DNA of 64,000 nucleotides from a bacterium (GTDB lineage Archaea > Thermoplasmatota > E2 > JACPAO01 > JAHFTW01). A program made the translations under genes and the position numbers. Where the stretch lies: contig JAZJZE010000009.1 of the NCBI GenBank assembly GCA_040390065.1, forward strand, positions 520,556 to 584,555, read 5' to 3'. Numbering within the stretch: the first letter of the stretch is position 1; each line of letters opens with the position of its first letter. Of this stretch, positions 1 through 64,000 are shown one piece after another. Under the pieces are notes generated by a model. That model did not search any database. It worked only from the letters and a program-made list of their open reading frames with translations, and was not told the DNA's origin.

Positions 1-758
1 ACCATGTAGGGGAACGTCTCGAGGACGTGGGCAAAGACCACGATCCAGAGAGTCCACGTGAAGGACATGGGGCTCTTGAAGAGGAAATCCGTGAGCGCGT
101 GGATGGGGCCGTAGGGGCCGTAGAATGACAGCAGCGCCAGGCCGACGACGACGCTCGGCAGCGCGATGGTCAGGTTGCTCATGGCGTCCATGGCCTGCGA
201 TCCGAAGATGCGGCGCCGGGCGGTGGCGTAGGCGATGAGCGTGCCAAGAAACAGTTGCACGCAGACGACCAGGGTGGCCACTTCGAAGCTGCGAAACAGC
301 GGCTGGTACAGGGCGGGCTTGCTGAAGAGTTCCTTGTACCAGTGGCCGGTGAATCCGCCGAGGCCCTGGAAGATGGATGGCGAGAGGCTGAATGCGGCGA
401 CCGTCAGGAGGGGGCCGAGGACGAAGAAGGCGAACAATGCCCAGATGAAGATGGTCCAGGTGAGCCGCCCGACGTTCTGGCGCACCGTCAGCCAAGGGCG
501 CCGTGCGGGGGGAAGGCCGCGCCCGACGGGTTCCCCGGGGCCGGGAGGGCGCGGTGCTGGGCGCACGATGGCGGCCTGAGGCCGGGCGGGTTGAGGGGCT
601 GGCGGCTGTGGGCCCGTGGGAACTGGCGGCCTCGCGGGTGCGGGCGTCGGCGCACGACTTGGGACCGGCATGCGCACGACCGTCGGCGGGCCGGTCTGTG
701 GCGGGCGCGGCGGCGGCTGGGGCGGTGCCCGCGGCGGCGGCTTTGGCTTGGCGGTCAC
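1..758 (-). CDS. ABC transporter permease; C-terminus cut by window edge
   Basis: Absent from the ORF track because it is truncated. Hand translation of the minus strand gives WLTVRQNVGRLTWTIFIWALFAFFVLGPLLTVAAFSLSPS...FLGTLIAYATARRRIFGSQAMDAMSNLTIALPSVVVGLALLSFYGP, which is TM-rich and permease-like. GTG at 758 overlaps the stop of the upstream binding-protein gene (GTGA). In-frame ATG 671 is the alternative start. The N-terminus is Pro-rich. Confidence 0.75.
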   Translation of the reverse strand, partial: MTAKPKPPPRAPPQPPPRPPQTGPPTVVRMPVPSRAPTPAPARPPVPTGPQPPAPQPARPQAAIVRPAPRPPGPGEPVGRGLPPARRPWLTVRQNVGRLTWTIFIWALFAFFVLGPLLTVAAFSLSPSIFQGLGGFTGHWYKELFSKPALYQPLFRSFEVATLVVCVQLFLGTLIAYATARRRIFGSQAMDAMSNLTIALPSVVVGLALLSFYGPYGPIHALTDFLFKSPMSFTWTLWIVVFAHVLETFPYM

Positions 759-1729
759 GCTTTCACCTGGTAGGCCGGCAGTGCGCTTTCCAGGTCTGCC
801 CACATGGACCAGTCATACTCGATGATCCGCGCACCAGTGAGGTCGAGACCAGCCCCCGCATGGCCGGGCACCGTGGGGCGCAGCATGACGCTCGCCAATT
901 GGTCCTGGACGCTGGCGGAGAAGAGGTGGTCGATGAACTGCGCCCCGCCGGGGTGGGGGTGGTTCTTGACGAGCGCAGCGGCAAACAGCACCATGGTCGT
1001 GGCATCCTCGCCGTGGATACGCGGCAGCGTGTATGCGACCTTCGCGCCTTGTTTCTGGTACAGGGACGCCACGGCCTCGTACCCGAGAGTGACGTCGAAC
1101 GAGCCGTCGGCGACGCCGCCGATGTTGGCGCGTGCGTTGGTGGGTTGCACGACGGTGTGCTCGACGGCGCGCTGGCCGGCCTCCTTGTCCAGCGTCTCGA
1201 AGAACATTGCCGCGTAGACGCCATTGTTCGACAGAAGTGGGTGCGGCAGCCCGAAGCGCATTGGCGTGAGGGCGAGGTCCGGTGGGGCGGCGAGTGCGGG
1301 CGTGTAGACCTCGACCAGGGGGCTCTGGGCAAACGCGGTCCAGATCTGGCCGCCGTCAGGGGCGCGCCGTTGCGGCGTGTCGGACTGCTCCGTTCCGGGC
1401 GGCCCCGGGTGCGACTCGAAGATCCCCGCCGCAAACCCCTTTTCCAGGTAGAGCGGCGAGGCGTGCAGGAAGACGTCGGCCTCGGGGCGGTCGCGTGACA
1501 TGAGCACGCGGTAGTACTCGTCGCCAGCGGCCAGGTAGACGAGCTTGACGTGGATGCCTGTCTCCGCCTCGAAGCCGGGGACGATCGCCTTCTCGAGGAC
1601 GTCCTTGAGGGCAGGGGTCGTGTAGATGACCAACGTGTTCCCTTCGACGCGTCGCAGGTCGAGGGCGGAGACGGCCGCGACGGTGAACAACGCCACGAGG
1701 AGCCAGGCGGTCGGGCTAGGTCGCCGCAA
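755..1729 (-). CDS. ABC transporter substrate-binding protein (family-1 SBP, iron(III)/thiamine/polyamine type)
   Basis: ORF of 324 aa. Signal/anchor MRRPSPTAWLLVALFTVAAVSA is followed by LVIYTTPALKDVLEKAIVPGFEAETGIHVKLVY, typical of this SBP family. It overlaps both neighbouring genes, so it belongs to one operon. Confidence 0.8.
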   Translation of the reverse strand: MRRPSPTAWLLVALFTVAAVSALDLRRVEGNTLVIYTTPALKDVLEKAIVPGFEAETGIHVKLVYLAAGDEYYRVLMSRDRPEADVFLHASPLYLEKGFAAGIFESHPGPPGTEQSDTPQRRAPDGGQIWTAFAQSPLVEVYTPALAAPPDLALTPMRFGLPHPLLSNNGVYAAMFFETLDKEAGQRAVEHTVVQPTNARANIGGVADGSFDVTLGYEAVASLYQKQGAKVAYTLPRIHGEDATTMVLFAAALVKNHPHPGGAQFIDHLFSASVQDQLASVMLRPTVPGHAGAGLDLTGARIIEYDWSMWADLESALPAYQVKA

Positions 1730-2603
1730 TGGGCCAGACCTCCACGGATTCGCGCTCGGGGCCCTTCTTCACCATGACGTGCACCTCGTCGCCGACGTTG
1801 ACGGAGTCGATCGACACGGGGATGCGGGCGCCGCCCTGCGCGACCACGTAGCGGTTGCCGTTGCGGTCCTCCTTCACGGTGGCCCTGTGGAAGACGAGCA
1901 TGCGCACGAAGTCTTGCACGAACGGGTGCGGGTTGCGCATCACCGTCTCCGGGTCGCCTTCCACCACGACCTCGCCCTTGTTGAGCACGACGACGTGTTT
2001 GGCAAAGAGGAACGCCTCCTCCTGGTCGTGCGTGACGAGGATGGTCGTGAGCCGGAGGCGCTGGATGATCTGGCGTACTTGGTGGACCAATTCGACGCGC
2101 GTCGTGGCATCGAGGGCCGTGAAGGCTTCGTCGAGAAGCAGCAGGCGCGGCTCGACGGCAAGCACGCGTGCCAGGGCGACGCGCTGCTGCTCGCCGCCGG
2201 ACAAGGTCGCCGGCATGGCGTTGCCCTTGCGTTCCAGCTTCACCAATGCCAGGAGTTCGCCGACCTTCTTCTGGATCGCCACCGGGTCCATGCGGCGGAT
2301 CTTCATGCCATAGCCGATGTTCTCGGCCACCGTCATGTGCGGAAACAGCGCGTAATTCTGGTACACGATGCCGACCTTGCGCTTCTCGACGTGTGTGAGG
2401 GTGACGTCTTGGCCGTCGAAGTAGACGCGGCCGTGGTCCGGGATGAGCTCGCCCAGGATGCAGCGCAAGACCGTCGTCTTGCCACATCCCGACGGCCCGA
2501 CCAGGGACACGATGGAACCAGGCCGCACGTCGAAGCTCACACCTTTCAGGATCTTCTTCGTGCCGAGGCGCTTGTGGATGTCCTCGATGCGGACGCGGGT
2601 CAT
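1716..2603 (-). CDS. ABC importer ATP-binding protein with C-terminal TOBE-like domain (CysA/FbpC/PotA-like)
   Basis: Walker A GPSGCGKTT, signature LSGGEQQRVALAR, Walker B LLLLDEAF, H-loop ILVTHD, and a beta-rich C-terminal tail. Confidence 0.95.
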   Translation of the reverse strand: MTRVRIEDIHKRLGTKKILKGVSFDVRPGSIVSLVGPSGCGKTTVLRCILGELIPDHGRVYFDGQDVTLTHVEKRKVGIVYQNYALFPHMTVAENIGYGMKIRRMDPVAIQKKVGELLALVKLERKGNAMPATLSGGEQQRVALARVLAVEPRLLLLDEAFTALDATTRVELVHQVRQIIQRLRLTTILVTHDQEEAFLFAKHVVVLNKGEVVVEGDPETVMRNPHPFVQDFVRMLVFHRATVKEDRNGNRYVVAQGGARIPVSIDSVNVGDEVHVMVKKGPERESVEVWPIAAT

Positions 2604-2753
2604 GCCCCTCCGCGCGAGCCGAGTGCCAAAGCCGTGCTCATCTGCACCGCCACACGGGTCGCGTCCAAGATAAGGCTGCCGCGGTGGGCAACAATCCTCC
2701 GTCAGGGATGAAACGCGGATGGGCCGCGGAATCCGCGGCGCAGCCGGAGACCG

Positions 2754-3332
2754 TCAGACCTGGCCGGAGCCGTAGTCGGAGGCCATCTTGCGCTGCTCCG
2801 CGCGCCCCGTCTCGGGGTCCTTGAGGCGGCGGCCGTCGAGGACGAGTTGCGCGCCTGAGGGGCCGAAGGCCTTGACGCAGCCGAGGTCCGGCTTGTCCGT
2901 GGCCAATTGGGGGCCTCCCTTCATGCCGATGACCTTGGCGCGGATGTAGTCGCCACAGGCGTATTCCTCGCGCACGTCCTTGATGTAGCGCGCGTCGATC
3001 TTGCTGACGTGCAGCGTGCCTTCGACCTGCTGCAGGATGGAGCGGCCTTCCTTGCCGCGCACGGCGAGGATCTTGACGGAGGCCAGCGTCTCGGGTTTGA
3101 TGTAGGTCACCATGCCGATGACGACGTCTCCTTTCTCGATGGCGGCCACCGACTTGCCGGCGGGCTGCACGGAGAGGGTCATGGTCTGGGGATCCACTTG
3201 CTGGGTGCCGTAGACGGCGGCGCGGATCTGGGTGCCATCGTCGTAGGTGCCGGCGCCTGCGAGGAGCTCCTCGGAGTAAGCCAGCGGCGTGCCGGGTTCC
3301 ACCAGGGTGCCGGGCTTGTCGTTCTTGTCCAT
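2754..3332 (-). CDS. csl4: Exosome complex RNA-binding cap subunit Csl4
   Basis: Last 192 codons of ORF 2754..3962. KPGTLVEPGTPLAYSEELLAGAGTYDDGTQIRAAVYG plus the S1-like core GDVVIGMVTYIKPETLASVKILAV match archaeal Csl4. ATG 3332 is preferred because TTTAAAA (3355-3361) lies about 26 nt upstream. ATG 3380 is the alternative. The upstream 200 codons are an Arg/Ala-rich shadow frame. Confidence 0.85.
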   Translation of the reverse strand: MDKNDKPGTLVEPGTPLAYSEELLAGAGTYDDGTQIRAAVYGTQQVDPQTMTLSVQPAGKSVAAIEKGDVVIGMVTYIKPETLASVKILAVRGKEGRSILQQVEGTLHVSKIDARYIKDVREEYACGDYIRAKVIGMKGGPQLATDKPDLGCVKAFGPSGAQLVLDGRRLKDPETGRAEQRKMASDYGSGQV

Positions 3333-3354
3333 TGCGTCGCCGACGGCCAGCCGC

Positions 3355-3361
3355 TTTAAAA
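3355..3361 (-). promoter_or_regulatory. TATA-like box for csl4
   Basis: TTTAAAA is centred about 26 nt upstream of ATG 3332, which suggests a leaderless or short-leader transcript. Confidence 0.4.
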
Positions 3362-3424
3362 CCGTCCGCTTGGGCGCCATAGGCCATGGCTGTGCCGTGG
3401 ACGGGCCGGCCACCAAGACAAGGG

Positions 3425-3432
3425 AAAAATAG
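3425..3432 (+). promoter_or_regulatory. TATA-like box for the wHTH regulator gene
   Basis: AAAAATAG is centred about 26 nt upstream of ATG 3455. It is divergent from the csl4 box within the 122-bp gap. Confidence 0.4.
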
Positions 3433-3454
3433 CTCGGCGCAGAAACAATGTCCC

Positions 3455-3808
3455 ATGGTGCGCAAGCGCCGCCCTGAACTCCAGACCGCCCTGCAGCGCC
3501 TTGGCGCCAAGCGCGTGGAAGCCGTGCTCGTGTCCCTTCTTGCCCAGGAAGGGGAACTGGGCACCAGGCAAATCGTCGAGACGAGCGGCCTGCGTCAACC
3601 CGAGGTCTCGGTCGGCATGCGCGACCTGCGGCGGCGCGGCTGGGTCGAGGCAGACGCCATCGCGGGCCACGGCAAGGGTCGGCCCATGCACCGCTACCAC
3701 CTCGCCGTCTCGCCGGCCGTGCTGAGGCGGCACTACGAAGAGCAGGGCAAACGCACGGTGGCCGACTTCGAGCAGGCGCTGCGCCTCGTACGCAAGTCAC
3801 TGTCCTGA
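3455..3808 (+). CDS. Winged helix-turn-helix transcriptional regulator
   Basis: Within ORF 3386..3808. ATG 3455 is preferred because an AAAAATAG box (3425-3432) lies about 26 nt upstream. LVSLLAQEGELGTRQIVETSGLRQPEVSVGMRDLRRRGWV is a wHTH core. Confidence 0.7.
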   Translation: MVRKRRPELQTALQRLGAKRVEAVLVSLLAQEGELGTRQIVETSGLRQPEVSVGMRDLRRRGWVEADAIAGHGKGRPMHRYHLAVSPAVLRRHYEEQGKRTVADFEQALRLVRKSLS

Positions 3809-3813
3809 TTCCT

Positions 3814-4494
3814 TCACGCCGTGAGGGTGCGCACGCCACCCGGCTCCGCGACGTAGACTGCACTGCACAAGCCAAGAAACAGGCCGCACGTGACGACACC
3901 TGGGAACGTCTCGAGCTGCACTTCGAGGCGCTCCGGGTCATCGATTCGCGGCCACTTGGCATCGAGGATCGGGTTGCCGTTGTCGGTCAGGATCGTCTGG
4001 CCGGTGGCGTCGCGCCGCAGACGGACGGCCGCGCCCAGTTCCTCCAGGTGCATCTGGACAGGGCGCTTGCCGAAGTCCAGGACCTCCACCGGCAGCGCGA
4101 ACGTGGAGCCGAGATGCTCGACGCGTTTCGAAGGGTCGGCGACGACGACCATCTTGCGGCTGACGCGGGCCACGACCTTCTCGCGGCTGAGCGCACCGCC
4201 GCCGCCCTTGATCAGCCGCAGCCGCGGGTCGAACTCGTCCGCGCCGTCGATGGTCAGGTCGACGCGTGGCGTCTCGTCGAGCGTCGTGAGGCGGATGCCA
4301 AGCGAACGAGCCAGGGCCTCGGATTGGCGGCTCGTCGGGATGCCCACGAAATCGAGGCCCTGCTTGGCGCGGCGGCCGAGCGCCTCGATGGTGAACTTGA
4401 CCGTCGAGCCCGTCCCGAGGCCGACCACCATTCCGGGGCGCACGAGATCCGCTGCGGCCTCGCCGGCTTGGCGTTTGAGGGCGTCCTTGTCCAC
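3814..4494 (-). CDS. rpiA: Ribose-5-phosphate isomerase A
   Basis: Blocks GMVVGLGTGSTV, FVGIPTSRQSE, DLTIDGADEFD and LIKGGGGALSREK. GTG 4494 gives the canonical ~226 aa. ATG 4563 would collide with the divergent start at 4562. Confidence 0.9.
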   Translation of the reverse strand: MDKDALKRQAGEAAADLVRPGMVVGLGTGSTVKFTIEALGRRAKQGLDFVGIPTSRQSEALARSLGIRLTTLDETPRVDLTIDGADEFDPRLRLIKGGGGALSREKVVARVSRKMVVVADPSKRVEHLGSTFALPVEVLDFGKRPVQMHLEELGAAVRLRRDATGQTILTDNGNPILDAKWPRIDDPERLEVQLETFPGVVTCGLFLGLCSAVYVAEPGGVRTLTA

Positions 4495-4561
4495 GCCGTT
4501 GCATGCCCGCGCCGCGTTTGGGGTTGCCGCTTGACCGGCGGACGCAACCTTCAAGCGCCGC

Positions 4562-6016
4562 ATGCCCGGTCGCGGCGTCGTGCGCCTCCACTGGCCCGTC
4601 GTTGCGATGGCTGGACTCATCCTTGCCGGTTGCTCCGCGCCCGCGACGACAACCATGTCGGATGGGCCGGATTCCATGGTCGTTCGCCACGCGTTCGCCA
4701 ACGCGACGACACCCAACGCCGCCCCAGACGGCTTCGGCTCCGAGCCGTCCATCCTCGTCGCCAAGGACGGCGCCATCTACTTCACCACGGTCCTCGGGTC
4801 GGCGCCGCCGTACGACCAGCCGACGCAGGTCGCCAACAAGCGCGGCGACGGCCTCTTCGTGACGCGTGACAACGGCACGACGTGGACGTACCTGGGCAAG
4901 GCCGATTATCCGTTTGGCGGCGGCGATTCCGACCTCGACGAACTGGGTGACGGGACTCTCCTTCTCACCGGGCAATGGCGGCCGAGCGCCATTCCGTCCC
5001 TGCCCGCCGTTGGCGCGCCCTACGTGACTGGAGGCGAATCCGTGTCGCGCTCGGCGGATGGCGGCAAGACGTGGACGGCGTTCCCCACCGCGGGGTACCT
5101 GCCCGACGCCGACCGCAACTGGCTCGCGGTGCGCGACCCCAGCACGGTCTTCCTCGTCTACAACGACGGCGTTGGCGGACTCGAGGTCGGAAAATCCACG
5201 GACGGCGGCAAGACGTGGCTGCCGCCCGTCGAGGTGGCGGGCACATCCGGCGGCCCGGCCAACGGCCCGAACGGCATCGCGGGGGACGCGGTCGTCGACG
5301 CCAATGGAACCTTGTACATCCCCTATGGGCCCGGCCCGGGTGGCGGCACCGTGCAACGCGTCTACACCTCCTCGGACGGCGCGGGGAGTTTCCAGGAACA
5401 CATCGTGCACGCGACGCCGTCGGGCGAGACATCGGGCGCCATCTTCTCGACGATTGCCGTCGACACGGGTGGCGAACTGTACTACGCCTGGGCGGAGACC
5501 CAGGGCGGCGCCATGCGCATCTTCGTCAGCCACTCCGAGGACAAGGCCGAGACGTGGGGAAATCCCATCGTCGTCTCGCCGCCGGGAATGAGCGCGGCCT
5601 TCCCATGGGTCGTGGCCGGGTCGCCGGACCACTTGGCCGTGGCCTACGACGCGGCGCAGGGGACGTTCAAGCCCGACGACGCGCCCGCCAACACGACGTG
5701 GAAACCGATGGTGTCCTTCGTGGACGACGTCCACACGGGCGCAGCCGACACCGTGGCCGTGACCGCCACGCCGAACCACGTCGGGCCCATCTGCACCGGC
5801 GGCACGGGCTGCACGTCGGGCCGCAACCTCGGCGACTTCTTCGAAATGGGCCGCGACAAGTGGGGCCACGTCGTCGTCGTGTGGGCGGATGACACGGGGG
5901 AGGCTCGCACGAACCACGCTGCGGTCCAAGCCATCGGCAGCCTGACGCAGGACATCGAGTGCCCCGCGGCCCAGCACGACGACCGCTGCCGGCCCGCACG
6001 AGCGGCAAGCGGGTAG
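4562..6016 (+). CDS. BNR/Asp-box repeat beta-propeller lipoprotein (sialidase-like glycosidase fold)
   Basis: Lipobox LILAGCS. Five Asp-boxes: TRDNGTTW, SADGGKTW, STDGGKTW, SSDGAGSF, SEDKAETW. Confidence 0.8.
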   Translation: MPGRGVVRLHWPVVAMAGLILAGCSAPATTTMSDGPDSMVVRHAFANATTPNAAPDGFGSEPSILVAKDGAIYFTTVLGSAPPYDQPTQVANKRGDGLFVTRDNGTTWTYLGKADYPFGGGDSDLDELGDGTLLLTGQWRPSAIPSLPAVGAPYVTGGESVSRSADGGKTWTAFPTAGYLPDADRNWLAVRDPSTVFLVYNDGVGGLEVGKSTDGGKTWLPPVEVAGTSGGPANGPNGIAGDAVVDANGTLYIPYGPGPGGGTVQRVYTSSDGAGSFQEHIVHATPSGETSGAIFSTIAVDTGGELYYAWAETQGGAMRIFVSHSEDKAETWGNPIVVSPPGMSAAFPWVVAGSPDHLAVAYDAAQGTFKPDDAPANTTWKPMVSFVDDVHTGAADTVAVTATPNHVGPICTGGTGCTSGRNLGDFFEMGRDKWGHVVVVWADDTGEARTNHAAVQAIGSLTQDIECPAAQHDDRCRPARAASG

Positions 6017-6079
6017 CGTGCACCTTGGATGCGTCCCACGGAACCGACGTACTCCAGCGGGTGTTCAGCGGGAATGGCA

Positions 6080-7507
6080 TCACAACGTGACCGCCGGGCG
6101 GCCACATGGGGCGCAGTCGAACCGTGAGCGGCCTGGAAGAGGCGATGGTGGGCAACGATCGCTTGGACAGCCGGTCGCATACAGCAGGAACCCCGTATGA
6201 GCCTCCATGATGCGAAGGGACAGAGCCGATGTGCCGGTCCTCAAGGCGCATGAAAGAAGCGATTCAGGAACCTGGAGAACGCCGCCGACCGTGATGCGCG
6301 GGACGTCGATGGCCGCGCCGTCAAAATCCAATTCCAGCCTTTCCGAATTGGCCATCTCCGCGCAGGGCGCATAAAAGACCGACAGGGTCACCATGCCCAA
6401 TCCCTTGCCGGCCAGTTGGGGTGGGGGGCCGGCGTCGCCGCGAGTGAGGAAATACGGCTGGGCAGCATCGGCGGGGGCCGTAGGCCTTGGCACTTGAACG
6501 AGGAAACGGATGGATGACATGTCGGAATCCATGACCTGGATTTCCCAATTGTATTGGAACTCATGCCTGAGGGACCCCTGGCCCACGGTCACTTGGTCTC
6601 CGTAGGCACGTGCCCGCACGACGGTCGAGTGAGGATGCTGCTCGAAGAAGGCCGGAATTGTGCCGTCGCAGCCGAAATCGATGGCATGGCAATGATGGGC
6701 GAACCGCAGGGCATCTTCTATTGACACGGGCATCGCGTTGGGTTGTCCGCCAGGCGGGTGGTCTGCATACGTCTCGAGAGGGCCCGCGCCGGGGGCATCC
6801 CAGAGCGATGCGATGGATGGGTCGGCCTGGATTCCTGAATCCGCGTTCCTCGCAACCGAGACCAATGCCCAAATGTAACGTTCTTCAGGGTGCCCGCCCC
6901 GTTCCTGCTCCCTGACAAGGGACAGGGGGACCACGAATCCAGGCGCAAACGAGTAGAGGTACGAGACGTTGAGCAAGGAGCCTTCCTTCTCGAAGGTGAC
7001 CAGGAGCCGCCAGTGGAGGGCATCCAGCACCTCCACCGAGACATCGTAACCCACCCAGGTCGTTGCGTAGAGTTGACCAGGGACAAGATCGACTTCACTG
7101 AAGCGCATTGGCAGAAACGGCAGAAAGGCTTCTACGCTTGGCCACTGGGTTGGCGGATAGAAATTCCCCGGCGTACCGTTGATCGCATAGGCCAGGATTT
7201 CCATTGAATGTTGGGCGAAGTAGTAGGACACGACGTCTGGACCCCTTGTCGCGTCCACTTCCACGGCCGTCGCGTTATGGCCGTGTACGTCCATCACGGT
7301 TTTCTGGACACCGACAAACCGCCATTCCGCGTCTATTGCAGGAGAGGTCAAGAGACTCAGCGGGCCGCTTGCATGGGCAGCGCTTGTGACAGAAAACCTA
7401 GGCAATCCGGCCACAAACACATCGGTACCGGACTTGCCTCCCGAGCAGCCGGAGAAACCAGCGAGAAGGAGGAGCAGGAAGAAAAGGAAGACAACGCGCC
7501 TAGGCAT
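6080..7507 (-). CDS. Hypothetical lipoprotein
   Basis: Within ORF 6080..7600. ATG 7507 gives MPRRVVFLFFLLLLLAGFSGCSG (signal plus lipobox). No family recognised. Confidence 0.6.
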   Translation of the reverse strand: MPRRVVFLFFLLLLLAGFSGCSGGKSGTDVFVAGLPRFSVTSAAHASGPLSLLTSPAIDAEWRFVGVQKTVMDVHGHNATAVEVDATRGPDVVSYYFAQHSMEILAYAINGTPGNFYPPTQWPSVEAFLPFLPMRFSEVDLVPGQLYATTWVGYDVSVEVLDALHWRLLVTFEKEGSLLNVSYLYSFAPGFVVPLSLVREQERGGHPEERYIWALVSVARNADSGIQADPSIASLWDAPGAGPLETYADHPPGGQPNAMPVSIEDALRFAHHCHAIDFGCDGTIPAFFEQHPHSTVVRARAYGDQVTVGQGSLRHEFQYNWEIQVMDSDMSSIRFLVQVPRPTAPADAAQPYFLTRGDAGPPPQLAGKGLGMVTLSVFYAPCAEMANSERLELDFDGAAIDVPRITVGGVLQVPESLLSCALRTGTSALSLRIMEAHTGFLLYATGCPSDRCPPSPLPGRSRFDCAPCGRPAVTL

Positions 7508-7521
7508 GGATGCCCGCACCC

Positions 7522-8730
7522 CTAGACGGGGGAAAAGAGCACGCTCGATCCTTGCGCGAGGACGACCGCGTCGAACGGGGGCTGCGAGTGTGCCGTCCAT
7601 ACGACATCGTCAAATGACCACGCATACGGCCCGACAACCGGCCCTTGCCGTGCCGTCTGGATGTGGATCATTCCGGTTCCTGTCCCGGGCAAGTCGACAA
7701 TCCAGTGATTCGTGCCGTCCCTGAGCAGGCTCAGGTCGCCGTCGACCGGCAGGGTGCGGGTGGCACTGTCTTGCTCTTGGGCCGCAGCCCACGTGTTGTA
7801 GTCCGTCATGCCGGAGGAGACGTCGCTGGCAAGGCCCGCATCACACTTGATTGATCCCGCTCCTCCCGAGTTGTCGAACCAATCATTGTAGCGAATGGGC
7901 CCATACGTGCGGTGGGGAACATGGAACGTGATGCTGGAACGCTCCAGAAAACCAAAGGAACCCCCGCGGTAGGTGACGTTCTGCGTATGGGCGCTGATGG
8001 TGAAATCGTACCAATAGATGTCTCGGGATGGATCGTACTTGCAGTCCGCCGACGGCTGGGAGTCCAATTCCACAACTGGACTGGCGGATCCTGTGTCAAA
8101 CGAAGCCAGGGCAGCAGGCGTGCCCTTTTTCCAGCACGGGTTGTTGAACACCAGGGCAATCTCGAACTCGGCGTTTCCGTTCAGGCCCGGCCCGAGGTTC
8201 GTGCTGTCCGCATTCCCGGCTTGCTGGTCTGGGTCGCATAGGGGTCCAAGTCCGGGCGGAAAGCAAAAGGCGGGAATGGCCGTCGCATGGGTGACAGCAA
8301 GTCCCGGCTGCCAAGATTGCGTAACGGTATCGAAGTACTGTATCTGGCTGACGGCCTGGCAACCCGTCCAAGGCCCGCAGTAGGGGGAGACGGGATGCGC
8401 GGTCGTGCTCCCCCCCGCCGGCGCCGCGAACGTTTCCTGGCGGACGTCACGACCACTCGATGTGGACGAAGTCCAATCAATCGTCGTGGTGACTTTCCAA
8501 TCGGTCGACGACGTGTCGGTGCCGGAGGCCGTCGCAGTCCAAGACATGCCGGTGTCGGTGGCCGAATCACAGCCTCCCACCGTAGGACGAGCGGCCGCCG
8601 TCCCCATTGGCTGGACCAATGCCTGAGTGCCGGGCAGGATGGGGGATGTGGACATCACAACGAGAACTAGTCCAATCAATGCGAGCAGGTGTCGGGCCAC
8701 AAATCCAATCTCCACGGTGCTTCGAAGCAC
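7522..8730 (-). CDS. Hypothetical secreted/membrane-anchored Thr/Ser-rich protein
   Basis: ORF of 402 aa with GTG start and N-terminal hydrophobic segment HLLALIGLVLVVMSTSPILPG. Its stop is 15 nt upstream of the next lipoprotein gene. AAATAA (8753-8758, minus sense) lies about 25 nt upstream. Confidence 0.6.
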   Translation of the reverse strand: MLRSTVEIGFVARHLLALIGLVLVVMSTSPILPGTQALVQPMGTAAARPTVGGCDSATDTGMSWTATASGTDTSSTDWKVTTTIDWTSSTSSGRDVRQETFAAPAGGSTTAHPVSPYCGPWTGCQAVSQIQYFDTVTQSWQPGLAVTHATAIPAFCFPPGLGPLCDPDQQAGNADSTNLGPGLNGNAEFEIALVFNNPCWKKGTPAALASFDTGSASPVVELDSQPSADCKYDPSRDIYWYDFTISAHTQNVTYRGGSFGFLERSSITFHVPHRTYGPIRYNDWFDNSGGAGSIKCDAGLASDVSSGMTDYNTWAAAQEQDSATRTLPVDGDLSLLRDGTNHWIVDLPGTGTGMIHIQTARQGPVVGPYAWSFDDVVWTAHSQPPFDAVVLAQGSSVLFSPV

Positions 8731-8814
8731 CCGTTGCTCGGGGCGGATCGGGTTATTTGGATTAGGTACCTATGACTCATTTGTTCCTAACCCTCCTTTT
8801 TCCTAGGCCTCCCG

Positions 8815-9024
8815 GTGCAACGCTTCATGCCATCCCGGCGCTACACAACCCTGGCCCTCCCCAACGCGCTTGTACAGCGCGTGGACGCATTCGTCCAGGC
8901 GAATGACTGGGGGTACCGAAGCCGTGCCGAAGTTTTCGCAGCGGCTGTCCGGGATTTCTTGAAGGCACACGAAGTAAACCGACCGTCCGGGACGCCGGAA
9001 AGGCCTCCCGCTCCGCGGCGGTAG
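8815..9024 (+). CDS. Ribbon-helix-helix (CopG/Arc-like) DNA-binding protein
   Basis: TTLALPNALVQRVDAFVQ...SRAEVFAAAVRDFL has the strand-helix-helix pattern of RHH proteins. The in-frame ATG at 8827 may be the real, leaderless start. Confidence 0.6.
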   Translation: MQRFMPSRRYTTLALPNALVQRVDAFVQANDWGYRSRAEVFAAAVRDFLKAHEVNRPSGTPERPPAPRR

Positions 9025-9088
9025 TCCGATTGAATCCTTCCGGAGAAAGGGAGGACGGATTCCGGGCGGGCTGCGCCTCCTCCGGCCT

Positions 9089-9712
9089 CTACGGAACGCC
9101 AGGAGCGTGCGTCGCGCGTTCATCCACCGGCACGACGAACTTCAGCGCGGTGTGCGAGGCAGAGATGCGCGCCACCTTGATGTCCTTGAGGCCGGCCGCC
9201 CGGCCGGCAGCCAGCACGTCCGATTCCCGGATGTCGCGCTTTCCCTTGGGGTAGATGACCCACACTCCGCCGGTGTCGCCGATGCGGCTGCGCGCTGCGG
9301 CAAGGCCATCGAGGGCCGCGACGTCGCGCACACCGAAGAACAGGAGGTCGACGGTGCCGCCCGTCCGTGGGATGGTGGCGGTCTTGCCGAGTTCGTTCTC
9401 CAGGGCGCGCGGGACGGCGCCGGTGGTCGCAACGCGCACGCCCTCCTTCACGCCGAGCTTGTCCATGAGGCTTGGCGGCTTGCGGATCTTGTTGGCGAGC
9501 CGGTCGACCTTCTGGCCGAGCGGGAACTCCATGATGAGTCCGTCCACGCGCAACCGCAGGATGCCTTTGGCCGTGGAGACGACATCGATGAGCTTGTAGG
9601 CGACCTCGCCGCGCCGGCCGCCGCTGAAGGTGACGTGGTCGCTTGCGAAGTCGCCCTTGACGTTGACCTTCTGGCCGCCGACGGTGACCGTGCCGGCGAC
9701 TTCGTCTCCCAT
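9089..9712 (-). CDS. DUF3052-like protein with N-terminal beta-rich (PH-like) module, paralog 1
   Basis: ORF of 207 aa. The C-terminal GGVWVIYPKGKRDIRESDVLAAGRAAGLKDIKVARISASHTALKFV resembles DUF3052. It shares architecture and the WV(I/V)YP(K/R)G...ALK(F/L)V motif with 10284..11000. Confidence 0.6.
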   Translation of the reverse strand: MGDEVAGTVTVGGQKVNVKGDFASDHVTFSGGRRGEVAYKLIDVVSTAKGILRLRVDGLIMEFPLGQKVDRLANKIRKPPSLMDKLGVKEGVRVATTGAVPRALENELGKTATIPRTGGTVDLLFFGVRDVAALDGLAAARSRIGDTGGVWVIYPKGKRDIRESDVLAAGRAAGLKDIKVARISASHTALKFVVPVDERATHAPGVP

Positions 9713-9752
9713 GGCTGTTGCCAGGGCGGACGGCTACTTGGAGTGAACGCCG

Positions 9753-10235
9753 CTAACGGCGCATGGGGCGCTTGGCCGGCGTGCCGTGTTCCGGGGAGGC
9801 GTGCGGCGGTTTCCCCAGCCAGCCGATGTCGGCGCCGAGGAAGTCCAGGATGTCGACGGCGAGTTGGCGGTACCCGCCCGGCGCCGATGGCTTGCTGAAG
9901 AATGCCGTGGCGTCCGCCATCATGGACTCGGCCCGGTCGTCGGGGTCCGTCGACGCGGTCAGGATGATGATGGGCCAGCGCGCCAGATTGCCCTCGTGGC
10001 GGATGCGGTCGACGAGGTCGATGCCCGACATGCCCGGCAGTCCGATGTCGACGACGGCAAAACGCGGCCACAACGATCGCGGTGAACGCAGCATGGCGTC
10101 CACGCTGGCCCACGCACCGGCGGCGTCGCCCTGGATGTCGAAGCGGTCGGTGTACCCCGATTGGCGGAATGCCTCCGTGAGAAGGCGCTGGTGCACCTTG
10201 CTGTCCTCGACGATGAGGATCAGGGGCTCTTCCAT
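9753..10235 (-). CDS. Stand-alone CheY-like response regulator receiver
   Basis: Within ORF 9753..10283. ATG 10235 gives MEEPLILIVEDS. The phospho-acceptor context is FAVVDIGLPGMSG, followed by IIILTAS and FFSKP. No output domain is present. Confidence 0.85.
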   Translation of the reverse strand: MEEPLILIVEDSKVHQRLLTEAFRQSGYTDRFDIQGDAAGAWASVDAMLRSPRSLWPRFAVVDIGLPGMSGIDLVDRIRHEGNLARWPIIILTASTDPDDRAESMMADATAFFSKPSAPGGYRQLAVDILDFLGADIGWLGKPPHASPEHGTPAKRPMRR

Positions 10236-10283
10236 GGCAACGGTGAGAACGGCCGGGGCCCTTAAGCGGTTGCCGGCCGCCAC

Positions 10284-11000
10284 TTATGAGGACGCGACGG
10301 GGACGGGGGGCCGCGGCACGAGTTTCAGGGCGGCGTGCCGGCTCGAGACCTGGAGTTCCAGTTCGCCATCGAGGTCGAAGTAGAGACCCGCCTTGGCGAC
10401 GGCCTCCGTGCCGATCTCGCGGTGCCCACGCGGGTACACGACCCAGAGCGTGCCGCCGGATTTCAGCGTCGCGAGGCAGGCACCGATGGACGCCAGGCTG
10501 CGTTCGTCCGAGACCCCGACCACGAGCATGTCGACGCCGGCCGGGGCGCGCACGGCTTCCTGCAGGCGCCGCCGCCGCAACAGCCGATACACCCACGCAT
10601 CAGGCAAGCCAACGACCGCGACGGCGTCACCCTGGCGCGCGCCAAGGACTTCCAGCGGGGACGGGGCGTCTTCCATCTTGCGGGCAAAGCGGCGGGCGCG
10701 GCGCTGCTCCTGCATGTCCATCTTGGCTTCGCCGTCGGGGAAGCGGATGTGGATGTACGACCCGTACTGCCAGACTTCCGTGACGTCCGTGTATGGTAGG
10801 CGGCCTTCAGCGCCGGGGGAGAACGTGATGGCGTAGCGGCCGAGCGTGGCGTGCACCGACTCCGTCGTCCCGCCATGGGTCCACTCGGTGCGTGCCCGGA
10901 AGGCCACGGCCTCGGACTCCACCTCCAGGTATATGGGCTTCGCGGAGACGGACGGCCGACGCCGAAACGTGCCGCGGTCAATCCTTTGCATTGCGCGCAT
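10284..11000 (-). CDS. DUF3052-like protein with N-terminal beta-rich module, paralog 2
   Basis: C-terminal part of ORF 10284..11438, starting MRAMQRIDRG (ATG 11000, or ATG 10991). It ends GGTLWVVYPRGHREIGTEAVAKAG...SSRHAALKLV. The 5' part of the ORF is shadow frame. The start overlaps the trmY stop. Confidence 0.6.
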   Translation of the reverse strand: MRAMQRIDRGTFRRRPSVSAKPIYLEVESEAVAFRARTEWTHGGTTESVHATLGRYAITFSPGAEGRLPYTDVTEVWQYGSYIHIRFPDGEAKMDMQEQRRARRFARKMEDAPSPLEVLGARQGDAVAVVGLPDAWVYRLLRRRRLQEAVRAPAGVDMLVVGVSDERSLASIGACLATLKSGGTLWVVYPRGHREIGTEAVAKAGLYFDLDGELELQVSSRHAALKLVPRPPVPVASS

Positions 11001-11604
11001 CAGAGGAAACGGGGGCCTGCCGGCGGTCCATCCACCATTGGGCGACGGCGATGGCGTGGTTGCCGTGGTACCAGTGCGGGCCCAGGCTGACGCGCTGCGC
11101 CCCGGCCGCCTCGATGGCGCGATATTCGGCCGCGCTGAACGGCACGTGGTCGGAAAGAAGCAGGATAGGGTCTGCCGGCGGCATCCAGGAATCGATGGCG
11201 GCCCCGGCGGGGTCGAGCAGCACGAACGTCCCCTTTCCCTTGAGGTCGACAAGGAGCTCCTCCAGGCCGAAGGCCGCGACGGACAGGCCGCGCTGCACCT
11301 CCTTCCAATCGGGCACGGACCATGACGCCTTGAGGGCCTGCTGCAGGCGCGCCGCCGTGGAGCGCTCGTCCGGGTTGAGCATCTGGATCTTGGCGCCCTC
11401 GATGCGCACGGTCTTCTGGCGCACTGGGCTGCGGGCAAAAACGGCGTAGGATTCGACGTCCTCGCGCAGGCCGTGGCTCAGGAAGAACGCCGCTTGCATG
11501 TTGCGGCACAGCACGTCGACGCGGCCCGCCGCGGCCGATAGTTCGTTCAGGCTCCAGTCGCCCGACGATTCACCGGTGTGCGAGACCGTGACGAAGCGCC
11601 GCAT
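10978..11604 (-). CDS. trmY: tRNA (pseudouridine54-N1)-methyltransferase TrmY (SPOUT, DUF358)
   Basis: C-terminal 208 codons of ORF 10978..12195. GRVDVLCRNMQAAFFLSHGLREDVESYAVF, MLNPDERSTA and LLLSDHVPFS resemble the M. jannaschii TrmY family. ATG 11604 shares a base with the upstream stop (TGATG). Confidence 0.8.
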   Translation of the reverse strand: MRRFVTVSHTGESSGDWSLNELSAAAGRVDVLCRNMQAAFFLSHGLREDVESYAVFARSPVRQKTVRIEGAKIQMLNPDERSTAARLQQALKASWSVPDWKEVQRGLSVAAFGLEELLVDLKGKGTFVLLDPAGAAIDSWMPPADPILLLSDHVPFSAAEYRAIEAAGAQRVSLGPHWYHGNHAIAVAQWWMDRRQAPVSSDARNAKD

Positions 11605-12242
11605 CAGCCCACCGGACGCGCCCAGGCGCCGAGGTCCGAGAGGCGAACCAGCAGGCCATCGGCGTTGGGGCTCGTCGGGGCGGGCGGCCCGTCCTGCTCG
11701 TCGACAAGGAACGTCTCGGCGCCGGATACCCAGAGGTGCCGCGTGGTGAAGACCCGGTCGCAGCAGTCGGCCGTCTGGCGGGTGGCGGGGACCGTGGCTG
11801 GCGCCATGGCCTGAAGGTCGTCGCGGATGGCGGACAAAGCATCTGGGCCCATCATGGCCATGCGGGCGTCGGCCACGAGGTCGCGCCCGCAATCGATGGT
11901 GCCGTTGCGGCCGAGCGAACGAGCAGCCACCTCGAGTGCTTGCTGCACCTCGGCCGCGCACCAGCCCGTGCGGCCCGCGACGCCCCAGGGTTGGCCTTGC
12001 AGCCGCAGGACCGTGCCGTCCGAGAAGACGAGCACGCCGCTTGCGCCCGAGCTCCAGCCCGCGATGCCGCCCGCAGTCCGGTTGACGACGGCGGCGATGA
12101 TGGCGCCCTGCGGGACGCCAGATGGGACGGCGGCGGCGTCGGGGATGAGGGAGCCGTCGGCGAGGCGGCGAACGCCGGTCGGTTCGGACGTACAACCGGC
12201 CAGGATGGGGACGAGGAGGACGGCGACGACGACGAGGCGCAC
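11604..12242 (-). CDS. Hypothetical lipoprotein
   Basis: C-terminal part of ORF 11604..12632. GTG 12242 gives VRLVVVAVLLVPILAGCTSEP (signal plus lipobox). It is translationally coupled to trmY. Confidence 0.6.
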   Translation of the reverse strand: MRLVVVAVLLVPILAGCTSEPTGVRRLADGSLIPDAAAVPSGVPQGAIIAAVVNRTAGGIAGWSSGASGVLVFSDGTVLRLQGQPWGVAGRTGWCAAEVQQALEVAARSLGRNGTIDCGRDLVADARMAMMGPDALSAIRDDLQAMAPATVPATRQTADCCDRVFTTRHLWVSGAETFLVDEQDGPPAPTSPNADGLLVRLSDLGAWARPVG

Positions 12243-12342
12243 AGGCCGCCCAGCGCTGGGGTCCTCATGGCCTTGGCGATGGCGGGGTGCGACGCCGAAC
12301 GCTTCCGGCAACCCTTTGTCCAGGCAGGTGGCTCCAGGAGAC

Positions 12343-12768
12343 ATGGGCGACGCGGACACGCTCTCCCGGTTGCACTTTCCCCGCGGCCTCGAACTCGGCT
12401 TGGCCGGCGGCGTCCTTCTGCGCTTCTCCGAGGTGGAGATCGAGACGAAAGGCAAGCTGCACGAGCCGCGGCCGGACTTTGCCATCCGTCTCGGAGCCAA
12501 ACTGGGCGACGTGCGTCTGCTCGAGATCATGATGCCGGAACTGGGCATCCTTCTGGCGCAAGTGGCGGCCTCCGCTGACCACGAGGATGCAACGCTGGAA
12601 TTGACGGCGGGGCCGCGCCAATTGAAGCGCATCGCCGAGGCCGCGCAGGCCGTGGGGGCCGCGCCGGAGCCGCAGCAGCTTGCCGCCAGTGCCGACTGGA
12701 TGACTGCCGTGTTCGACCTTCCCGCCTACGACCCCGGCTACTTGTCCGTCATCCCGGCCGTGGCTTGA
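12343..12768 (+). CDS. Hypothetical protein (141 aa)
   Basis: C-terminal part of ORF 11827..12768 from ATG 12343 (MGDADTLSRLHFPRG...). Its amino-acid composition looks protein-like compared with the upstream shadow part. No family recognised. Confidence 0.5.
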   Translation: MGDADTLSRLHFPRGLELGLAGGVLLRFSEVEIETKGKLHEPRPDFAIRLGAKLGDVRLLEIMMPELGILLAQVAASADHEDATLELTAGPRQLKRIAEAAQAVGAAPEPQQLAASADWMTAVFDLPAYDPGYLSVIPAVA

Positions 12769-13366
12769 TCCAGTCGCGCAGCAGGTCCATCTGCTGGATG
12801 ACGGACATCCACCCGTCGTCGCCTTGACCGCAATTGAGCCGCGCCATGCGGTCCCCGGCACGGACGATGACCTCGCCGCAGTCGGCGATGCCGACGGGCT
12901 TTGGGTCCTGCGCGCGGGCAAGGGCGGCGTCGATGGCGCGCCATGCGGCATCGCGGTCGCTGGCCGAAAGGGTGGCCGTGCGCACCTCGACGATGCGGAC
13001 CCCATCCGGGCCTCCGGCCGCCCCGTAGATGGTGCCGTCCGAGAACAGGGGCTCGACGATGGGTCGCCACTGTGACAGGTTCTGCGGGATGATGACGGCC
13101 GACTCCGACGCGCCGTTCCCGTTCATGCGGATCTGGTAGCCGACGTACAGCACGTGGCCGTCGCGGTCCAGGCCGACGTACGGCAGCGTCGGGCCGTAGC
13201 CGTCCGGGCCGACGGGGATGAACCCATACGTCCGGCCCTCCTCGACGGCGGGGCCGCCCCACGCCGACCAGGCACCCGCTGCGGCGCCGGGCGTGACGGG
13301 CGTGGTCGAGCCGCAGCCGGCAAGAAGCGTCCCGATTGCGACAATGGTGAGGAGCGAAATGCGCAT
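12749..13366 (-). CDS. Hypothetical lipoprotein
   Basis: Within ORF 12749..13567. ATG 13366 gives MRISLLTIVAIGTLLAGCGST (signal plus lipobox). Confidence 0.65.
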   Translation of the reverse strand: MRISLLTIVAIGTLLAGCGSTTPVTPGAAAGAWSAWGGPAVEEGRTYGFIPVGPDGYGPTLPYVGLDRDGHVLYVGYQIRMNGNGASESAVIIPQNLSQWRPIVEPLFSDGTIYGAAGGPDGVRIVEVRTATLSASDRDAAWRAIDAALARAQDPKPVGIADCGEVIVRAGDRMARLNCGQGDDGWMSVIQQMDLLRDWIKPRPG

Positions 13367-13424
13367 CGACTGGGATGGATGCGCCGGGGCCATGAACGTC
13401 GCGGTTTTGTTGGGGACGTGCCGA

Positions 13425-13766
13425 CTACGCGAGGCGGCTGACGAGTTCCTTGCGGGCCGCCTCGAAGAGGCGTTCCGCCTGGCCGGCTTGGTCCGCCGTC
13501 GGCATTGCCCCGCCCTTGGCTCCCTGCTCCATGGCCTTGCAGAGGGCGGCAAGCTCCAAAGCACCAAATGTCGCGGCCGTCGACTTGAGGGTGTGGTAGC
13601 TGCGCTGCGCCGTCACGATGTCCTTCATGCCGATGGCGGCGCGACCCTCCGCCAACTGCTTCGGGCCCTCTTCAAGGAACGCCTGGATCAGCTCCTTGAC
13701 GACTTCGCGGTCACCACCCATGTCGTCCATGAGCACTCGGATCGCGCCCTCGTCAATTGCCGCCAC
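13425..13766 (-). CDS. Histidine phosphotransfer (HPt) domain protein
   Basis: ORF 13425..13877. SYHTLKSTAATFGALELAALCKAME is the HPt His-containing helix motif (HxxKS..FGA). GTG 13766 is preferred because it removes the overlap with the divergent gene. ATG 13877 is the alternative. Confidence 0.7.
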   Translation of the reverse strand: MAAIDEGAIRVLMDDMGGDREVVKELIQAFLEEGPKQLAEGRAAIGMKDIVTAQRSYHTLKSTAATFGALELAALCKAMEQGAKGGAMPTADQAGQAERLFEAARKELVSRLA

Positions 13767-13837
13767 GCCCGGTGCAAGGGCCTTCCCCCTCAAACCGTTT
13801 CCCCAACGCACAAGTCCCCGCGCCGGCTGGCCTTGGT

Positions 13838-14251
13838 GTGACCGGTCCCCTGAACCTGCGCCGGCACCCGAAGGCAAGCCCCGTTGCAGAGCCGTGGCGT
13901 GATGCGCGCCTCGACGAGGGCTTGCGGCTGTTCAACGAGGGCCATCATTGGCACGCCCATGAAGCGCTTGAACCGCTTTGGATGGGACTGGAAGGCGAGG
14001 AGAAGCTGTTCGTGCAGGGCATCATCATGGCGGCCGCGATGCTCGTGCAGTATGACAAGCGCGTGGAGCGCGGTGTCGCCAACCACTGGGCCAACGTGCG
14101 GCAACGCCTCGCCGCGAGTGCACCGACGAAATGGGGAATCGACGTCGCCGGCCTCCTGGCGCAACTCGAGACCTACGCCAACGCGGCCAAGGACGGGGCG
14201 TGGGGATTGCCCGCCGGGGCTGTCCGCATCACGCGCAAGCCCTTCAGTTGA
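13838..14251 (+). CDS. DUF309 domain protein
   Basis: ORF 13757..14251. LFNEGHHWHAHEALEPLW...FVQGIIMAAA matches the DUF309 signature (FN.G.YWEAHE.LE..W). GTG 13838 is the likely start. Confidence 0.65.
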   Translation: MTGPLNLRRHPKASPVAEPWRDARLDEGLRLFNEGHHWHAHEALEPLWMGLEGEEKLFVQGIIMAAAMLVQYDKRVERGVANHWANVRQRLAASAPTKWGIDVAGLLAQLETYANAAKDGAWGLPAGAVRITRKPFS

Positions 14252-14693
14252 GGCTGCCGGGCTCGTTGCCCGTGGCGACGGGGTAGCCTTCCTCGCGCCA
14301 ACCCTCGATGCCGTTGAGCATCTCCTTGACCTTGAAGCCGAGGCCTGCCAGGCGCAGGGCCCCCTTGGTCGAGGCGTTGCAGCCGACGCCGGCGCAGTAG
14401 CACACGTACGTGGCGTTGCGGTCCAAACGGGCCGTGGACTCGGCCGTGATGTGGCGGTAGGGGAGGTTGACGGCGCCCGGGACGTGACCCTTGGCGTAGG
14501 ATTCCGGGCGGCGGGTGTCGACCACGACGAGTCCGGCGATGCCCTTCTGGACATCCGCGTGCACGTCGCTGGGGTCCGTCTCGAAGGCCAGGCGGGCGGC
14601 GAAGTGGCCGACGGCGAGGGCGGGTTCGGCAGCAGGCGTCTCCAGGACGGCCGAGAAGCGGGCGACGTTGACTGCGGTGGGCACCGTGGTCAT
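14244..14693 (-). CDS. Rhodanese-domain sulfurtransferase
   Basis: ORF of 149 aa. LVVVDTRRPESYAKGHVPGAVNLP plus the active-site loop CYCAGVGCNAS and C-terminal GWREEGYP. Confidence 0.85.
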   Translation of the reverse strand: MTTVPTAVNVARFSAVLETPAAEPALAVGHFAARLAFETDPSDVHADVQKGIAGLVVVDTRRPESYAKGHVPGAVNLPYRHITAESTARLDRNATYVCYCAGVGCNASTKGALRLAGLGFKVKEMLNGIEGWREEGYPVATGNEPGSLN

Positions 14694-14817
14694 GGGGATG
14701 GCCAGGCACGGCCGGCTCTTGAGGATGACGACCCGCGCGTTCGCACGACCGTGAACCTGTTCAATGCTTAACCTCCGACATGATTAAACATGGACACGGC
14801 TCACAGGGGTCCAACCC

Positions 14818-15267
14818 ATGGCCGCAAACCCCTCCGCCGACACGCTTGCCGGGCAGCTCGTCGATACCACGTTGCAGATCCTCTGCGCCATCCGCACCGA
14901 GATGCGCACCAGCACGGACCTCACGATGGCGCAGTTTCGCACCCTCATGCACCTGCACCGCTCCGCCGGCACCAGCCTCTCCGAACTGGCCGACGACGTC
15001 GGCGTGAGCCCGCCCGCCATGAGCAAGCTCATCGACGGCCTGGTGGAGCGCAACCTGGTGGCGCGTACACCGCAAGCCGAGGACCGCCGCCGCGTCGAAC
15101 TGGTCGTCAGCCCCGAAGGTCGCCGCGTCCTCGACCGCGTCCGCCAGGCGGTGCGCGCCCGCCTCGCCGAACGGCTGGCGACACTGTCCGCCGGCGACCG
15201 CGGCGCCATCGCCGCCGCCCTCACGCACTTGGACAACGCACTCGACGCCCCAGAGGTACTCGCATGA
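14818..15267 (+). CDS. MarR-family transcriptional regulator
   Basis: ORF of 149 aa. LTMAQFRTLMHLHRSAGTSLSELADDVGVSPPAMSKLIDGLVERNLVAR...DRRRV is the MarR wHTH core. Its stop overlaps the transporter start (ATGA). Confidence 0.9.
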   Translation: MAANPSADTLAGQLVDTTLQILCAIRTEMRTSTDLTMAQFRTLMHLHRSAGTSLSELADDVGVSPPAMSKLIDGLVERNLVARTPQAEDRRRVELVVSPEGRRVLDRVRQAVRARLAERLATLSAGDRGAIAAALTHLDNALDAPEVLA

Positions 15268-17270
15268 GCGACGCCCGCTCAACGACGCCGGCCCCCACGC
15301 CGGCAGGCGGCCCAGCCGCCGACCCTGGTGCGACGCACAGCAAGCTCAGCCACCGCCAGATCCTCATCATCTTCTCGGGCCTGATGCTCGGCATGTTCCT
15401 GTCCGCGCTGGACAACACCATCGTCACGACGGCCCTGACGAGCATCGTCGGCGACCTCGGTGGCCAGAGCCAGGCGACGTGGGTCGTCACCTCGTACCTC
15501 CTCACGAGCACCATCACGATCCTGATGTGGGGCCGCCTGTCGGACATCTATGGCCGCAAGCTGCTGTTCCAGATCTCCATCGGCGCATTCCTTGGCGCCT
15601 CCGCGCTCGTGGGCCTTGCCAACAGCATGACGTTCCTCGTCCTGGCCCGTGGCCTGCAGGGCATCGGCGCAGGCGGCATCATGAGCCTCGCCTTCGCCAT
15701 CATCGGCGACATCCTATCCCCTCGCGAGAGAGGGAAGTACATGGGCCTCATGGGCTCCGTGTTCCTCTTTGCCATGATCATCGGCCCGCTGCTTGGCGGC
15801 CTCATCGTGGAGCACATGCACATCGGCAACATCGCGCCGTGGCGCTGGGTGTTCTACATCAACATCCCGATCGGCATCCCGGCCTTGTTCATCACGGGCA
15901 TCGTCCTGCGCCTACCCTTCCACAAGCAGCCCGGCAAGATCGACTTCCTTGGCTTCGGCCTCATGGCCCTCGGCACCTGCTCCTTGATCCTGGGCTTGCT
16001 GTGGGCCGGCCAGCCCGCCAGCTGGGACCAATCATACAACCTGCGCTGGTTCCCCGGCGTCGGCGACGCGGCACCCATCGGCGGCGTCGCCCCAAGCGCC
16101 GGCGTCGCCACGTTCCTCGGCGACTGGGTCGTCACGATCCTGCTTGCCGTCGGCGTCGTCGTGACGACGCTGTTCGTCTATAGCCAGGCAAAGGTCAAGC
16201 AGCCGCTCCTGCCGCTCAGCCTCTTCCGCCACCGCACGTACGCCCTCGGCTCCTTCGTGAGCTTCGTGGTGGGCGCCGCCATGTTCGGCGGCTTCGTCTT
16301 CCTGCCCACGTACCTGCAGATGAGCACCGGCGTGTCCGAGACCCTGTCGGGCCTCCTCATGTTGCCCCTCATGGCCGGCATGTTCCCCGCCATGACGATT
16401 TCGGGCATCCTTGTCAGCAAGACCGGCCGCTACAAGATCTGGCCACTCATCGGCTTGCCCGTCGGCGCCGGCGGGCTCCTATGGCTCTCGACCATCGGGG
16501 CATCGACGCCTTTGTGGTACACTGGCTTCGGCATGTTCCTCCTGGGCGCCGGCATTGGCTTCACCATGCAGGTCATCGTCGTGGCCGTGCAGAACGTCCT
16601 CGAGCCGCGCCAACTCGGCATCGGCACGAGCGCCAACACGTTCATGCGCCAGATCGGCGGCGTCGTCGGCATCGGCTTGTTCGGCGCCTACTATGCAAGC
16701 CGCATCATCGCGCTCATCCCGAAGGCACTCGCCGCCGCAGCTGGGGACCCGACCGTCGACCTCACACCCATCAAGTCAGGCTTCCGCGTCGGCCCCGAGG
16801 CCGTGCACCAGTACCACGAGCCCCTGCACAGCATTGTGACCGGCGGCTTTGCGGACACCATCGCGCACATCTTCCTGTTCGCAGCACCCGTGATGCTGCT
16901 CGGCTGGGTCGCCGTCTTCTTCCTCAAGGAGATCCCCCTGCGCCAGACCCGCAGCGTCGGCGGCGCCGCAGCGATGGAAGGCGGCCACGCACCCGATGCG
17001 CCATCAGCGCCGGCTTCGACGCCATCGCCCACGCCCGCCGCCCCGGTCCTTGCCGCGAGCGTTACGGCACGGAATCCAAACAGTGGCAACGGCCACACGA
17101 ATGGGGGCGGCACACCAGCGCGGCCCAGCCACGCCATTGCGCCGACCCCGCACCCGTCCGTCACGCTCCGTGAGCGCCCGGCGCAGTCCGCGTACACCAT
17201 CGACGAACTGCACCGCCGCGTCGACGCCATCCCGCATCCGACGCAGCGCCCGATGCGCCGCCGGCGCTAG
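15264..17270 (+). CDS. MFS drug/H+ antiporter (DHA2, EmrB/QacA-like) with Pro/Ala-rich C-terminal tail
   Basis: In frame with ORF 14790..17270. ATG 15264 gives MSDARSTT... It contains LSALDNTIVTTALTSIVGDLGG and GRLSDIYGRK motifs and many TM segments. The last ~90 aa are low-complexity. Confidence 0.9.
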   Translation: MSDARSTTPAPTPAGGPAADPGATHSKLSHRQILIIFSGLMLGMFLSALDNTIVTTALTSIVGDLGGQSQATWVVTSYLLTSTITILMWGRLSDIYGRKLLFQISIGAFLGASALVGLANSMTFLVLARGLQGIGAGGIMSLAFAIIGDILSPRERGKYMGLMGSVFLFAMIIGPLLGGLIVEHMHIGNIAPWRWVFYINIPIGIPALFITGIVLRLPFHKQPGKIDFLGFGLMALGTCSLILGLLWAGQPASWDQSYNLRWFPGVGDAAPIGGVAPSAGVATFLGDWVVTILLAVGVVVTTLFVYSQAKVKQPLLPLSLFRHRTYALGSFVSFVVGAAMFGGFVFLPTYLQMSTGVSETLSGLLMLPLMAGMFPAMTISGILVSKTGRYKIWPLIGLPVGAGGLLWLSTIGASTPLWYTGFGMFLLGAGIGFTMQVIVVAVQNVLEPRQLGIGTSANTFMRQIGGVVGIGLFGAYYASRIIALIPKALAAAAGDPTVDLTPIKSGFRVGPEAVHQYHEPLHSIVTGGFADTIAHIFLFAAPVMLLGWVAVFFLKEIPLRQTRSVGGAAAMEGGHAPDAPSAPASTPSPTPAAPVLAASVTARNPNSGNGHTNGGGTPARPSHAIAPTPHPSVTLRERPAQSAYTIDELHRRVDAIPHPTQRPMRRRR

Positions 17271-17758
17271 TAACGGTCGCGGATACGCCTGGCCGGCACG
17301 CCCGCCCAGAACTCGCCGGCCGGCACGTCGCGGTTGACCAAGCTCATGGCTCCGATCACGGCGCCGTCGCCGATTGTGACGCCGGCGAGGATGGTGCAGT
17401 TCGCGCCAATCGACACCGCCTTGCCGATGTGCACGTCCCCGAGCTGGTACGTCCCATGCGTGTACCCGTGCGAGAGGATCGTGGTGTTGTAGCCGATGAC
17501 GCAGTCGTCGCCGATGTGGATGCGACCGGGGAAGAGCACGTCGATCTGCGCGTCGAGCCCAAGGCTCACGTCCCGGCCGATGTGGGCCCCGGCCACGCGC
17601 GCAAACCCTCGCCGCGCGGCGTACCACGGCATGCGGTTGGCGGCGCGCAGCCACACCCAGTTCCAGCCGACGCGCCAGCGGCTGACGTCGCGAAACGAGT
17701 ACAGGAGGCTGTTGCGAGGCCCGCGGCTGGGGCGGACCTCGACGCCGGGATGGGGCAC
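17267..17758 (-). CDS. Hexapeptide-repeat (left-handed beta-helix) acyl/acetyltransferase
   Basis: ORF of 163 aa with IHIGDDCVIGYNTTIL, VHIGKAVSIGANCTILAGVTIGDGAVIGAMSLV and PAGEFWAGVPARRI. Confidence 0.85.
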   Translation of the reverse strand: MPHPGVEVRPSRGPRNSLLYSFRDVSRWRVGWNWVWLRAANRMPWYAARRGFARVAGAHIGRDVSLGLDAQIDVLFPGRIHIGDDCVIGYNTTILSHGYTHGTYQLGDVHIGKAVSIGANCTILAGVTIGDGAVIGAMSLVNRDVPAGEFWAGVPARRIRDRY

Positions 17759-17766
17759 GCTCGGCC

Positions 17767-18792
17767 ATGGGCAGCGCGCTATATGGCGATGGAGGCGCTT
17801 CGTTCCAAGCGGTCCACCAGCGCATATGTATAGGCCCAGGGCCGGTGGGTTGCGTGGCCGAGGGTTCTCTTCTGGAGTTGCAGGGCTTGACGCGGCACTA
17901 CGGCGCCGTGCGTGGCGTCGGGCCCATCGACCTCGAACTGGCTCCGGGAATCCACGGCCTCTTGGGACCCAACGGCTCCGGCAAGACGACGCTCATCAAG
18001 ACCATCCTCGCGTTCCTGCCGCCGACGTCCGGCCGCTGCCGCGTCCTCGGGTTCGACATCGCGACCCAGGCGATGCAAGTCCGTCGCCTCGTCGGCTACA
18101 TGGCCGAGAACGACGTCGTCGTGCCCGGCCTGAACCCGGCGCAGACCGTCCGCCTCGCCGCCGAATTGTGCGGCATGTCGCCGGCCCGCGCCCACGAAGC
18201 CGCCGCCGAGGCACTCCAGGCCGTCGGGATGGGCGAGGAGCGCCTGCATGCCCCCAATCGCTTGTCGACCGGGCAGCGCCAGCAGGTCAAACTCGCAGCC
18301 GCACTGGTCCACGCCCCGCGGCTCCTCATCCTCGACGAGCCCACCAACGGCCTCGACGCGCGCGCCCGTCGTACCATGCTCGACCTCATCGCCGAAGTGT
18401 CGCGCGAGAAGGACATCTCCGTCATCCTGTCGACACACATCCTGCCTGACGTCCAAGCCGTCTGCCAGGACGCCGTCGTTCTGCGCGAGGGCCAGCTCGT
18501 CGCGGTCGAACCCGTGCAGGCGCGCCTGGTCGAGCGCCACGCCAACCGCACCTGGTTCGACGTGCAGGCGCTGGGCGGAGCCGATGACTTCCTCGACGCG
18601 TGCAAGGCGGCAGGCCTGACGGTGCGCGCCGGCCACGCCGGGCCACAGGTCGCAGCCAAGGACGCTTCGCAGCTTCTGCAACTGGCCACGAAGGCCGGAT
18701 GCGTCCTCAGCCGCGTCGTGCCGGCGACGGTCGGCGTGGAGGAAGCGGTCCTCGAACGGCTCGAGCCAGACCGCCTGGCGGTGCGCCCATGA
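17767..18792 (+). CDS. ABC transporter ATP-binding protein (ABC-2 type) 1
   Basis: Walker A GPNGSGKTT, signature LSTGQRQQVKLAAAL, Walker B LLILDEPTNGLD. GTG 17854 is an alternative start. Confidence 0.9.
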   Translation: MGSALYGDGGASFQAVHQRICIGPGPVGCVAEGSLLELQGLTRHYGAVRGVGPIDLELAPGIHGLLGPNGSGKTTLIKTILAFLPPTSGRCRVLGFDIATQAMQVRRLVGYMAENDVVVPGLNPAQTVRLAAELCGMSPARAHEAAAEALQAVGMGEERLHAPNRLSTGQRQQVKLAAALVHAPRLLILDEPTNGLDARARRTMLDLIAEVSREKDISVILSTHILPDVQAVCQDAVVLREGQLVAVEPVQARLVERHANRTWFDVQALGGADDFLDACKAAGLTVRAGHAGPQVAAKDASQLLQLATKAGCVLSRVVPATVGVEEAVLERLEPDRLAVRP

Positions 18793-19739
18793 AGACGCAA
18801 GTCGAGACACGCCGCCTGCGGACGTGGGAGGCCGACGCCGGCTACGTCCCGCAACGGGCGTGGCGCGTCATCATGAAGTACGGCTACCTGCGCATGGCGC
18901 GCACCTGGTTTCTTGCGACCCTCGGCATCGGCATCGTCATCACCGAAGTCCTCCTTCTTGCCGGCTTGTCGCGCAGCATGGTCTCGGCGACCACCGCACC
19001 AGACCCGGGCACCATCCTTGCCACGGTCTTCTTCTTCCTCGCCGTCGCCGTCGTCGCCCTGATCCTGGTCGGCGCGCCCCTGTTTGCCGATGACTTGCGC
19101 TTCAACGCGCCGCTCTTCTACTTCAGCCGGCCGCTTCGCCCAGACGACTACCTGCGCGGCAAGGCAATGCAGATGGTCAGCCTGCTCGCGGCCTTGGCGC
19201 TCCTTCCCACATTGGCGCTCATGGTTCTCGGCATGCTCCTCGGAAGCACAGCCGGGACGCCGACGGACTTTGCTGGCAACCCTCTTGCGGGCGATGCTCT
19301 TGCTGCCTACAACGCGACGCACCTCACGGGATTTGCCGACTGGCTGTACGCCACCGCCGTCGTGGGCGCCGGCGTCGCGGTCGTCCTCGCGTTTGGCATC
19401 GCCGTGACCCTATGCGCGTCGGCCTACACGCGCCGCGGCTGGCACGCGGGACTGGCCGCCTTTGGATTCCTCGGCGCCTGGAGCGTCATCGGCGCCATGG
19501 CCAAATTCGGCGCGAAGGGCGCATACGAGAGCCTGTTCGGCCCCTTCGGCTGGATCGGCCTCGTGCTCGAGCGGCCCATGACGATGCGCTTCCACAGCTC
19601 GTCGCCCAATCCTGCCGACGCCGTACCGGAAGGATCCGGATTCGCCGTCGCCATCGCCTACGGTCTGCTGTTGGCAACGACCCTCATGCTGCTTGGCGCC
19701 ACCGTGCGCCGCATCCGCCGCGTGGAGGCCATCCTGTGA
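18789..19739 (+). CDS. ABC-2 type transporter permease 1
   Basis: In frame with ORF 18600..19739. ATG 18789 overlaps the ATPase stop (ATGA). Multi-TM protein (WFLATLGIGIVITEVLLLAGL...). Confidence 0.75.
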   Translation: MKTQVETRRLRTWEADAGYVPQRAWRVIMKYGYLRMARTWFLATLGIGIVITEVLLLAGLSRSMVSATTAPDPGTILATVFFFLAVAVVALILVGAPLFADDLRFNAPLFYFSRPLRPDDYLRGKAMQMVSLLAALALLPTLALMVLGMLLGSTAGTPTDFAGNPLAGDALAAYNATHLTGFADWLYATAVVGAGVAVVLAFGIAVTLCASAYTRRGWHAGLAAFGFLGAWSVIGAMAKFGAKGAYESLFGPFGWIGLVLERPMTMRFHSSSPNPADAVPEGSGFAVAIAYGLLLATTLMLLGATVRRIRRVEAIL

Positions 19740-20659
19740 ACGCCAAGCCCCTGGCATTCCAGGACGTCACCTGCCGCTTCGGCGACGTGGTCGCCTTGAA
19801 CCGCGTCACCTTGGAGCTCGACCCAGGCGTCACCGCGCTGGTGGGCCCGAACGGCGCCGGCAAGTCGAGTTTCATGAAGGCGGCCACCGGTCACGTGCAA
19901 CCCGTCCTGGGCGCCGTCACCGCGTTTGGCCAACCCGTCTGGGACAACCCGGCCGCAATCGGGCGCATGGGATTCGTGCCGGAGCAAGACGCATTCTACG
20001 AACGCATGACCGGACCGGAATTCGTCGCCAGCCTCGCTATGCTGTCCGGCATGTCCAGTGGCGCCGCCCGCCAAGCCGCCGAAGCGGAACTGACGGCGCT
20101 TGGGCTCGTCGACGGCTGGGAGCGCCCCATCAAGACGTACTCCAAGGGCATGCGGCAACGCGTCAAGCTCGCGCAGGCCCTGGTGCACGGCCCGGACCTC
20201 CTGTTCCTGGACGAACCGCTTCTCGGCTGTGACCCCATCGCGCGCCGGCGCATCCAGGACCGCGTGCAGAGTCTTGCCAACGAAGGCTGCACCATCCTCA
20301 TGGCCAGCCACATCCTGCCCGAAGTCGAACGCCTCACGCGCCGCATCGCCGTGCTTGCGGCCGGCCGCCTCGTCGCGCAAGGCGACGCAGGACAAGTCCG
20401 GGACGCGCTGACACAGATCCCAAGCCGCGTGCGCATCCAGACCTCGGCGCCACGCGTCGTCGCAGCGGACCTGTCGTCGTGGGACGACGTGCAGTCCGTA
20501 CGCATCCACCGCGGCGCCGTCGAACTCGAAACGTCGCGCCTCAAGGCAACGCTGGAGCGCCTGCACGGCGAACGCGGCAAGGCGTGGGGCCTGCAGGGCA
20601 TCGAGACCATGGACGCCGACCTCGACAGCCTGTTCGGCTACCTGGCGGAGGGGACCTGA
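19736..20659 (+). CDS. ABC transporter ATP-binding protein (ABC-2 type) 2
   Basis: In frame with ORF 19412..20659. GTG 19736 overlaps the permease stop (GTGA). Walker A GPNGAGKSS, signature YSKGMRQRVKLAQAL, Walker B LLFLDEP. Confidence 0.9.
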   Translation: MNAKPLAFQDVTCRFGDVVALNRVTLELDPGVTALVGPNGAGKSSFMKAATGHVQPVLGAVTAFGQPVWDNPAAIGRMGFVPEQDAFYERMTGPEFVASLAMLSGMSSGAARQAAEAELTALGLVDGWERPIKTYSKGMRQRVKLAQALVHGPDLLFLDEPLLGCDPIARRRIQDRVQSLANEGCTILMASHILPEVERLTRRIAVLAAGRLVAQGDAGQVRDALTQIPSRVRIQTSAPRVVAADLSSWDDVQSVRIHRGAVELETSRLKATLERLHGERGKAWGLQGIETMDADLDSLFGYLAEGT

Positions 20660-21546
20660 TGGCTGGCACGACCTCCAAGGCGGGTTTCCTCGCCGGCATC
20701 TTCCACCCCGAACTCGTGCGCTTCAGCTTCCGCGCCTTGCGGCAGAACCGCAAGTTCCTCTTCGCACTGCTTGCGAGCCTCGTGCCACTGGTCATCGGCA
20801 TCGTGATGTTCGCCAACGAGGCGTCAACGCAGAACAAGCCCGGCAGCGTCTTCCTGCCACAGTACACCGGCGTCGTCGGCGGCCTCATCCTCACTGGCAC
20901 CGTGCCCTTCGTCGCCCTCCTGCTTGCCGGCGGCATGCTCGCCGACGAGGTCGAGGACCGGACGCTCACGTATCTCCTGGTCCGGCCGATTCCGCGCCGC
21001 GTGCTGTACGCCTCCAAGGCGCTGCCCGTCATCCTGACGGCCGCCGCCCTCGGCGCCGTGCAGGCACTGCTCTTCGGGTTGTGCCGGCTCGCAGCGGCGC
21101 TGACGTGGGGCATGCACACGCAGATCCCCTACAAGCTGGCAGTACCCGTGCCGGATCCGCCGACCATCGGGGCGCCGCTCCTGGTCTTGCAGGTCATCCC
21201 CGTGGCCATGGTCGCCGCGGCGCTGGTTGCGGCCCTCTTCGCGGCGCTCTTCGGGCTCGTGAGCCTTCTCACGACCCGCTTCCACTTCCTTGCCAACCTG
21301 ATCATCTTCCTGGCATGGGAAGTCCCCTTCGGACACCTCGGCGGCGCCTCGAGCTACCTCACCATCACGTACTGGGGCCTCTCCATCGCGGGCTCCCTGG
21401 ACCCGACCATCGGCGGCATGACGTCCGCGGACGCCAACGTATTCGTCGCCGTCGGCTGGATGCTCCTGTGGACCGGAATCTGGGTATGGGTCGGAATGAA
21501 ACGGATTCCCAAGCGGAACTTCAACATCACGTCCGCCGCGACGTGA
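20659..21546 (+). CDS. ABC-2 type transporter permease 2
   Basis: In frame with ORF 20479..21546. ATG 20659 shares a base with the upstream stop. Multi-TM protein containing EDRTLTYLLVRPIPRR. Confidence 0.75.
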   Translation: MAGTTSKAGFLAGIFHPELVRFSFRALRQNRKFLFALLASLVPLVIGIVMFANEASTQNKPGSVFLPQYTGVVGGLILTGTVPFVALLLAGGMLADEVEDRTLTYLLVRPIPRRVLYASKALPVILTAAALGAVQALLFGLCRLAAALTWGMHTQIPYKLAVPVPDPPTIGAPLLVLQVIPVAMVAAALVAALFAALFGLVSLLTTRFHFLANLIIFLAWEVPFGHLGGASSYLTITYWGLSIAGSLDPTIGGMTSADANVFVAVGWMLLWTGIWVWVGMKRIPKRNFNITSAAT

Positions 21547-21672
21547 CGGGTTCGCGAGGCTCACCCGTCATGTCGTTCGCACACGGATGCCCACGCTGGG
21601 GCCTTCCCGGCCCCAGACCCCTGGGCGGAGACGGCGGCCGGTCGGCATCGCGCCACAACATCGCTGCGCCGC

Positions 21673-21698
21673 ATGCTGGCCGGCAAGCCGGCCAGCAT
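21673..21698. terminator. Perfect 12-bp palindrome ATGCTGGCCGGC-AA-GCCGGCCAGCAT
   Basis: Read directly from the sequence. It lies in the convergent intergenic region 127 nt after the ABC-2 permease stop. Function as a terminator is speculative. Confidence 0.3.
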
Positions 21699-21830
21699 AC
21701 GTGACTGGCGAACCGTCGCTGCGCTCCGGTTCACCAGCGCTCGCTGAGGATGCTCGGCTGCTACCCTCCGGGTCCGCGTTGACAAGCCGGCCGCCGAGGC
21801 CAGCCGCGCAGGGAGGTCATCACGCGTTCT

Positions 21831-21857
21831 GTTCCATCTGTTTCATCTGTTGACCAG
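21831..21857 (+). repeat. 9-bp-phased array GTTCCATCT GTTTCATCT GTTGACCAG
   Basis: Read directly from the sequence. It lies in the 322-bp convergent gap between the ABC-2 permease gene and pyrF. It shares ATCTGTTGACCAG with 45143-45170. Confidence 0.7.
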
Positions 21858-21868
21858 TCGTCGGCGCG

Positions 21869-22729
21869 TCACCGAAACGGCATCTCGGCCGCCAACTTGT
21901 GCGCCGCCGTCTGCACCTGCTTGCGCCAGTCGGGACCCTTGCCGGCTTGCAGGATGGTGCGGCCGACGTTGACGACCGCGAACCGGCCCTTGCCGTCGCC
22001 GCCTTTCTCGAGGCTCGTCTTGGCATCGCCGCCCTGGGCGCCGACTCCAGGAATCAGGAGCGGGACGCCGTCGCCGCAGATGCCGCGCAGTTGAGCAAGC
22101 TCGTCGGGATAGGTCGCGCCGGCGACGAGTCCGAGGTTGTGGAATTCGCGGTCCCACTCCATTGCCTTGCGCGCGACGGCCTGGTAGAGCGGCATGCCGT
22201 CAACCTTCAGGTCTTGGAAGTCGCCGGCCGACGCGTTGGAGGTGCGCGCCAGGAGAAAGACGCCCTTGTCGGCGTAGCGGGCAAACGGCTCCACCGTATC
22301 GCGGCCGAGGTAGGGCGTCACCGTCACGGCGTCGGCGCCGAGTCCGTCGAATGCTGCCTCTGCGTACTTCGTCGCCGTGTTGCCGATGTCGTTGCGCTTG
22401 CCGTCGAGGATGACGGGGAGTCCCGGCGGCATGGATTCGATGAGGCCGTGCAGCGCGTCGTGGCCGATATCTCCGAGGGCTTCAAAGAAGGCCGCGTTGG
22501 GCTTGACGCAGCAGGCGACGTCGGCGACGGCCTCGACGACGGAGTGGCAGAACTCCAGAGTGTCCTCCTCGTGCAACTCCTCGGGGAAGTGCTGCGGGTC
22601 AGGGTCGATGCCGACGCAGAGCCACGAGTTGGCCCGTTTCGCGGATGCGACGAGACGCTCGCGGAAAGACTCGGCCACCACGATTGGCGATGCTGTGGCC
22701 TGCCTAAGGGGTTTGGGGACCGCCGCCAC
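21869..22729 (-). CDS. pyrF: Orotidine 5'-phosphate decarboxylase (type 2)
   Basis: ORF of 286 aa with LCVGIDPD, CCVKPNAAFFE, VILDGKRNDIGNTA, DAVTVTPYLG and LIPGVGAQGG. GTG 22681 is an alternative start that avoids overlapping the upstream gene. Confidence 0.9.
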   Translation of the reverse strand: MAAVPKPLRQATASPIVVAESFRERLVASAKRANSWLCVGIDPDPQHFPEELHEEDTLEFCHSVVEAVADVACCVKPNAAFFEALGDIGHDALHGLIESMPPGLPVILDGKRNDIGNTATKYAEAAFDGLGADAVTVTPYLGRDTVEPFARYADKGVFLLARTSNASAGDFQDLKVDGMPLYQAVARKAMEWDREFHNLGLVAGATYPDELAQLRGICGDGVPLLIPGVGAQGGDAKTSLEKGGDGKGRFAVVNVGRTILQAGKGPDWRKQVQTAAHKLAAEMPFR

Positions 22730-23798
22730 GCGGCCAAACGGCGGCGGCCCAGGTGGCGTCCGGGCTCGGCGACGCCACCGAAGTCACGAACCGGCCTTCG
22801 GTCCCTCGTGTCGAAGGCGGAGGGAAGCCAAGGAAACAGAGGGCGCCTTCCACAGTGGGGGTCAGTGCAGGTGGACAGGCGCACAGGGACCGAGAGGATG
22901 AGATGTACAGAGGATTGTTGACGTCGCGAAACTCGGCGTCGAACGTCATGAAGGGCTGGAGGCTCGAGGCAAAATGATGCAAGCCGTCGTCCATGGTCGC
23001 GTTGTAGGGATGCATCCGGCCCATTTCCCAATGCGCCATGCCGGGGTACGGCCTCGGGTCCCGGATGGCGATGCCGGTGGGCGACGCCAACGAGAAGTAC
23101 GGAGTGGCACTGTGGCTCACGCGCATGACGGCCCGGAAGGTCAAGTCCTCCGGATTAGGAGCCGGGCCCCCGTCGCCCACTTTACCGACGGTCCAGACCG
23201 GAGCAACATCGTCGATGGTCCAGTTGTCACTGGCCGCATGGAAACCTCCCGACGGCTCCGCCTGAGCAGGAGTCCAATTCGCCGGATACAGGACCCCGAG
23301 GAGCCACGGATTTGGGTCAGTCAGATCGACGGGAAACCTCACGAAGCCAGCAGACGGGCCCGTCCATGTGAAGAAAACCGAGGCGTTCTCCGTGCGAAGC
23401 TGCACGGCGCCGCGGACCTCATCGTGCGTCAGCCGCGTAGCGTTGTACAGCACTCCAATCTGGTGACCCAACAGATCCGGCGGCTCGTCGGGCCGGACGG
23501 GCGTTCGACCGTAATACGTGTACCAATCGGGAAAATCGGCCCCGACGGGGAGGCGTTGATCGTCGAACGTTAGGCAGGACCAATCCAGGGGTGGATGCGC
23601 CTCGACGAGAACGTCTACGATGGAGTGCGGCCGTGGTTCGCAAGTGACGTTGGTCCCGCCGGGCAAGGACGGGCATCCAACGTATGCCGCCATCGGCTGA
23701 ACATTGCCCAAGGGGGGCGATGACTGTTGGGGCGTACCGGTACAGCCGCAAACGACGACAGCGACGGAGAGGACGACGCCCAACCGGCCCGCACGCAT
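22704..23798 (-). CDS. Hypothetical lipoprotein
   Basis: Within ORF 22704..23987. ATG 23798 gives MRAGRLGVVLSVAVVVCGCTGTP. TTTAAG (23823-23828, minus sense CTTAAA) lies about 27 nt upstream. Confidence 0.65.
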   Translation of the reverse strand: MRAGRLGVVLSVAVVVCGCTGTPQQSSPPLGNVQPMAAYVGCPSLPGGTNVTCEPRPHSIVDVLVEAHPPLDWSCLTFDDQRLPVGADFPDWYTYYGRTPVRPDEPPDLLGHQIGVLYNATRLTHDEVRGAVQLRTENASVFFTWTGPSAGFVRFPVDLTDPNPWLLGVLYPANWTPAQAEPSGGFHAASDNWTIDDVAPVWTVGKVGDGGPAPNPEDLTFRAVMRVSHSATPYFSLASPTGIAIRDPRPYPGMAHWEMGRMHPYNATMDDGLHHFASSLQPFMTFDAEFRDVNNPLYISSSRSLCACPPALTPTVEGALCFLGFPPPSTRGTEGRFVTSVASPSPDATWAAAVWPRGGGPQTP

Positions 23799-23822
23799 GC
23801 GGCCTGGATTTGGCCGCGCCTG

Positions 23823-23828
23823 TTTAAG
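23823..23828 (-). promoter_or_regulatory. TATA-like box for lipoprotein gene 22704..23798
   Basis: CTTAAA (minus sense) is centred about 27 nt upstream of ATG 23798. Confidence 0.35.
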
Positions 23829-23935
23829 GGAATTGGCCAAGCCGTGCGAATAGGTGGCGAAGACAACAGGTGGCGGGAGCCCACGTCGGCCCGGGCGGCC
23901 GCCACGGGCAGGATTATGTTCTGTCCGGCCGTCGA

Positions 23936-24553
23936 ATGGCCATGGCCCCGGACCTGGCGTTCCATCCCCTTCGGGAACACCAGGCATCTCCCGCGCGGCT
24001 GGCGGAACTCCTCACGGAGGCGAAGGCCGTCCTGTTGGACCGAGGCATGGCCGACATGGAGGAATACGGGGACATGCTCAAGTGGGGCCTGCCGCGCTGC
24101 GACGGCAAGTGCCGCAGCATGCACGTCTACCACCCCGATTGGTGCAGTTTCAGCGACCGGTTCCGCGGCACCATCCACTACCACGGCGGCGCCATCCGCG
24201 GCACGCTGCTTCTCGGCGGCTTCGAGCACTCCATCTACGAGGCGACGCGCGACCCGCAGGGCGACCGCTTCCACAACGGCGAGGCCTACCGCCTCACCAG
24301 GCACACCCGATTGCAGAGCGCCGGCACGACGTACGACTTGCCCGCGATGGTACCGCACTGGCTGAAGCCGACTCGGCTCACCCTGACCAACTTCGAGGAA
24401 GACGACAACGGCCTCATGGGCGACCTCGTCAATCCAGCCGCAGACGTCGACATCGACGAGCACCGGTGGACGCAGGCGCAGGCGGATGCGTTGCTGCCCG
24501 TGCTGCTCGAGTTCATCGATGCGAAGCTGGCCGAATTGACCGTCCTGGCTTGA
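23936..24553 (+). CDS. Hypothetical protein, possibly cupin-like
   Basis: Within ORF 23870..24553. ATG 23936 is preferred because GATTATG lies about 21 nt upstream. GTIHYHGGAIRGTLLLGGFEH is a His-rich beta motif. No family confidently recognised. Confidence 0.55.
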   Translation: MAMAPDLAFHPLREHQASPARLAELLTEAKAVLLDRGMADMEEYGDMLKWGLPRCDGKCRSMHVYHPDWCSFSDRFRGTIHYHGGAIRGTLLLGGFEHSIYEATRDPQGDRFHNGEAYRLTRHTRLQSAGTTYDLPAMVPHWLKPTRLTLTNFEEDDNGLMGDLVNPAADVDIDEHRWTQAQADALLPVLLEFIDAKLAELTVLA

Positions 24554-24664
24554 GGCGGCCCGGACAGGCCCCTCGGCGCCCGGAGGCGACGAGGGGCACA
24601 TCTTGGCCGTCGAAGCGGAGCGTCCGCGACGCTGAGACGGCGTAAGTGTGAATCGCGAAGCGAT

Positions 24665-25048
24665 TCACATCTTCGTGATCATCTGGCGGCCCATCGCCAC
24701 GATGTAGGAGACGTCGGCGCCGGCCACGAGGCCTTCGGCGAACTCCTCGGGGACCTGGATGTCGAAGGTCTCGAAGGATTCCTTGTCCATGAGTTGCGCC
24801 GTGCCGGCGTGGAACGAGAGAAGCTGCGCCTGGCGGCGGTCGACGATGGGGACCCAGACCTTGTCCGAGACGGTGCCCAGCAGGGTGCGCTTGGCGTTGG
24901 TGAAGATGCTGCGGGCCTCGATGCGGGCCTTCGAGGCGCCGTGCTTGCCCGGCTTGGACTTCTCGATGGAGTCGATCTTGCACGGCTCGTCGTCGATCAA
25001 CACGAAGCGGCCTTCCTTCAGTTCGCGGATCTCCGCCTGTTCCTTCAT
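24665..25048 (-). CDS. eif5a: Translation initiation factor 5A (aIF5A)
   Basis: Within ORF 24665..25069. Hypusination loop SKPGKHGASKARI and FVLIDDEPCKI. ATG 25048 (MKEQAEIRELKEG) gives the canonical length. Confidence 0.93.
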   Translation of the reverse strand: MKEQAEIRELKEGRFVLIDDEPCKIDSIEKSKPGKHGASKARIEARSIFTNAKRTLLGTVSDKVWVPIVDRRQAQLLSFHAGTAQLMDKESFETFDIQVPEEFAEGLVAGADVSYIVAMGRQMITKM

Positions 25049-25098
25049 ACGGCTCCTCGGGCCGGGCACAGTTGGGGGTTGATAAAGGGTTTCGAGGG

Positions 25099-26175
25099 CT
25101 ACGCCGGCTGGACGCCGTTCGTGGCCGGCGTAAAGGTCGTGCCGAAGAGCAGTGGGGAGGGGTAAGGATGCGCCGGCGCCGACCAGTCGTATTGGAAGGA
25201 CCAGGGTCCAAATTGTCGAGAGAACTCCAGCTCGATGATGCCGGGCGGAGCGACGGTCTCCACGGTTCCATCCGGGCGGACATATCTTGCATGGCCGTCC
25301 GTGGCGTTTTCCAAGCCGGTTCCTTGCGGGCCCACCGAGGAAAACGGCAGGAAGCCAAGGACGAGGGTTTTCCCGTCAATTCCCAGCGAGCGGTCGAGTT
25401 GCACCATGGCGCTGGCCTGCACATCGTAGCCGGCCGATGCGGCGCCGACTTGAGCACCCTGCTGGGCATCGCTTCGTTTCGCAAGAAAGACTCCCTCCGC
25501 GTCGCCGTAAGAAACCGACAAGGCAGTGTTGTTCCAGTGGCCCTGCAGGGTTGGGGGGGCCGCAAGCTCCGTGGACAGCAGCATGAAGATGTGCCCAAAT
25601 GCGTCTGGGCCGCACATGCGTTGCGCCGCTTTCCATCCCTCGCGGGTTACGTCAACAACGAGGGATATCCTGCTTCCGTCGGTCCCCTGGAGGATGCCCA
25701 TGTCAGGCCCGGGTCCTGTGGCGTTGGCTTGCTTGGCGCCTGCCCCGACCCAGACGGCGGTCATCGGTGGCGCTCCAGTCGTGAGCTCGGACATCATGCC
25801 CCAACAGTCGCGCCATTCCGCTCCTTGCAACCTGGGCCCGCCAAATCCCACCGTAAAAATCTGGTTGGTCGTGGACTTCGGGGGCATCGTCCAATTGACC
25901 CACAACCGCAGGTCGCCATCCATATGGTCCCCTCCGGCGGGAAACGAAATGTCAATCCAAACCAATCCCGGAACGGTTCGGCGCAGGGTTCCGCTGGTGG
26001 GAATGAGTTGCGGCGTATCGTGTCCCTGATTGGTCCCCGCGACCACTTGGGTTGCCGGCGCCCTGGAGGAGTCGGATTCTGGCGGGAGGCTCGCTTCATT
26101 GGTAGGCCGGTGGGCGCTGCAGCCTGCCAGCACGAAACCAAGGAAGAGGAGGGGGAGGAGCAGCCGGCCTAGCAT
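25099..26175 (-). CDS. Hypothetical lipoprotein
   Basis: ORF of 358 aa with MLGRLLLPLLFLGFVLAGCSA (signal plus lipobox). No family recognised. Confidence 0.65.
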   Translation of the reverse strand: MLGRLLLPLLFLGFVLAGCSAHRPTNEASLPPESDSSRAPATQVVAGTNQGHDTPQLIPTSGTLRRTVPGLVWIDISFPAGGDHMDGDLRLWVNWTMPPKSTTNQIFTVGFGGPRLQGAEWRDCWGMMSELTTGAPPMTAVWVGAGAKQANATGPGPDMGILQGTDGSRISLVVDVTREGWKAAQRMCGPDAFGHIFMLLSTELAAPPTLQGHWNNTALSVSYGDAEGVFLAKRSDAQQGAQVGAASAGYDVQASAMVQLDRSLGIDGKTLVLGFLPFSSVGPQGTGLENATDGHARYVRPDGTVETVAPPGIIELEFSRQFGPWSFQYDWSAPAHPYPSPLLFGTTFTPATNGVQPA

Positions 26176-26621
26176 GTTGCCGTGGCCGTCTGTTCGGCGC
26201 CGTCGGAGGGATCAACCACAAGGTGGAAGTGGCCGATGATTGAGGCATAGGCCGTAATGGACTCCCCCGTGTTCATGAGGTGGCTTGCGGCGCCGTCCTG
26301 GTGCGTGCCAGGGTCGATTGCGCCCGGTACGTTGACGCCCGTTGTGTGGGTGTAGTATGAGACGCCGTATTCGTAGTCATAATCGGCGAGGGTCGACGAG
26401 CCACTGACGCTTGTGAACCACTCGGCGCTGCAACCGCTTCCGTAGGGGTGCAGGATGACCCAGGCAACGGCAGTGGTGGTGATGCACTGGGCAGGAGGAG
26501 TGCCGTAGAGAGTCTGGCAGATAGTGGCTGCGTCCGGCGTCCCGGACACCGGCAGCGCCGTCAATACGAGCATTCCCATTGCAATCAAGCCGAACATCCT
26601 GGGCATAGAGTTGTTGGTCAT
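26169..26621 (-). CDS. Hypothetical small secreted protein
   Basis: Within ORF 26169..26714. ATG 26621 gives MTNNSMPRMFGLIAMGMLVLTALPVSG (signal peptide). The upstream part of the ORF reads through a C12 homopolymer. Confidence 0.55.
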   Translation of the reverse strand: MTNNSMPRMFGLIAMGMLVLTALPVSGTPDAATICQTLYGTPPAQCITTTAVAWVILHPYGSGCSAEWFTSVSGSSTLADYDYEYGVSYYTHTTGVNVPGAIDPGTHQDGAASHLMNTGESITAYASIIGHFHLVVDPSDGAEQTATATC

Positions 26622-26665
26622 TGCGTTTGTCCTGACCCCACCGTGAGGCCAAACGCTGCCAAGGC

Positions 26666-26677
26666 GGGGGGGGGGGG
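26666..26677. repeat. G12 (C12 on the coding strand) homopolymer
   Basis: Counted in the sequence. It sits between an ATAGATA TATA-like element (minus sense, about 26679-26686) and the ATG at 26621. Confidence 0.9.
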
Positions 26678-26775
26678 TATCTATCTGCCGGCGAGATGAC
26701 TGGAACGATTCCAACAGCAGGCCGCCTCCCGACCGATTCGAGAACGCTTATCCTCCGCCGCCCAGGTGGTCGCCT

Positions 26776-28314
26776 GTGGCAGGAGGGCGGCTGCGAAGTC
26801 TTGGCGTCCTGGTCGCCGTCGCAATCGTCGCCGTCGCGCTCGGCCAGGCCCAGACCAGTGGCCCTACGGATCTCGAATCGTCCCGTTGTTGGACGTGCCA
26901 CAAGGTCGGCGGCACTGTCGAGGGCACGCCGCTCAAGGTGATGTATTCCCTGCATCCGCCGGGCAGCCTGGCGCTAGCCCCGGGGACGCCGACACCGCTC
27001 AACCTCGAGGTGCGCAACGACTGGCTGGCAAACCTGCACAACATCGTGGGCACCCTTGACTTGTCGAAGGCGCCGTCGCTGGCGTTCCAGCCGCCGCCCG
27101 CGCCCGTGACTGGCGTCCACGTCGACGGCTCGCTGCCGTTTACCGCGACGCAACTCAACCAGCCGGAACGGACGACGGTGCTCAAACTGCCCGTGCCTGC
27201 TGGCGCCACGGACATCCGCGTCACGCTGTCGCCCACGCGCACGACGGGCGCCGACGCCCCCGACCTTGCTCTGCGCATCTGGGGCGACGGCATCTTCGCG
27301 CAGCCCGCCACCGCGCGCTCCGTCGACAACGCCGGAAAGGGCCTGCCCGAGGTGTTCCACACGAAGGACGCGGACACCATCGGCGCGCTGGGCTACGGCA
27401 ACTGGTCGGTGGCGGCCGTGCAAGCCGGCTTCTCGACGAAGCCCGATGCCGCGGCACTCGAGGAGCAGGGGTTCAGCATCGCCATCGACGCCTGGTTCAA
27501 CCTGACCGGCGACCGGACGCAATTCGTCGGCTCCACGGCGCGCCTCGACGGCAAGAGTGACGGCCCTCACTCGACCACTCTGACGTGGAACCTTTTCGTG
27601 CGTGCGCCGCCACACGTCGGCGAAGAGCTCGTGTTCACCGTGAACGCCGTCGCCTCGTTCCAGCATCCAGCACAGTTCAACGCCGTCGACGACTGGGCCT
27701 TCACCCAGACGCTGCACGTGCCCATCCAGCCACCGCCCCCCACGACGGACACCGGGGGACCACCGCCGCTTACGAACATCCAACTCAACACGACGCCCAC
27801 GCCGGACACCGCGTTGGAGGTTGACCATCTGGTCATCACGGAGAAGGCCGTCGGCGAGGCGGTCGGCTACTTCACGGCCTTCGTCATGGTCGTGAGCCTC
27901 GTCACGGGCGGAATCTTCGGCAGCGCCAGTCGCCGCGGCCTGAACCGCATCCTCACCAGTGCCCAGCGCCGCATCGCCTTCCACAACCTCACGAGCTACC
28001 TCATCCTCATCGCCGCCGCCGCACACACGTACTTGTTCATCCACGAAGCCGAATTCCCATGGACCTTGGGCTTGCTGTGGGGTGGCCTCGGCATCCTCGC
28101 ACTTGCAGCCCTTGGCGTGACGGGGGCATGGCAATTGCCGCTCATCCGCAGTTGGCATTACGGCCCCTGGCGCGTCGTGCACTACACGTGCGCCGTGCTC
28201 GCAGTCGTGTTCACCCTCCTGCACATGGGCCTCGACGGCATCCACTTCACGAACCTGCAGAAGGACGTAGGTTGGCAAGACCCGGTCGGGAAGTGGCTCG
28301 GCACCACCGCCTAA
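26776..28314 (+). CDS. Membrane redox protein: signal peptide, one CXXCH haem-c motif, large extracellular region, C-terminal 4-TM four-His (di-haem-b-like) domain
   Basis: ORF of 512 aa. CWTCH at residues 38-42. C-terminal helices contain FHNLTSYLILIAAAAH and HYTCAVLAVVFTLLH, each a His pair 14 residues apart. Confidence 0.7.
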   Translation: MAGGRLRSLGVLVAVAIVAVALGQAQTSGPTDLESSRCWTCHKVGGTVEGTPLKVMYSLHPPGSLALAPGTPTPLNLEVRNDWLANLHNIVGTLDLSKAPSLAFQPPPAPVTGVHVDGSLPFTATQLNQPERTTVLKLPVPAGATDIRVTLSPTRTTGADAPDLALRIWGDGIFAQPATARSVDNAGKGLPEVFHTKDADTIGALGYGNWSVAAVQAGFSTKPDAAALEEQGFSIAIDAWFNLTGDRTQFVGSTARLDGKSDGPHSTTLTWNLFVRAPPHVGEELVFTVNAVASFQHPAQFNAVDDWAFTQTLHVPIQPPPPTTDTGGPPPLTNIQLNTTPTPDTALEVDHLVITEKAVGEAVGYFTAFVMVVSLVTGGIFGSASRRGLNRILTSAQRRIAFHNLTSYLILIAAAAHTYLFIHEAEFPWTLGLLWGGLGILALAALGVTGAWQLPLIRSWHYGPWRVVHYTCAVLAVVFTLLHMGLDGIHFTNLQKDVGWQDPVGKWLGTTA

Positions 28315-28357
28315 AGGTTGAAGGGCAACCGTCAAGAGCCACCGCGCCCCATGGCGG

Positions 28358-29848
28358 ATGGCCATGCCGCCCGCCGCACCCACGACGACGGCGGAGGAGC
28401 CGCCCGCGGAAGGCGGGCTGCGGCGCGACCTGAACCTCTTCGGCGCCGTCTCGATGATCGTCGGCATCGTGATCGGCTCGGGCATCTTCATCGGTGTCAA
28501 CCGCGTGGCAGCCGGCGCCGGGTCGCCTTGGCTCATCATCCTCGTCTGGGTCATCGGTGGCCTTCTCACCTTGATGGGCGCCTTGACGTACGCGGAACTG
28601 GGCGTCATGTTCCCCCGCGCCGGCGGTCCGTACGTGTTCCTTCGCGAAGGACTCGGCCCGCTCCCCGCGTTCCTTGCCGGCTGGACGACCTTCACGGTCA
28701 ACCTCGCAGGCTCCGCCGCGGCTCTTGCCCTGGCCTTCGCGACGCAGTTCAACCAGTTGCGCCCCGGCGGCTGGATGCCGCTGTTTCCCGACCACCCGGA
28801 ATGGTCGGCCAAGATCATCGCAGCCTGCGTCATCCTGCTCATCGCGATCCTGAACTACTTCGGCCTGCGCCTCGGCGGCAACGTGCAGAAGTCGCTGACC
28901 GTGCTGAAGGGCACCCTCATGGTCTTCCTGGCAGCGGCGGCCCTCTTCTGGTTGGGCAACTCCGCGTCCCCCGTGCCGGGCCTGTTCGACGCGCCAGCAT
29001 ACCAGACGCAGGCCGCGGCCGCCGCCCCCGTCATCCATGAGGGTTTCGACCTCGCAGGATTCTTCGGACTGGCCCTCGTCGCAGCGCTGTTTGCGTACGA
29101 CGGCTGGACCAACGTCACGACCGTCGGCTCCGAGATCAAGAACCCGTCGCGCAACCTGCCGCGCGCAATGCTCCTCGGCATCGGCGCGGTCATCGTGCTC
29201 TACATCCTCCTGAGTTTCGGCTACATGCATGTCCTCGGCCTGCAGGGCTTCGCGGACGGCAAGTTCGCCGGCTTCGGCGACGCGAGCAAGGTCGCAGGCA
29301 ACACCGCCTCCGTGCTGTTCGGGGACGCCGGATTGCGCATCGTCGCCGCCACCATCCTCGTCTCGGTGCTTGGCAGCCTGAACGGCATCACGATTTCCGG
29401 GCCGCGTTACTACTACGCCATGGCGCGCGACGGGCTCTTCCCGCGCTTCTTCGGCGGCGTCAACCGGCACCATGTCCCCGGCCACTCCATCTGGGGGCAA
29501 GCCATCCTGAGCGTGCTGTTCCTGCTGTTTCTGGACTTCGACCAGCTCACCAACAACGTCGTCTTCGTCTCGCTCTTCTTCTACTCCCTGTGCGCCGTGG
29601 CTCTCCTGGTCCTGCGCCGGCGCCGCCCCGACTTGCCACGACCGTACAAGGTGCCGCTCTATCCCTGGATCCCCCTCACGTACATCGCGGCGAGCATGCT
29701 CTTTGCCGGCTACCTCACTTACCAAGCGGTGCTCGACGCAAGCGGCATGGCGTACCGCTTCCTCGGCCTCGCCATCATCGCGGCTGGCGTCCCGATGTAC
29801 TACGCCTTCCGCTGGTACTACCGCCGCGGGACGCCGCAGCCCAACTAG
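28358..29848 (+). CDS. APC-family amino acid/polyamine permease
   Basis: ORF of 496 aa with LFGAVSMIVGIVIGSGIFIG, TYAELGVMFPRAGGPYVFL and about 12 TM segments. Confidence 0.9.
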   Translation: MAMPPAAPTTTAEEPPAEGGLRRDLNLFGAVSMIVGIVIGSGIFIGVNRVAAGAGSPWLIILVWVIGGLLTLMGALTYAELGVMFPRAGGPYVFLREGLGPLPAFLAGWTTFTVNLAGSAAALALAFATQFNQLRPGGWMPLFPDHPEWSAKIIAACVILLIAILNYFGLRLGGNVQKSLTVLKGTLMVFLAAAALFWLGNSASPVPGLFDAPAYQTQAAAAAPVIHEGFDLAGFFGLALVAALFAYDGWTNVTTVGSEIKNPSRNLPRAMLLGIGAVIVLYILLSFGYMHVLGLQGFADGKFAGFGDASKVAGNTASVLFGDAGLRIVAATILVSVLGSLNGITISGPRYYYAMARDGLFPRFFGGVNRHHVPGHSIWGQAILSVLFLLFLDFDQLTNNVVFVSLFFYSLCAVALLVLRRRRPDLPRPYKVPLYPWIPLTYIAASMLFAGYLTYQAVLDASGMAYRFLGLAIIAAGVPMYYAFRWYYRRGTPQPN

Positions 29849-30645
29849 GGCACGAGTCCCCGCAGGGCCGCCGAAACTTGGCCGTACTCCCACGGCGACA
29901 CCTGGGTTGCGGTCCGAGCCCCGACTTGCAGCTGCTCCTGCACTTGCGTGATGGCTGCGGACGGCAACCCGAGGTCGCCGGCAAGGGGAGCAAGGCTGTG
30001 CCGCAGCGTCCGCTTGCGCGCCGACCAGGCCGCATCGAGGACGACATCGAGCAACGCGAAATCCACGGTCGGGTCTGGCGCCTTCGGCACGACGGCGACG
30101 ACATGCGATGCCACGTCGGGCGGCGGATGGAAGTCGTGCCGGCGAAGAGGGAACAGCGCCTTCGACTTGGCCCGCAACGCCATCTGCACGGTGAGTTTGC
30201 CATAGGCCTCGTCGCCTGGCTTCGCGGTCAAGCGCTCGGCGAGTTCGCGGGGCATGACCAGCACGGCGCGGCCGAAACCGTGCTCCAGCAGGCGCGCAAG
30301 AAGACCCGGAATGATGCGGTAGGGCGGATTTGCCACCACGGCGTCGATGCGCGCCGGCAGCCGGACCTTGAGGGCGTCACCGGTCGTCACGGTCAGACCC
30401 GGAAGGGCGAGTGCCTCGAGGGACTGCGCCAGGGCCGGCGCCTTCTCCACGGCGACGACCGACCCGCCTGGAGCGACGCCCGTGCACAGCAGGCGCGTGA
30501 TGGCGCCGGCGCCGGCCCCCACGTCGAGGACGTGCTCACCGGGCCGCAGCGCAGCGGCCTCGACGATGCGCGCCACCGCCGACCCGGCCGGGTCGAGGAA
30601 GTGGGCGCCGCGACTGCGCCGGTCGGGGTCGGTGCGCTTCGCCAC
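29845..30645 (-). CDS. rsmA: 16S rRNA (adenine1518/1519-N6)-dimethyltransferase KsgA/Dim1
   Basis: C-terminal part of ORF 29845..31182. HFLDPAGSAVARIV, the SAM motif VLDVGAGAGAITRLL and VVANPPYRI. GTG 30645 or TTG 30660 is the start. Confidence 0.88.
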   Translation of the reverse strand: MAKRTDPDRRSRGAHFLDPAGSAVARIVEAAALRPGEHVLDVGAGAGAITRLLCTGVAPGGSVVAVEKAPALAQSLEALALPGLTVTTGDALKVRLPARIDAVVANPPYRIIPGLLARLLEHGFGRAVLVMPRELAERLTAKPGDEAYGKLTVQMALRAKSKALFPLRRHDFHPPPDVASHVVAVVPKAPDPTVDFALLDVVLDAAWSARKRTLRHSLAPLAGDLGLPSAAITQVQEQLQVGARTATQVSPWEYGQVSAALRGLVP

Positions 30646-30697
30646 GCCGCGGGCAGGCAACCCAAGACCTAAACCCCCTCCCCGTAGTGGCGCAAGC

Positions 30698-32407
30698 GTG
30701 GCCCCGGCCGAGGAGCATGACCCGCTGCAACTGGCGATGCTGCTGGCCGACGCCGCGACGGTGGCGTGGCGTCGCATCGCGGACAACAGCGACCGGCACG
30801 ACAAGGTCGGCCTCGGCGCCGGGGGCAACCTCACGTCGAAGGCCGACTTGGAACTCGAGACCGCGATTCTTGCCAAGGCGGCTGAACTGGGCCTGACCGT
30901 GCTGTCGGAGGAGGTGGGCCTGGTCGACAAAGGCTCGCGCCTCATCGCCGTCGTCGACCCTCTCGACGGCTCCCGCAACGCCGGCCGCGGCATCCCGTTC
31001 CATTGCACGAGCATCGCCATCGGCGACAAGGGCGGCGCCCTCTCGACGCTGCATGCCGGCGTGGTTCGCAACCTCGTGACGGGGGACACGTACACGGCCG
31101 TGCGCGGCAACGGGGCATGGTGCAACGGTAAGCCCGTCAAGCCGTCGCCGTTCCACGCTGATGAAGTCATGGTTGGCATCATCGCCGACTACTCGGACAC
31201 CGAGATTGCCGAAGCGCACGCCAACCGCAACCACCACATCCGCGACCTCGGCTCTGCGGCGCTGGAGATGTGCCTCGTGGGGACCGGCGCGATGGATGCC
31301 TTCATCGTGCGCAAGCCGTGGCTGCGCGTCGTCGACATCGCCGCCGCGACCTTGTTCGTGCGCGAAGCGGGCGGTTCCGTCCATGATCCACTCACCGGTC
31401 GCGACCTGGAGGTGCCCTTCGACATGTCGGCCCGCTGCGCCGTGCGCGCCGCCCACAGCGCCGAGGCACGCCAGGCCGTCTCGGGAATGCGCTTGCCCGT
31501 GCGCACACCGTCCGGACGCATGACGGGGCCACTCTTGCGCGGCGAGGCCAGCCTCGACGAGCCCGGGGCAATGCCGCTTGTGTGGGCCCTGGTCGGCAAG
31601 GCCGGGATTCCCCACATCCGCAAGGAGGCAACCTGGGTGCGCGACCACCTGCGGCAACGCGGCCAGACCGTCCTCGTCGAGCACGACCTCGCGGCAGCCT
31701 TCGGCGACAAGCCGCACACCTTCGAGGAGCTCGACCGCCTCGCGGACATCTTTCTCACCGTGGGGGGCGACGGCACCATCCTTCTCGCGCTGTCGCACAC
31801 GGACAAGCCCATCTTCGGCGTCAATGCAGGCGCCATCGGTTTCCTGTCCGAACTCGAGCCGCCGCAAGCCGCGCAAGGCATCGACCAGGTCATCCGCGGC
31901 GACTACCGCATCGAGGAACGCGACAAGCTGTCCGCCTGGCTCGACGAGACACGGCTGCCCGACGCCACGAACGAGGTGACGCTGCAGACGAGCCGCATCG
32001 CCAAACTCATCCGCTTCCAGATCACGGTGTCGGGGGAAATGCTCGACACGCTGCGCGGCGACGGCATCATCGTGTCCACGGCGACCGGCTCGACGGGCTA
32101 CGCCATGTCCGTCGGTGGGCCCCTCGTGCATCCACTCGTGCACGGCACCGTACTCGCCCCGATTGCGCCCTTTCGCCTCTCCGCTCGGCCCTGGGTCGTC
32201 CCCGCCGACGCCGTCGTCGAGGTCACCCTGCTCGACCGTGACTCCGCCCAAGGCGAGCAGCAGGCGCGCGTCGTCGTCGACGGCCAGCACGGCTTCGACA
32301 TCGCGCCCGGCGCCAAGGTCCGCATCGCGCCCTCGCCGCGCAAGGCTCGCTTCATCCGGCTCGGCTCCGGCTTCTACGAACGTGTGCGTACCAAGTTGAC
32401 GAGGTAA
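30698..32407 (+). CDS. Bifunctional NADP phosphatase (IMPase-like) / NAD kinase, MJ0917-type fusion
   Basis: In frame with ORF 30347..32407, starting at GTG 30698. The N-terminal half has IMPase motifs (VLSEE, VVDPLDGSRN, WLRVVDIAAA). The C-terminal half has NAD kinase motifs (LTVGGDGTIL, NEV, DGIIVSTATGSTGYAMS). Confidence 0.88.
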   Translation: MAPAEEHDPLQLAMLLADAATVAWRRIADNSDRHDKVGLGAGGNLTSKADLELETAILAKAAELGLTVLSEEVGLVDKGSRLIAVVDPLDGSRNAGRGIPFHCTSIAIGDKGGALSTLHAGVVRNLVTGDTYTAVRGNGAWCNGKPVKPSPFHADEVMVGIIADYSDTEIAEAHANRNHHIRDLGSAALEMCLVGTGAMDAFIVRKPWLRVVDIAAATLFVREAGGSVHDPLTGRDLEVPFDMSARCAVRAAHSAEARQAVSGMRLPVRTPSGRMTGPLLRGEASLDEPGAMPLVWALVGKAGIPHIRKEATWVRDHLRQRGQTVLVEHDLAAAFGDKPHTFEELDRLADIFLTVGGDGTILLALSHTDKPIFGVNAGAIGFLSELEPPQAAQGIDQVIRGDYRIEERDKLSAWLDETRLPDATNEVTLQTSRIAKLIRFQITVSGEMLDTLRGDGIIVSTATGSTGYAMSVGGPLVHPLVHGTVLAPIAPFRLSARPWVVPADAVVEVTLLDRDSAQGEQQARVVVDGQHGFDIAPGAKVRIAPSPRKARFIRLGSGFYERVRTKLTR

Positions 32408-32409
32408 CA

Positions 32410-32955
32410 ATGGGCCTCTTCGGCCGCAAACGGAAGTTGCGTGAACGCGTCATCCGCGCCGATTACCGCAACTTGCCGGAGGAGGAGTGGACGGACGACG
32501 AGTACGACCATTGGCTGCAGTCGCTCACCGACCAGGAGTATTGGGAGTACTGGGAAGACTGGAGCAAGGAGGCCGTCGAGCATCCGACCATCAAGGGCGT
32601 CCGACGCTCGGTGCTGCAAATGGCCGCCGAATGCGCCAAGGCGAGCTACCCGCAGGAGTTCGGCTCCATGCTTCGCGTCGAGAAAGGCATCATCACAGAA
32701 CTCATCCTCGTCCCCGGCACCATCCAGGGCGACCGGCACGCCATCTTCCAGTTCCAGATGCTTCCCGTCGACCGCAGCATCAACGGCACGCTGCACAGCC
32801 ACCCGAGTCCGCACCCGTATCCGAGTGACGCCGACTTCGCGCTCTTCGAGAAGTATGGCTCCATCCACATCATCTACGGCCACCCCTACGGCCCGGAGGA
32901 TTGGCGCTGCTACGACCACACGGGGACGCCGACGAAGCTCCGCATCCTGGACTAA
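32410..32955 (+). CDS. JAB1/MPN/Mov34 (JAMM) metalloprotease with acidic Trp/Tyr-rich N-terminal extension
   Basis: ORF of 181 aa. EFGSML (Glu) plus GTLHSHPSPHPYPSDADF give the E...HxH...S..D JAMM motif. Confidence 0.8.
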   Translation: MGLFGRKRKLRERVIRADYRNLPEEEWTDDEYDHWLQSLTDQEYWEYWEDWSKEAVEHPTIKGVRRSVLQMAAECAKASYPQEFGSMLRVEKGIITELILVPGTIQGDRHAIFQFQMLPVDRSINGTLHSHPSPHPYPSDADFALFEKYGSIHIIYGHPYGPEDWRCYDHTGTPTKLRILD

Positions 32956-34442
32956 GTGTATCCTTCCGAGCGCGGGTCGGGCCGGACCATGTTGGACAAG
33001 AGCGAGTCGCCGATGAGCTGCTTTGCCAGCACGGGGTCGCGGTCCATGCAGGCCTTCAGGCTCGCGGCGGCCTTGGTGGCTTCACCGCGCGCCGCGTGCA
33101 CGCAGGCCCACAGGTAGTCGCGTGTGGCGTCGCTCCCCCGCCAACCCTCGAGGGTCTGCGCGGCGGCCTCGCTCCGGTCGGTCAGGAGTTGCGCGACGGC
33201 GAGCTGCGTGCGCACCGCGGCGGCGTAGCGCCGCAGCCGGAGCATGCGTGGCTTGGTCGCAGCGATCACGCCCTCGTAGTCGCCCGCCTCCATGGCGAGC
33301 TTGGCAGTGGCGAGTTGCCGCAGGGTCCGCCGGTGCAGCGACCAGGCAGCGGCGGCCGCGGCGGCGACGACGACGAGGGCGACCGTCGCCGTCGGGAGGA
33401 TGGGGAACCCGGAGGGGGCGGACCCAAAGGACGCCGGCCTGCCGTCGACGGACGCGGCCGTGGGGTTGCCCTTGACGTCCAGGAGGAAGGATCCCGCCTG
33501 CAATCCGGAGAACTCCGTGACGAAGCGCCCCTCGAGCCAGTCGCCGTCGCGCAGCGTGCGCACGCCGTCCGCCGTGGTGACCGTCCCCTGCGGCGTCTCC
33601 AGCGTGATGCGGCCGTCCACGGCTCCCGAGACGGGGCGAAGCTCCAAGCCCGTCGCGGATCCCACGGGCATGATGGCGTCCAGCGTGGCCCCGTGCACCT
33701 CCAGGAAGATCTGGCGCTCCTCGTAGCGACCGACGGTGTCGTAGCCGCCCGCCGAAGGGACTACTGGCTGGTATTGGTAGCCCGATGTTGCCGTGACGAC
33801 GTCCCCGCCGGACGAAATCGAGACGTCCCACTCCCACAGGGTGATCGCGAAGTCACCCTCGATGCGCACGTCGCGCAGCCCGTCGTTGCCGATGGCCACG
33901 CCCGGCAAGGCCCCGGCCTCGAGCGACGGGCGGTCCGTTGGGACGCGGCGTGCCGGCTCCTTGGCGACCGCATCGGTCGGTGCCAGGTTGGCCGAGATGG
34001 CCTGCGCGTGGACCGTGGGAAGCGGACGTCCCGGCAAGGGCGCCACGAAGAACAAGAAACCTTGCCGGACTGCGCGCGTTGCCAGATGCACATCCGTGAC
34101 GTCGAGGGGAGGCTCGGTGTGCCGGTCTGGGGCGCCGGCGTACGGGCTGCCCATGGCCGTCTCGACGTCTGTCTCGAGATGCAGGGTCCGGGCAGACAAG
34201 CGCAGCTGTGCCGGAGGCAGGCGTGAGGCGGGTGCTGGTTGGGGCGGGCCCAGCGGCAACGGCAGACTGACGGGCACATCCGGATCCCCGGTCGAGTGGA
34301 ATGCGGACAGGGAACCATCCACGGTGACCGACCCACCCAGCGAGGCGCCGGCGACGTTGGCCTGCAGGATGGCTGGCGGACCCTCGCCCGATGCCAAGGG
34401 CAGCATGAGCACGAGGGTGAGGAGTGCGGCCTGGAAGCGCAT
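32952..34442 (-). CDS. Hypothetical type-I membrane protein (signal, large ectodomain, one TM, helical cytoplasmic tail)
   Basis: Within ORF 32952..34541. ATG 34442 gives MRFQAALLTLVLMLPLASG. The TM segment is ATVALVVVAAAAAAAW and the tail is TPR-like and helical. It begins 2 nt after the FN3 gene. Confidence 0.6.
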   Translation of the reverse strand: MRFQAALLTLVLMLPLASGEGPPAILQANVAGASLGGSVTVDGSLSAFHSTGDPDVPVSLPLPLGPPQPAPASRLPPAQLRLSARTLHLETDVETAMGSPYAGAPDRHTEPPLDVTDVHLATRAVRQGFLFFVAPLPGRPLPTVHAQAISANLAPTDAVAKEPARRVPTDRPSLEAGALPGVAIGNDGLRDVRIEGDFAITLWEWDVSISSGGDVVTATSGYQYQPVVPSAGGYDTVGRYEERQIFLEVHGATLDAIMPVGSATGLELRPVSGAVDGRITLETPQGTVTTADGVRTLRDGDWLEGRFVTEFSGLQAGSFLLDVKGNPTAASVDGRPASFGSAPSGFPILPTATVALVVVAAAAAAAWSLHRRTLRQLATAKLAMEAGDYEGVIAATKPRMLRLRRYAAAVRTQLAVAQLLTDRSEAAAQTLEGWRGSDATRDYLWACVHAARGEATKAAASLKACMDRDPVLAKQLIGDSLLSNMVRPDPRSEGYT

Positions 34443-34443
34443 G

Positions 34444-34965
34444 CTACACCGGAAGCGGGAACAGGCAGGACACATGGACGTCGTAGTACGGCGGCGACGT
34501 GTAGACGCTTGCAACACTGCAGTGGGGGTAATTGTCGACATCCTTGTTCGTGACGGGGAGAGACGGGATGCTTTCCGAGGGCGCGGCGCTGCCGTACGTC
34601 GCCGTCACGAAGTAGACGTAGGTGTCCGCGTCGTCGGCCCACGCATCGTGGACGGAAGTGCGCGCCGGGTTGAGCTGGATGGATATCGTCTGGCCCTCCT
34701 GGTCCGGCCCGGGGACTCGGTAGACGGTGTATCCTGTCAGCGGCAGTCCGCCGACGTTGCTTGGCGGGTCCCAACTCACGCGGTAGCCGGCGTTGGCCGC
34801 CGTGATGGTGACGTTCTGCGGCGCGTCCAGCGATTGGCCGCCGTAGGCGTCGATCGTGTACCCATCCGAGTCGTCGACGGAGATGGACAGGTCGGCCGTC
34901 GCGGTGGGAGCCGCCAAGAGCGACACGACCAAGGCGAGGGGTGCAAAGACGGCAAATCGGCGCAT
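34444..34965 (-). CDS. Secreted fibronectin type III domain protein
   Basis: ORF of 173 aa. Signal MRRFAVFAPLALVVSLLAAPTATA. APQNVTITAANAGYRVSWDPP...PLTGYTVYR is an FN3 signature. Confidence 0.7.
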   Translation of the reverse strand: MRRFAVFAPLALVVSLLAAPTATADLSISVDDSDGYTIDAYGGQSLDAPQNVTITAANAGYRVSWDPPSNVGGLPLTGYTVYRVPGPDQEGQTISIQLNPARTSVHDAWADDADTYVYFVTATYGSAAPSESIPSLPVTNKDVDNYPHCSVASVYTSPPYYDVHVSCLFPLPV

Positions 34966-35106
34966 GACACATCACCCAGATGGAGCGGCTGGAGGAGCAG
35001 GTCGGTGGTATATGACGCGATGCTCCGCGGCAGCGTCCATGGGGGGAAACCACGAGCAAGCATTTTTGTGTCTGAAGGCAGTGTCCCTGGCCACGGGTCG
35101 GCCGCC

Positions 35107-35589
35107 GTGACACGCCTTGACGAGACGAACGTCCAGCTTCTGCTGCTCCTTCAGAAGGACGGCCGCATGAGCGTTGCTGACCTTGCCACGGCCGTCGGCC
35201 GCTCCGAATCGACGGTCCGAGAGCGCATGGGTTCGCTGGAGCGCGAAGGCTTGCTGCGCGGCTACCACGCGGACATCGACTGGTCACGCGCCGGCCTCCC
35301 CGCAAGCGTCGTCCTGCACGCCCGCTGCGACCCGGCCAAACTGCCGGAACTCCGGCGCCGCCTTGCCAGCCTGCCCAACGTGACGGCGGCCTCCGTCGTC
35401 ACTGGGGACCGCCCGCTCATGGCCCACCTCCAGGTGCGCGACATGCAGCACCTCCGGGAAATCCTGCAACGCAGCCTGCCGGACCTGGTTGCGCCCGAGG
35501 CCCGAGTCGTGCTCGAGTCGCTCGTCGACTGGCGCCCACCCACCGTGCCCGGCGCCGGCGCCGACCTCGACCCTCCAAGCCGCGGGTAG
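35107..35589 (+). CDS. Lrp/AsnC-family transcriptional regulator
   Basis: C-terminal part of ORF 33793..35589 from GTG 35107. LDETNVQLLLLLQKDGRMSVADLATAVGRSESTVRERMGSLEREGLLRGY plus a RAM-like C-terminal domain. Confidence 0.85.
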   Translation: MTRLDETNVQLLLLLQKDGRMSVADLATAVGRSESTVRERMGSLEREGLLRGYHADIDWSRAGLPASVVLHARCDPAKLPELRRRLASLPNVTAASVVTGDRPLMAHLQVRDMQHLREILQRSLPDLVAPEARVVLESLVDWRPPTVPGAGADLDPPSRG

Positions 35590-35604
35590 CCAGGCGGCGT
35601 CGCG

Positions 35605-36597
35605 TTGGGACAGGCTTGGGAACCTTGGGCGGCGGCCGCGTTCGCCCCGATTGCCGTATGGGTCCTGTGGCGGTTGCAGATCCTGTCCGTCGAGCTGCTT
35701 CGCTGGCGCCTCGTCAAACTGGCCGGCTGGCGCGGCACCCGCTGGCTCTACTCCATCGTGTCCTGGTTCGGCGTCTTCCTGCACGAGCTCAGCCACGCAA
35801 GCGTCCTACTCTTGTCCGGCCACGGCGTGAAGCAGTTCCGCGCCGGCGTCGAGCAGGGCCATGTCCTTCCGACGCGCATGCGGCGCGGGCCCATCGCGTT
35901 CCTGTCCTTCCTCCTGGCTGCGCTGGCGCCGCTCTTCATCCCGCCCGCCCTCGTCCTGGGAGGCCTCCTGCTCCTGGTGGACCCCAACCTGCTTGGGCTC
36001 CAAGACGGCGGGGCGGGCCTGCAAGGGGCCGTCGACGTGCTGCGCCATGAGTTCGTGGACTTCCCGGCAGCGCTGGCGCGCGCGCTCGCCGGCCTCGACC
36101 TGGCCGCGTGGCCGCAAGCGGTGGTCTTCGCCCTCGTGCTCGTTGGGATGCCCTCTTCGCGCCCCAGCCACATCAAGGGCAGCCGGTTCCACGGCACCTC
36201 CGACGAAGGCGACGTGGCCGTCTTGCGCTCGCGCATCCGGCAGAACCCCTTCATCTTCATCGCCTTCCTTGCGGTCCTGTACGCGGCATATTTTGCGGCG
36301 ACGGCCGTCGCCGCTGCAAGCCGGCCGTACTGGTTCGCGTTCGAGGTGCTCTGGGCCATCGCGCTCACCGGCATCGTCCTGGCGGTCGCCGGCGCCGTCT
36401 GGTGGACGCTCACGGGCCTGATGGCGCGCACCATCGCGCCGTTCGGTTGGCTAGGCCCCCTCGCGTTTGTGGCCTCCCAGGTCGTCCTGCGCGCACCGCA
36501 CACGCTGTCCGTGGTGCAGGTCAACGGCCTCAGCGTCGCCATCTGGGCCGGCGTGGCCCTGGCCCTCCTCGTGCTCTTGCCACGCCGCCGCGGCTGA
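35605..36597 (+). CDS. Polytopic membrane protein with HExxH motif (putative intramembrane zinc metallopeptidase)
   Basis: ORF of 330 aa with TTG start. FLHELSHASVLL sits in or next to a TM helix, and at least 6 TM segments are present. Family assignment is uncertain. Confidence 0.55.
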   Translation: MGQAWEPWAAAAFAPIAVWVLWRLQILSVELLRWRLVKLAGWRGTRWLYSIVSWFGVFLHELSHASVLLLSGHGVKQFRAGVEQGHVLPTRMRRGPIAFLSFLLAALAPLFIPPALVLGGLLLLVDPNLLGLQDGGAGLQGAVDVLRHEFVDFPAALARALAGLDLAAWPQAVVFALVLVGMPSSRPSHIKGSRFHGTSDEGDVAVLRSRIRQNPFIFIAFLAVLYAAYFAATAVAAASRPYWFAFEVLWAIALTGIVLAVAGAVWWTLTGLMARTIAPFGWLGPLAFVASQVVLRAPHTLSVVQVNGLSVAIWAGVALALLVLLPRRRG

Positions 36598-36641
36598 AGC
36601 GGTTGCAAGGCCTTATTCCGCCAACACCGGTGGACTTCCTG

Positions 36642-37409
36642 ATGGCAGGGCCGCCACTCTTGCCGGGTGAGCACGAGGAGTTGCGGTTGCGCCCTGCCGC
36701 CGCTGGCTGGCTCGGTCGTTACGCCCAGGCGCTGGTTCCGGCAGTCGGCGGCTTGGCGTTCTGGGCCCTCGCGGCGTGGCGCGGTGTCTGGGAGAACCCG
36801 CAGGCCAGCGCCCCCGACTGGCAGTTCTGGCTGCATTTCTGGGGCGACGACCAAGCGCTCGCATTCTACGTCGTCCTCGCCCTCGTGGCGTTCTGTATCG
36901 TGCATTACCTCCTGCGGCGACGCGTGCGCGCCTTCATCGTGGGCACCGCGGCGCTCCTTGCCATCATGGCGGGCTCCTCCATCTTCCGTGGCCTGCACAT
37001 GCCGACGAGCACGGCGCTGCCCATCCTTCTGGCCTGCCTGTCTTTGCCGGCGCTTGCCTGGGCAGAATGGCGTCGCCGCAACACGTGGTACCTGTTCACC
37101 AACCTGCGCTTTGTCGTGCGCACGACGGGCCCGCTGCGGCGCGAGGAGTCGGTGCGCCACCAGGACCTCGTCGACTTGCAGGCCCGCCCCGGCATGGGCG
37201 ACGTGGGCGCCCTGGTCCCGGTCCTCGGCCGCGACGCCGCCGCCTCGGGCGCCGCGGCCCCCCGCCTGCAGGGGATCCGGCCCTTCGCCCGTCTCAAGCC
37301 GTTTGCCGAACTCCTCGTGCAGCGCGCCACCGCAGGCGACTACCTGCGCGCCGAGGAACGGCTCGACCAACGCATCGCCGAAGCCCGCTCCGCGCTGCAA
37401 CGGCGCTAG
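36642..37409 (+). CDS. Membrane protein with bacterial-type PH (bPH_2/YdbS-like) domain
   Basis: In frame with ORF 36108..37409, starting at ATG 36642. LLPGEHEELRLRP is the typical bPH_2 N-terminal motif, followed by TM hairpins and a soluble beta-rich part. Confidence 0.6.
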   Translation: MAGPPLLPGEHEELRLRPAAAGWLGRYAQALVPAVGGLAFWALAAWRGVWENPQASAPDWQFWLHFWGDDQALAFYVVLALVAFCIVHYLLRRRVRAFIVGTAALLAIMAGSSIFRGLHMPTSTALPILLACLSLPALAWAEWRRRNTWYLFTNLRFVVRTTGPLRREESVRHQDLVDLQARPGMGDVGALVPVLGRDAAASGAAAPRLQGIRPFARLKPFAELLVQRATAGDYLRAEERLDQRIAEARSALQRR

Positions 37410-37412
37410 CGC

Positions 37413-37775
37413 ATGCCCCCGGAGGCAAACCCTAAGTGGGGCATCGGAGTCAAGCCACCCGTGCCCTTCTGTCCGAACTGCAAGAAGCTGGTCTACCCGG
37501 TAGCCGGCAAACTGCAGTGCAAGAACCCTGCCTGCGGCTGGACGTCGGAAGGCCCCGGGGCGAGCAACATCCACCGCACCGAGTCCAACGAGGGCAAGCG
37601 CCGTGTCGTCTTGGAGGAGAAGGTCGAGGCCCGCCCGGAGCAGGTGACGACGTGCCCGAAGTGCCAGCACGACAAGGCGTACTTCCACCTCATGCAGACG
37701 CGGCGCTCCGACGAACCGCCCACGCAGATCAACGAGTGCACCAAGTGCGGGCACTCCTGGCGCGACTACGGATGA
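37413..37775 (+). CDS. tfs: Transcription factor S (TFS / RpoM-like transcript cleavage factor)
   Basis: N-terminal Zn ribbon CPNC...CKNPAC. C-terminal ribbon CPKCQHDKAYFHLMQTRRSDEPPTQINECTKCGHSW carries the acidic SDEP loop. Confidence 0.92.
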   Translation: MPPEANPKWGIGVKPPVPFCPNCKKLVYPVAGKLQCKNPACGWTSEGPGASNIHRTESNEGKRRVVLEEKVEARPEQVTTCPKCQHDKAYFHLMQTRRSDEPPTQINECTKCGHSWRDYG

Positions 37776-37789
37776 CCCAAGGCCGCACT

Positions 37790-38335
37790 TCAGCGTGAAC
37801 GCCGCGTGACGCGGCGCGTCGTGGTATGCGTCCGGCGCACGCCCCGCACCGGCCGACGCGAGATGCTCTTGGTCTTGCGGGTCACGACCTGCTTGCGTCC
37901 GCTCGACGTGCGCTGCACGACGGAATCCGTGCGCACGGTGCCTTGGACGATGGAGCCGTCGGGCTGCCTAAGCGCCGAGCGGGCGATGCCGGTGTATTGC
38001 GTGGTGCCAGGCGCGACGGGCGGCAACGTGACGGCCGTCGGCTGCTCCGCTGCGGGCGCTTCCGTCTCGGCCTGTGCCGTGTAGACCCGGCGGCGCGCCG
38101 GCCGCGCGGACGGCCGGTAGGTCTCGACAACGGTCACGCTTGCCGGCGTCGCCCTTTGCGTGTGCCGCTGGTTGGCGGAACGGGCCGTCAGCAGCAGGGC
38201 CGCCACGATGACGAGGCCGACGCCACCAAGGATGTACGGCGCCCATGCGAGACCGGTTTGCATGGCCACGAGGACCACCGCCACGGCGACGAGGGCGATG
38301 CCGAAGAACCAGAGGACACCGCGCGCAAAGCTCAT
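37790..38335 (-). CDS. Hypothetical membrane protein with basic C-terminal tail
   Basis: ORF of 181 aa. Two N-terminal TM helices are followed by a Thr/Arg-rich tail ending RRTHTTTRRVTRRSR. Confidence 0.55.
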   Translation of the reverse strand: MSFARGVLWFFGIALVAVAVVLVAMQTGLAWAPYILGGVGLVIVAALLLTARSANQRHTQRATPASVTVVETYRPSARPARRRVYTAQAETEAPAAEQPTAVTLPPVAPGTTQYTGIARSALRQPDGSIVQGTVRTDSVVQRTSSGRKQVVTRKTKSISRRPVRGVRRTHTTTRRVTRRSR

Positions 38336-38388
38336 GATGGACCCTCGGCGCGCTGCGTTTAATGCGTTTTCCCCGCGTCGCGGCCGAC

Positions 38389-38586
38389 CTATACGTCGCT
38401 TGCGGCCGCGGCAGGCATGGCCGGCGCCGTCGCGGCGGTGGCGGGCACCACGGACAGGCCGTCGCCATCCTCGACGCGCACCAGTCCGCTTTGCTCCGGC
38501 CGCCGGACGTGGTAATGCGCAGCGCCGTACGTGAGGCCGACCCGGGCTGCGATTTCGCCGAGCCTTGCGCCTCGAGGCCGTTTCAT
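38389..38586 (-). CDS. Small helix-turn-helix protein (65 aa)
   Basis: C-terminal part of ORF 38389..38778 from ATG 38586. ARLGEIAARVGLTYGAAHYHVRRPEQSGLVRVED looks like a wHTH. Confidence 0.5.
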   Translation of the reverse strand: MKRPRGARLGEIAARVGLTYGAAHYHVRRPEQSGLVRVEDGDGLSVVPATAATAPAMPAAAASDV

Positions 38587-38604
38587 AACTGCCAGGGTGC
38601 CTGC

Positions 38605-38703
38605 GTCATTTTCCGGCCTTCGCAATCCCGTTGCGGGCGGCCGCCGGCGGGCCGGCAGCCCGCCAAGGCCGCCCGCGACGGGAGTGTGTGGCCGGAAAAT
38701 GAC
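38605..38703 (+). other. 99-nt near-perfect extended hairpin in the 486-bp ORF-free region upstream of pcn
   Basis: Outer stem GTCATTTTCCGGCC / GGCCGGAAAATGAC (14 bp). Middle stem CCCGTTGCGGGCGGCC / GGCCGCCCGCGACGGG (16 bp, one G-U on plus). Apical stem GGCGGGC-CGGCA-GCCCGCC (7 bp). Confidence 0.7.
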
Positions 38704-39072
38704 CCGGAGGGCGCGCCGCTTTACGGCGGATGGCGTCGTCGGAATTGCCTCGGCGTGGCGGTGCCACGTGGTCGGCAACTCCTCCTAGCCCTCCTTGCAA
38801 ACCGGCGCGCGCAGGCTTCCTGGAAGTTATGAAACAGCCTCTACTGTCGCGACGGGGACGACCGCCAGCCTCAGGGTTGCAAGGGCACAGAGGGCCAGGG
38901 TCGCACGGACCATGGAACTGAACCATCCGAATGCGATTCTAAAGGAGTTTGGTCATCCCCTGAGTCGCCCAGCTTGCCCGCGCGGGCCACGGCCTCCATG
39001 TGAAACCATCCCTCGCCTGTTGCTTACGCTTAAGTCCGAACCTCCTTTGGCTCGGCCAATCCCGGTGCGTTC

Positions 39073-39810
39073 ATGTTCAAGGCCAAGGTCAAAGTCGAAG
39101 TCCTCACCACCGTTCTCAATGCCGTGTCGACGTTGGTGGACGAGGCCAAGATCCAGTTGACGCCGGAAGGCCTGAACCTGAAGGCCGTCGACCCCGCCCA
39201 CGTCGCCATGGTCGACCTCAGCCTTGGCAAGAAGGCCTTCGCCGAGTACAAGGCGACGGACATGGACATCGGCGTCGACCTCGACAAGCTGAAGGACATC
39301 CTCAAGCTCGCCGGCGGCCAGGACACCATCGACATCGAGTACAAGGAAGACGCGCACAAGCTGGTCTTCAAGATCGGCCACGTCACGCGCCGCATGTCGC
39401 TCGTCGACACGGCCAACATCAACGACCCGAAAGTGCCAAACCTCAACCTGCCCAACCAAGTCACGGTCCTGGCCCGCGAACTGAAGAACGGCATCCGCGC
39501 CTCGGAGGCCGTCTCCGACCACATCGCCCTCGTGGCGCACGGCAAGTCGTTCGAGCTCCTCGCCGAAGGCGACACGGACCAGGTTCACCTCAAGCTCGAG
39601 GGCGACGATATCATCAAGATCCAGGCGCCGGACAAGTCGCGCAGCCTCTTCTCGCTCGATTACTTCAGCAACATGGCGAAGGTCGTCGGCGACGCAAGCG
39701 CCATCACGCTGCACCTCGGCTCCGACTACCCCGTCCGCATCGAGTTCGACATCGCGGACGGGGCGGGACACATCGTGTACCTTCTGGCGCCGCGTATCGA
39801 GAGCGAATAG
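39073..39810 (+). CDS. pcn: DNA polymerase sliding clamp PCNA
   Basis: ORF of 245 aa. MFKAKV...LNAVSTLVDEAKIQLTPEGLNLKAVDPAHVAMVDL, the two-domain repeat and the C-terminal YLLAPRIESE are typical of archaeal PCNA. Confidence 0.95.
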   Translation: MFKAKVKVEVLTTVLNAVSTLVDEAKIQLTPEGLNLKAVDPAHVAMVDLSLGKKAFAEYKATDMDIGVDLDKLKDILKLAGGQDTIDIEYKEDAHKLVFKIGHVTRRMSLVDTANINDPKVPNLNLPNQVTVLARELKNGIRASEAVSDHIALVAHGKSFELLAEGDTDQVHLKLEGDDIIKIQAPDKSRSLFSLDYFSNMAKVVGDASAITLHLGSDYPVRIEFDIADGAGHIVYLLAPRIESE

Positions 39811-39812
39811 GC

Positions 39813-40196
39813 ATGCGGGCCGCCGCGGGGCTCTGCGTCGTCGCCGCCCTGCTTGTCGCCGGTTGCTCGGGCGGCAGTTCGCCGACCCTGGACCGCACCT
39901 TGCCGGGCGCGGCCCACATTTCCGGCTCCGGGTTCTCAACGAATGTCCAGACGGACCATGTCCAGTGCGCCGCCCACGGGCACATGGATGTCCATACCAA
40001 CGGTTTCGGCACCTTGACCGTGGATTTGCGCGACGCATCCGGTCGCTTGGTCTTCACGGTCACGACCGTAAATCAAGGCGAGACGACCCGTCACGAGGAC
40101 GTCAACGGCACGGCCGGAGTCTGGACGCTGACGGTCGACCCGGGCGCGCCCCACTACCAGGGCGACTTCGACGTCAAGCTCGACTGCAAGGTCTAA
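39813..40196 (+). CDS. Small lipoprotein, paralog 1 of a tandem triplet
   Basis: In frame with ORF 39000..40196. ATG 39813 lies 2 nt after the PCNA stop. MRAAAGLCVVAALLVAGCSGG; ends GVWTLTVDPGAPHYQGDFDVKLDCKV. Confidence 0.7.
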   Translation: MRAAAGLCVVAALLVAGCSGGSSPTLDRTLPGAAHISGSGFSTNVQTDHVQCAAHGHMDVHTNGFGTLTVDLRDASGRLVFTVTTVNQGETTRHEDVNGTAGVWTLTVDPGAPHYQGDFDVKLDCKV

Positions 40197-40246
40197 GCGG
40201 CACGCCGGCCCCCTAGATTCATGAGGCCTCTCACGATGGCGAGGAC

Positions 40247-40657
40247 GTGCGCGCCCTGGCGACCCTGCTCGTGCTATTGTCCGTTGCCGCCTTCACGTCG
40301 GGCTGCGCCTCCCCACAACCCGAGAACCTCTCCGGCCACTACGCCTACATCGACTGGAACGAATCGACCCAGTCGTGCACCAACAACAATTGTGATTACG
40401 GCACGAACAACCGCGTCCTCACCTACAACGTGACCTGCGGACCCGACCCTATCCTCAGTTGGGACCTCAAGAACTGGATCCACGGCTCCATGGTCGTGCG
40501 CGTCCTCGACCCGACCGGCGCGCAGGCGGACAAGCGGACGTTGTCCAGCAACAGCCACGGCTCCGCGCCCATGCACGGCCCGGGAGGTGCGTGGACTCTG
40601 GAAGGCACGAGCCACGACGCCAACGGCAACTTGCAGGTCCGGCTGACCTGCGCGTAG
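40247..40657 (+). CDS. Small lipoprotein, paralog 2
   Basis: ORF of 136 aa (GTG start). MRALATLLVLLSVAAFTSGCAS; ends GAWTLEGTSHDANGNLQVRLTCA. Confidence 0.7.
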   Translation: MRALATLLVLLSVAAFTSGCASPQPENLSGHYAYIDWNESTQSCTNNNCDYGTNNRVLTYNVTCGPDPILSWDLKNWIHGSMVVRVLDPTGAQADKRTLSSNSHGSAPMHGPGGAWTLEGTSHDANGNLQVRLTCA

Positions 40658-40688
40658 GTTCAAGAGACCCTCTCATGATGAGCGGGGC

Positions 40689-41066
40689 ATGCGTGTCGCG
40701 GTCGTCGCCATCGTCGTCCTCCTGGCCGGTTGCTCGGCGCCCCTCCGGCTGCGCATCGACGTCCATGACTCCTACGGTGGCACGACGACGATCAACGGCG
40801 ACGTCCGCTACAACCCGACGGGCCACCAGCAGGACTACACGGCCTCGTGTGGCGGCACCGGCCACCTCAAGGTCGGCCTGTCCGAGTACCATCTGGGCGG
40901 AGCCGCGTTCGTGGCCAAGGACGCCGGCGGCATCGTCCTCGCGGAGATTCACCTCAACCAGGTGGACTCGCAGGAGCGCGACATCTCCGGCGGAGCGGGG
41001 ATGTGGCTGGTCCACGTGGGCCTGGACCGCTTCAACGGCGCCTTCGACTTGCAACTCTCCTGTTGA
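40689..41066 (+). CDS. Small lipoprotein, paralog 3
   Basis: ORF of 125 aa. MRVAVVAIVVLLAGCSAP; ends GMWLVHVGLDRFNGAFDLQLSC. Confidence 0.7.
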   Translation: MRVAVVAIVVLLAGCSAPLRLRIDVHDSYGGTTTINGDVRYNPTGHQQDYTASCGGTGHLKVGLSEYHLGGAAFVAKDAGGIVLAEIHLNQVDSQERDISGGAGMWLVHVGLDRFNGAFDLQLSC

Positions 41067-41107
41067 CCCCCCCAAAGTCTGAAGGGGAAAGCCGGCGTGG
41101 CCCAAGC

Positions 41108-42235
41108 GTGGCCGACCTGGTCCGCCTGGCATTCTACCCGTTCCTGCCGGAGGTGCGGGACGCGGTGCGCGAGGCCGGACCTGACCTGGATGCGGTGCTT
41201 CGTTCGCCCCTGTACCAGGGTGTGCGCAGCCGGGCGGTGCAGCGCGTCGAGGGCGCGCTCGGCGACGGCTTTGGCCCGGCTCAGGTCGTCGACGAACGGA
41301 CCGGGCTCCTCGAACTCCTCTCCATCCCGGTCGCGCGCATGCTCATCGTCCTGCTCGGCGAGAAAGGCGTCGTGCCGCGCTACGCCGCCGCCGAAGCCCG
41401 CCTCGTGCATGACCGCATCGTCGCCGACCACGACGACGAAGCCGTCGTGCAGGCCGCCGCCGCCCTCGGCATCCCGGCCGAGGGAACAGACTCCGTATGG
41501 CGGATGCACTTCTCGGCCTACATCCGCCTGGCTCCCGTGCACTTGCCGCAATGGAAGCTGCTGCGGCGGCCCGTGCAGGCCGGCAACGTGTGGCTGGACC
41601 GCAGTGACATGGCGAGACTCATCGAGGAGGCCTTGAAGCGCCGCATCGCGGACGACCTCGATGCAGAGCGGGCCAAGCCGCTGCCGGAGGAGGTCAAGGC
41701 CGCCCTCGCCCCGTTGGTCGAGCGACTTGCTCCGCGGCTCGAGGAAGCGCGCGAAGCGTGGAGCCAAGGCGACTTCGGTCCCGTCAAGCCCGAGTTGTTC
41801 CCGCCGTGCATCAAGGAGATTTTCGAGTCCCTGAAGCGCAGCGAGAACGTGCCGCACCACGGCCGCTTCGCCTTCGCCACCTTCCTGCACACCGTTGGCT
41901 GGAACTCCGAGGCCATCCTGGATTACCTTGCATCGACGCCGAACTTCGACCGCGAGAAGTCACGCTACCAGATCGAGCACGTGACGGGCGGCAAATCCGT
42001 GCAGGCGTACACGCCACCCGGCTGCGGCACGATGCAGACGAACGGCGTCTGCCCCCTGGCCAAGCGTGACGGCTTGTGCTTCAAGATCAAGCATCCGCTC
42101 AGCTACTACCGGGCGCAACTCAAGTTCAGGGCGCGTGACGAGGAGAAGGCGGCGGCGATTCTGGCTGCGACGACCCCGTCACAACCGCCGATACCGCCGA
42201 TGACGCCGAACGCCGCCTCGGAGGTTAGGCCGTGA
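41108..42235 (+). CDS. priL: DNA primase large (regulatory) subunit PriL
   Basis: In frame with ORF 40847..42235, starting at GTG 41108 (VADLVRLAFYPFLPEV). The C-terminal Fe-S domain has FPPCIKEI...YTPPGCGTMQTNGVCP...DGLCFKIKHPLSYY. Confidence 0.92.
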   Translation: MADLVRLAFYPFLPEVRDAVREAGPDLDAVLRSPLYQGVRSRAVQRVEGALGDGFGPAQVVDERTGLLELLSIPVARMLIVLLGEKGVVPRYAAAEARLVHDRIVADHDDEAVVQAAAALGIPAEGTDSVWRMHFSAYIRLAPVHLPQWKLLRRPVQAGNVWLDRSDMARLIEEALKRRIADDLDAERAKPLPEEVKAALAPLVERLAPRLEEAREAWSQGDFGPVKPELFPPCIKEIFESLKRSENVPHHGRFAFATFLHTVGWNSEAILDYLASTPNFDREKSRYQIEHVTGGKSVQAYTPPGCGTMQTNGVCPLAKRDGLCFKIKHPLSYYRAQLKFRARDEEKAAAILAATTPSQPPIPPMTPNAASEVRP

Positions 42236-42247
42236 CGCCGACGGAAC

Positions 42248-42320
42248 GAACCACTGAAACCACTGAACGCACTGAAACGCCGGACGGTAGTTCAGTGGGT
42301 TCAGTGAGCTCAGTGGTTAG
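42248..42320. repeat. Inverted pair of triple 9-bp repeats (CACTGAA x3 / TTCAGTG x3)
   Basis: CACTGAA at 42253, 42262 and 42271. (T/C)TCAGTG at 42291, 42300 and 42309. The arms can pair over about 24 of 30 positions. It starts 13 nt after the priL stop. Confidence 0.8.
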
Positions 42321-42505
42321 GGCGGCGGTGCCGCGTGGTTGACGCCCCCCGAATCGCCCAGAACACTGAGCGCGTTGAACGTGTCGTGGGTAGCCCAGTG
42401 AAGTCCGTGCGTTCGGTGGCTCGGCCGGGGTCCAGACGGAGCACCGACAGTGGAAAGGGAGGGTTGAGCGTTGTCTCGAGGCCGTATGTTCCGCGGGCGA
42501 CGTTC

Positions 42506-42847
42506 ATGTTGCGGCTGGCCTCCGTACTACTTGCGCTCGTCAGCGTGACTCAGATATTGGTCTCCCTTGCGCGCCTTTTCTCCCTTCGCCCTTGGGCGAT
42601 TGGCTTCTTCATCTCTGGCCTCCTGGCCGGATGCGCGGCGTGGGGCGCCTGGAACAGCAAGGCTTGGGCGCGCTGGGTGAGCTACGCGAGCCTGGCCGTG
42701 GCGGCCGCGGCGACGGCAATTGGTAGCTACGGACAGTCATGGGCCTGGCTGGCCTGGTGGTGGTGGGCCGGGTCGTACCTCTGGCCTGAATTGGCCTTGC
42801 ATGCCGCGATGATCCGTCGCCCCTTGGCCGAGGTGCCGCGTGCCTGA
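42506..42847 (+). CDS. Small Trp-rich membrane protein (113 aa)
   Basis: Within ORF 42335..42847. ATG 42506 gives MLRLASVLLALVSVTQILV, with 3-4 TM segments. It overlaps the priS start by 8 nt. Confidence 0.55.
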   Translation: MLRLASVLLALVSVTQILVSLARLFSLRPWAIGFFISGLLAGCAAWGAWNSKAWARWVSYASLAVAAAATAIGSYGQSWAWLAWWWWAGSYLWPELALHAAMIRRPLAEVPRA

Positions 42848-44216
42848 CGCATCCGATTCGTCGGTGAAATCGGTGGTTCCGCCCGAGGCGAAACCAACCG
42901 CGCCCGAGCAACCTCCAGCTAAACCTCCGCAGCCCACCACGTTCCCCCCCGCCGTCGCGAAGACGATTGACTGGCTGCAAGGCCAATACGCCGATTGGTA
43001 CCGCGACAACCCGCCACCGATGCCGGACCGCTTCACGCGCCGCGAATTCGGTTTCATCCTGTGGCCAGACAAGCCGGGGCCGCCGCCATTTGTCCGGCAC
43101 CGCGCGTACGAGAACGCCGATCGCTTGCATTGGTACTTGCAGAAGCAGGGTCCGCACTCGGCGTACTACTCGACGGCGTACTACCGCCGGCCGGGCGAGA
43201 TGAAGATGCTCGACAAGCAGTGGCTCGGCGCGGAACTCATCTTCGACTTGGACGCCGACCACCTCGTCGAAGCCGAGAAGGCGAAGGCGGAAGGCCACGA
43301 GATGCCGCTGGCCGAGCAGCTCGCACTCGTCAAGACGCAGTTCAAGCGCCTTCTTGACGAATTCCTCTTCGGCGACTTCGGCCTCGGAGAAGACGACGTG
43401 TGGATCACGTTCAGTGGCGGCCGCGGCTACCACGCCCACGTCATCGAGGAGCGCCTCATGCAGTTGGATTCCAAGGCGCGGCGCGAGATCGTCGACTACA
43501 TCACCGGCAAGGTGCCGACGGAGAAGGGCACCGAAAAGCCGGACCTGTCGCTGTTCATCACGGAGACCACCGTTGCCGCGGATTCGTTTGCCGGACGCAC
43601 CAAGAAGCTCACTCAGGAGCGCATGGCGCCGGCGGGGACGCCCGGATGGCCCGGTCGCCTTACGCGCACGCTGGCCCAGACGTTGCGGACGCACGTGCTC
43701 GATGCCGAAAAGAAGGACGCCAAGCGGTGGCTCACCAGCATGGACGGCATCGGCGAAGGCGGGGCCACGAAGTTCATCGAGCGCTTCGATGAGAAGTCCC
43801 TGGCCCGCATCGAGCAAGGGTTCGTCGACCAGGGCCCAGTCATCCGTCGCATCTGTTACCACGTCCTGCAGCAGGCCACGATCCCGATGGCCAAAGGCGA
43901 GACGGACGAGCCCGTCACGGCGGACACGAAGCGCCTCATCCGCCTGCCGGGAAGCCTGCATGGCAAATCGGGGCTCAAGGTCGTGACCTTGCGCCGCGAC
44001 GACTTGGACGCCTTCGAGCCGCTGCGCGACGCGGTCGCGTTCAGCATGGAGCCGACGCGCATCGTGCCCCGCAACGACGCCGAGATGACGCTGGCAGGGG
44101 AACGCGTCGTCGTGAAGAAGGGCGAAGCCGTCGACGTGCCGAAAGCGCACGCCGTCTTCTGGCTGGCGCGCCAAGGCGGGACGATTTTCCAGGAGCAGCC
44201 GTCCACCAACCGTTAA
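42840..44216 (+). CDS. priS: DNA primase small (catalytic) subunit PriS with Pro-rich N-terminal extension
   Basis: ORF of 458 aa (GTG start). The catalytic motifs ELIFDLDADH and ITFSGGRGYHAHV are present, plus RLIRLPGSLHGKSG. Confidence 0.93.
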   Translation: MPDASDSSVKSVVPPEAKPTAPEQPPAKPPQPTTFPPAVAKTIDWLQGQYADWYRDNPPPMPDRFTRREFGFILWPDKPGPPPFVRHRAYENADRLHWYLQKQGPHSAYYSTAYYRRPGEMKMLDKQWLGAELIFDLDADHLVEAEKAKAEGHEMPLAEQLALVKTQFKRLLDEFLFGDFGLGEDDVWITFSGGRGYHAHVIEERLMQLDSKARREIVDYITGKVPTEKGTEKPDLSLFITETTVAADSFAGRTKKLTQERMAPAGTPGWPGRLTRTLAQTLRTHVLDAEKKDAKRWLTSMDGIGEGGATKFIERFDEKSLARIEQGFVDQGPVIRRICYHVLQQATIPMAKGETDEPVTADTKRLIRLPGSLHGKSGLKVVTLRRDDLDAFEPLRDAVAFSMEPTRIVPRNDAEMTLAGERVVVKKGEAVDVPKAHAVFWLARQGGTIFQEQPSTNR

Positions 44217-44240
44217 ACGCCCGGTGCCGCTCAAAGGGTC

Positions 44241-45065
44241 GTGGCGGAAGAGGGACGCGATGCACCCCGGCAGGGCACGCACACCTCCGCCCGACCGGCC
44301 GCAACCGACGCGGAGAAGGAGGCGGTCTCCTACGAGATGCTGCAGGACCTCCTGCGCTCCGAGCGGCGCAGCAACAAACTCATGCCGGTGACGGCGCGCT
44401 TCTGGTTCCTCGTGCGCGAATTCCTGGAGGCGGTCACGAACGAGTTCCGGGCCGAGCAGGCGAAGGACCCCTTCAGCCGCAAGGTCATGCTTCTGACGGA
44501 CGAAGTCAAGAACGCTCGTCACGCCGCCGAGTCGCTTTGGGCTTTGCGTGAACGCAAGCTCGCAATGTTGGCCCTGGCTGCGACGAAGGACCGCAAGCGC
44601 CCGGAAGGTGTCACGCCCGACGAGGCCGAACTGTACGATGGCTTCCTGCAGGCGCTTGGAACCGCCCGCACGCGGTTGTTCGACGGCCTCCTGCCGCCGC
44701 CCACGCTCCAGCCGCCGCCCGTCCCGGTCCCGAGTCCCGCACCCGGCGCGACGACGGCGCCGCCCGTGCAGATGCCGATCCAGGAGCCGCCGCGGCCTGA
44801 CGCGAAGGCCCCAGTCATGTCGGTCCCGGTGGCACCGCCTCCTCCCGCGACGGCAGCCGGCGGCCCGGGTGTCCACGTCGTCCCCCACGACACCACCCAA
44901 ACCGTGCAGATGGTCACCATCCGGGCCCTCGGCGACATTCCGCCTTTCGTCGGCCCCGACATGCAGACGTACCTGCTCAAGGCCGGCGACCTCGCAACGG
45001 TCCCGCCGAGCATCGCGAACCTGCTGGTGAGGCGAAACAAGGCGGCCATCGTCAACATGGGCTGA
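44241..45065 (+). CDS. gins51: GINS complex subunit Gins51 (Gins15) with long Pro-rich A-B linker
   Basis: ORF of 274 aa. The A-domain has YEMLQDLLRSERRSNKLMPV...FLVREFL...EVKNARHAAESLWALRERKLAMLA. The B-domain has VTIRALGDIPPFVGPDMQTYLLKAGDLATVPPSIANLLVRRNKA. It sits directly after priS, as is usual in archaea. Confidence 0.8.
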   Translation: MAEEGRDAPRQGTHTSARPAATDAEKEAVSYEMLQDLLRSERRSNKLMPVTARFWFLVREFLEAVTNEFRAEQAKDPFSRKVMLLTDEVKNARHAAESLWALRERKLAMLALAATKDRKRPEGVTPDEAELYDGFLQALGTARTRLFDGLLPPPTLQPPPVPVPSPAPGATTAPPVQMPIQEPPRPDAKAPVMSVPVAPPPPATAAGGPGVHVVPHDTTQTVQMVTIRALGDIPPFVGPDMQTYLLKAGDLATVPPSIANLLVRRNKAAIVNMG

Positions 45066-45142
45066 ATCCGCCCGCTCGGGTCAACAGATGCTCGAGATGA
45101 CGACGGCTTTTCCGTCACGACTTCGCCTCCGTCGTCGGCATC

Positions 45143-45170
45143 GGTTTCATCGGTTCAATCTGTTGACCAG
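45143..45170 (+). repeat. 9-bp-phased array GGTTTCATCG GTTCAATCT GTTGACCAG
   Basis: Read directly from the sequence, 78 nt downstream of the gins51 stop. Near-copy of the array at 21831-21857. Confidence 0.7.
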
Positions 45171-45202
45171 GAGTCGTCTCGGGGGCGACGCGACATCACC
45201 TC

Positions 45203-45210
45203 CAAATAGG
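45203..45210 (+). promoter_or_regulatory. TATA-like box for ORF 45233
   Basis: CAAATAGG is centred about 26 nt upstream of the ATG. Confidence 0.35.
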
Positions 45211-45232
45211 CCCGCGAAACTCGCCGAGAACG

Positions 45233-45580
45233 ATGCCCGACCGCACCCCCTTCCGCAAGCAGCCGTTCTCGGATGAGGAAGCGGAGAAACTGTACCACAA
45301 CTCGCACGACCTTCGCGAGATGTACACGCGGGAGAACACGGAACGCCGCCGCGCCGGGGCGCACACGCTTCGCCGCTACCTGACGACGGCGCAGGATAAG
45401 CTTCTCACCGCCCACATGACGAAGATCCGCGACGAGTACGAGACAGCCAACAACGACGACGTCGTCGTGGTGTTCGTGCAGAAGGCCATCGCCGAGGGAA
45501 AGACAGCCGAGTTTGCTCCGCAGCTCGTGGAGTATGCGAAGAAGGCCGTCGTGCCGAAGCGGACGACGCCGGTATACTAG
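45233..45580 (+). CDS. Hypothetical protein (115 aa)
   Basis: ORF 45233..45580. CAAATAGG (45203-45210) lies about 26 nt upstream of the ATG. The protein is helical and charged. No family recognised. Confidence 0.6.
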   Translation: MPDRTPFRKQPFSDEEAEKLYHNSHDLREMYTRENTERRRAGAHTLRRYLTTAQDKLLTAHMTKIRDEYETANNDDVVVVFVQKAIAEGKTAEFAPQLVEYAKKAVVPKRTTPVY

Positions 45581-45711
45581 TCGGCGTTCAGGCTAAATAC
45601 CACCTCCGTGTCGCCAACCTTGCCTTCCGTAGATTTCCCCGCCACCGCATCCCTTGGGAGCGGACGTCGGGACAGTCTTCGCCGTTGGAAGGCCGGCGAA
45701 GGTGTGATACC

Positions 45712-46008
45712 ATGAAACTCCCCCGCACCGTGAAGCGGTACTGCCCTTCGGCCAAGTGCCAGAAGCACCAGGACCACGACGTCGAACGCGTCAAGAAACG
45801 CCGCGCCAGTGAACTCAGCTGGGGTCAGAGGCGGTTCCGCAAGGTCACCTCCGGTTACACGGGTTTCCCCCGTCCGAAGCCCGAGGGCCGCGAGAAGCCG
45901 ACGAAGCGCATCTTCCTGAAGTACGTCTGCAAGGTGTGCAAGAAGGCCCACCAGCCGGCCGCCTTCCGCGCCAAGAAGTTCGAACTCATCGAGGTGAAGG
46001 GCAAATGA
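45712..46008 (+). CDS. rpl44e: 50S ribosomal protein L44e
   Basis: Within ORF 45685..46008. ATG 45712 gives [22 protein letters not shown]...CKVCKKAH (Zn-ribbon Cys pairs). Confidence 0.93.
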
Positions 46009-46181
46009 CCGCAATCCGTGCTCAATTCGTGAAAGTGAAGTGCGGCGACTGCGGCAACGAGCAGATCGCCTTCAACCGCGCGGCCACCAAGGTCAACTGC
46101 CTCGTCTGCGGCGCAACCCTTGCGACGCCGACCGGCGGCGAGGCCAAGTTCAAGGCGGAAATCACGCACACGTTCGATTAG
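46005..46181 (+). CDS. rps27e: 30S ribosomal protein S27e
   Basis: Within ORF 45936..46181. ATG 46005 overlaps the L44e stop (ATGA). [38 protein letters not shown]. Confidence 0.93.
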
Positions 46182-46197
46182 TCTTGCGTCCAACGGT

Positions 46198-46319
46198 GTC
46201 CAGGTTTGGCCCTTAGCGCAAGCTCGGCCAGCATTGGAATCCACAGAATCCTGCGTCGAAGCGCTGTCAAGGTTTGGCCCCCGCGCCGAGCTCGCCCAGC
46301 ATTGGAATCCACCGAATCC
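46198..46319 (+). repeat. Two ~54-bp direct repeats (46198-46251 and 46266-46319)
   Basis: GTC(C/A)AGGTTTGGCCC..GC.C.(A/G)AGCTCG(G/C)CCAGCATTGGAATCCAC(A/C)GAATCC occurs twice, 68 bp apart, between the convergent rps27e and membrane-protein genes. Confidence 0.8.
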
Positions 46320-46360
46320 ACAGAAAGTAGCGGGCGGTTTCGGTGGATTCAGTGGATTCC
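46304..46360 (-). terminator. 18-bp-stem hairpin built from GGAATCCAC 9-mers; candidate 3'-end hairpin
   Basis: GGAATCCACCGAATCCAC (46304-46321) pairs with GGTGGATTCAGTGGATTCC (42-60 of the same kb). The single C-A mismatch on plus becomes G-U on the minus strand. It lies 19 nt downstream of the minus-strand stop at 46379. Confidence 0.4.
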
Positions 46361-46378
46361 TGTTTCAGTGGGGCCGCG

Positions 46379-46846
46379 TTAAGCCAGCAATAGGACGGCG
46401 GCCGTGAGGCCAATCCCAGCGACAAAGGTCCACCAAAGGAGGCTCTCCCGATGCCCCGCGCGGCGCCATTCCTCGGACGGCACGCCCTCCTTCATCGCTT
46501 GCATCAGCCGGAAAGAACTGGCCAAACCCATGGCGATGAACGAGCCGCACAGAGCCCAGCCTGCGGCGACGGCTATCCATGCGGCCCAGGCGGCACCCTC
46601 GGGCTTGACCCACACCGCTACGACGACGAGGCCAACGAGCAGGAAAATCGGGTAAAGCCCCCAGAACCAGACGCGGTCGCGACGCCACAATGCTTCGACG
46701 CGAGCGTCGTTGTCGGCGCGGAAGTCGACACGCCATACACCGAAGCGTTCGCGTTCGAGGCGGATCTGGCGGCCATGGGCCTTGGCCGAGATGAGGATCA
46801 GCGCGAGAGTGGCGACGGTTTCGGCGGCCAGGGCCCAATCGCGCAC
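46379..46846 (-). CDS. Hypothetical membrane protein
   Basis: C-terminal part of ORF 46379..47062 from GTG 46846 (VRDWALAAETVATLALILI...), with 4 TM segments. The longer ORF would overlap the aIF2-alpha start. It lies antisense inside the conserved S27e/aIF2-alpha pair. Confidence 0.55.
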   Translation of the reverse strand: MRDWALAAETVATLALILISAKAHGRQIRLERERFGVWRVDFRADNDARVEALWRRDRVWFWGLYPIFLLVGLVVVAVWVKPEGAAWAAWIAVAAGWALCGSFIAMGLASSFRLMQAMKEGVPSEEWRRAGHRESLLWWTFVAGIGLTAAVLLLA

Positions 46847-46904
46847 AACCCTGGAGAAAACCGGTCCCCTAAAGCCTGATATCAGAGACGCTTCTCCCCA
46901 AACC

Positions 46905-47708
46905 GTGGCTAAACTCAACCCCTTCCCTGAGGAGGGCGAACTCGTCGTCGGTACCGTGCGCGAGGTGCAGAACTTCGGCGCCTTCGTGACGCTCGAGGAG
47001 TACAAGGGCAAGGAGGGCTTCTGCCACATCCGCGAAGTCGCTCCGGGTTGGGTGAAGCGCATCCGCGACTACGTGCGCGAGAAGCAGCGCGTCGTGTGCA
47101 AGGTCATGGGTGTCGACGCCAAGAAGGGCCATATCGACCTCAGCATCAAGGCCGTCAACGACCACCAGAAGCGCGAGACCATCCAGGCGTGGAAGAACGA
47201 GCAGAAGGCGGACAAGTTCCTCGAGATCATGGCGGAGCGCGAGAAGACCACGGTCGAGGCGCTCATGGCCACGTTCGGCCGCGACGTCATCGCCAAGTTC
47301 GGGACACTTTACCAGGCCTTCGTCGAATCCGCCGAACTCGGCGCAGAGGCGCTGGAGCAAGAGGGCCTGAAGGGTCCGTGGGTCGCGTCGTTCGTGGCGT
47401 TCGCGCAGGAGAACATCCAGGCGCAGTTCGTCGACATCGCCGGCTACGTGGACATCCAGAGCCCCCTGCCCGACGGCGTGAAGCACGTGTCCAAGGCGCT
47501 CAAGCAGGCGGAGAAGTCCGAGTTCGAGGACGTCACCATCGAGGTCGCCTACATGGGGGCGCCGCACTACCGCGTCACCGTCCGAGCGCCCGATTTCAAG
47601 ATTGCCGAGACGGAATTGGAGAAGGCGGCGGAGCGCGCCGTCGACGCCATCAAGAAGGCGGGCGGGTCCGGCTCCTTCCACCGCGAACTCGAGGTCAAGA
47701 AGGCCTAG
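46905..47708 (+). CDS. eif2a: Translation initiation factor 2 subunit alpha (aIF2-alpha)
   Basis: In frame with ORF 46710..47708, starting at GTG 46905. S1 domain FPEEGELVVGTVREVQNFGAFVTLEEYKGKEGFCHIREVA, then the helical and alpha-beta domains. The 267-aa length is canonical. Confidence 0.92.
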   Translation: MAKLNPFPEEGELVVGTVREVQNFGAFVTLEEYKGKEGFCHIREVAPGWVKRIRDYVREKQRVVCKVMGVDAKKGHIDLSIKAVNDHQKRETIQAWKNEQKADKFLEIMAEREKTTVEALMATFGRDVIAKFGTLYQAFVESAELGAEALEQEGLKGPWVASFVAFAQENIQAQFVDIAGYVDIQSPLPDGVKHVSKALKQAEKSEFEDVTIEVAYMGAPHYRVTVRAPDFKIAETELEKAAERAVDAIKKAGGSGSFHRELEVKKA

Positions 47709-47709
47709 G

Positions 47710-47886
47710 ATGACGAACGCCCTCATGCGGTATTGCGGCACCTGCTCCGAGTACACGCTGAAGGAGGCCTGCCCGCGCTGCGGCGGCAAGACGGCGCAGA
47801 AGACGCCGGCCAAGTTCAGTCCCGAGGACCATTACGGCGAGTACCGACGCAAGCTCAAGAAATTGGATGCGTCCGAGAAGGCGTAG
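47710..47886 (+). CDS. nop10: H/ACA RNP protein Nop10
   Basis: Within ORF 47602..47886. ATG 47710 lies 1 nt after the aIF2-alpha stop. MRYCGTCSEYTLKEACPRCGGKT...PAKFSPEDHYGEYRR. Confidence 0.92.
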   Translation: MTNALMRYCGTCSEYTLKEACPRCGGKTAQKTPAKFSPEDHYGEYRRKLKKLDASEKA

Positions 47887-47898
47887 GGCATCGGTCCA

Positions 47899-48319
47899 TC
47901 GAAACCAACCAACTTGCGGCCACGTCAACCTCCGACGGCGGCGACGCGCACGAGGTGGCCGCTTGCTTGAGTTTGGGCGGCCTGGAAAAACAGTGAACCC
48001 CATGAAACGGCAGGCGACAGGACATCGGTTTCCCTGGGTTCGGGTGGTGCACTATTTTCCGCGGCCTCCCACACTCAGCGACGCCCCGCAAGCAAGATGA
48101 ATCCCAGCCCCCCCGGCGGCCCCCGCGCGCTCGCTACGCATCGCGCACTGGCCTCGCCCTCGCACGCCCGCGCTGCGCTGCGGGCTGCTCGCCCCGACCG
48201 GGGGCCCGCTTCGCCTTTCCTCCATTCCCTCAAGGCGTCGGCGCCGTCGGAGGACGACGGGAATGGCTCGGTGGCTTGGACAAGCAGGAATCAGTCCAAT
48301 CCGTGCAATCCGTGGTTCG
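47899..48319. repeat. Left copy of long inverted repeat (IR-L)
   Basis: Reverse complement of 54268..54736. Identical blocks include 48063-48085 = rc 54550-54572 (23 nt), 48243-48270 = rc 54327-54354 (28 nt) and 48088-48106 = rc 54529-54547. The centre is diverged and carries indels. Confidence 0.85.
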
Positions 48320-48331
48320 CGTGGGCGACGG

Positions 48332-49288
48332 CTAGTGCGCCATGCGTGCCAACTTTTCCGCCTTCGTTGGCTGGTGCACGTGCGTGATGAGGTGCGTCCA
48401 TGCGAGGAGCCGCACGAGCCATGCGCCGGTGTCGACTTGCCACCATTTCATGCCGATGTAGGCGGCGTTGGGGAAGGCGTGGTGGTTGTTGTGCCAGCCT
48501 TCGCCCCAGCCGAAGATGGCGACGATGGGGTTGTTGGCGCCGCGGTCGTTCGTCTTGAACGGGCGGCGGCCCGACATGTGGCCGATGGAGTTGACGCTCC
48601 ACGTCGTGTGGTGCATGAGGCCGACGCGGATGAGGCCGCCCCAGACGAAGCAGTCGAAGGCGCCGGCAAGCGTTCCGTAGGCGAGGTAGCCGATGATGGC
48701 GGGCAGCACAAGAGAGAATGTGGTCCAGAAGACCCAGGTACGTGTGAAGAACGCGACCACCTTGTCCTGCATGAGCTTCTCGTAGGCGAGTCCGCCGTAG
48801 ACCATGCGGTCCTTGAGCATCCATCCCATGTGTGCGTGCCAGAAGCCTTCCAGTGGGCTGTGGGGGTCGCCGGGCCGGTCGGCCTTGGCGTGGTGGCGCA
48901 GGTGCGTTGCCGCCCAACCGGCTGGCGGGCCTTCGAGGGCCATCGTGCCGGCCATGAGGAGTCCGATCTTCGCGGGGGTCTTGGCGGTAAAGGCGCGGTG
49001 GGTGAGCATGCGGTGGAAGCCGACGCTGACGCCGAGGCCGGTCAGGAGCCAGCCGCCGATGAGGAGGCCAATCTCGAGCCAGCCGACGCCATGGCCCCAG
49101 AGGCGCCACCCGGCGTAGCCGAGGGCCAGCAGGGGGAGGAAGACGATGACCAGGATGAGGAGCTTGCCCCACCACGGGTCGTGGCCGAAGGGGAACGGGT
49201 CCTGGCCCTTGTGTTCGCCTTCGTGGGCCGTCTGGTCCCACTCCTGTTGTTCGGGGTCTTGGGCGTGCGCTTGGTTCGACATGGGCAT
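48332..49288 (-). CDS. Membrane acyl-CoA/acyl-lipid delta-9-type fatty acid desaturase
   Basis: ORF of 318 aa. Three His boxes: HRMLTH, HLRHHAKAD and HNNHHAFP. TM hairpins are present. Confidence 0.88.
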   Translation of the reverse strand: MPMSNQAHAQDPEQQEWDQTAHEGEHKGQDPFPFGHDPWWGKLLILVIVFLPLLALGYAGWRLWGHGVGWLEIGLLIGGWLLTGLGVSVGFHRMLTHRAFTAKTPAKIGLLMAGTMALEGPPAGWAATHLRHHAKADRPGDPHSPLEGFWHAHMGWMLKDRMVYGGLAYEKLMQDKVVAFFTRTWVFWTTFSLVLPAIIGYLAYGTLAGAFDCFVWGGLIRVGLMHHTTWSVNSIGHMSGRRPFKTNDRGANNPIVAIFGWGEGWHNNHHAFPNAAYIGMKWWQVDTGAWLVRLLAWTHLITHVHQPTKAEKLARMAH

Positions 49289-49482
49289 CCCTCCTGAGAG
49301 TCATCCGGAGGGCTGCTAACCGGGCGGACGCTGCTTCCAGATTGAAACCTATGTTCGCTGTGGAAGTGGTTAAGGCCGGAGGTTAGGGGAACGGCTGCTG
49401 GTATCCTGCGCGACACCAAGGAGGTCTCCCGGCCGAGAAGAAACGAATGTGGAACGAGGGGAAGAGGAAGCGTTGGAGGTTC

Positions 49483-50232
49483 TCAGTCGTCGCCCTTGGC
49501 GTGGCGGCTGCGCTCGTCTTCGGCGTCGCGTTCGCGCATGCGCTCGCGGCGTTCGTCGTCGTGCGGCCGGTCGCCCTTCTCGCTCTCGAGATGCAGGACG
49601 GGCTTCAGCATCCACTTGCCGTTGCCGGTCTGGTGGAGGCTGCGGTCGAGGTCGAAGTCGATGGTGAGCTTCGTCTCCTTTCCGTCGTCGACGGTGAAGT
49701 GTCCCTTGATGCGCAGGTTGTGGCCCGGCACGGTCACGTTCGCCGTGCTGCCATCCTTGAGCGTGAGGCTCGCGGAGTCGACGGTGAGGCGGATCTGGTT
49801 GTAGGCGCCGACGGGTACGTCCGCGTCGCCCAGGAAGGCGCTTGCCGAGCCGTTGAAGGCCAGCAGGTCGACCGTGGTGGGCTTGTCCATGACCGTGATC
49901 CAGGCGCTCTCGTTGTCCGTGTCGTTGTCCTGTTGGACCTCGATGCTGATGGCGATGCGGCCGTGACCCGGTGCGGCGGAGACGTTGGCGCGCGCCGATT
50001 CATCGTCGCGTTCCTTCTCCTCCCGCTCCTGCTCCTCGCGTTCGGAATCGTTGTCGGTCTGGTGCAACTGCACCTTGCTGAACGTGACGTACACATGCGT
50101 CACGTCGTCGGTGGGGGCGTCCTTGACGAAGACGGAAGCCGTGCCCGTGGACCCGCTGGCTGACATGCAGCCGGCAAGGGCGGTGACTGCCAACGTCGCG
50201 ACGAGGGCGATGCCGATGGTTCGATGGTTCAT
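49483..50232 (-). CDS. DUF4382-like lipoprotein with acidic insert and tail
   Basis: C-terminal 249 codons of ORF 49483..51714 from ATG 50232. MNHRTIGIALVATLAVTALAGCMS, VFVKDAP, VDLLAFNG, PVGAYNQIRLTV and DFDLDRS. The rest of that ORF is a shadow of aspS. Confidence 0.7.
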   Translation of the reverse strand: MNHRTIGIALVATLAVTALAGCMSASGSTGTASVFVKDAPTDDVTHVYVTFSKVQLHQTDNDSEREEQEREEKERDDESARANVSAAPGHGRIAISIEVQQDNDTDNESAWITVMDKPTTVDLLAFNGSASAFLGDADVPVGAYNQIRLTVDSASLTLKDGSTANVTVPGHNLRIKGHFTVDDGKETKLTIDFDLDRSLHQTGNGKWMLKPVLHLESEKGDRPHDDERRERMRERDAEDERSRHAKGDD

Positions 50233-50330
50233 GTTGTTCGCACCTGCCTTGTCCCTGCGCGGGACGGCATATAGGGCATATCGGTCATTTGTCGAAGAAA
50301 CGCGCGATGGCGGTTGCCGCAAACGAAAGT

Positions 50331-51701
50331 CTACGGCGTGACCCGTGTCACGTCGCGCGGGAACAGGATTGCTTCGCGGATATTGGGCAATCCCAGCATC
50401 ATCATGAGAATCCGTTCGATGCCGATGCCGCAGCCGCCATGCGGTGGCATGCCGTACTTGAACGCCTCGAGGTAGGCCATGAAGTCCTTCGGGTCGAGAC
50501 CCCAGCGCCGGATGCCTTGCTCCAGGAGGACGGGGTCGTGGATGCGTTGGCCGCCGCTGATGAGTTCGACGCCGCGGTAGTCCAGGTCGAAGCCGCGGCA
50601 CAGGCGTGAGTCCATCGTGCCGTCTTCGGGCATGACGTAGAACGGCTTGGGGGCAAGAGGCCACTTCGTGATGAAGTAGAAATCGTGGCCCTCGCGCTTC
50701 ATGGCACGCCACAGCACTTTCTCGGCGGCGCTCCCGATGTCGTCGCCGAACTTCAGTTCCGCCATGCGCAAGTCGGCGTCGAGGTCCGCGGCCTTGAGTT
50801 CCTGGTTGATGATGGCAAGCGCATCCTCGTACGGGACGCGGCGGAAGGGTTGGCGCGGCACCTTGACGTCGGCGCCGAGGACGGCGACCTCGTCCGGCGT
50901 CTCCGTCACGACTTCGGCCCAGATGTGGCTGAGGAGCCCCTCGATGCTCTGCATGACGTCCTCCTCCGACTCGATGAAGGATTGCTCGATGTCGAACGCC
51001 GTGGACTCGTTCAGGTGCCGCACCGTGTTGTGCTTCTCGGCGCGGAAGTACCAGCCGACCTCGAAGACCTTGTCCAGGCCGCCGGCCATCATCATCTGCT
51101 TGTACAACTGCGGGCTCTGCGCGAGGTACACCTTCTTGCCGAAGTAGTCGAACTTGTAGGTGTCCGTGCCGCCCTCCGACGAGGCTCCGAGGATGTTGGA
51201 GGTGTGGATCTCGGTGAAGCCGTTGGCGCGCAGCCACGTCGTTCCCGCCTCGATGACCTTGGCGCGGATGGTGAAGATGGCCTTGCTGCGCGGGCCCCGC
51301 AGGTCGAGGAAGCGGTGGTCGAGGCGCGTGTCGAGGCCGGTCTCGATCTTGTCGTCCCAGACGGCGAACGGCAGCGGCGTCGCGGCGGCGTTGAGGACCT
51401 TTCCGCCCGTGGGGATGACCTCGAAGCCCGCCTTCGCCTTCTCCGTCTTCTGCACGAGGCCGGTGAGGCTCACGACGGATTCGGGTGTGAGGGCGACGAT
51501 CTGGTCGAAGAGCGCACCGAGGCCCTTGCCCTGCATCTCCTCCTTCTTGCACACGAACTGCACTTGCCCTGTCCGGTCGCGAAGGACCAGGAATGCCATG
51601 ACGCCCTTGGCGCGCACGGCGTGCACCCAGCCAGCAAACGTCTGAGTCGTGCCGAAGTGCGCGGGCGTGACCTGGCCGCAGCCGAGGGTTCGGAGGGTCA
51701 T
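50331..51701 (-). CDS. aspS: Aspartyl-tRNA synthetase, archaeal type
   Basis: ORF of 456 aa with OB-fold N-terminus, FLDLR, class II motif 2 YFRAEKHNTVRHLNES and motif 3 GGCGIGIERILMMMLG. Confidence 0.95.
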   Translation of the reverse strand: MTLRTLGCGQVTPAHFGTTQTFAGWVHAVRAKGVMAFLVLRDRTGQVQFVCKKEEMQGKGLGALFDQIVALTPESVVSLTGLVQKTEKAKAGFEVIPTGGKVLNAAATPLPFAVWDDKIETGLDTRLDHRFLDLRGPRSKAIFTIRAKVIEAGTTWLRANGFTEIHTSNILGASSEGGTDTYKFDYFGKKVYLAQSPQLYKQMMMAGGLDKVFEVGWYFRAEKHNTVRHLNESTAFDIEQSFIESEEDVMQSIEGLLSHIWAEVVTETPDEVAVLGADVKVPRQPFRRVPYEDALAIINQELKAADLDADLRMAELKFGDDIGSAAEKVLWRAMKREGHDFYFITKWPLAPKPFYVMPEDGTMDSRLCRGFDLDYRGVELISGGQRIHDPVLLEQGIRRWGLDPKDFMAYLEAFKYGMPPHGGCGIGIERILMMMLGLPNIREAILFPRDVTRVTP

Positions 51702-51743
51702 CGCGAGTTTGCACCCGATGCGGCGCTTAAGGGCAGCGGCGCC

Positions 51744-52313
51744 TTACTTCGCCTTCTTGCTGGCCGCCTTCGGGGTTGGCGGGGCTGCGGGTGGGGCAGC
51801 GGCCATGGGCTGCGCGGCGGGACGAGCCATCATGAGTTGCACCATGGGCCAGGCGAGGACGAGGCAAAGCGCCGCGGCAAACAGGGTGAGGGGCGCCGCG
51901 CCGCCGTAATCGGATGCCGGGGTCGTGAAGGCCAGGATGGCCGTCAAGGCTGCGATGGCAAGCCCGGCCTGGAACAGCCAGGCGGGCGACAGCGACGGCC
52001 GGCGCACGTACAGGATCACGCCGACGGGGACGAGGCAAGCCAGGACCGTGAGGGCAAGGCGGATGTCGCCGACGCTGGGGATGATGGTCTTGTTGTTGCC
52101 GTAGACCGGGAAGTTGAGGAGCGGGACGAGGCCGACGAGAAGGGTCACAATTCCCAGGACGAGGTTGGTTCGGCCACGGGAAAGCAAGACGAGAACCCCG
52201 GTCACCATGATGGCCGCCACGTCGACCAGCGGCACGACGTCCCCGCCGACGACAAGGGATGCCGCGCCAAGGACGGCGCACACGGTTCCAGCAATGGGCA
52301 GGGCTTTGCTCAT
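51744..52313 (-). CDS. Hypothetical polytopic membrane protein with Ala/Pro/Lys-rich tail
   Basis: Within ORF 51744..52445. ATG 52313 gives MSKALPIAGTVCAVLGAASLVVGG, with 5-6 TM segments. Confidence 0.6.
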   Translation of the reverse strand: MSKALPIAGTVCAVLGAASLVVGGDVVPLVDVAAIMVTGVLVLLSRGRTNLVLGIVTLLVGLVPLLNFPVYGNNKTIIPSVGDIRLALTVLACLVPVGVILYVRRPSLSPAWLFQAGLAIAALTAILAFTTPASDYGGAAPLTLFAAALCLVLAWPMVQLMMARPAAQPMAAAPPAAPPTPKAASKKAK

Positions 52314-52448
52314 GCCATCAGATTGACGACCGTGATAGAAACGCTTCGCACGCGACGCGGCGGCACGAAACGGACGGCCGGCGCATCTGGGCTGAACCGA
52401 ATCGGCGCGTTCCATGCGTGGCAGCCCGGAGAGCAATCTGCGCAAGAT

Positions 52449-54107
52449 TCACTCGCGGTTGCCCTTGAAGCCCTCGCTCCAGAACACCATGACGAGGATC
52501 CATGCGACCAGGATGGCTCCGGCGCCGAAGAGGAATTGGCCGACGCGCGCCGACGGCGCCGCCGACGAGTAGACGAGGGCGAGGCCGAGGACCAGCGCGG
52601 CGGCCATGATCGTGAACCCGGTCTTGAGGATACCGCGGCCTTGCGCTGACTTGATGCCCTCGAGGCCCGCGACCTCGACGCGCGTCGTGAGTTCGTTGCG
52701 CTCGATCTTGCGCAGTACCGTGTTGAGGGTGTGCGGCAACGTCCGGCCGAACTTGAGAAGCTCTGTCAGCGCCTCCTGCACCATCTCCTTCTGCGCGCCC
52801 GGGCTGGAGATGTTCTTCCAGGCGACGTCGGCCACGAACGGGTCGAGGACCTCCACGAGCTCGAAGTCGGGGTCGAGGGTTCGGCAGATGCCCTCGAACT
52901 GGAACAGCGCCCGCGTGATGAGCGCGAAGTCCGGGGGCAGGAGCATGCGGTGGCTGCGCGCCAGGCCCACGATGAGGTCCATGAGGACCGGGTCGGCCAC
53001 CGAGACCTGCTCCCGGTCGATGTAGTCCATGATGCGCTCGACGTCGGCGCGCAACCGCTTGGAATCGACTTCCGCCCGCTGGTCGCAAAGGTCGAGGATG
53101 GCTTCGACGGTCCCTTCCACGTGGCCGCCGCCCAACGCCGTGATGAGTTGCAAGATCGTCTTCGCGCGGCGCTCCGAGACGATGCCGACGGCGCCGAAAT
53201 CGAGGAAGGCGACGACGTTCCCGGGCAGGATGAGGATGTTGCCCGGCGACGGGTCCGCGTGGAAGACGCGGTCCACGAAGATCTGCTTCGCCATGGATTC
53301 CGTGAGAATGCGCGCCACACTCGGCCCGTCGACGCGCGACAGGGCAAGGGGCCCGGTGAGCTTCACGCCGTCCATGAACTCCATCACGAGGACCCGCTTG
53401 CTGCACAGCTCAGGGACGACTTCCGGGATGCGGACCTTGCTGTTGCCACGACAGTTGTCCGCAATGCGCTGCGTGTTGCGCATCTCGTAGCGGTAGTCCA
53501 GTTCGCGCTCCATCATGAGGCGCAGCTCCTCCAGGTGGTCGGATGGTTGCCAGACCCGCGAGCCGGCGAAGGTCTTCTCCACGAAGGTGACCAGCCTCCG
53601 GAGAATGCGGAAGTCGGCCTCCATCTCCTCCTCGATGTCCGAGTGCTGCACCTTCACCGCGACGCGGCGTCCGTCCCGGAGTGTCGCCTCGTGGACTTGC
53701 CCGATGGACGCGCTCGCGATGGGAACGGGGTTGAATGCGGCGAAAACCTCGCTCGCGTCGCGGCCCAACTCGGCGCGGATGATGCGGGCCACCTCGTTTG
53801 GCGACGTGGCCGGCGCCTGGTCGTACAGCTTACGGAACTCCTCGACGTACTCCTTCTCCAGGAGATCGGGGCGCGTGGCCAGCAGTTGGCCGAGCTTGAT
53901 GAAGGTCGGGCCAAGTTGCTCGAGGAGCTTCCGGGTCCGCACCGGCGCGGGCTCCAGGTTCTCGGGCTGCGCCTTGCCGCGAAGGACCGTCGACAGGAGT
54001 CCCCACGCGTTGTTGCGAATCAGGATGGTGAGGATCTCGTTGAAGCGCGAACGACGGCGCCGCACGGCGAGGGCTTCCGCGACGGCTTCGGGCACGGTGT
54101 GGGCCAT
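52449..54107 (-). CDS. ubiB: ABC1/UbiB-family atypical protein kinase
   Basis: Within ORF 52449..54326. ATG 54107 gives MAHTVPEAV. LGPTFIKLGQLLATRPDLL, ASASIGQVHEA, VAVKVQH, HADPSPGNI and two C-terminal TM helices. Confidence 0.9.
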   Translation of the reverse strand: MAHTVPEAVAEALAVRRRRSRFNEILTILIRNNAWGLLSTVLRGKAQPENLEPAPVRTRKLLEQLGPTFIKLGQLLATRPDLLEKEYVEEFRKLYDQAPATSPNEVARIIRAELGRDASEVFAAFNPVPIASASIGQVHEATLRDGRRVAVKVQHSDIEEEMEADFRILRRLVTFVEKTFAGSRVWQPSDHLEELRLMMERELDYRYEMRNTQRIADNCRGNSKVRIPEVVPELCSKRVLVMEFMDGVKLTGPLALSRVDGPSVARILTESMAKQIFVDRVFHADPSPGNILILPGNVVAFLDFGAVGIVSERRAKTILQLITALGGGHVEGTVEAILDLCDQRAEVDSKRLRADVERIMDYIDREQVSVADPVLMDLIVGLARSHRMLLPPDFALITRALFQFEGICRTLDPDFELVEVLDPFVADVAWKNISSPGAQKEMVQEALTELLKFGRTLPHTLNTVLRKIERNELTTRVEVAGLEGIKSAQGRGILKTGFTIMAAALVLGLALVYSSAAPSARVGQFLFGAGAILVAWILVMVFWSEGFKGNRE

Positions 54108-54267
54108 GGCCTGCGTCGGTTTAAGAAAGAAGGGGGCGGCGCCCGCCCCGACTTCTCCACAGATTTCGCGGAATCGTCGGTCTGCATTCGGGCGAGCTCT
54201 TGCACGTCCTGCACGCACTCCGACTGGGAGCAGATTCCGCCGATTGACGTTCAGGCCTGCTCCGGTT

Positions 54268-54736
54268 CGAACCACCGAACGCACAGAACATACCGAACCG
54301 CCGGGGAACCTACGTGTCCAAGCCAACGAGCCATTCCCGTCGTCCTCCGACGGCGGCGACGTCGTGAAGGAATGGCAGGAGACTGGGGCGACGCCCGGTC
54401 AACCGACGCAACGGACGCAACCGACACCGACGAGCCCCCGGCCGGGGCGAGCGACTGCGCCGCGAAGCGCGCAGAGCGAGGGCGTGGCAAGCCGCGAGGC
54501 GAAGCCGCGGCGAGGGCCGCCGGGGGCCTGGGATTCATCTTGCTTGCAGGGCGTCGCTGAGTGTGGGAGGCCTCGGAAAACAGTGAACCACCCGAAACCA
54601 GGGAAACCCATGTCGTGTCTCCTGCCCTTTCATGTGGTTCACTGTTTTTCCAGGCTGCCCACACCCCACTATGCGGCCACCTCGTGCAAGTCGCCGGCGC
54701 CGCAGGATGATGTGGCCGGGAGGTGGTTGGTTTCGA
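54268..54736. repeat. Right copy of long inverted repeat (IR-R)
   Basis: See IR-L. It contains an internal palindrome, GGAAAACAGTGAACCAC (54575-54591) against GTGGTTCACTGTTTTTCC (54634-54651). Confidence 0.85.
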
Positions 54737-54789
54737 CCGACGGCTTCGGCGTCCCAACGCCCAGCCGGCCGAGGCTCCCCCTCCACCCG

Positions 54790-55720
54790 AAGCAAGTCTT
54801 ATCCAACCGGCTGCAAAGGAAGCACAGGAAGCGTGCAGCCGGGGCCGCACCCGTAGCGAGCTTTCCGGAAAATGCCCTTAATCCCCCGCCCATTCAGGGT
54901 GTTTGCCCGCGCAAGCGGGTAACGGTCATCGCGGTGGGAGGGGCTGGAAACGGCCTCCCCGACGCCCGAGGGTTCGGAGCAATCCGGATCCGCGGGCGCG
55001 CCGGGACCGGCGGGGTGCACTTCGGTGTTCTCCCCCGTCGGCGACGGCACTCGGCGTCCCGCAAGGGACGTCGCGGCACTGCGATGGATGGGCCGCCTTC
55101 GGGTGGTCCTTCGCCGTGCACCAACCGCACCATCGTCCTCCCTCGTGGAAGGCGGTGATGGGATCCAGTCGGGAAACCGGCCGGAGAACGACGCGCTTTG
55201 CAAGAAGCGTGATGCGGTGGATCGTCTGGCATTCGGGTCAGGCTGTTCTTCTGGCCGCAAGGTCGGGCCCCGCGGACTTGTTCCGTGGACGCCTCGGGTC
55301 ATCATCCGGGAAGATGCATGGGACTCTGCATCCGCCCCACACCAAACCAGGCATGCGTCTGAAGAGTTGCAGGCTTTCGGCAACGACGCGCTGCACGGCA
55401 AACCGCAAGGCAAGCCGACGGCATGACCTGATCCAAACGGGATTGCCCTTCGGGGCAAGCGGCCCGCCACTTCGGAAACGAAGAAGGGCCTAGGCGACCG
55501 AGTACGGTCCCGGAATGGATGCCGCCGACCCTCCGGGGAAGGCGACCGCGCATCGCAAGGTTCGCGGGGAACGGCAACCCGCAAGGGTGGCCGTGGCGTG
55601 GCGCCGCAAGGCGTCGGAACTGGCTTCGGCCAGACTGGCAGGGGGTCCGGGCAAGGTCAAGCCCGATCCGGGAAACCGCAAGGCGACCCGGGTCTCCGCT
55701 TGCGTGGGCAACCTCTTCTC
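54790..55720 (+). ncRNA. Candidate large structured RNA (~930 nt) of unrecognised class
   Basis: No credible ORF in any frame. At least 13 local hairpins are capped by GCAA (8), UUCG (4) or GAAA (1) loops when read on the plus strand. Nine stem positions are G-U on plus and would be C-A on minus. Boundaries are approximate. It ends in the pyrimidine run CTCTTCTCTCT. Confidence 0.5.
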
Positions 55721-55721
55721 T

Positions 55722-56963
55722 CTAGGCCGCGGCCATTCGGTAGACCGCGCCGCCGTGGTCGACGACGTAGATGTCGCGCTGGGCGTCTTCGCCGAACGAG
55801 CTGACCTGCAGAGCCGTTTCGAGCACGACGCGCGGCGTCCAGGTCGTGCCGGCTTTCGTCAAGGCCCAGATTGTTCCCGAGCAGTAGTCGGCGTACAGAT
55901 ACGCGCCGGCGAGGGCCGGCACCGTCGAACCACGGTACACGTACCCGCCCGTGATAGAGCAGCGCCCGCCGTCGTGACTGTACTCGGCGACCGGCAGGAC
56001 CGCGCTCGACGCGTCGACGTCGTCGCGGAATGGATGCGCGCCCTCGAATGCGTTCCAGCCGTAGTTGGTGCCGCCGCGGCCGGGCTGTTCCAGGTCGACT
56101 TCCTCCCATTGGTTCTGGCCGACGTCGCCAATCCACAAGTCGCCGGTCTGCGCGTCGAAGCTGAAGCGCCAAGGATTGCGCATGCCGTAATCCCAGATCT
56201 CACCGCGGCCCCCGCCGTTGGCAAACGGATTGTCGCTGGGGATACGCGGCACGGTTCCCGCATGGGCGTCGCCCGGTGGCCCGATGTCAATGCGCAGGAT
56301 TTTTCCCAGAAGCGTGTCGAGGTCCTGGCCGTTGCCTTGCGGGTCGCCCCCGGATCCGCCGTCGCCCATGCCGACGTAGAGCATGCCGTCCGGTCCAAAG
56401 GCGACCATGCCGCCGTTGTGGTTGGCGTACGGCTGCGCGATGGACAGGAGTGTGCGCGTCTTCACGGGGCCGACCGTCCCGCCAGCGAGCCCCCCGACCA
56501 TCTGGTACTCGACCACCTGAGTGTCGCCGCGCAAGTCGGTGTAGTCCACGACGAAGCGAGCATCGCCGGTTGCGAAACGTGGATGGAAGGCAAGACCCAG
56601 CAGACCCTGCTCGGCGCCGCCGCTCACTTGTCCCCGCAAGTCCAGGAAGTGCTGCGTCGCGCCGGGCGTGGCACGCGGCATCGAGACGACGAGGCCGTCC
56701 TGCTGGACGATGTAGAGCGTCCCGGACCCGGGGGCTTCCGTGACGAAGAGGGGCTGCGAGAGTCCGTCGATGATTTGGACGAGCTTCATGACGGGGCCGC
56801 CGCCTGGGAGGGACGACGTGGGAGTGGACGAGGACGCCGCGCCGCCGCTCGACCCGTACGGGCCGCCGTTGCATCCCGCGAGGGCGACCGCTGCCAGGAC
56901 GACGAGGACGCGCACGACGGCGCAGCGATCGACGCGGGTTTGGCCCTTGCGGCTCGGCCCCAC
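55722..56963 (-). CDS. PQQ-dependent sugar (glucose/sorbosone) dehydrogenase-like beta-propeller lipoprotein
   Basis: ORF of 413 aa. Lipobox LAGCNGG, then GLLGLAFHP, NHNGGMVAFGPDGMLYVGMGDGG, RNPWRFSFD and WIGDVGQNQWEE. GTG 56915 is an alternative start. The annotated start lies inside a duplicated coxII 3' fragment. Confidence 0.85.
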   Translation of the reverse strand: MGPSRKGQTRVDRCAVVRVLVVLAAVALAGCNGGPYGSSGGAASSSTPTSSLPGGGPVMKLVQIIDGLSQPLFVTEAPGSGTLYIVQQDGLVVSMPRATPGATQHFLDLRGQVSGGAEQGLLGLAFHPRFATGDARFVVDYTDLRGDTQVVEYQMVGGLAGGTVGPVKTRTLLSIAQPYANHNGGMVAFGPDGMLYVGMGDGGSGGDPQGNGQDLDTLLGKILRIDIGPPGDAHAGTVPRIPSDNPFANGGGRGEIWDYGMRNPWRFSFDAQTGDLWIGDVGQNQWEEVDLEQPGRGGTNYGWNAFEGAHPFRDDVDASSAVLPVAEYSHDGGRCSITGGYVYRGSTVPALAGAYLYADYCSGTIWALTKAGTTWTPRVVLETALQVSSFGEDAQRDIYVVDHGGAVYRMAAA

Positions 56964-57025
56964 AGCCCTACGAAATCGTCACGGTGCCATGCATTCCCGC
57001 ATCGAAGTGCCCGGTGATGTTGCAC
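56952..57025. repeat. 74-bp direct repeat, copy 1 (copy 2 is 57101-57174)
   Basis: The copies differ at 2 positions and are offset by 149 bp. Copy 2 is the genuine 3' end of coxB plus 16 nt of flank. Confidence 0.9.
56968..57025 (-). pseudogene. Orphan duplicate of the last 18 codons plus stop of coxB
   Basis: It translates to CNITGHFDAGMHGTVTIS*, identical to the CoxII C-terminus, with no upstream coxB sequence. Confidence 0.75.
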
Positions 57026-57116
57026 GCACGAGGGGGGCTGCCGCTGCGGCGTCCGCCGCAGCTCCGCCCCCTTCGAACCCCCCGCGTGGGGCCTCGCCGC
57101 GCTCGGCCCCACAGCC

Positions 57117-58493
57117 CTACGAAATCGTCACGGTGCCGTGCATGCCCGCATCGAAGTGCCCGGTGATGTTGCACCACATCTCCCAGTTGCCCTTCATGTC
57201 CGCCGTGGGCACGAAGAGGAATGAGCCGGTCGAGCCGCCCGCAATCGTCGCCGAGCTGGCAAGCACGTTGCCGCCGTGGGTGCCGATGTACAGGTTGTGC
57301 GGAATCGTGTGCACGTCCTTCAGGGTCACGAGGTACGTCTTGCCGACCGTGAAGTCAACGTGGTCCGGGATGAGACGGAACTCGCCCAGGCGGACCTCGG
57401 TGAGTTCCGCGTGGACGATGTTGAACGTGACGTGCGCCACATGGCCCGCGGACTGGACGCCTAGGACGGGCGAGCCCGATGGTGGAACGTCGACCGCGAA
57501 GAACGCTTGGCCACCTGCAGGCACGCTGTTTGGACCGGCACCTGCCAGAGTAGCCGACGGGAACGGCTGGTCGTTCCACGTGATGTTGGCCGGCTGGGCC
57601 GTCGGGTTCGTCACGTTCAGGATGATGCGCGCGCCACTCACCACCGTCTGGTCGCCCGTCAAGGAAAGGCCGGTAGCCGTGATCGTGGCGTCGTAGTCCA
57701 TGACGACGGAGGCGGCGGGCTCCATGGCCTGCAGCTGGTGGTGCAGAAGCCACATGTCGTACATGGGACGCGGCACCGACTTGATGGCGGCGTGCATGTA
57801 GGCGTGGCCCGGATTGAGGCACATCTTGTTGCACTGCACCAGGTAGTCGCCCTCGGGGAGGCTTACCGTTTGATCGTTGTACTTGTTCGCCCCAAGCGGG
57901 TTGGCGTCGACGAACATGACGTAGGCGCGGTTGGCGTCCAGCACTTGCCAGGCGTGGATGACGTCTGCCGACGTGATGTTGAATCGGATGGGCTCGTCCC
58001 GCGGCACCCAGAACGTGTTGGCCGCAGACACCGGGCCGCCCGTGAGGTCGGCCGGGGATTCGACGCGCACGTTGTGGCCGTAGTCCGCCTCCCAGTTCCA
58101 TTGGCTGGCCGTGATGCGGATCTCGATGTGCACGTCCTTCGGGTCGATGCCGTGGTCGAGCTGGACGAGGCCGCCATAGGCCGCGTAGCCGATCCACAGC
58201 ACCATGATGAGAGGGATGACGACCCAGGTGATCTCTGCATTCAAGTTGTGGCGCTCCTTCTCATGCGTCGCGCGGCCGTGGCCCGACCCTTCGCGGAACC
58301 GCACGATGACGACGACGAGCCACACGAAGACGATGGTGAAGACGATCGTGCCAAGCAGCGCGATGGTGTTGTACAGGCCCTCGACGAGCTGGCCGCGCGA
58401 GGTCAAGGCATGGGGCATGCCGAAGCCGGCCGACGCCGGCGCCGCCAGGAAGGCCACAAGGAGACTCAGGAGGGCGGGGAAAAGCTTGCGCAT
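57117..58493 (-). CDS. coxB: Cytochrome oxidase subunit II (CuA) fused to about 200 aa of extra cupredoxin-like domains ending in a type-1 copper site
   Basis: ORF of 458 aa. CuA ligands: H180 and C221-x3-C225-x4-H230-x2-M233 (VIHAW...QCNKMCLNPGHAYM). The C-terminal site is HTIPHN...WCNITGHFDAGMHG (C-x4-H-x4-M). Confidence 0.88.
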   Translation of the reverse strand: MRKLFPALLSLLVAFLAAPASAGFGMPHALTSRGQLVEGLYNTIALLGTIVFTIVFVWLVVVIVRFREGSGHGRATHEKERHNLNAEITWVVIPLIMVLWIGYAAYGGLVQLDHGIDPKDVHIEIRITASQWNWEADYGHNVRVESPADLTGGPVSAANTFWVPRDEPIRFNITSADVIHAWQVLDANRAYVMFVDANPLGANKYNDQTVSLPEGDYLVQCNKMCLNPGHAYMHAAIKSVPRPMYDMWLLHHQLQAMEPAASVVMDYDATITATGLSLTGDQTVVSGARIILNVTNPTAQPANITWNDQPFPSATLAGAGPNSVPAGGQAFFAVDVPPSGSPVLGVQSAGHVAHVTFNIVHAELTEVRLGEFRLIPDHVDFTVGKTYLVTLKDVHTIPHNLYIGTHGGNVLASSATIAGGSTGSFLFVPTADMKGNWEMWCNITGHFDAGMHGTVTIS

Positions 58494-58596
58494 GGCGCTT
58501 CGGGCGGCGCACGGGAGGGGGGTCCAAAAGCGTATGGTTCACTGCGCGCACGCCTGCGGCACTGCCGGGGAGTCAACACCGTTTTGAAGGTGTCCT

Positions 58597-60267
58597 GTGT
58601 CGCGGCACCCGACCATGTCCGCGGCCCAGTTCGTCCTCGGTGAATCCAGCCACCCCCGCAAGGGCCTGAAGCGCTGGCTGACGACCACGGACCACAAGGA
58701 AATCGGCATCATGTACCTCTGGGCCGGTTTCATCTTCTTCATCCTGGGCGGCATCGCGGCTCTCCTCATGCGCCTCGAGCTCTACCAGCCGGGGCTGCAG
58801 TACGTGACGGGCCAGCAGTTCAACGAGCTGTTCTCGCTGCACGGCACGACGATGGTGTTCTTGTGGATCATGCCGGCCCTGGCGGGGCTTGGCAACTACT
58901 TCGTGCCCATCATGATCAAGGCCAAGGACATGGCCTTCCCGCGCGTCAACGCCCTGTCGTTCTGGCTCATCCCGCCCGCCGGCCTGCTGCTGTACATCCC
59001 GCTGGTCCTCAAGGGCGTGGACTTCGTCAACGTCACGTGGGTCGGCTACCCGCCGCTCTCGACGGACCTCCCCGGCGTCGGCCTCGACATGTGGCTCTTC
59101 GCCCTCATCCTTCTCGGCATGGCCTCGACGATGGGCTCCGTCAACTTCCTGGTCACCATCTTCAAGATGCGCGGCCCCGGCGTGACACTGCACAACATGC
59201 CGCTCTTCGTCTGGGCGCAACTGGCGACATCGGTCCTGCTCGTCTTCTCGCTTCCCGTCGTCACCGTCGCCTTCGGCATGCTCCTCATGGACCGCGACTT
59301 CGGCACGCACTTCTTCAGCGGTGTTGCCTCGGGCGCCGAGCCGATCCTCTACCAGCACCTGTTCTGGTTCTTCGGCCACCCCGAAGTGTATGTTCTCATC
59401 ATTCCGCTGATGGGTGTGGTGAACGAGGTCATCCCGAAGTTCAGTCGCCGCCCCGTCTTCGGCTACACGTCGATGGCCTACGCCATGCTGGGCATCGCCA
59501 TCGTCGGATTCCTCGTCTGGGCCCACCACATGTTCACGACCGGCATCAACCCGACCGTGCGCGCCGTCTTCATGTTCAACACAATGCTGGTCGGCGTGCC
59601 GACAGGCATCAAGGTGTTCAACTGGCTCACGACCATGTGGGGCGGCCAGATTAGCTTGCGCGCTCCCATGAAGTACTGCCTGGGTTTCATCTGGCTGTTC
59701 GTGATCGGCGGCATCACGGGCGTCATGCTCGGCGCGATTCCCGTCGACTACGCCCTGCACGACTCGTACTTCGTCGTGGCGCACTTCCACTACACCATGG
59801 TGGGCGGCGCCGTCTTCGGCATCTTCGCGGGAATCTACTACTGGTTCCCCATCCTCACGAACGGCCGGATGTACAACGAGCGCATGGCCAATTGGCACTT
59901 CTGGCTCATGTTCATCGGCTTCAACATGACATTCTTCCCGCAGTTCCTGCTCGGCCTCAACGGCATGCCGCGGCGTGTCGTGAACTACGACGATGTCGGC
60001 GACATGGTTCCGCTCAACCAGATCAGCACCATCGGGGCGTTCATGATCGGCCTCTCGGTCCTGATCTTCATCGTGAACTACTTCTACAGCATGGCGAAGA
60101 ACGTCCGCGTCACCACGGATCCGTGGGGGGGCGCGCGCCACATCGAGTGGAAACTGTGGGAGGAGGGCCGCGTCGTTCTAGGCCAGGGCCTCATCACGGA
60201 CCACGAGCCTGAGCCGCTTGCAGTGCAAGAGGCTCGCAAGGTCGCCCGCTTGGAGGCGCCGCTATGA
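58597..60267 (+). CDS. coxA: Haem-copper oxidase subunit I
   Basis: ORF of 556 aa with TTTDHKEIGIMYL, WFFGHPEVYVLIIP, VWAHHMF and 12 TM segments. Confidence 0.96.
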   Translation: MSRHPTMSAAQFVLGESSHPRKGLKRWLTTTDHKEIGIMYLWAGFIFFILGGIAALLMRLELYQPGLQYVTGQQFNELFSLHGTTMVFLWIMPALAGLGNYFVPIMIKAKDMAFPRVNALSFWLIPPAGLLLYIPLVLKGVDFVNVTWVGYPPLSTDLPGVGLDMWLFALILLGMASTMGSVNFLVTIFKMRGPGVTLHNMPLFVWAQLATSVLLVFSLPVVTVAFGMLLMDRDFGTHFFSGVASGAEPILYQHLFWFFGHPEVYVLIIPLMGVVNEVIPKFSRRPVFGYTSMAYAMLGIAIVGFLVWAHHMFTTGINPTVRAVFMFNTMLVGVPTGIKVFNWLTTMWGGQISLRAPMKYCLGFIWLFVIGGITGVMLGAIPVDYALHDSYFVVAHFHYTMVGGAVFGIFAGIYYWFPILTNGRMYNERMANWHFWLMFIGFNMTFFPQFLLGLNGMPRRVVNYDDVGDMVPLNQISTIGAFMIGLSVLIFIVNYFYSMAKNVRVTTDPWGGARHIEWKLWEEGRVVLGQGLITDHEPEPLAVQEARKVARLEAPL

Positions 60268-61235
60268 GCAGCGTTCGCGCCGGCATGGACATCGGGAAGG
60301 ACGGCGCCGCCCTCGCAGCCGCCATCGACGCCCGCGGCCAGGCTGCGCACCCCAACGACGACCACGCCATGCACCTGCCGCACGGCTCATGGTGGCCGTT
60401 CTGGCTGGCCCTCAGCATCTTCCTCCTTGGACTCGGCATCATGGCCGTCGGGCAGGGGCTGCACATGACGCCCGCCGACGGCGCCGCCGCCGTGGCCGAG
60501 CACCGCATCCTCCACCCGTCGATGCCCAGCATGTTCGCCCTGGCCGTCCTCGGCCTCGGACTGTTGGCCGTCGTCGGCAGCCTGGTCGGCTGGTTCGTCC
60601 AGGACTACCACTGGTGGGACAGCAAGACGGGCACCGGCACGACCATCCCGCGCGCCGGCACGCTCCTCTTCATCAGCTCCGAAGTCTTCCTCTTCGGCGC
60701 GCTGTTTGCCAACTACTTCACGTTCAAGGCGTCGCACCCGACGTTCTGGCCCGACATCACGACGGAAGGCGGCGAAGCGTTCTCGCTGCCGGTCCTGAAG
60801 ACGTTCATCTTCAGCATCTTCCTGTTCTCGTCGTCGTACACCGTCCACCAAGCCGAGAAGCACTTGCTTGCCGGCCGCCACCGCAAATTCGTCAACTGGT
60901 GGGGCCTCACCATCCTGCTCGGCCTCGTGTTCCTGGGCGGCCAGGTCAACGAATACATGAACCTCATCCGCGAAGGCCACACCCTGGGCTCGTCGCAGTT
61001 CATGACCGCATTCTTCATCCTGACCGGCACGCACGGCCTGCACGTCTTCGGCGGACTGTGCATCCTCACCGTCATGTGGGTGCGCGCCATGAAGGGCCAG
61101 TTCTCCAGCGAACGCCACGCGGGCCCGCAAGTCGCGGCCATGTACTGGCACTTCGTCGACCTGGTCTGGGTGTTCGTCTTCGGCATCATCTACCTGCTGA
61201 ACGTGCACGACTGGAGCAAGGTGCTGTCCTTCTAG
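60264..61235 (+). CDS. coxC: Cytochrome oxidase subunit III
   Basis: ORF of 323 aa that overlaps the coxI stop. LFISSEVFLFGALFANYF and GTHGLHVFGGL...YWHFVDLVWVFVF. It has an extended N-terminus. Confidence 0.9.
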   Translation: MSSVRAGMDIGKDGAALAAAIDARGQAAHPNDDHAMHLPHGSWWPFWLALSIFLLGLGIMAVGQGLHMTPADGAAAVAEHRILHPSMPSMFALAVLGLGLLAVVGSLVGWFVQDYHWWDSKTGTGTTIPRAGTLLFISSEVFLFGALFANYFTFKASHPTFWPDITTEGGEAFSLPVLKTFIFSIFLFSSSYTVHQAEKHLLAGRHRKFVNWWGLTILLGLVFLGGQVNEYMNLIREGHTLGSSQFMTAFFILTGTHGLHVFGGLCILTVMWVRAMKGQFSSERHAGPQVAAMYWHFVDLVWVFVFGIIYLLNVHDWSKVLSF

Positions 61236-61237
61236 CC

Positions 61238-61450
61238 ATGAGCGAACGCGCCAAAGTCACGAACCTCATCCGCTGTATCGCGGTCTTCGTCTCGATCCCC
61301 ACGATCACCATCGGACTCGTCCTCTACCTGTACGACCCGGCCGCCCACGCGTACCACATGGCGGCGTTCCTGGTCCTCGGCGCCGTCTCGCTCGTCGTCG
61401 TGGCCGTGGCGCCAAGACTCGCGGCGCGCTGGGTGCCAGAGGATGCCTAG
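61238..61450 (+). CDS. Small two-TM membrane protein (possible oxidase subunit IV)
   Basis: In frame with ORF 60218..61450. ATG 61238 lies 2 nt after the coxIII stop. MSERAKVTNLIRCIAVFVSIPTITIGLVLYLY... Confidence 0.55.
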   Translation: MSERAKVTNLIRCIAVFVSIPTITIGLVLYLYDPAAHAYHMAAFLVLGAVSLVVVAVAPRLAARWVPEDA

Positions 61451-62496
61451 CGCCTTGCCTCCTTGACGCCATCCACCCAAATTGTGGCGGCAAGCTTTGG
61501 CCCACTCGGGCCCACGAGTCCCCAGTGCCTCTCGGCTTCACCGAAGTGTTCGGCAGTGCTGCTGTCCGGAGTGTCCAGCCACGAACGGTAGAGGATGGCC
61601 GTCACGTTGAGGTCGCGTAGCTCGTCGAGTCCCCTGAAGAAGCCTTCGAGGCCGAGGGCTTGCGCCATGTCGGCGCCCGGGTAGCTGGACATGCCGACGT
61701 CCTGGATCAAGACGGGTTTGCTAAACAGCCGCCGCAGGTCCTGGACGGCGGACTTCGTCGATTCGAAGACGCCGTTGTAGTCGTCGCGGCCGTTCGTCGC
61801 ACGTCCGCCAAGAGCCTGGACGCCCACCCAGTCGCTTGCCGCAGCCGCGCGGTCCCACGTCGACCACGCGGCCCGGTTCCAGTTGCCGAAAGCCAGGACC
61901 ACGGTGGCTTGTGGATACGCGGCATGCAGGTAGTCCGCCTTCTCGGCCAGGTACCCATCCAGCGGCTCGTAGGTCGCGACGGAGCCCTTGTTGAACTCGG
62001 TTTCCAGGATGACGAGAGCCGGCTTGCCGTGCAGGTGTTTGTTCATCGTCTCGGCGAGCGCCACGGCAAGGCGTTGCCAGCCCGCCTGGTCCTTCGCGAG
62101 GCCATGCGTGGGCGATGTGCAGCCATTCTCCAGGCACGACACGGACATGTCGTCGCCCCAGTAGTAGAAGTGGATGGCCGGTGTGACGTTGTTGGCGTAC
62201 AGGTCGTCGAGGATGCGGTTCGGATCACGCCACCCGTGCGCGAGGTTCCACGGGCCGATCCACAGCGTCGCGTAGTCGGGTCGCGCTCCTGCCTCCGCCT
62301 GCAGTCGCCACGTCGGCGCGTCCATGCCGAAGCGGATGGGCGGGTCGGGGACCGGCGGTCGCGCTGCGTGGGCGACGGGCTGCACGTCGGGCGCCGCGTG
62401 AAACACGGCCACGGAGAAACCCGCAATGACAAGCAGCGTCGCGACGGCGACGAGGGCGAGTCTGGCGTCCATGCCAAGGAAGGGTCTTGCCGCCAT
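61447..62496 (-). CDS. Membrane-anchored/secreted TIM-barrel glycoside-hydrolase-like protein
   Basis: ORF of 349 aa. N-terminal anchor LALVAVATLLVIAGFSV. VILETEFNKG (candidate catalytic Glu) and LIQDVGMSS. The family call is tentative. Confidence 0.5.
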   Translation of the reverse strand: MAARPFLGMDARLALVAVATLLVIAGFSVAVFHAAPDVQPVAHAARPPVPDPPIRFGMDAPTWRLQAEAGARPDYATLWIGPWNLAHGWRDPNRILDDLYANNVTPAIHFYYWGDDMSVSCLENGCTSPTHGLAKDQAGWQRLAVALAETMNKHLHGKPALVILETEFNKGSVATYEPLDGYLAEKADYLHAAYPQATVVLAFGNWNRAAWSTWDRAAAASDWVGVQALGGRATNGRDDYNGVFESTKSAVQDLRRLFSKPVLIQDVGMSSYPGADMAQALGLEGFFRGLDELRDLNVTAILYRSWLDTPDSSTAEHFGEAERHWGLVGPSGPKLAATIWVDGVKEARR

Positions 62497-62575
62497 CGCT
62501 TTTCCTCTTTTGCGAACGGGGCGCGGGGCGTCAAGGTTGCGACGCGCCTGTCCCTGCCGCGACGGGCCTTGTCCC

Positions 62576-64000
62576 TCAAGGGTTATCGGCGACGACGGCC
62601 GACGCCGCCCGGTAGGAGCGGCGCGTGAGGAAGTAGAAGGGGATGCCGACTGTGATGATGGCCAGGTCGACCAAGGCCTTGTACCGGTATCCCGCCTGGT
62701 CCTCCGTCCACCACAAGGCGGCGACGACGATGGCCAGGCTCGTCAGGCCGAAGAGGACGGGGATCACGGCGCCGCCGGGCGTGCGGTAGCCGCGTTCGAT
62801 GTCCGGGCGCAGGCGGCGCAGCCTCAACCAGGCCGCTGCCGTAAGGACGTGGAACAGGAACACCGCAAAGATGACGCTCGCCACGAGTGCGTCGTACAGG
62901 CCCGACATGACGAGCAGGCAAGCCCAAATGGCGCACAAAGCCGAGCCGTAGGCAGGTGTGCCGTGGCGCGGGTCCAACCGCGCCATGCTGCGCAGGAAGA
63001 GACCCTCCTTGGCCTGCGCGTAGGCGATGCGGGGGGCGGTCATCACGTAGGCGTTTGTCGTGCCGAAGATGGACACCAAGGCAATCGTGCCCACGAGGCC
63101 GAAGCCGACGGCGCCGAGGGCGTTCTCCGCGGCCTTGCCAGAAAGGTAGTCCGTGCGCGTGGCTGAGATGCTCAAGGCGTCCGGCAGTGACACGGCGTAC
63201 AGGCTGGCCGCTGCAACGGCGAGGTAGATGGCCGTCGTCACGAGGGGGGCCAGGGTCAAGGCAAGGGGGCCATCGCGCTTCGGGGAACGCATCTCGTGCG
63301 CAACGTACGTGGCCATGTACCAGCCGTCGTACGCGAAGAGGATCAGGAGCAGGCCGAGCATGAATCCCTGCACCGTGTCGCCCGTCGAGAACGGTGTGCC
63401 GTCGGCGTGCAGCGGCGTGCCGGGCGACAGGAGGTGCCCTGCGCCGTGGTAGAAGGCGAGCACCAGGACGACGACCAAGGCCAGGCCAGCGGCCTTGGCG
63501 AAGGTGCTCACGTTGCTGATGAATGCCCCGAAACGGACGCCGTACCGGTTGATGACGGTGAGCAGGATGATGATCGCGATTGCGAGGAATGCTTGACCGT
63601 ACGGCGGAATCGTGAACAGCAGCGTGCCATCCCCCGGCGTGAGCTTGTGCACGTCGTGCGCCACGAGGAGCTTGGAGCCACCGGCGACGACGTCGACGGC
63701 GTATCCCGGCAGCGCCACGAAGCGGGCGGCCACCGTCGCGAAGGCGGCGGCCACGGCGGCGATCGTCCCGGTCTGGATGACCCAGAAATTCGTCCACCCG
63801 AAGAGGTAGGCCGGGAACGGCCCGAAGGCTTCCTTGAGGTAGACGTACTGGCCGCCTGCCTTCGGGTACATGCCGGACAGTTCGGCGACCGTCATCGAGC
63901 CGAGGACCGTGAGGGCGGCGGCCACGAGGAAGATGCCCATCACCCACAACGGCGACGGCAGCAGGCCGAGCATGTCCGCAGGGAGGATCATGATGCCCGA
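62576..64000 (-). CDS. APC-family amino acid permease; N-terminus runs off the window
   Basis: ORF 62576..63991 stays open upstream (..SGIMILPADMLG), so the start lies beyond 64000. AELSGMYPKAGGQYVYL and about 12 TM segments. Paralog of 28358..29848. Confidence 0.88.
   Translation of the reverse strand, partial: SGIMILPADMLGLLPSPLWVMGIFLVAAALTVLGSMTVAELSGMYPKAGGQYVYLKEAFGPFPAYLFGWTNFWVIQTGTIAAVAAAFATVAARFVALPGYAVDVVAGGSKLLVAHDVHKLTPGDGTLLFTIPPYGQAFLAIAIIILLTVINRYGVRFGAFISNVSTFAKAAGLALVVVLVLAFYHGAGHLLSPGTPLHADGTPFSTGDTVQGFMLGLLLILFAYDGWYMATYVAHEMRSPKRDGPLALTLAPLVTTAIYLAVAAASLYAVSLPDALSISATRTDYLSGKAAENALGAVGFGLVGTIALVSIFGTTNAYVMTAPRIAYAQAKEGLFLRSMARLDPRHGTPAYGSALCAIWACLLVMSGLYDALVASVIFAVFLFHVLTAAAWLRLRRLRPDIERGYRTPGGAVIPVLFGLTSLAIVVAALWWTEDQAGYRYKALVDLAIITVGIPFYFLTRRSYRAASAVVADNP

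Follow-up and report, generated by a model that had tools for sequence, protein, structure and literature searches.

Dispersed arrays of three phased nonamers and the GxxExxY (PDDEXK_3) nuclease genes with which they may propagate

Introduction

What are the short arrays of 9-bp units that recur between the genes of the window—the whole 64,000-nt stretch of DNA analysed here—and how did they come to be there? A first-pass annotation described them as a dispersed family, confined to intergenic DNA, and offered two accounts of it: stacked binding sites, or a self-propagating, hairpin-forming microsatellite that serves as a signal for 3' ends or stability where GC content is too high for oligo-T terminators. 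We examined the family in the window, in the genome as a whole, and in related and distant genomes, and here we describe a small nuclease gene that is found between arrays of the same kind.

Organization of the arrays

The family is real. Three TCNGT cores at 9-bp spacing occur 71 times in intergenic DNA versus 7 times in coding DNA across the whole genome, classes that come from a crude in-house gene caller; at any other spacing there are 0–1 intergenic and at most two coding occurrences. Per kb, the phased core is ~57 times denser in intergenic than in coding DNA, and self-similar runs in intergenic DNA number 51 at lag 9 versus 1–8 at lags 5–15. The confinement to intergenic DNA is strong but not absolute: in-frame copies exist in two genes, that of seryl-tRNA synthetase (C17:43035-44456) and C9:397995-399329, which we take, by eye, to encode a luciferase-like oxidoreductase.

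Of 77 arrays, 76 have exactly three units. Two types predominate, TTCAGTGnn and ATCkGTTnC, each with a conserved outer unit, and the sequences at the outer ends are ACCAC.../...GTGGT and TCAAC.../...GTTGA; TTCAGTGnn, with 23 arrays, is the commonest ‘GTG’ type in this genome. A partner arm is present for 49 of the 77, giving 36 inverted pairs with a modal spacer of 10–12 nt, and the rest are solo arms, which do not fold (z ~0). What is conserved in an arm is a phased core of 5–7 nt, repeated three times. When pairs were examined for hairpin covariation, Watson–Crick pairing between the two arms was 89–100% in the cores and 31–47% at the positions between them; these variable positions are not kept paired, and a pure RNA- or DNA-stem model was therefore dropped. 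Stacked binding sites, as a putative role, fit all of this: a phased core, three per arm, with uncomplementary positions in between. Position-specific variants of the units are common to copies at unrelated loci, and the array types are species-specific, so that ‘self-propagating’ is, loosely, an apt description even though ‘microsatellite’ is not.

Within the window, six of the seven loci named by the first-pass annotation are members, with their true registers reassigned (Table 1). The seventh, 49351–49375, was ruled out because it has no TCNGT core phased at 9 bp, and three arrays had been overlooked (54399–54425 on the minus strand, 42403–42420 and 42860–42877). The true start of priS may lie downstream of the last of these, because congeners begin priS directly after priL. 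Two arrays do form the inner tips of the long inverted repeats, as had been proposed: homology between 47894–48319 and 54271–54741 ends exactly at the array end, GTGGTTCG. These two arms occupy homologous positions and differ at the variable core base. Farther out, ~37 nt of the right copy (54394–54430), holding the arm at 54399–54425, are missing at the homologous point, ~48205, of the left. All copies in the window are gene-less, and Rfam and tRNA scans of the window returned no match.

Table 1. Arrays and associated repeats in the window
Feature	Position	Strand	Units	Context and predicted folding
Solo B-type arm	21827–21853	+	TTCTGTTCC ATCTGTTTC ATCTGTTGA then CCAG	16 nt from stop of OMP decarboxylase gene (21869–22729, −); partner arm not found; no fold (z +0.3)
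A-type inverted pair	42250–42276, 42291–42317	−, +	ACCACTGAA ACCACTGAA CGCACTGAA, spacer, TTCAGTGGG TTCAGTGAG CTCAGTGGT	14-nt spacer; starts 15 nt past priL stop; folds as single-stranded DNA (−24.2 kcal/mol, z −6.3)
Two-unit array, probably a decayed arm	42403–42420	+	GTCCGTGCG TTCGGTGGC	priL–priS spacer
Two-unit array	42860–42877	+	GTCGGTGAA ATCGGTGGT	5' edge of called priS ORF
B-type element, left arm reduced	45078–45166		Left, one unit GGTCAACAGATG (45078–45090); full right arm ATCGGTTTC ATCGGTTCA ATCTGTTGA (45140–45166, +)	Between Gins51 gene and gene 45233–45580; 57-nt stretch similar to 21828–21884 (family D6); weak fold (z −2.8)
Tandem module and inverted pair	46185–46356		TTCTGTGGA TTCGGTGGA (46308–46325, −); TTCGGTGGA TTCAGTGGA (46339–46356, +)	Downstream of S27e gene; 68-bp module twice in tandem (46185–46319), each copy closed by half arm GGAATCCACnGAATCC, then the two-unit pair; fold z −6.6
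Solo arm	48290–48316	+	ATCAGTCCA ATCCGTGCA ATCCGTGGT then TCG	Inner terminus of left long inverted repeat; 16 nt from fatty-acid desaturase gene stop; no fold (z −0.2)
Solo arm	54271–54297	−	TTCGGTATG TTCTGTGCG TTCGGTGGT then TCG	Inner terminus of right long inverted repeat
Solo B-type arm	54399–54425	−	GTCGGTTGC GTCCGTTGC GTCGGTTGA then CC	
Left long inverted repeat copy	47894–48288 (body; with arm, homology to 48319)		GTTTGGGCGGCCTGGAAAAACAGTGAAC and inverted partner	Gene-less pair of second end type at ~47969–48078
Right long inverted repeat copy	54309–54741 (body; with arm, from 54271)			Second-end-type pair at 54561–54664

A nuclease gene between the arms

Between two arms lies a gene, both in this genome and in every one of the 12 congeners. 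It encodes a 125-aa PD-(D/E)XK protein (Pfam PDDEXK_3 = PF13366, NCBIfam GxxExxY), and the full unit comprises a left arm, this ~125-aa gene, and an inverted right arm. One such gene, G000:C17:28724-29116, sits between the arms of a B-type element; its product matches PF13366/TIGR04256 (E 2e-35 and 1.8e-38) and no other family. A second intact copy, G000:C3:83960-84307, sits between arms of its own, and the unit type of 46308–46356 in the window is the one that flanks it. The second end type of the long inverted repeats likewise flanks a GxxExxY gene, one that is frameshifted (G000:C5:19073-19421). The protein's predicted structure (pLDDT 95.5), in which the D...ExK motif is intact, has a Cas4/RecB-like PD-(D/E)XK fold, the nearest solved folds being those of Cas4, MGME1 and lambda exonuclease; a sequence search of the PDB found nothing, and look-ups among defence systems and phage families were also empty.

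The association goes beyond this genome. Among archaeal loci, the best inverted 27-mer around the gene agreed at 23 or more of 27 positions in 16 of 29, against a null mean of 17.9 and maximum of 22. Three-nonamer arms (at least 21 of 27) also accompany GxxExxY genes of bacteria, in more than 12 phyla and at 54 of 80 loci, versus none of 72 controls; the GxxExxY genes of Caldilineaceae had no arms. Genes are the minority: three bacterial genomes have 83, 50 and 48 gene-less arrays to 6, 5 and 3 genes, respectively. In most copies the gene has been lost or was never present, leaving arm–spacer–arm hairpin-formers or single arms.

The unit sequence changes from gene copy to gene copy, and unit type partly tracks the protein tree, as in the TTCGTG clade (support 99/94). 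Such covariation of protein and arm could reflect mere linkage. Gene copies whose arms match gene-less types were found for ATCkGTTnC and TTCnGTGGA, and G009 has abundant gene-less pairs of ATTCGTG, the type that forms the arms of its gene. TTCAGTGnn has no intact cognate gene in this assembly, which is 89% complete, and one gene of G010 has TTCAGTGnn arms; the dominant array types of G007 and G002 have no matching gene copy. Genomes carry several paralogues with different arms, pseudogenes and truncated copies among them, and two gene copies (L011 and L012) occupy syntenic places in several species. Across genomes, the number of arrays does not track the number of genes.

Scanning for array-flanked genes as a way to recognize the enzyme was dropped, since several such genes looked, by eye, like ordinary housekeeping genes, presumably including that of aIF2-beta. 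The idea of a RAYT-type (Y1/HUH) transposase was ruled out, too, because a PF01797 search of the genus gave matches in 0 of 13 genomes, its control being positive in 6 of 14 known genomes.

Distribution and turnover

The gene and the arrays are both restricted to one archaeal genus within its class: all 13 genomes of the genus have the gene, as does 1 of 28 others, and the arrays share this distribution. Units are far more diverse in the genus, with at least 12 types, than in bacteria, where most are ATCTG(C/T)Gnn. Types turn over from one sister species to the next. The exact B type has 28 copies here, 2 in the closest congener (G004) and none elsewhere. Of 12 congeners, 10 carry arrays of differing types between priL and priS and two have none there; G004 shares the A-type pair, and the other congeners have other types or nothing. 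The spacer after the S27e gene, too, is filled with different types or is empty. B-type counts, spacer contents and the paralogous indel in the window make gain and loss of arrays visible. Against G004 the boundaries of elements cannot be defined, the spacers having diverged too far, and no target-site duplication or target motif was seen at pair flanks, between filled and empty spacers, or at the paralogous indel, the flanks being too diverged for a secure negative. The protein tree is patchy and non-taxonomic, and the joint archaeal–bacterial tree is too poorly resolved for transfers to be counted.

What the arrays might be

On balance, we favour the view that the arrays are the arms of a self-propagating repeat family that belongs with GxxExxY (PDDEXK_3) nuclease genes. 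Each arm would offer the small nuclease three phased nonamers on which to assemble, and cleavage would fall at or near the conserved outer unit; the family may multiply and turn over wherever the DNA tolerates it, mostly in spacers and occasionally at in-frame positions in genes. We know of no transposition by a 125-aa PD-(D/E)XK nuclease alone. A bolder version, which we put forward only tentatively, is that GxxExxY proteins are the sole enzymes of unrecognised, very small mobile elements of bacteria and archaea that read three phased nonamers per end, and whose nonamer ‘address’ has diversified into at least 12 types that repeatedly settle in the same spacers, that between priL and priS for example, or displace each other there. 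If so, spread would be homing-like and site-reusing, with protein and DNA specificity co-evolving.

The notion of a transcript 3'-end or stability signal draws on the proximity of several window copies to stop codons (15–130 nt) and on the strong folding of paired copies, and it now seems very improbable. The share of arrays in divergent, tandem and convergent spacers is proportional to the DNA available (chi-square p=0.39), 11 arrays lie in divergent spacers, and stops are not favoured over starts (29 versus 19, p=0.19); solo arms are unfolded, no T run follows the pairs, and elements are missing from the orthologous spacers of sister species. After the S27e gene (rps27e), congeners that lack the element there retain a T-rich tract. 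Replication slippage would account for tandem short units, but the copy number is fixed at three, and differences among the units depend on position and recur at distant loci; the arrays are therefore not microsatellites, and we give local slippage almost no credence. It is also improbable, though less so, that the arrays are sites for an unrelated host protein, a nucleoid or regulatory factor, next to which nuclease genes merely happen to sit. A phased core with non-complementary variable positions does suggest recognition of duplex DNA by a protein; the gene-between-arms layout, however, is repeated in two domains and in over 12 phyla, the arms change with the gene copy, and gene and arrays have the same genus-restricted distribution.

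Resemblance to known systems

The closest published analogue is Ssn/NTS, in which a small nuclease gene has hairpin-forming repeats on both sides and tens to hundreds of dispersed copies, and variants of the nuclease have their corresponding variants of the repeat, the activity having been shown in vitro (Chenal et al. 2025, PMC11893778). Here, too, a dispersed repeat flanks a nuclease gene. Ssn has a GIY-YIG fold, whereas the present protein is PD-(D/E)XK (PF13366), and an arm here comprises three phased nonamers in place of the single short hairpin motif of NTS. The likeness prompts a different reading, which we regard as rather doubtful: that GxxExxY is a site-specific nuclease, perhaps of single-stranded DNA, and that its scattered cognate sites are of use to the cell, which might thereby hold incoming or recombining DNA in check. 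The arrays would then owe their spread and persistence to this host function, with no mobilisation by the protein. The shared layout, a nuclease gene flanked by cut hairpin repeats with hundreds more dispersed (PMC11893778), speaks for it, as does the synteny of some gene copies, and genus-wide retention of gene and arrays would suit a useful function. Against it, types turn over between sister species, paralogues are multiple and differ in their arms, pseudogenes and truncated copies occur, in-frame insertions are found in essential genes, and the patchy protein tree looks more like that of selfish DNA.

REP/REPIN elements with their RAYT enzymes are extragenic palindromic doublets, present in many copies, in which the enzyme gene is flanked by repeats and each lineage has its own (PMC3116915, PMC3733652); the repeat head is a GTAG or CGTC tetranucleotide (PMC3733652). 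The many-copy extragenic inverted pairs here, and the flanked, cognate-type gene, are similar. The arrays, however, lack a GTAG/CGTC head, their arms are phased, and genomes have several paralogues of the gene, decayed ones included, with no Y1/HUH enzyme in the genus. The terminal inverted repeats of Mu, Tn7 and the Sleeping Beauty IR/DR hold several phased protein-binding sites, and among insertion sequences and MITEs, which form species-specific families, gene-less internal-deletion derivatives outnumber autonomous copies. Our elements also have terminal inverted repeats and more gene-less copies than genes, but their only gene is a 125-aa nuclease core; Y1/HUH, the sole transposase family searched for, is absent, and target-site duplications were not found. 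Rickettsia palindromic elements are short palindromic repeats that, like the present arrays, can interrupt essential protein-coding genes without breaking the reading frame; they are not known to come with an enzyme gene or to have arms of phased nonamers.

Significance

GxxExxY/PDDEXK_3 is a very large protein family whose function is listed as ‘Unknown’ (PMC3424549). Mentions of it in the open-access literature are confined to five papers, and literature searches by family names and repeat words turned up no account of the arms. With a defined DNA signature attached to it, an arm of three phased nonamers, the family becomes a directly testable system, and the questions are whether a 125-aa nuclease reads a 9-bp code, what determines its specificity, and whether it moves DNA. 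The genus offers a natural experiment, because its many paralogues each have a different nonamer, and if specificity proves programmable such nucleases could have practical use, as has been argued for Ssn. For annotation, the arms explain many hairpins, odd spacers, N- and C-terminal ORF extensions, and in-frame inserts in the genomes of uncultured Thermoplasmatota and of many bacteria.

Phased arrays in an archaeal genome

The assembly that holds the contig of the window, C9, amounts to 2.68 Mb at 66.8% GC. The organism is an archaeon, since its genome encodes the ribosomal proteins L44e and S27e, both identified by reading the ORFs, as well as the primase subunits PriL and PriS, Gins51 and aIF2-alpha. 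The GTG-type 9-bp arrays that the first-pass annotation picked out here are a real feature of this genome (G000, below). Read in the sequence, six of the seven loci named there carry 9-bp-phased units; 49351-49375 is not a member, and three other members had been passed over (table).

Lag-9 self-similarity runs number 51 in the intergenic DNA of the whole genome, and those at each other lag from 5 to 15 number one to eight. In coding DNA, lags 6, 9, 12 and 15 are equally raised, as codon repeats predict. The core TCNGT, repeated three times at exact 9-bp spacing, occurs 71 times between genes vs seven times in 'coding' DNA, these classes coming from a crude whole-genome gene caller (2406 genes, 85% coding). 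At other spacings it is found 0–1 times between genes and no more than twice in coding DNA. The arrays are therefore confirmed, and they extend over the whole genome. Their confinement to intergenic DNA holds in the main but is not strict: a few copies lie in-frame inside genes, including that for seryl-tRNA synthetase and one that, read by eye, encodes a putative luciferase-like oxidoreductase.

A preference for the DNA just downstream of stop codons, claimed at first sight, is not apparent. The distribution of arrays over tandem (50), convergent (14) and divergent (11) spacers matches the share of DNA in each (chi-square p=0.39), and within tandem spacers 29 are nearer the stop and 19 nearer the start (p=0.19). 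This lack of bias argues against a role at 3'-ends, and the arrays are not terminators. The pyrimidine/T-rich tract (CCTCTTCCTTTCCTCTCCCTTTTT) that follows the S27e gene in congeners G001, G002, G007 and G011 (loci L134-L139) resembles a typical oligo-T terminator of archaea, even at this high GC; the same tract occurs in G009, past a short GC-rich stretch, and in G003, past an arm.

Anatomy of the arms

Arrays are built to a fixed length: 76 of the 77 with at least three units have exactly three, and we call such an array an arm. The conserved unit is the outermost. In second-type arms (table) the units differ position-specifically—ATCGGTTTC, ATCTGTTCC, ATCTGTTGA, for example—and copies at unrelated loci have these differences in common. 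The 27-nt arm is therefore copied whole, and local slippage can be rejected as its origin; the microsatellite that had been proposed founders on the same recurrence, and on the fixed number of units.

An inverted partner lies on the inner side of 49 arrays, and the resulting 36 pairs most often have a spacer of 10–12 nt; the remainder are solo arms. Core positions of pairs are complementary in 89–100% of cases, but in units 1 and 2 the final two positions are so in only 31–47%. Single-strand folding is strong for pairs (z -6.3 and -6.6) and negligible for solo arms (z about 0). Because the variable positions are non-complementary and solo arms do not fold, the conserved feature is the phased core motif rather than a maintained stem. 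Between the two structures first suggested, stacked binding sites or a hairpin, the core thus favors the former, and its pattern suggests putative stacked sites for a protein. The rule of exactly three units and the non-complementary variable positions are new for the genus.

Further, longer gene-less elements also occur in this genome, built from facing pairs of two-unit arrays that end in ATCTGTGTT.

Arrays, genes and neighboring features (window coordinates unless a contig, C, of G000 is named)
Feature	Position	Units, ends or content
First-type arms, 23 arrays		tTCAGTGnn x3, ending TTCAGTGGT-TcG
Second-type arms, 52 arrays		ATCkGTTnC x3, ending ATCTGTTGA-Cc
Members added to the first list	54399-54425, 42403-42420, 42860-42877	
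GxxExxY gene, intact		ATCkGTTnC arms
GxxExxY gene, intact		TTCnGTGGA arms, as at 46308-46356
GxxExxY gene, frameshifted	C5:19073-19421	ends GGCGGCCTGGAAAAACAGTGAAC, a further end type
GxxExxY gene, C-terminal remnant		adjoins an arm
GxxExxY gene, degenerate		
GTGTGGGnGGCCTnGGAnAACAG(G/T)GAA, examples	C11:27540-27636, C9:568531 (window 47976)	
ATCTGTGTT pairs	C1:123693-123960, C1:325713-325950, C5:87027-87240, C5:98894-99100	170–230 nt between arrays
priL-downstream spacer	42236-42840	TTCAGTG (G000, G004)
priL-downstream spacer		ATCCGTG (G001)
priL-downstream spacer		TTCGCG (G008)
priL-downstream spacer		ATTCGTG (G012)
priL-downstream spacer		ATCTGCG (G005, G010)
priL-downstream spacer		ATCTGTG (G002)
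Tandem duplication directly after S27e gene	46185-46319	68-bp module, 84% match; half arm ends each copy
Inverted repeats, ~430 nt	47894-48319, 54271-54741	84–90% identical
Stretch without called gene (crude caller)	54107-55722	repeat elements stop at ~54741 and do not account for 54790-55720

A linked nuclease gene

On contig C17 (28724-29116), second-type arms enclose not the usual spacer of ~12 nt but a gene for a 125-aa protein, instead. This protein matches Pfam PDDEXK_3 (PF13366; E 2e-35), of the PD-(D/E)XK nuclease family, and NCBIfam TIGR04256, 'GxxExxY protein' (E 1.8e-38). The alignment retains the GxxExxY motif and a D...E-x-K motif. The AlphaFold model is confident (pLDDT 95.5), and the solved folds nearest to it are those of Cas4 SSO0001, MGME1, AdnAB and lambda exonuclease (TM about 0.55). 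PDB sequences, PADLOC families and PHROG families contain no match to the protein, and PF13366 is entered as 'Unknown', with 'multiple transfers', in a superfamily survey from 2012 (PMC3424549).

By six-frame search, all 13 genomes of the genus encode the protein, in one to eight copies each, as does only one of 28 genomes that represent other genera of its class. The triple TCNGT core occurs 16–132 times in nine of the 12 congeners, and each genome outside the genus has 0–2 copies; with a broader core pattern, 11 of the 12 yield 44–448 arrays. Gene and arrays are co-restricted to one genus within the class, a distribution new for the genus.

Throughout the genus, almost all gene copies are flanked by inverted three-unit arms. 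Of 29 gene loci, 16 have a best inverted 27-mer that scores 23/27 or better, and 25 reach 20/27; 200 random places gave a mean of 17.9 and a maximum of 22. The arm unit varies from one gene copy to another (ATCGGTG, ATCGGCG, ATCTGCG, ATTCGTG, ATCCGCG, TTCCGTG, TTCAGTG, TCCCCGTG and others) and follows the protein tree in part. This diversification, to a dozen or more unit types, is also new for the genus.

The G000 assembly has no intact gene with TTCAGTGnn arms. The end type of its frameshifted copy, the motif GTGTGGGnGGCCTnGGAnAACAG(G/T)GAA, recurs in 31 intergenic copies in G000, with two pairs inside the window, and has none in a reversed-sequence control; it often lies 12–15 nt outside TTCAGTG arms. 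The reading frame often runs through the right arm at archaeal loci (L002, L005, L006, L009, L013, L017, L026), giving tails such as SVSSVTSVD; bacteria of lower GC have the stop codon before the arm or overlapping with it.

The closest homologues outside the genus are bacterial GxxExxY proteins (55–62% identity), and the gene-between-arms design is common to both domains. It was found at each of four bacterial-type loci examined (Tepidisphaeraceae, Geothrix, WOR-3 and a metagenome), with arms such as ATCCACAGATTACACAGATTTCACAGA ... TCTGTGAAATCTGTGTAATCTGTGGAT, an inverted match of 27/27. In a set of 80 loci spread over more than 12 phyla, 54 have a best gene-adjacent inverted 27-mer of 21/27 or higher, and in 35 the score is 23/27 or higher; none of 72 displaced-flank controls from the same loci reaches 21. 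Gene-less derivatives are numerous here, too: three bacterial genomes have fewer genes than arrays without one, with 83 such arrays and 6 genes in a member of the Phycisphaeraceae, 50 and 5 in one of the Tepidisphaeraceae, and 48 and 3 in one of the Gemmataceae. In Caldilineaceae, the genes (L110, L115, L117, L126) have no inverted arms (15–16/27), and one genome of that family has four genes and only one array; these genes may be domesticated, or may have a different end type.

Turnover among relatives

Comparison with relatives, proposed as a check on conservation, found that types turn over and that orthologous spacers differ in whether they carry an element, as do paralogous sites inside the window. 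Arms of the exact ATCkGTTnC type that end in TCTGTTGA number 28 in G000, two in the closest congener and none elsewhere among 40 relatives. The spacer downstream of priL is empty in G009 and G006 and carries different types in other genomes (table); in G004 (L033) three elements stand in a row: TTCAGTG, CTCTGTG and half an ATCTGCG arm. Expected occupancy per spacer is a few percent, so such re-use is far from random; it suggests that the site is preferred or that elements replace one another in place. The recurrence of different types in the same spacers is new for the genus. In G001, G002, G007 and G011 the S27e-downstream spacer has a T-rich tract and no element; in G000, G009 and G003 it has elements that differ in kind and in position.

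In both ~430-nt paralogous segments of the window an array marks the exact terminus, and its variable core base is not the same in the two; a 37-nt single arm is present in one of them only. As inverted repeats, they bracket a 6-kb segment of five minus-strand genes, including those for a fatty-acid desaturase and an ABC1 kinase, which recombination between them could invert.

Known systems and a possible mechanism

MITEs with multi-site ends and Rickettsia palindromic elements each have single features in common with the arm family. REPIN-RAYT systems are analogous, but their repeat heads differ, and the genus has no Y1 transposase. By analogy, the nearest published system is Ssn/NTS, in which small GIY-YIG nucleases are flanked by hairpin repeats that they cut as single-stranded DNA, and the repeats are dispersed in hundreds of copies (PMC11893778). 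The layout, a nuclease gene flanked by dispersed repeats, is alike; the fold (GIY-YIG rather than PD-(D/E)XK) and the repeat design (other than phased nonamers) are not. A system of the Ssn kind is a rival, less probable reading of the arrays.

A gene between inverted ends could also be read as a simple transposon. Against this, the search for a target duplication found none, some dominant types are without a cognate gene, and the number of arrays is not proportional to that of genes; nucleases this small are also not known to perform strand transfer. The arrays belong to a nuclease-linked repeat family without published description in the literature searched. The nuclease would, we infer, oligomerize on each arm's three phased nonamers; as every 9-bp step falls ~51 degrees short of a full turn, the protomers would spiral around the duplex. 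Cleavage would be at the conserved outer unit, and breaks there would allow copies to spread or to replace one another.

What the first reader, a model, noticed from the sequence alone, without database searches (positions are those of the whole stretch)
42248..42419. Triple CACTGAA / TTCAGTG 9-bp iteron-like arrays form an inverted structure directly between priL and priS
Thirteen nt after the priL stop the sequence reads three CACTGAA units, then a short spacer containing GCCGGACGG, then three (T/C)TCAGTG units. Unit spacing is exactly 9 bp in each arm. The arms are imperfectly complementary (about 24 of 30 positions), so the locus could be a long RNA hairpin at the priL 3' end or a symmetric array of protein-binding sites. 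Downstream, at 42407-42419, lies GTGCGTTCGGTGG. This 13-mer recurs on the opposite strand at 54272-54284, at the inner tip of IR-R. CCACTGAAAC resembles the core of archaeal origin-recognition boxes, and the locus sits inside the replication gene cluster. The origin reading is weak, as explained under rejected items.
Basis: seen in the sequence. Interest (0 to 1): 0.6.

Follow-up and report, generated by a model that had tools for sequence, protein, structure and literature searches.

The report
Repeat hairpin copy between primase genes
The hairpin between the two primase genes is not a replication origin but one gene-less copy of a scattered repeat family whose full-length versions carry a small nuclease gene of unknown function, a pairing seen here in both archaea and bacteria.

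Summary
Window 42249-42318 holds 3 CACTGAA units, a 14-nt loop and 3 (T/C)TCAGTG units at exact 9-bp spacing, 13 nt after the priL stop. It folds strongly (z = -7).

It is not specific to this locus. The genome (a 2.68-Mb Thermoplasmatota MAG) has about 67 such 9-base-unit ("nonamer") elements, 35 of them strict hairpins. ACNGA triplets at period 9 number 78, against 0-2 at any other period. Nearly all are intergenic and lie close to gene 3' ends.

The family is confined to one genus, and the unit sequence differs between species. The same genus is also where GxxExxY (PF13366, PD-(D/E)XK) nuclease genes occur: 13 of 13 genomes, against 1 of 28 outside it. Most of these genes sit between inverted nonamer arms of matching unit. 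Five of six bacterial GxxExxY loci checked show tandem-unit arms too, four with 9-bp units.

I read the priL-priS hairpin as a non-autonomous, REPIN/MITE-like copy inserted into a junction that was originally a stop/start overlap. Older decayed arms now encode the PriL tail and the PriS head. No RAYT transposase is present.

The origin reading is rejected.

The parts
42249..42276 (.). Left arm of the intact hairpin: AAC + 3 nonamer units (CACTGAA at 42252, 42261, 42270).
   Evidence: The same GAAC-(CACTGAANN)n arm is seen at about 13 other loci of the genome.
42277..42290 (.). Loop ACGCCGGACGGTAG, which can form a small CCG/CGG stem of its own.
   Evidence: Loops differ between copies in sequence and length.
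42291..42318 (.). Right arm: TTCAGTG (42291, 42300) and CTCAGTG (42309), followed by GTT.
   Evidence: It pairs with the left arm at 24 of 28 positions. The fold of 42249-42318 is -41.6 kcal/mol, z -6.9.
42181..42217 (+). Older, decayed left array (ACCGCCGAT, ACCGCCGAT, GACGCCGAA) that now encodes the C-terminal tail of PriL.
   Evidence: family D1; C9:562738-562765. The sister genome G004 has intact CACCGAT x3 at the same place in its PriL tail.
42855..42880 (+). Older right array (TCGGTGAAA TCGGTGGTT) that now encodes residues S-V-K-S-V-V of the PriS N-terminus. It is the partner of the PriL-tail array, now about 640 nt away.
   Evidence: The same SVKSVV stretch is present in G004 PriS.
42350..42419 (.). 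Decayed second hairpin of the same family.
   Evidence: (D1 fifth copy; I2, I9). It no longer folds better than shuffles (z -0.6).
42327..42342 (+). GGTGCCGCGTGGTTGA, a degenerate copy of the GGCCGCGTGGCT module that adjoins family-A hairpins at other loci.
   Evidence: Comparison with flanks of C9:217735, C11:32377, C9:102690 and C9:191976. Weak.
41108..42235 (+). priL (primase large subunit). The start is approximate.
   Evidence: Pfam PF04104. Crude gene call and codon-position GC profile.
42506..42847 (+). 113-aa hydrophobic ORF inserted between the hairpins and priS. Its stop overlaps the priS start region.
   Evidence: No Pfam match. G004 carries a different 156-aa ORF at the same place.
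42840..44216 (+). priS (primase small subunit). The start is at 42840 or 42864.
   Evidence: Pfam PF01896..
54272..54296 (+). Another family member: the one-armed array CCACCGAAC GCACAGAAC ATACCGAAC, which holds the second copy of the 13-mer.

Best explanation
The hairpin at 42249-42318 is a gene-less, non-autonomous copy of a dispersed family of palindromic repeats. Each arm of these repeats is 2-3 tandem 9-bp units with the core C(A/G)C-N-GA.

Full-length versions of the family have the same left and right arms, but the arms enclose a roughly 120-aa GxxExxY / PDDEXK_3 nuclease gene. The short hairpins look like internal-deletion derivatives, with the left arm fused to the right arm through a short loop. 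In that respect they resemble MITEs relative to transposons, or REPINs relative to RAYT genes.

The copy studied here lies in the priL-priS junction, which in relatives without elements is a 4-nt stop/start overlap. An older element had already been absorbed there, and its arms now encode the PriL tail and the PriS head. The intact CACTGAA hairpin, a second decayed hairpin and a small ORF lie inside that older element.

**Shown:** family membership, the 9-bp phasing, the intergenic and 3'-proximal placement, the restriction to one genus, the absence of RAYT, the physical bracketing of GxxExxY genes by matching arms in archaea and bacteria, and the nuclease fold with conserved catalytic residues.

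**Inferred:** that the nuclease recognises the nonamer units (one unit type per paralogue) and spreads or maintains the hairpins; that new copies land preferentially in or beside resident copies; and that any effect on primase expression is a by-product.
For: **Phasing**
- CAC.GAA dimers: 36 at period 9, 0-1 at periods 7-14.
- ACNGA trimers: 78 at period 9, 0-2 elsewhere.

**Dispersal**
- 21 CAC.GAA loci, 35 strict hairpins and about 67 elements, on 10 contigs.
- Polarity is fixed: 35 hairpins have the ACNGA arm first, against 4 the other way round.

**Placement**
- 33 of 35 hairpins are intergenic (p 8e-19).
- The median distance to a gene 3' end is 68 nt, against 431 nt for random intergenic points.

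**Taxonomy**
- Abundant in 10 of 13 genomes of the genus; 0-2 hits in each of 28 genomes outside it.
- The dominant unit differs by species. The CACTGAA variant has more than one hit only in G000, G004, G008, G010 and G012, and a single hit in G003.

**Partner gene**
- PF13366 is found in 13 of 13 genus genomes and in 1 of 28 outside.
- At least 20 of about 30 genus copies are bracketed by inverted nonamer arms of matching unit. One of them, G010:C119, has CACTGAA arms.
- The G010 long forms keep subterminal segments of the gene-bearing unit.
- The proteins score well above the cut-offs for PF13366 and TIGR04256.
- The AlphaFold model has pLDDT 96. Its best solved-structure matches are Cas4 SSO0001 and RecB-family nuclease domains. 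D64, E74, K76 and Q88 are invariant.

**Beyond archaea**
- In Gemmatirosa, the gene lies between two complete GAAC-(CGCAGAGGN)x3 hairpins, and each of two replicons holds at least 39 copies.
- Three metagenomic bacterial loci have 9-bp-unit arms.
- Sphingomonas has 8-bp-unit arms.

**This junction**
- It is a stop/start overlap in G006, G007 and an outgroup.
- A nonamer hairpin is present in 9 of 12 genus genomes, with 6 or more unit types. It is translated in G005 and G011.
- The unit at the junction matches a GxxExxY-associated unit of the same genome in G004 and G005.
Against: - No CACTGAA-armed GxxExxY gene is present in this assembly (89% complete). This subfamily may therefore be orphaned here.
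- I found no target-site duplication, no empty-versus-filled site pair with exact boundaries, and no transposition intermediate. Movement is inferred, not seen.
- A 120-aa PD-(D/E)XK nuclease is not a known transposase. Nothing is shown about how cutting would lead to copying.
- Copies within the genome are diverged in loop and unit number, so recent activity is not evident.
- The G000 and G004 hairpins at this junction are about 90% identical while 4-fold codon sites are near saturation (44-50% identity against 39% by chance). The same junctions are occupied in many species. Both facts would also fit selection for a host function.
Confidence: 0.72

Rival explanations
1. The hairpin is a selected cis-acting RNA structure in the priL-priS transcript. 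It could be a 3'-end stabiliser for priL or a decoupler of priL and priS translation, as REP hairpins act in some bacterial operons. On this view its resemblance to other copies reflects a shared host function at many gene ends.
For: - The fold is very stable on the sense strand.
- Copies lie typically 15-40 nt after stop codons.
- The junction is occupied in 9 of 12 genus genomes, and a second junction after ABC-F in 5 of 9.
- The G000 and G004 copies are about 90% identical although synonymous sites are near saturation.
Against: - Two genus members and an outgroup keep an overlapping stop/start with no hairpin.
- Unit sequence, unit number and loop differ freely between species.
- The hairpin is translated in G005 and G011.
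- Spacer positions between units are near-random in complementarity, so stem stability as such is not optimised.
- No T-run follows the stem.
- The element is palindromic, so no strand preference can be read.
- The link to GxxExxY genes is not explained by this view.
Confidence: 0.15
2. The arrays are duplex-DNA binding sites for a host chromosome-organising or regulatory protein, used at many loci, and have nothing to do with mobility.
For: - The 7-nt core of each unit is conserved with free spacer bases.
- Phasing is strict at 9 bp.
- There are tens of sites per genome.
Against: - The unit sequence changes between sister species and several unit types coexist in one genome. A single host factor would not tolerate that.
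- Arrays occur inside coding sequence.
- Each unit type is tied to its own flanked nuclease paralogue.
Confidence: 0.08
3. The locus is a replication origin or origin-recognition-box cluster placed in the replication gene cluster.
For: - CCACTGAAAC loosely resembles mini-ORB cores (my knowledge).
- The neighbours are PCNA, PriL, PriS and GINS.
Against: - About 67 dispersed copies lie next to unrelated genes.
- The orc1/cdc6 genes are on contigs C11 and C5.
- Canonical mini-ORB words occur once each and elsewhere; CCACTGAAAC occurs only in family members.
- GC content stays at about 65% with no AT-rich unwinding stretch.
- The same junction is a 4-nt overlap in relatives.
Confidence: 0.01

Closest known systems
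REPIN-RAYT systems of bacteria (Bertels & Rainey 2011, PMC3116915)
   Same: - Short extragenic palindromes form hairpins from two inverted halves.
- There are tens of copies per genome, in several sequence groups.
- Each group is tied to one single-copy gene that is itself flanked by the repeats.
- Copies persist at the same positions in related species.
   Different: - The flanked gene is a PD-(D/E)XK (GxxExxY) nuclease, not a Y1/HUH tyrosine transposase. PF01797 is absent from all 13 genus genomes.
- Each arm is a tandem array of 2-3 nine-base units rather than one REP sequence.
- The carriers include archaea.
MITEs derived from transposons with multiple subterminal transposase-binding repeats (my knowledge: e.g. 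Tn7 ends, CACTA/En-Spm, Ac/Ds)
   Same: - Short gene-less forms share both ends with a gene-bearing form.
- The ends consist of repeated short binding-site-like units in inverted orientation.
- Long forms keeping subterminal sequence exist in G010.
   Different: - No target-site duplication was seen.
- The enclosed gene is not a recognised transposase.
- The units directly abut at a 9-bp period.
Rickettsia palindromic elements (RPE) and mycobacterial MIRUs (my knowledge)
   Same: - Repeat copies are tolerated in frame inside genes or at operon junctions, and read through as protein. Here that applies to the PriL tail and PriS head, and to the whole hairpin in G005 and G011.
- The unit length is a multiple of three.
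   Different: - There is no sequence relationship.
- RPEs and MIRUs have no known flanked nuclease gene.
- MIRUs are direct tandem repeats, not hairpins.
Cyanobacterial STRR heptamer arrays (my knowledge)
   Same: Short tandem units (7 nt there) are dispersed in intergenic DNA, and arrays are sometimes inverted.
   Different: - The unit length and sequence differ.
- No partner gene has been established.
- This comparison was not tested here.

Membership tests
REPIN-RAYT | Dispersed extragenic palindromes made of two inverted repeat halves that can form a hairpin | tested here: met
   35 strict hairpins and about 67 elements; 33 of 35 are intergenic.
REPIN-RAYT | A RAYT (Y1 tyrosine transposase, PF01797) gene flanked by the repeats | tested here: not met
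   0 of 13 genus genomes have PF01797. The control search found it in 6 reference genomes.
MITE of a known transposon | Terminal inverted repeats shared with an autonomous element that encodes a transposase | tested here: inconclusive
   The arms are shared with gene-bearing units, but the gene is a GxxExxY nuclease. The only DDE transposases found (C43, C4) have no nonamer ends.
MITE of a known transposon | Target-site duplication at the element ends | tested here: not met
   No recurrent direct repeat appears at the boundaries of the 35 hairpins. The boundaries themselves are not sharply defined.
Archaeal replication origin (ORB/mini-ORB cluster) | One to a few loci per genome, beside orc1/cdc6, with ORB repeats around an AT-rich stretch | tested here: not met
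   About 67 loci. orc1/cdc6 are at C11:201611-202906 and C5:165523-166713. There is no AT-rich stretch here.
Intrinsic-terminator-like hairpin | G+C-rich stem followed by a T-run | tested here: not met
   0 sites found in 41900-43100.
Known RNA families (Rfam 15) | A match at gathering score | tested here: not met
   0 matches in the whole window. No tRNA or tmRNA either.
GxxExxY / PDDEXK_3 (for the partner gene, not the hairpin) | A score above the curated cut-offs of PF13366 and TIGR04256 | tested here: met
   122-125 bits against a cut-off of 22, and 131-134 bits against a cut-off of 35.
GxxExxY / PDDEXK_3 (for the partner gene) | PD-(D/E)XK fold with the catalytic D...ExK residues | tested here: met
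   Model pLDDT is 96.4. The top solved match is Cas4 SSO0001 (E 1e-4, TM 0.58), followed by RecB-family nucleases. D64, E74, K76 and Q88 are invariant in 41 sequences.
GxxExxY / PDDEXK_3 (for the partner gene) | Nuclease activity on, or binding to, the nonamer arms | not testable with these tools
   This needs biochemistry.

The most novel reading that the evidence does not exclude
GxxExxY (PF13366/TIGR04256) proteins are a widespread family listed as 'function unknown'. On this reading they are the trans-acting partners of a cross-domain class of mobile or self-maintaining hairpin repeats.

Each paralogue would read its own 9-bp unit (core C-R-C-N-G-A) repeated three times per arm. It would cut hairpin or cruciform DNA and so spread or preserve gene-less copies, which lodge at gene 3' ends and operon junctions and are sometimes translated.

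The many protein-unit pairs would then amount to a natural protein-DNA recognition code. The priL-priS hairpin would be one footprint of that system.
Probability: 0.4. Interest if true: 0.8.

Novelty: new variant of a known kind. Interest (0 to 1): 0.62.

Why it matters
For this locus, the result removes a tempting but wrong idea, namely an origin or a primase-specific control element. It also shows how a tightly coupled essential gene pair has been pried apart by repeat insertions, with parts of those repeats now translated as protein tails.

More broadly, the hairpin belongs to a repeat class that I could not find described. The only full-text mentions of GxxExxY/PDDEXK_3 list its function as unknown or name it in passing.

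The consistent bracketing of GxxExxY nuclease genes by matching tandem-unit arms, seen in one archaeal genus and in Gemmatimonadota, Sphingomonas and metagenomic bacteria, gives a testable function to a large uncharacterised protein family. It also points to a second REPIN-like system, independent of RAYT.

Gemmatirosa kalamazoonensis KBS708 is cultured, so the idea can be tested at the bench.

Tried and rejected
- **Rfam and tRNA scans** of the window found nothing.
- **Terminator and promoter consensus scan** found nothing.
- **Origin reading** was rejected. I also looked for ORB-like repeats beside both orc1/cdc6 genes and found none with an 11-mer screen, so the true origins remain unlocated.
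- **RAYT/IS200 partner** is absent.
- **Genes lying between neighbouring elements in G000** are ordinary housekeeping genes (aIF2-beta, ABC-F, hydrolase, desaturase). Simple flanking by two elements is therefore not informative.
- **Multi-copy protein screen for transposases** found only two diverged DDE_Tnp_1 genes, without nonamer ends.
- **Integron attC idea** (GTTAGGG after the stem, different small ORFs at the junction in G000 and G004) was dropped. The copies are dispersed rather than arrayed, and R'/R'' cores do not fit. This rests on inspection only.
- **K-turn or other RNA motif in the periodic internal loops** has no support.
- **The second hairpin at 42350-42419** does not fold better than shuffles, so I treat it as decayed.
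- **Sequence search of solved structures** for the nuclease found no relative.
- **Gene calls used for the placement statistics are my own crude ORF/GC3 calls** (76% coverage). The distances for random points are therefore inflated.

Full report
**1. The observation**

- The priL ORF (PF04104) ends with TGA at 42235. priS (PF01896) starts at 42840 or 42864.
- From 42249 the sequence reads AAC-CACTGAA-AC-CACTGAA-CG-CACTGAA, then the loop ACGCCGGACGGTAG, then TTCAGTG-GG-TTCAGTG-AG-CTCAGTG-GTT.
- Unit starts are exactly 9 bp apart. The 28-nt arms are 86% complementary.
- As RNA the region folds at -53.4 kcal/mol, z -7.2. The opposite strand folds nearly as well, as expected for a near-palindrome.
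- The 13-mer at 42407-42419 recurs at 54272-54284 on the other strand. It is two adjacent units of the same kind (the reverse complement of CCACCGAAC-GCAC).

**2. It is one copy of a dispersed family**

The window is C9:520556-584555 of a 2.68-Mb, 67% G+C assembly. Its PriL relatives are Thermoplasmatota MAGs.

The bare heptamer is not enriched genome-wide: 124 copies against about 150 expected. The phased arrays are a different matter.
- CAC.GAA dimers number 36 at period 9, and 0-1 at periods 7, 8 and 10-14.
- CAC.GA dimers number 87 at period 9, against at most 15 elsewhere.
- The shared core ACNGA forms 78 trimers at period 9, against 0-2 at any other period.

Chaining these gives 185 arrays, 35 strict hairpins and about 67 elements on 10 contigs. 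Polarity is fixed: the ACNGA array is the 5' arm in 35 cases and the 3' arm in 4.

Three unit types dominate:
- GAAC-(CACTGAANN)n, the type studied here, at about 13 loci.
- GGAAT-(CCACNGAAT)n.
- GTCAAC-(AGATGNAAC)n, about 40 loci.

Seven family members lie in this window alone.

Between paired units the 7-nt core is complementary. The two spacer positions are complementary in only 45-55% of cases, close to shuffled partners (31-51%). The conserved object is therefore the unit, not a continuous helix.

**3. Where the copies sit**

With my own crude gene calls (2,203 genes, 76% coverage):
- 33 of 35 hairpin midpoints are intergenic (p 8e-19).
- 30 of those 33 have a gene 3' end as a neighbour.
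- The median distance to that 3' end is 68 nt, against 431 nt for random intergenic points (p 2e-6).

Genes lying between neighbouring elements are ordinary housekeeping genes. No T-run follows the stem here. There is no Rfam or tRNA match.

**4. Taxonomic range**

ACNGA trimers at period 9 are abundant (14-132 per genome) in 10 of 13 genomes of the same genus. They are rare in 3 genus genomes and essentially absent (0-2) from 28 genomes of other genera, families and orders. A reversed-pattern control gave 0-4.

The dominant unit differs by species: CACGGAT in G003 and G007, CACAGAT in G002. The exact CACTGAA dimer is found in G000 (24), G004 (9), G008 (19), G010 (86) and G012 (3), plus a single hit in G003. 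That is a patchy pattern relative to PriL similarity.

**5. History of the priL-priS junction**

Gene order PCNA - small ORFs - PriL - PriS - GINS51 - ... - L44e is conserved.

State of the junction across genomes:
- In G007, G006 and the outgroup L010, the priL stop and priS start overlap (ATGA or GTGA).
- Nine of 12 genus genomes carry nonamer arrays or hairpins exactly there, and G009 keeps remnants.
- The units differ: CACTGAA (G000, G004), CACAGAG and GCAGATT (G004), CACAGAT (G002), CACGGAT (G001), CGCGAA (G008), CGCAGATT (G005, G010), CACGGA/CGCGAA (G011), CACGAAT (G012).
- In G005 the hairpin straddles a TTGA overlap, so the left arm encodes the PriL tail and the right arm the PriS head. 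In G011 the whole hairpin is read as PriL tail.

In G000 the same older layer is visible. A decayed array at 42181-42217 encodes the PriL tail, and TCGGTGAAATCGGTGGTT at 42861-42879 encodes S-V-K-S-V-V of PriS. Both are shared with G004. Between them lie the intact hairpin, a decayed second hairpin (z -0.6) and a 113-aa ORF. G004 has a different ORF there.

The G000 and G004 CACTGAA hairpins align at about 90% identity. Four-fold codon sites of priL, priS and PCNA are only 44-50% identical, against 39% by chance.

A second junction, after the ABC-F gene, behaves the same way: 5 of 9 genomes carry a nonamer hairpin, each with its own unit.

So junctions stay occupied while the unit sequence turns over. 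The nested layers at priL-priS suggest that new copies land in or beside old ones. That last step is inference.

**6. The partner gene**

No Y1/RAYT transposase exists in any of the 13 genus genomes, although the control search worked. The only transposase-like paralogues in G000 are two DDE genes without nonamer ends.

In G010 the CACTGAA arrays are often 80-100 nt apart. At G010:C119 they enclose a 121-aa ORF. That ORF is a GxxExxY / PDDEXK_3 protein (PF13366 at 125 bits, TIGR04256 at 134 bits).

G000 has four such loci:
- C17:28745-29092 lies between CAACAGATG-type arms (28701-28727 and 29116-29146).
- C3:83960-84307 lies between GGAATCCACNGA-type arms.
- A frameshifted copy at C5:19070-19430 lies between arms of another palindromic repeat (GGCCTGGAAAAACAGTGAACC...).
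- C1:389136 is a fragment.

PF13366 occurs in 13 of 13 genus genomes (1-8 copies) and in 1 of 28 outside. That is the same range as the arrays.

Of about 30 genus copies inspected, at least 20 are bracketed by inverted arms of three nonamers with matching unit. Each paralogue has its own unit. Three more are bracketed by the other palindromic repeat types of these genomes.

The unit at the priL-priS junction matches a GxxExxY-flanking unit of the same genome in two cases: G005 (CGCAGAT) and G004 (CACCGAT).

The polarity of the gene-bearing units (GAAC-CAC.. arm upstream..GTG-GTTC arm downstream) equals that of the gene-less hairpins. The G010 long forms retain subterminal pieces of the gene-bearing unit. 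Both facts fit derivation by internal deletion.

**7. Beyond this genus**

- On a Gemmatirosa kalamazoonensis megaplasmid, the GxxExxY gene lies between two complete hairpins GAAC-(CGCAGAGGN)x3 ... (NCCTCTGCG)x3-GTTC. A search with one hairpin found at least 39 places in each of two replicons, the reporting limit.
- Three metagenomic bacterial genes have 35-47-nt inverted arms of 9-bp units (CACCGATG, CGCAGATTT, CRCNGAT). One is wedged between a serC-like gene and serA.
- In Sphingomonas parapaucimobilis the gene sits between fabD and fabG, with arms of 8-bp CGCGA units.
- Treponema shows only a 16-nt inverted repeat. The one archaeal copy outside the genus shows no arms.

**8. What the protein looks like**

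An AlphaFold model built from 41 homologues has pLDDT 96.4. Its closest solved structures are Cas4 SSO0001 (E 1e-4, TM 0.58) and the nuclease domains of AddAB/AdnAB, lambda exonuclease and RecE. Hjc-type resolvases match more distantly.

D64, E74, K76 and Q88 are invariant and Y92 nearly so. By my knowledge these correspond to the D-ExK and QxxxY motifs of RecB-like nucleases.

The literature I could search lists PDDEXK_3 as 'Unknown' (PMC3424549). It mentions GxxExxY only in passing.

**9. Verdict**

It is not an origin and not a primase-specific signal.

The family behaves like REPINs or MITEs, but it fails the defining RAYT test. It is tied instead to GxxExxY nuclease genes. That the nuclease reads the nonamers and spreads or maintains the hairpins is my inference (about 0.4-0.6).

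A secondary RNA-hairpin effect on the operon cannot be excluded, because RNA runs could not be queried.

Earlier notes of this scan on the same genome had already described a nonamer-armed family with CATCNGTTG units and a nuclease gene flanked by repeats. I reached the family independently and tested the nuclease link across 13 genomes and in bacteria.

Noticed in passing
window 42506-42847: A 113-aa hydrophobic ORF with a coding-like codon-position GC profile sits between the hairpins and priS, and its stop overlaps the priS start region. It has no Pfam match. The sister genome G004 has an unrelated 156-aa ORF at the same place (L005:7375-7845).
   Followed up: partly
window 21825-21851, 45141-45163, 46311-46353, 48288-48315, 54274-54296, 54402-54424: Six further nonamer arrays or hairpins of the same superfamily lie in this window. 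At 46194-46319 there are also two 58-nt direct repeats ending in GGAATCCACNGAATCC.
   Followed up: partly
genome-wide, e.g. window 47968-48008 and 54558-54598: The motif GAGTGTGGGCGGCCTGG (70 hits with up to 3 mismatches) is the outer end of at least three other palindromic repeat types (GGGAGAACAGGAA..., GGGATTGCGGGGA..., GGAAAAACAGTGAACC...). Family-A hairpins are often inserted just outside it. Some GxxExxY genes are bracketed by these types instead of nonamer arms.
   Followed up: partly
G000 C17:28701-28760: The CAACAGATG units of the left arm supply in-frame ATG codons directly upstream of the GxxExxY reading frame (MKQMQQMPCAGGRDPRTY...). The frame also runs on through the right arm without a stop.
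   Followed up: no
L094 (Sphingomonas parapaucimobilis NZ_CP155749, 482837-483265): A GxxExxY gene is wedged between fabD and fabG, with 25-nt inverted arms made of 8-bp rather than 9-bp CGCGA units. Unit length is therefore not fixed across the protein family.
   Followed up: no
window 39073-46008: The cluster reads PCNA (39073-39810), three poorly conserved small ORFs, PriL, PriS, GINS51-like (44241-45065), a 115-aa ORF, and ribosomal protein L44e (45712-46008). This is the known archaeal linkage of replication and ribosomal genes.
   Followed up: partly
G000 C43:11941-13308 and C4:101650-102990: Two diverged DDE_Tnp_1 transposase-like genes with a Cys/His-rich N-terminus lie in similar multi-gene contexts, possibly integrated elements. 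They have no nonamer ends.
   Followed up: partly
homologue list: Many GxxExxY homologues in public metagenomes lie on very short contigs (0.5-2 kb). That would be expected if the genes are flanked by assembly-breaking repeats.
   Followed up: no

What the first reader, a model, noticed from the sequence alone, without database searches (positions are those of the whole stretch)
47899..54736. About 420-470-bp inverted repeats bracket a 6-kb five-gene block that includes the essential aspS
47899-48319 is the reverse complement of 54268-54736. Long identical blocks are listed under the features: 23-nt and 28-nt perfect matches, GCACGAGGTGGCCGC at 47948-47962 = rc 54673-54687, and CCTGGAAAAACAGTGAACC at 47981-47999 = rc 54636-54654. 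These are separated by a diverged, indel-rich centre. The repeats enclose exactly the minus-strand genes for UbiB, a membrane protein, AspRS, a DUF4382 lipoprotein and a desaturase. IR-L begins 13 nt after the nop10 stop, and IR-R is followed by the structured-RNA candidate. Each copy contains an internal palindrome around a GAAAC-containing spacer. Each also has a stem that is kept by a register shift: GCCATTCC..GGAATGGC in IR-R against CCATTCCC..GGGAATGG in the equivalent strand of IR-L. No transposase or integrase is present. Possible explanations are two paralogous ncRNA genes, a substrate for homologous inversion of the block, long processing stems for a read-through transcript, or remnants of a non-autonomous element pair.
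Basis: seen in the sequence. Interest (0 to 1): 0.7.

Follow-up and report, generated by a model that had tools for sequence, protein, structure and literature searches.

The report
Inverted repeats flipped a gene block
Two ~430-nt copies of a non-coding repeat element face each other at the ends of a 6-kb block of five housekeeping genes in an uncultured Thermoplasmatota archaeon, and comparison with about 15 relatives shows the block has been flipped between them, which is a clean but ordinary case of repeat-mediated inversion.

Summary
Window 47894-48320 (+) and 54268-54741 (-) are two copies of one ~430-470-nt non-coding sequence (about 80-84% identical; exact blocks of 15, 20, 24, 20 and 29 nt). 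They bracket desaturase, DUF4382, AspRS, a membrane protein and UbiB.

New result: in every relative with enough flank (about 15 Thermoplasmatota MAGs) the order is aIF2alpha(+) nop10(+) UbiB(+) AspRS(+) ... GSDH(-) COX2(-). In the window the flanks are unchanged and only the block between the repeats is reversed. Both breakpoints fall inside the arms. The closest relative (L002, AspRS 91% identical) has an inverted-repeat pair at the same two sites with the block un-inverted.

The arms are not RNA genes of any known family. They are full-length members of a mosaic intergenic repeat family (hairpins, a ~100-nt GC-rich core, 9-mer arrays). That family occurs on at least 16 contigs of one metagenome, next to unrelated housekeeping genes.

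Best explanation: homologous recombination between two inverted copies of a MITE/BIME-like repeat flipped the block. UbiB keeps its own promoter, inside the flipped segment. No recombinase or transposase lies within about 10 kb. This is an ordinary mechanism, nicely documented, involving a repeat family apparently undescribed for this lineage.

The parts
47894..48320 (+). IR-L: left copy of the repeat element, 'S' orientation on the + strand. It fills the convergent nop10 / desaturase intergenic region.
   Evidence: It is spanned entirely, with unique flanks on both sides, by an independently assembled Logan contig, L155 = window 47055-48499 at 100%.
54268..54741 (-). IR-R: right copy of the repeat element, 'S' orientation on the - strand. 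It lies between the RNA-candidate region on the GSDH side and the UbiB promoter.
   Evidence: Its inner 185 nt are contiguous with UbiB in Logan contig L001 = window 48996-54485.
48321..54267 (-). The flipped block: desaturase 48332-49288, DUF4382 lipoprotein 49483-50232, AspRS 50331-51701, membrane protein 51744-52313, UbiB 52449-54095/54107. All are on the - strand.
   Evidence: Pfam. tblastn synteny against about 15 relatives. blastn against L002: 48329-49265, 50331-51701 and 52453-54073 are inverted, while 46430-47880 and 54789-58440 are collinear.
47968..48078 (+). Long hairpin module of IR-L (about 37-bp arms, about 30-nt loop). It carries one of the window's nine T>=5 runs, on the - strand at 47986-47990.
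54561..54664 (-). Long hairpin module of IR-R (arms 54561-54597 / 54628-54664, 84% complementary). T5 run on the + strand at 54645-54649.
48110..48205 (+). GC-rich core of IR-L (GCCCCCGGCGGCCC ... CTCGCCCCGACCGGGGGC). This is the module shared with L002 and the Ga0299913 contigs.
   Evidence: nhmmer profile hit, E=2e-8
54433..54528 (-). GC-rich core of IR-R.
   Evidence: nhmmer profile hit, E=3e-10
54392..54433 (-). 42-nt insertion specific to IR-R, made of about three GTTGCGTC(C/G)-like 9-mers.
   Evidence: alignment
47923..47947 (+). 5' half of the subterminal closing stem of IR-L. It pairs with 48235-48259 (25 nt, 88%). IR-R equivalent: 54690-54710 / 54340-54360 (21 nt, 81%).
   Evidence: local-alignment score 35 against a shuffled maximum of 23 for IR-L, borderline for IR-R
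54119..54127 (-). TATA-like box TTCTTAAAC of the UbiB operon, about 28 nt upstream of GTG 54095 (orthologous to the L002 ATG at 4037). It lies in unique DNA inside the flipped segment. A conserved GAAATCTGTGGA box sits at about 54156-54167.
   Evidence: comparable boxes in L004 and L026. Promoter function is inferred, not shown.

Best explanation
The two arms are inverted copies of a lineage-specific, non-coding, mosaic intergenic repeat element, about 430-470 nt long. Its modules are a 5' unit, a long hairpin, a ~100-nt GC-rich core with a variable hairpin, a 3' unit that pairs back with the 5' unit, and a tail of 9-mer repeats. Both copies were already present at the two ends of the UbiB-AspRS-desaturase block in the common ancestor of this genome and its closest sequenced relative. 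In the window's lineage, homologous recombination between the two arms (a crossover inside the repeats) flipped the roughly 6-kb block. The arms, the flanking genes and every reading frame were left intact. UbiB keeps its own promoter because that promoter lies inside the flipped segment.

The arms of one genome resemble each other far more than they resemble the arm at the same site in the other genome. The most economical explanation is gene conversion between the arms, which is the same recombination activity that can resolve as an inversion.

Shown: the repeat, the inversion, the position of the breakpoints, the pre-existing repeat pair in the un-inverted relative, and membership of a dispersed repeat family. 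Inferred: the recombination mechanism, gene conversion, and any present function of the arms (possibly operon-end terminator or insulator hairpins).
For: (1) The repeat is real and far beyond chance.

(2) Synteny. L002, L004, L008-L010, L013, L014, L019-L023, L025 and L026 all have aIF2a(+) nop10(+) UbiB(+) AspRS(+), followed in most of them by GSDH(-) COX2(-). The window has aIF2a(+) nop10(+) | desat(-) DUF4382(-) AspRS(-) memb(-) UbiB(-) | GSDH(-) COX2(-).

(3) At DNA level against L002, window 46430-47880 and 54789-58440 are collinear and 48329-54073 is inverted. The breakpoints therefore lie within 47880-48329 and 54073-54789, that is, within the arms.

(4) L002 carries an inverted-repeat pair (3671-3943 / 13353-13691, 88-92%) directly after nop10 and directly after the desaturase, with the block un-inverted.

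(5) It is not a misjoin. A second assembly (Logan contig L155) is 100% identical to window 47055-48499 and spans nop10, all of IR-L and the desaturase 3' end. The arms share at most 29 nt of exact identity.

(6) Paralogous arms are 77-80% identical over aligned positions. Orthologous arms are 48-54%, which is noise level.

(7) The arms are homologous, module by module, to repeats on at least 16 contigs of metagenome Ga0299913. Those repeats lie beside unrelated housekeeping genes: a thioredoxin-reductase-like gene, thymidylate kinase, TatD, an Lrp/AsnC regulator, DUF5781.

(8) No recombinase or transposase appears among the genes examined between 35.6 and 64 kb.

(9) From the literature: repeats and MITEs as hotspots of homologous recombination (PMC10969869); species-specific repeats are common in prokaryotes (PMC3372372).
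Against: The arms are only about 80-84% identical today, with exact tracts of 29 nt or less. That is a poor substrate for homologous recombination, so the event must have happened when they were more alike, or conversion has since lapsed.

No read-level evidence for the right outer junction or for population heterogeneity could be obtained; exact-protein look-ups for GSDH and desaturase found nothing.

Only two copies of the element occur in this 64-kb window, and the 'dispersed family' evidence comes from another organism's metagenome.

Higher within-genome than between-genome similarity could also come from lineage-specific turnover or re-insertion of a mobile family at the same sites, and not from gene conversion.

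The longest exact tract (29 nt) is about what 84% identity predicts, so there is no positive sign of recent conversion tracts (my own estimate).
Confidence: 0.8

Rival explanations
1. The segment is a programmed, reversible switch (an inverton, or a plastid-like flip-flop). Both orientations coexist in the population, and orientation changes the expression of aspS, ubiB or their neighbours.
For: Inverted repeats exactly bracket an operon-like block. The repeat pair has been kept at the same two sites in two genomes and the arms stay similar within each genome. An unrelated inverted-repeat pair also brackets UbiB-AspRS in L010.
Against: No recombinase gene within about 10 kb. The arms are long, imperfect and indel-rich, unlike short precise recombinase sites. 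The block carries housekeeping genes, and the UbiB promoter box moves with the block, so orientation should not switch it on or off. Each exact-protein look-up that found anything (nop10, AspRS) found a single contig, and those contigs show only the derived arrangement. All other relatives show one orientation.
Confidence: 0.06
2. The two arms are paralogous genes for a structured non-coding RNA, and their inverted arrangement is incidental.
For: Each arm folds into a stem-closed structure with a long hairpin. A 25-nt closing stem is present in both copies, and one 8-bp stem is kept by a register shift. The HP2 hairpin of the core is kept with different stem sequences in 12 of 16 family members. 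The G-rich strand folds better in 15 of 15 cores.
Against: No Rfam family matches at gathering threshold or at E<=10. Folding z-scores are only -2.0 and -2.8. Outside the ~100-nt core, the sequence is not conserved even in a relative with 91% identical AspRS, and modules are shuffled between genomes. No promoter-like box is shared upstream of both copies. Copies occur in either orientation relative to neighbouring genes. RNAalifold on the core finds one covarying pair out of 19.
Confidence: 0.07
3. The arms are the two halves of a long RNA duplex that forms on a read-through transcript of the whole block, as in rRNA operon processing stems, and directs processing or stability.
For: On a - strand transcript that starts upstream of IR-R and ends after IR-L, the two arms would be complementary over about 400 nt.
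Against: A TATA-like box conserved between the window and L002 lies about 28 nt upstream of the orthologous UbiB start, downstream of IR-R. This predicts a leaderless mRNA that excludes IR-R. Relatives such as L004 have only 144 nt between nop10 and UbiB and no arm at all. 16-20% mismatches plus a 42-nt insertion would interrupt the duplex.
Confidence: 0.03
4. The inverted duplications are a by-product of the inversion (staggered-break or replication-based mechanism) and not its cause.
For: Inversions flanked by inverted duplications are known to arise this way in eukaryotes (general knowledge). Other local inversions among the relatives (the COX block in L004 and L014, GSDH in L008) have no flanking repeats, so repeat-independent inversion does occur in this lineage.
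Against: L002 has the repeat pair at the same two sites while keeping the ancestral orientation. The arms belong to a pre-existing dispersed repeat family and are not copies of local unique sequence.
Confidence: 0.04
5. The apparent inversion is an assembly artefact caused by the repeats.
For: Inverted repeats can mislead assemblers. The window's provenance is unknown, and the second assembly may come from the same reads.
Against: The arms share at most 29 nt of exact sequence, too short to confuse k>=31 assemblers. Logan contig L155 crosses the whole of IR-L from nop10 into the desaturase at 100% identity. L001 joins UbiB to the inner 185 nt of IR-R.
Confidence: 0.02

Closest known systems
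Inversion by homologous recombination between inverted repeats (IS copies, rRNA operons or MITEs in prokaryotic chromosomes; flip-flop of the plastid inverted repeat)
   Same: Two homologous sequences in inverted orientation sit exactly at both breakpoints. The flanks are collinear with relatives and the interior is reversed. The repeats persist after the event. No genes are lost. MITEs and IS elements are recognised hotspots of homologous recombination (PMC10969869).
   Different: The repeats here are short (about 430-470 nt), non-coding and only about 80-84% identical. The segment is small (about 6 kb) and local, not symmetric about the origin or terminus. Both isomers have not been observed in one population.
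Prokaryotic MITEs, including archaeal ones (Sulfolobus, Halobacterium, Haloquadratum, Desulfurococcus; reviewed in PMC10969869)
   Same: Small, non-coding, strictly intergenic, rich in secondary structure, and multicopy in a related organism, with size and sequence variants and truncated copies. They sit at the 3' ends of genes and between operons.
   Different: No target-site duplications. Terminal inverted repeats are not significant; only a subterminal 25-nt closing stem is. No cognate transposase or autonomous element has been identified. Only two copies occur in this 64-kb window.
REP / BIME mosaic elements of bacteria (PMC2817692)
   Same: Composite intergenic structures built from a small vocabulary of hairpin-forming modules, combined differently at different sites and in different genomes. 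They lie at operon ends.
   Different: The modules are larger (a ~100-nt core, 72-nt units, 9-mer arrays) than 20-40-nt REP palindromes. Copy number is unknown and apparently far lower than the >100 per genome typical of REPs. No RAYT transposase was looked for genome-wide. The host is an archaeon.
Invertons: site-specific invertible segments (Hin, Gin, Fim, and Bacteroides-type promoter switches)
   Same: A DNA segment bounded by inverted repeats, found in two orientations among related genomes.
   Different: No recombinase is nearby. The repeats are ten times longer and imperfect. The segment carries five housekeeping genes with their own promoter, not a promoter or a variable gene.
Species-specific repeats of prokaryotes (PMC3372372)
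   Same: Repeats longer than 85 nt that are similar within a genome but have little or no detectable similarity in other species. This is exactly the pattern seen for the arms of the window, L002, L010, L008, L005 and L026.
   Different: That category is descriptive only and implies no mechanism.

Membership tests
Repeat-mediated (homologous-recombination) inversion | Homologous sequences in inverted orientation at both breakpoints | tested here: met
   Arms 47894-48320 and 54268-54741. The breakpoints are bounded to 47880-48329 and 54073-54789.
Repeat-mediated (homologous-recombination) inversion | Interior reversed relative to outgroups while both flanks stay collinear | tested here: met
   About 15 relatives by tblastn; DNA-level comparison with L002.
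Repeat-mediated (homologous-recombination) inversion | The repeat pair pre-exists in the un-inverted arrangement | tested here: met
   L002 arms 3671-3943 and 13353-13691 lie after nop10 and after the desaturase, with the block in the ancestral orientation.
Repeat-mediated (homologous-recombination) inversion | Crossover point or both isomers demonstrable in reads | not testable with these tools
   No access to reads. Exact-protein look-ups returned only the derived arrangement or nothing.
MITE | Small, non-coding element | tested here: met
   430-470 nt. Indels are not multiples of three. No conserved ORF. The apparent 24-aa repeat next to the core has no Pfam match and no homologue among 5.8 billion proteins.
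MITE | Multicopy and dispersed in intergenic regions | tested here: inconclusive
   At least 16 copies beside unrelated genes in metagenome Ga0299913. Only 2 copies in this 64-kb window and 2 in L002's 17.8 kb. The whole genome is not available.
MITE | Terminal inverted repeats | tested here: inconclusive
   Complementarity of the extreme ends is no better than shuffles (26/200 and 70/200 reach the observed score). A subterminal 25-nt closing stem is significant in IR-L and borderline in IR-R. Only some family members carry the 5' unit.
MITE | Target-site duplications | tested here: not met
   No direct repeat flanks either arm. None appears in the flank-swapped configuration expected after an inversion either.
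MITE | Cognate autonomous IS with matching ends | not tested
   No transposase in the window region examined or on the Ga0299913 contigs.
REP/BIME | Units are 20-40-nt imperfect palindromes present at more than 100 copies per genome | tested here: not met
   The modules are larger. Copy density in the window is 2 per 64 kb.
REP/BIME | Mosaic combination of modules in intergenic regions | tested here: met
   Module order and content differ between the window, L002 and the Ga0299913 copies.
Inverton (site-specific recombinase switch) | Dedicated recombinase gene adjacent to the segment | tested here: not met
   Pfam on the called genes from 35.6 to 64 kb finds primase, GINS, PCNA, L44e, aIF2a, Nop10, GSDH, COX1-3 and a permease, and no recombinase.
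Inverton (site-specific recombinase switch) | Short precise inverted repeats (about 10-40 bp) | tested here: not met
   The arms are over 400 nt, 80-84% identical, with indels.
Known structured RNA families (Rfam 15) | Covariance-model match | tested here: not met
   0 hits at gathering threshold over the whole window. Only chance-level hits at E<=10 over 47500-56000. No tRNA or tmRNA.
rRNA-type processing stems | Both arms are co-transcribed with the enclosed genes | tested here: inconclusive
   A conserved TATA-like box between IR-R and UbiB argues against it, but no transcript data are available.

The most novel reading that the evidence does not exclude
The repeat pair may not be a passive relic. 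It could be a selectively maintained device, with the arms kept alike by gene conversion because they act together, either as a reversible flip-flop of an operon containing aspS and ubiB, or as paired terminator or insulator hairpins marking operon ends. The underlying mosaic element, with its structured GC-rich core and 9-mer arrays, would then be a new class of archaeal mobile or recombinogenic element in Thermoplasmatota. In that reading, the unrelated repeat pair that brackets the same UbiB-AspRS block in L010 would be convergence, not coincidence.
Probability: 0.1. Interest if true: 0.55.

Novelty: new member of a known kind. Interest (0 to 1): 0.3.

Why it matters
The locus is a clean natural example, in an uncultured archaeal lineage, of a small inversion caught together with its substrate. 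The same repeat pair is present in a close relative that has not inverted, and a compact 'empty site' exists in a more distant one. It shows that short, diverged, non-coding repeats reshape local gene order in Thermoplasmatota without disrupting genes.

It also documents a mosaic intergenic repeat family that my three full-text searches did not find described for this lineage. For annotation and binning, it warns that synteny around aspS and ubiB is not fixed in this group.

It does not reveal a new mechanism.

Tried and rejected
(1) IS or TnpB-type element with a 3' structured RNA. The sequence next to the core seemed to encode a conserved C-terminus and 24-aa repeats (72-nt tandem units in L118). 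However, reading frames and stop codons are inconsistent between copies. There is no Pfam match and no homologue in the 5.8-billion-protein search. I read it as non-coding tandem DNA.

(2) Replication origin. By eye, the hairpin arms do not match the archaeal origin-recognition-box (ORB) consensus as I recall it, and there is no skew change at the arms. I did not pursue this further.

(3) Terminal inverted repeats at the extreme ends (TCGAAACCAACC... / ...GGTGGTTCGA) looked plausible by eye but are not better than shuffles.

(4) Target-site duplications: none, in either the direct or the inversion-swapped configuration.

(5) Virus association: 2 hits in viral contigs, both unrelated coding DNA.

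(6) Of the 71 metagenome hits to the 20-nt motif, those lacking the family's upstream core box come from metagenomes other than Ga0299913, and I treat them as chance matches in GC-rich DNA. The few Ga0299913 exceptions (L119, L128) were recovered as family members by nhmmer or by their downstream tail.

(7) A conserved element upstream of UbiB in all relatives: absent. S-type motifs occur only in L002. L004 has a 144-nt spacer. L026 has a different GC-rich stem cluster.

(8) Inverted repeats at the other relatives' inversions (L004, L014): none found.

(9) Covariation in the core from a MAFFT alignment: uninformative, 1 of 19 pairs. Per-copy folding supports only HP2.

(10) Terminator idea: T>=5 runs are rare (9 in the window, counting both strands) and two of them lie in the arms. 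That is too few to test, so I keep this as speculation.

(11) Exact-protein look-ups for the desaturase and GSDH, to reach the right outer junction: nothing on record.

Full report
OBSERVATION. The inverted repeat is real. The repeat finder gives arms 47894-48129 / 54506-54741 (236 nt, 84% complementary) and 48222-48288 / 54309-54375 (67 nt, 90%). Aligning IR-L (+ strand) with IR-R (- strand) gives 84% mean column identity over about 430-470 nt. The centre is more diverged and indel-rich, with indels of 1, 3 and 42 nt. A 20-mer and the 29-mer each occur exactly twice in the window, against 0.01 and 0.00 expected from shuffles. Nothing comparable exists elsewhere in the 64 kb. The internal 37-bp palindrome and the register-shifted 8-bp stem are also as described.

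CONTEXT. Pfam confirms the gene map. On the + strand: aIF2alpha (46710-47708) and Nop10 (47710-47886). On the - strand: fatty-acid desaturase (48332-49288), DUF4382 lipoprotein (49483-50232), class II AspRS (50331-51701), a Pfam-less membrane protein (51744-52313) and ABC1/UbiB (52449-54107). These are followed by GSDH (55722-56963, -) and COX2 (57117-58493, -). Further out are primase large and small subunits, GINS, PCNA and L44e on one side, and COX1, COX3 and an amino-acid permease on the other. No transposase or recombinase appears among these genes. AspRS relatives identify the organism as an uncultured Thermoplasmatota archaeon.

THE KEY RESULT: THE BLOCK IS INVERTED. I fetched 80 loci around AspRS homologues from reference genomes and mapped the window's proteins onto them by tblastn. 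Every relative with enough flank has aIF2a(+) nop10(+) UbiB(+) AspRS(+). These are L002, L004, L008, L009, L010, L013, L014, L019-L023, L025 and L026, with AspRS identity from 91% down to 65%. In most of them GSDH(-) COX2(-) COX1(+) COX3(+) follow. The window has the same flanks in the same relative orientation, but the block UbiB...AspRS...desaturase is reversed. At DNA level against the closest relative L002, window 46430-47880 and 54789-58440 align in the same orientation. Window 48329-49265, 50331-51701 and 52453-54073 align inverted. Both breakpoints are thus confined to 47880-48329 and 54073-54789, which are the two arms.

L002 itself carries an inverted-repeat pair (3671-3943 and 13353-13691; 88-92% complementary). 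One arm lies immediately after nop10 and the other immediately after the desaturase, with the block in the ancestral orientation. The repeat pair therefore predates the split of the two genomes, and the inversion is derived in the window's lineage.

NOT AN ASSEMBLY ARTEFACT. The arms share no exact tract longer than 29 nt. A Logan contig from run SRR26324623 (L155) is 100% identical to window 47055-48499. It runs from aIF2a and nop10 through the whole of IR-L into the desaturase. A second contig (L001) equals window 48996-54485 and joins UbiB to the inner 185 nt of IR-R. I could not reach the outer right junction, because the exact-protein look-ups found nothing.

WHAT THE ARMS ARE. They match no known RNA family: no Rfam hit at gathering threshold in the whole window, only chance-level hits at E<=10 in 47500-56000, and no tRNA or tmRNA. 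They fold into a stem-closed structure, but z-scores are only -2.0 and -2.8. They are not coding, because the indels break every frame.

The arms of the window and of L002 share an architecture. In order, it is a long hairpin, a GC-rich core ending in CTCGCCCCGRCCGGGGGC, a second hairpin that pairs back to the 5' region, and a tail of AATCYGTGG-like 9-mers. In sequence, however, they share little beyond the core.

A scan of metagenome contigs with the shared 20-nt motif gave 71 loci. About 16 of these, all from one metagenome (Ga0299913), carry the same ~100-120-nt core. The hits from other metagenomes lack the family's upstream core box, and I treat them as chance matches in GC-rich DNA.

The Ga0299913 copies lie next to unrelated housekeeping genes and in either orientation relative to them. 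The neighbours include a thioredoxin-reductase-like gene, thymidylate kinase, TatD, an Lrp/AsnC regulator and DUF5781. Longer copies (L097, L102, L130) align with the window's arms module by module:
- a 5' unit (CCGGCGGCGGCGAC...GAGTTGGCC);
- a CAGTGAAACC...GGTTTC hairpin;
- the core;
- a CGCCGYCGGAGGAC unit;
- a 3' tail (...GCAGGTTGAACC...TTCGTGCAATTCGTGGTTCG), after which similarity stops.

Other copies lack the 5' unit or carry one to three tandem 72-nt units. The arms are therefore full-length members of a dispersed, mosaic, non-coding intergenic repeat family.

Within the core, the second variable segment forms a hairpin in 12 of 16 copies, with different stem sequences. The first does not do so consistently. 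A sequence-only alignment shows almost no covariation. The G-rich strand folds better in all 15 copies, as expected from G-U pairing.

A profile of the core finds two copies in the window (one per arm), two in L002 and none in L003-L026.

MITE criteria (PMC10969869) are only partly met. The element is small, non-coding, intergenic, and multicopy in a relative. But there are no target-site duplications, in either the direct or the inversion-swapped configuration. The terminal inverted repeats are no better than shuffles, and only a subterminal 25-nt closing stem is significant. In style it is closest to mosaic elements such as BIMEs (PMC2817692) and to 'species-specific repeats' (PMC3372372).

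CONCERTED EVOLUTION. Over aligned positions the two arms of the window are 79.5% identical and the two arms of L002 are 76.5%. Every window-L002 pair, including arms at the same site, is 48-54%, which is noise for this base composition. With the pair at the same two sites in both genomes, the simplest reading is gene conversion between the arms. Lineage-specific turnover or re-insertion of family members at the same sites is the alternative. This step is inferred.

CONSEQUENCES AND FUNCTION. Between IR-R and UbiB lies unique DNA that is conserved with L002. It contains a TATA-like TTCTTAAAC (54127-54119) about 28 nt upstream of GTG 54095, which aligns with L002's ATG. A GAAATCTGTGGA box lies further upstream. 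L004 has just such a box in a 144-nt nop10-UbiB spacer with no repeat at all, an 'empty site'. L026 has one preceded by a different GC-rich stem cluster. So the operon's promoter travels with the block, the inversion breaks nothing, and IR-R is probably outside the mRNA. That argues against the processing-stem idea.

T>=5 runs are very rare in this 65% G+C window: 9 counting both strands. Two of them occupy the same position in the two arms' long hairpins. The one in IR-L lies 342 nt downstream of the desaturase stop on its strand. A terminator or insulator role at operon ends is therefore possible, but it is speculation.

RIVALS. A programmed inverton is unlikely: there is no recombinase, the repeats are long and imperfect, the cargo is housekeeping genes, and the promoter lies inside the segment. 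Paralogous RNA genes are unlikely: there is no family match, no conservation beyond the core, shuffled modules, and no consistent orientation. Inverted duplication as a by-product of the inversion is contradicted by L002. Misassembly is contradicted by L155 and L001.

COMPARISON AND NOVELTY. Mechanistically this is the textbook case of inversion by homologous recombination between inverted repeats. What is specific here is the quality of the natural 'before and after' series: empty site in L004, repeat pair without inversion in L002, repeat pair with inversion in the window. The other specific point is the repeat family itself. My three full-text searches returned nothing describing such a family in Thermoplasmata or Thermoplasmatota; they were broad and ranked mostly irrelevant papers, so this is weak evidence of absence. 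Archaeal MITEs are reported from Sulfolobus, Halobacterium, Haloquadratum and Desulfurococcus (PMC10969869).

I rate it a new member of a known kind, with interest about 0.3. The most novel reading not excluded has a probability of about 0.1. In it, the arm pair is a maintained flip-flop or insulator device, and the element is a new archaeal mobile or recombinogenic class, with L010's unrelated repeat pair around the same block as convergence.

Noticed in passing
window 54789-55720 (+ strand); L002 14115-15000; between GSDH and COX2 in L008-L012: A non-coding region of about 930 nt directly outside IR-R looks like a large structured RNA gene. It is 75% identical to L002 over 640 nt, with frameshifting indels. 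It carries 6 GCAA-capped and 5 UUCG-capped hairpin motifs on the + strand and none on the - strand; L002 has 5 and 3 against 0. A ~150-nt 5' part is conserved in seven genomes. That part has an invariant TTTCCAGAAAAT-GCTAT promoter-like box, an invariant CCCGCGCAAGCGGG hairpin, and a GAAA-capped hairpin with compensatory changes (11 of 38 predicted pairs). There is no Rfam match. It stays with the GSDH flank and is not part of the inversion. It is potentially more interesting than the repeat itself.
   Followed up: partly
L010 7290-7473 and 11559-11749: An inverted-repeat pair of unrelated sequence (about 200 nt, 79-95% complementary) lies immediately upstream of UbiB and immediately downstream of AspRS in another relative. 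It brackets the same block, which there is in the ancestral orientation. This could be coincidence, given how few intergenic sites there are, or a recurrent landing site.
   Followed up: partly
L008 4487-4699, 7435-7480, 11541-11778, 18883-19113; L005 11399-11525 / 21247-21315; L026 17346-17814 / 20808-20970: Several relatives carry their own species-specific intergenic repeats, often in inverted pairs, at equivalent intergenic sites around this locus (upstream of UbiB, downstream of AspRS, around the COX genes). Many contain CACAGA/TCTGTG-type short motifs.
   Followed up: no
L004 8610-13764; L014 15989-19863; L008 12987-14057: There are other local inversions among the relatives. The COX2-COX1-COX3 block (with GSDH in L004) is reversed in L004 and L014, and GSDH alone is reversed in L008. 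No flanking inverted repeats were detectable in L004 or L014. Small inversions seem frequent in this neighbourhood.
   Followed up: partly
window 56952-57025 and 57101-57174: A 74-nt direct repeat, 97% identical and 149 nt apart, straddles the GSDH start and the COX2 stop. It is possibly a scar of the rearrangement that moved the RNA-candidate region from between COX2 and GSDH (as in L008-L012) to downstream of GSDH (as in the window and L002).
   Followed up: no
window 46194-46319; 21828-21884 / 45141-45197; 54156-54167; 48290-48320: Short 8-9-nt motifs of the type AATC(Y)GTGG / GGAATCCACAGAATCC / TCTGTTNCATCTGTT recur as small arrays in several intergenic regions. They are found upstream of aIF2alpha, upstream of the UbiB TATA-like box (conserved in L002), and in the tails of the repeat arms. 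They may be a binding site or a slippage-prone motif.
   Followed up: no
L118 1508-1723: Three tandem 72-nt units adjoin the repeat core. On the reverse strand they translate to an apparent 24-aa repeat (FGxxxxGFLQSxDGGGxVLxDRTVV) with seemingly synonymous changes. Yet they have no Pfam match and no protein homologue. The coding-like pattern in a non-coding repeat is unexplained.
   Followed up: partly
window 6017-9088 and 25070-26775: My crude third-position GC filter called no gene in these stretches. Two of the window's nine T>=5 runs lie in the first (8126-8130 and 8797-8801) and one in the second (25855-25859). I did not examine them.
   Followed up: no
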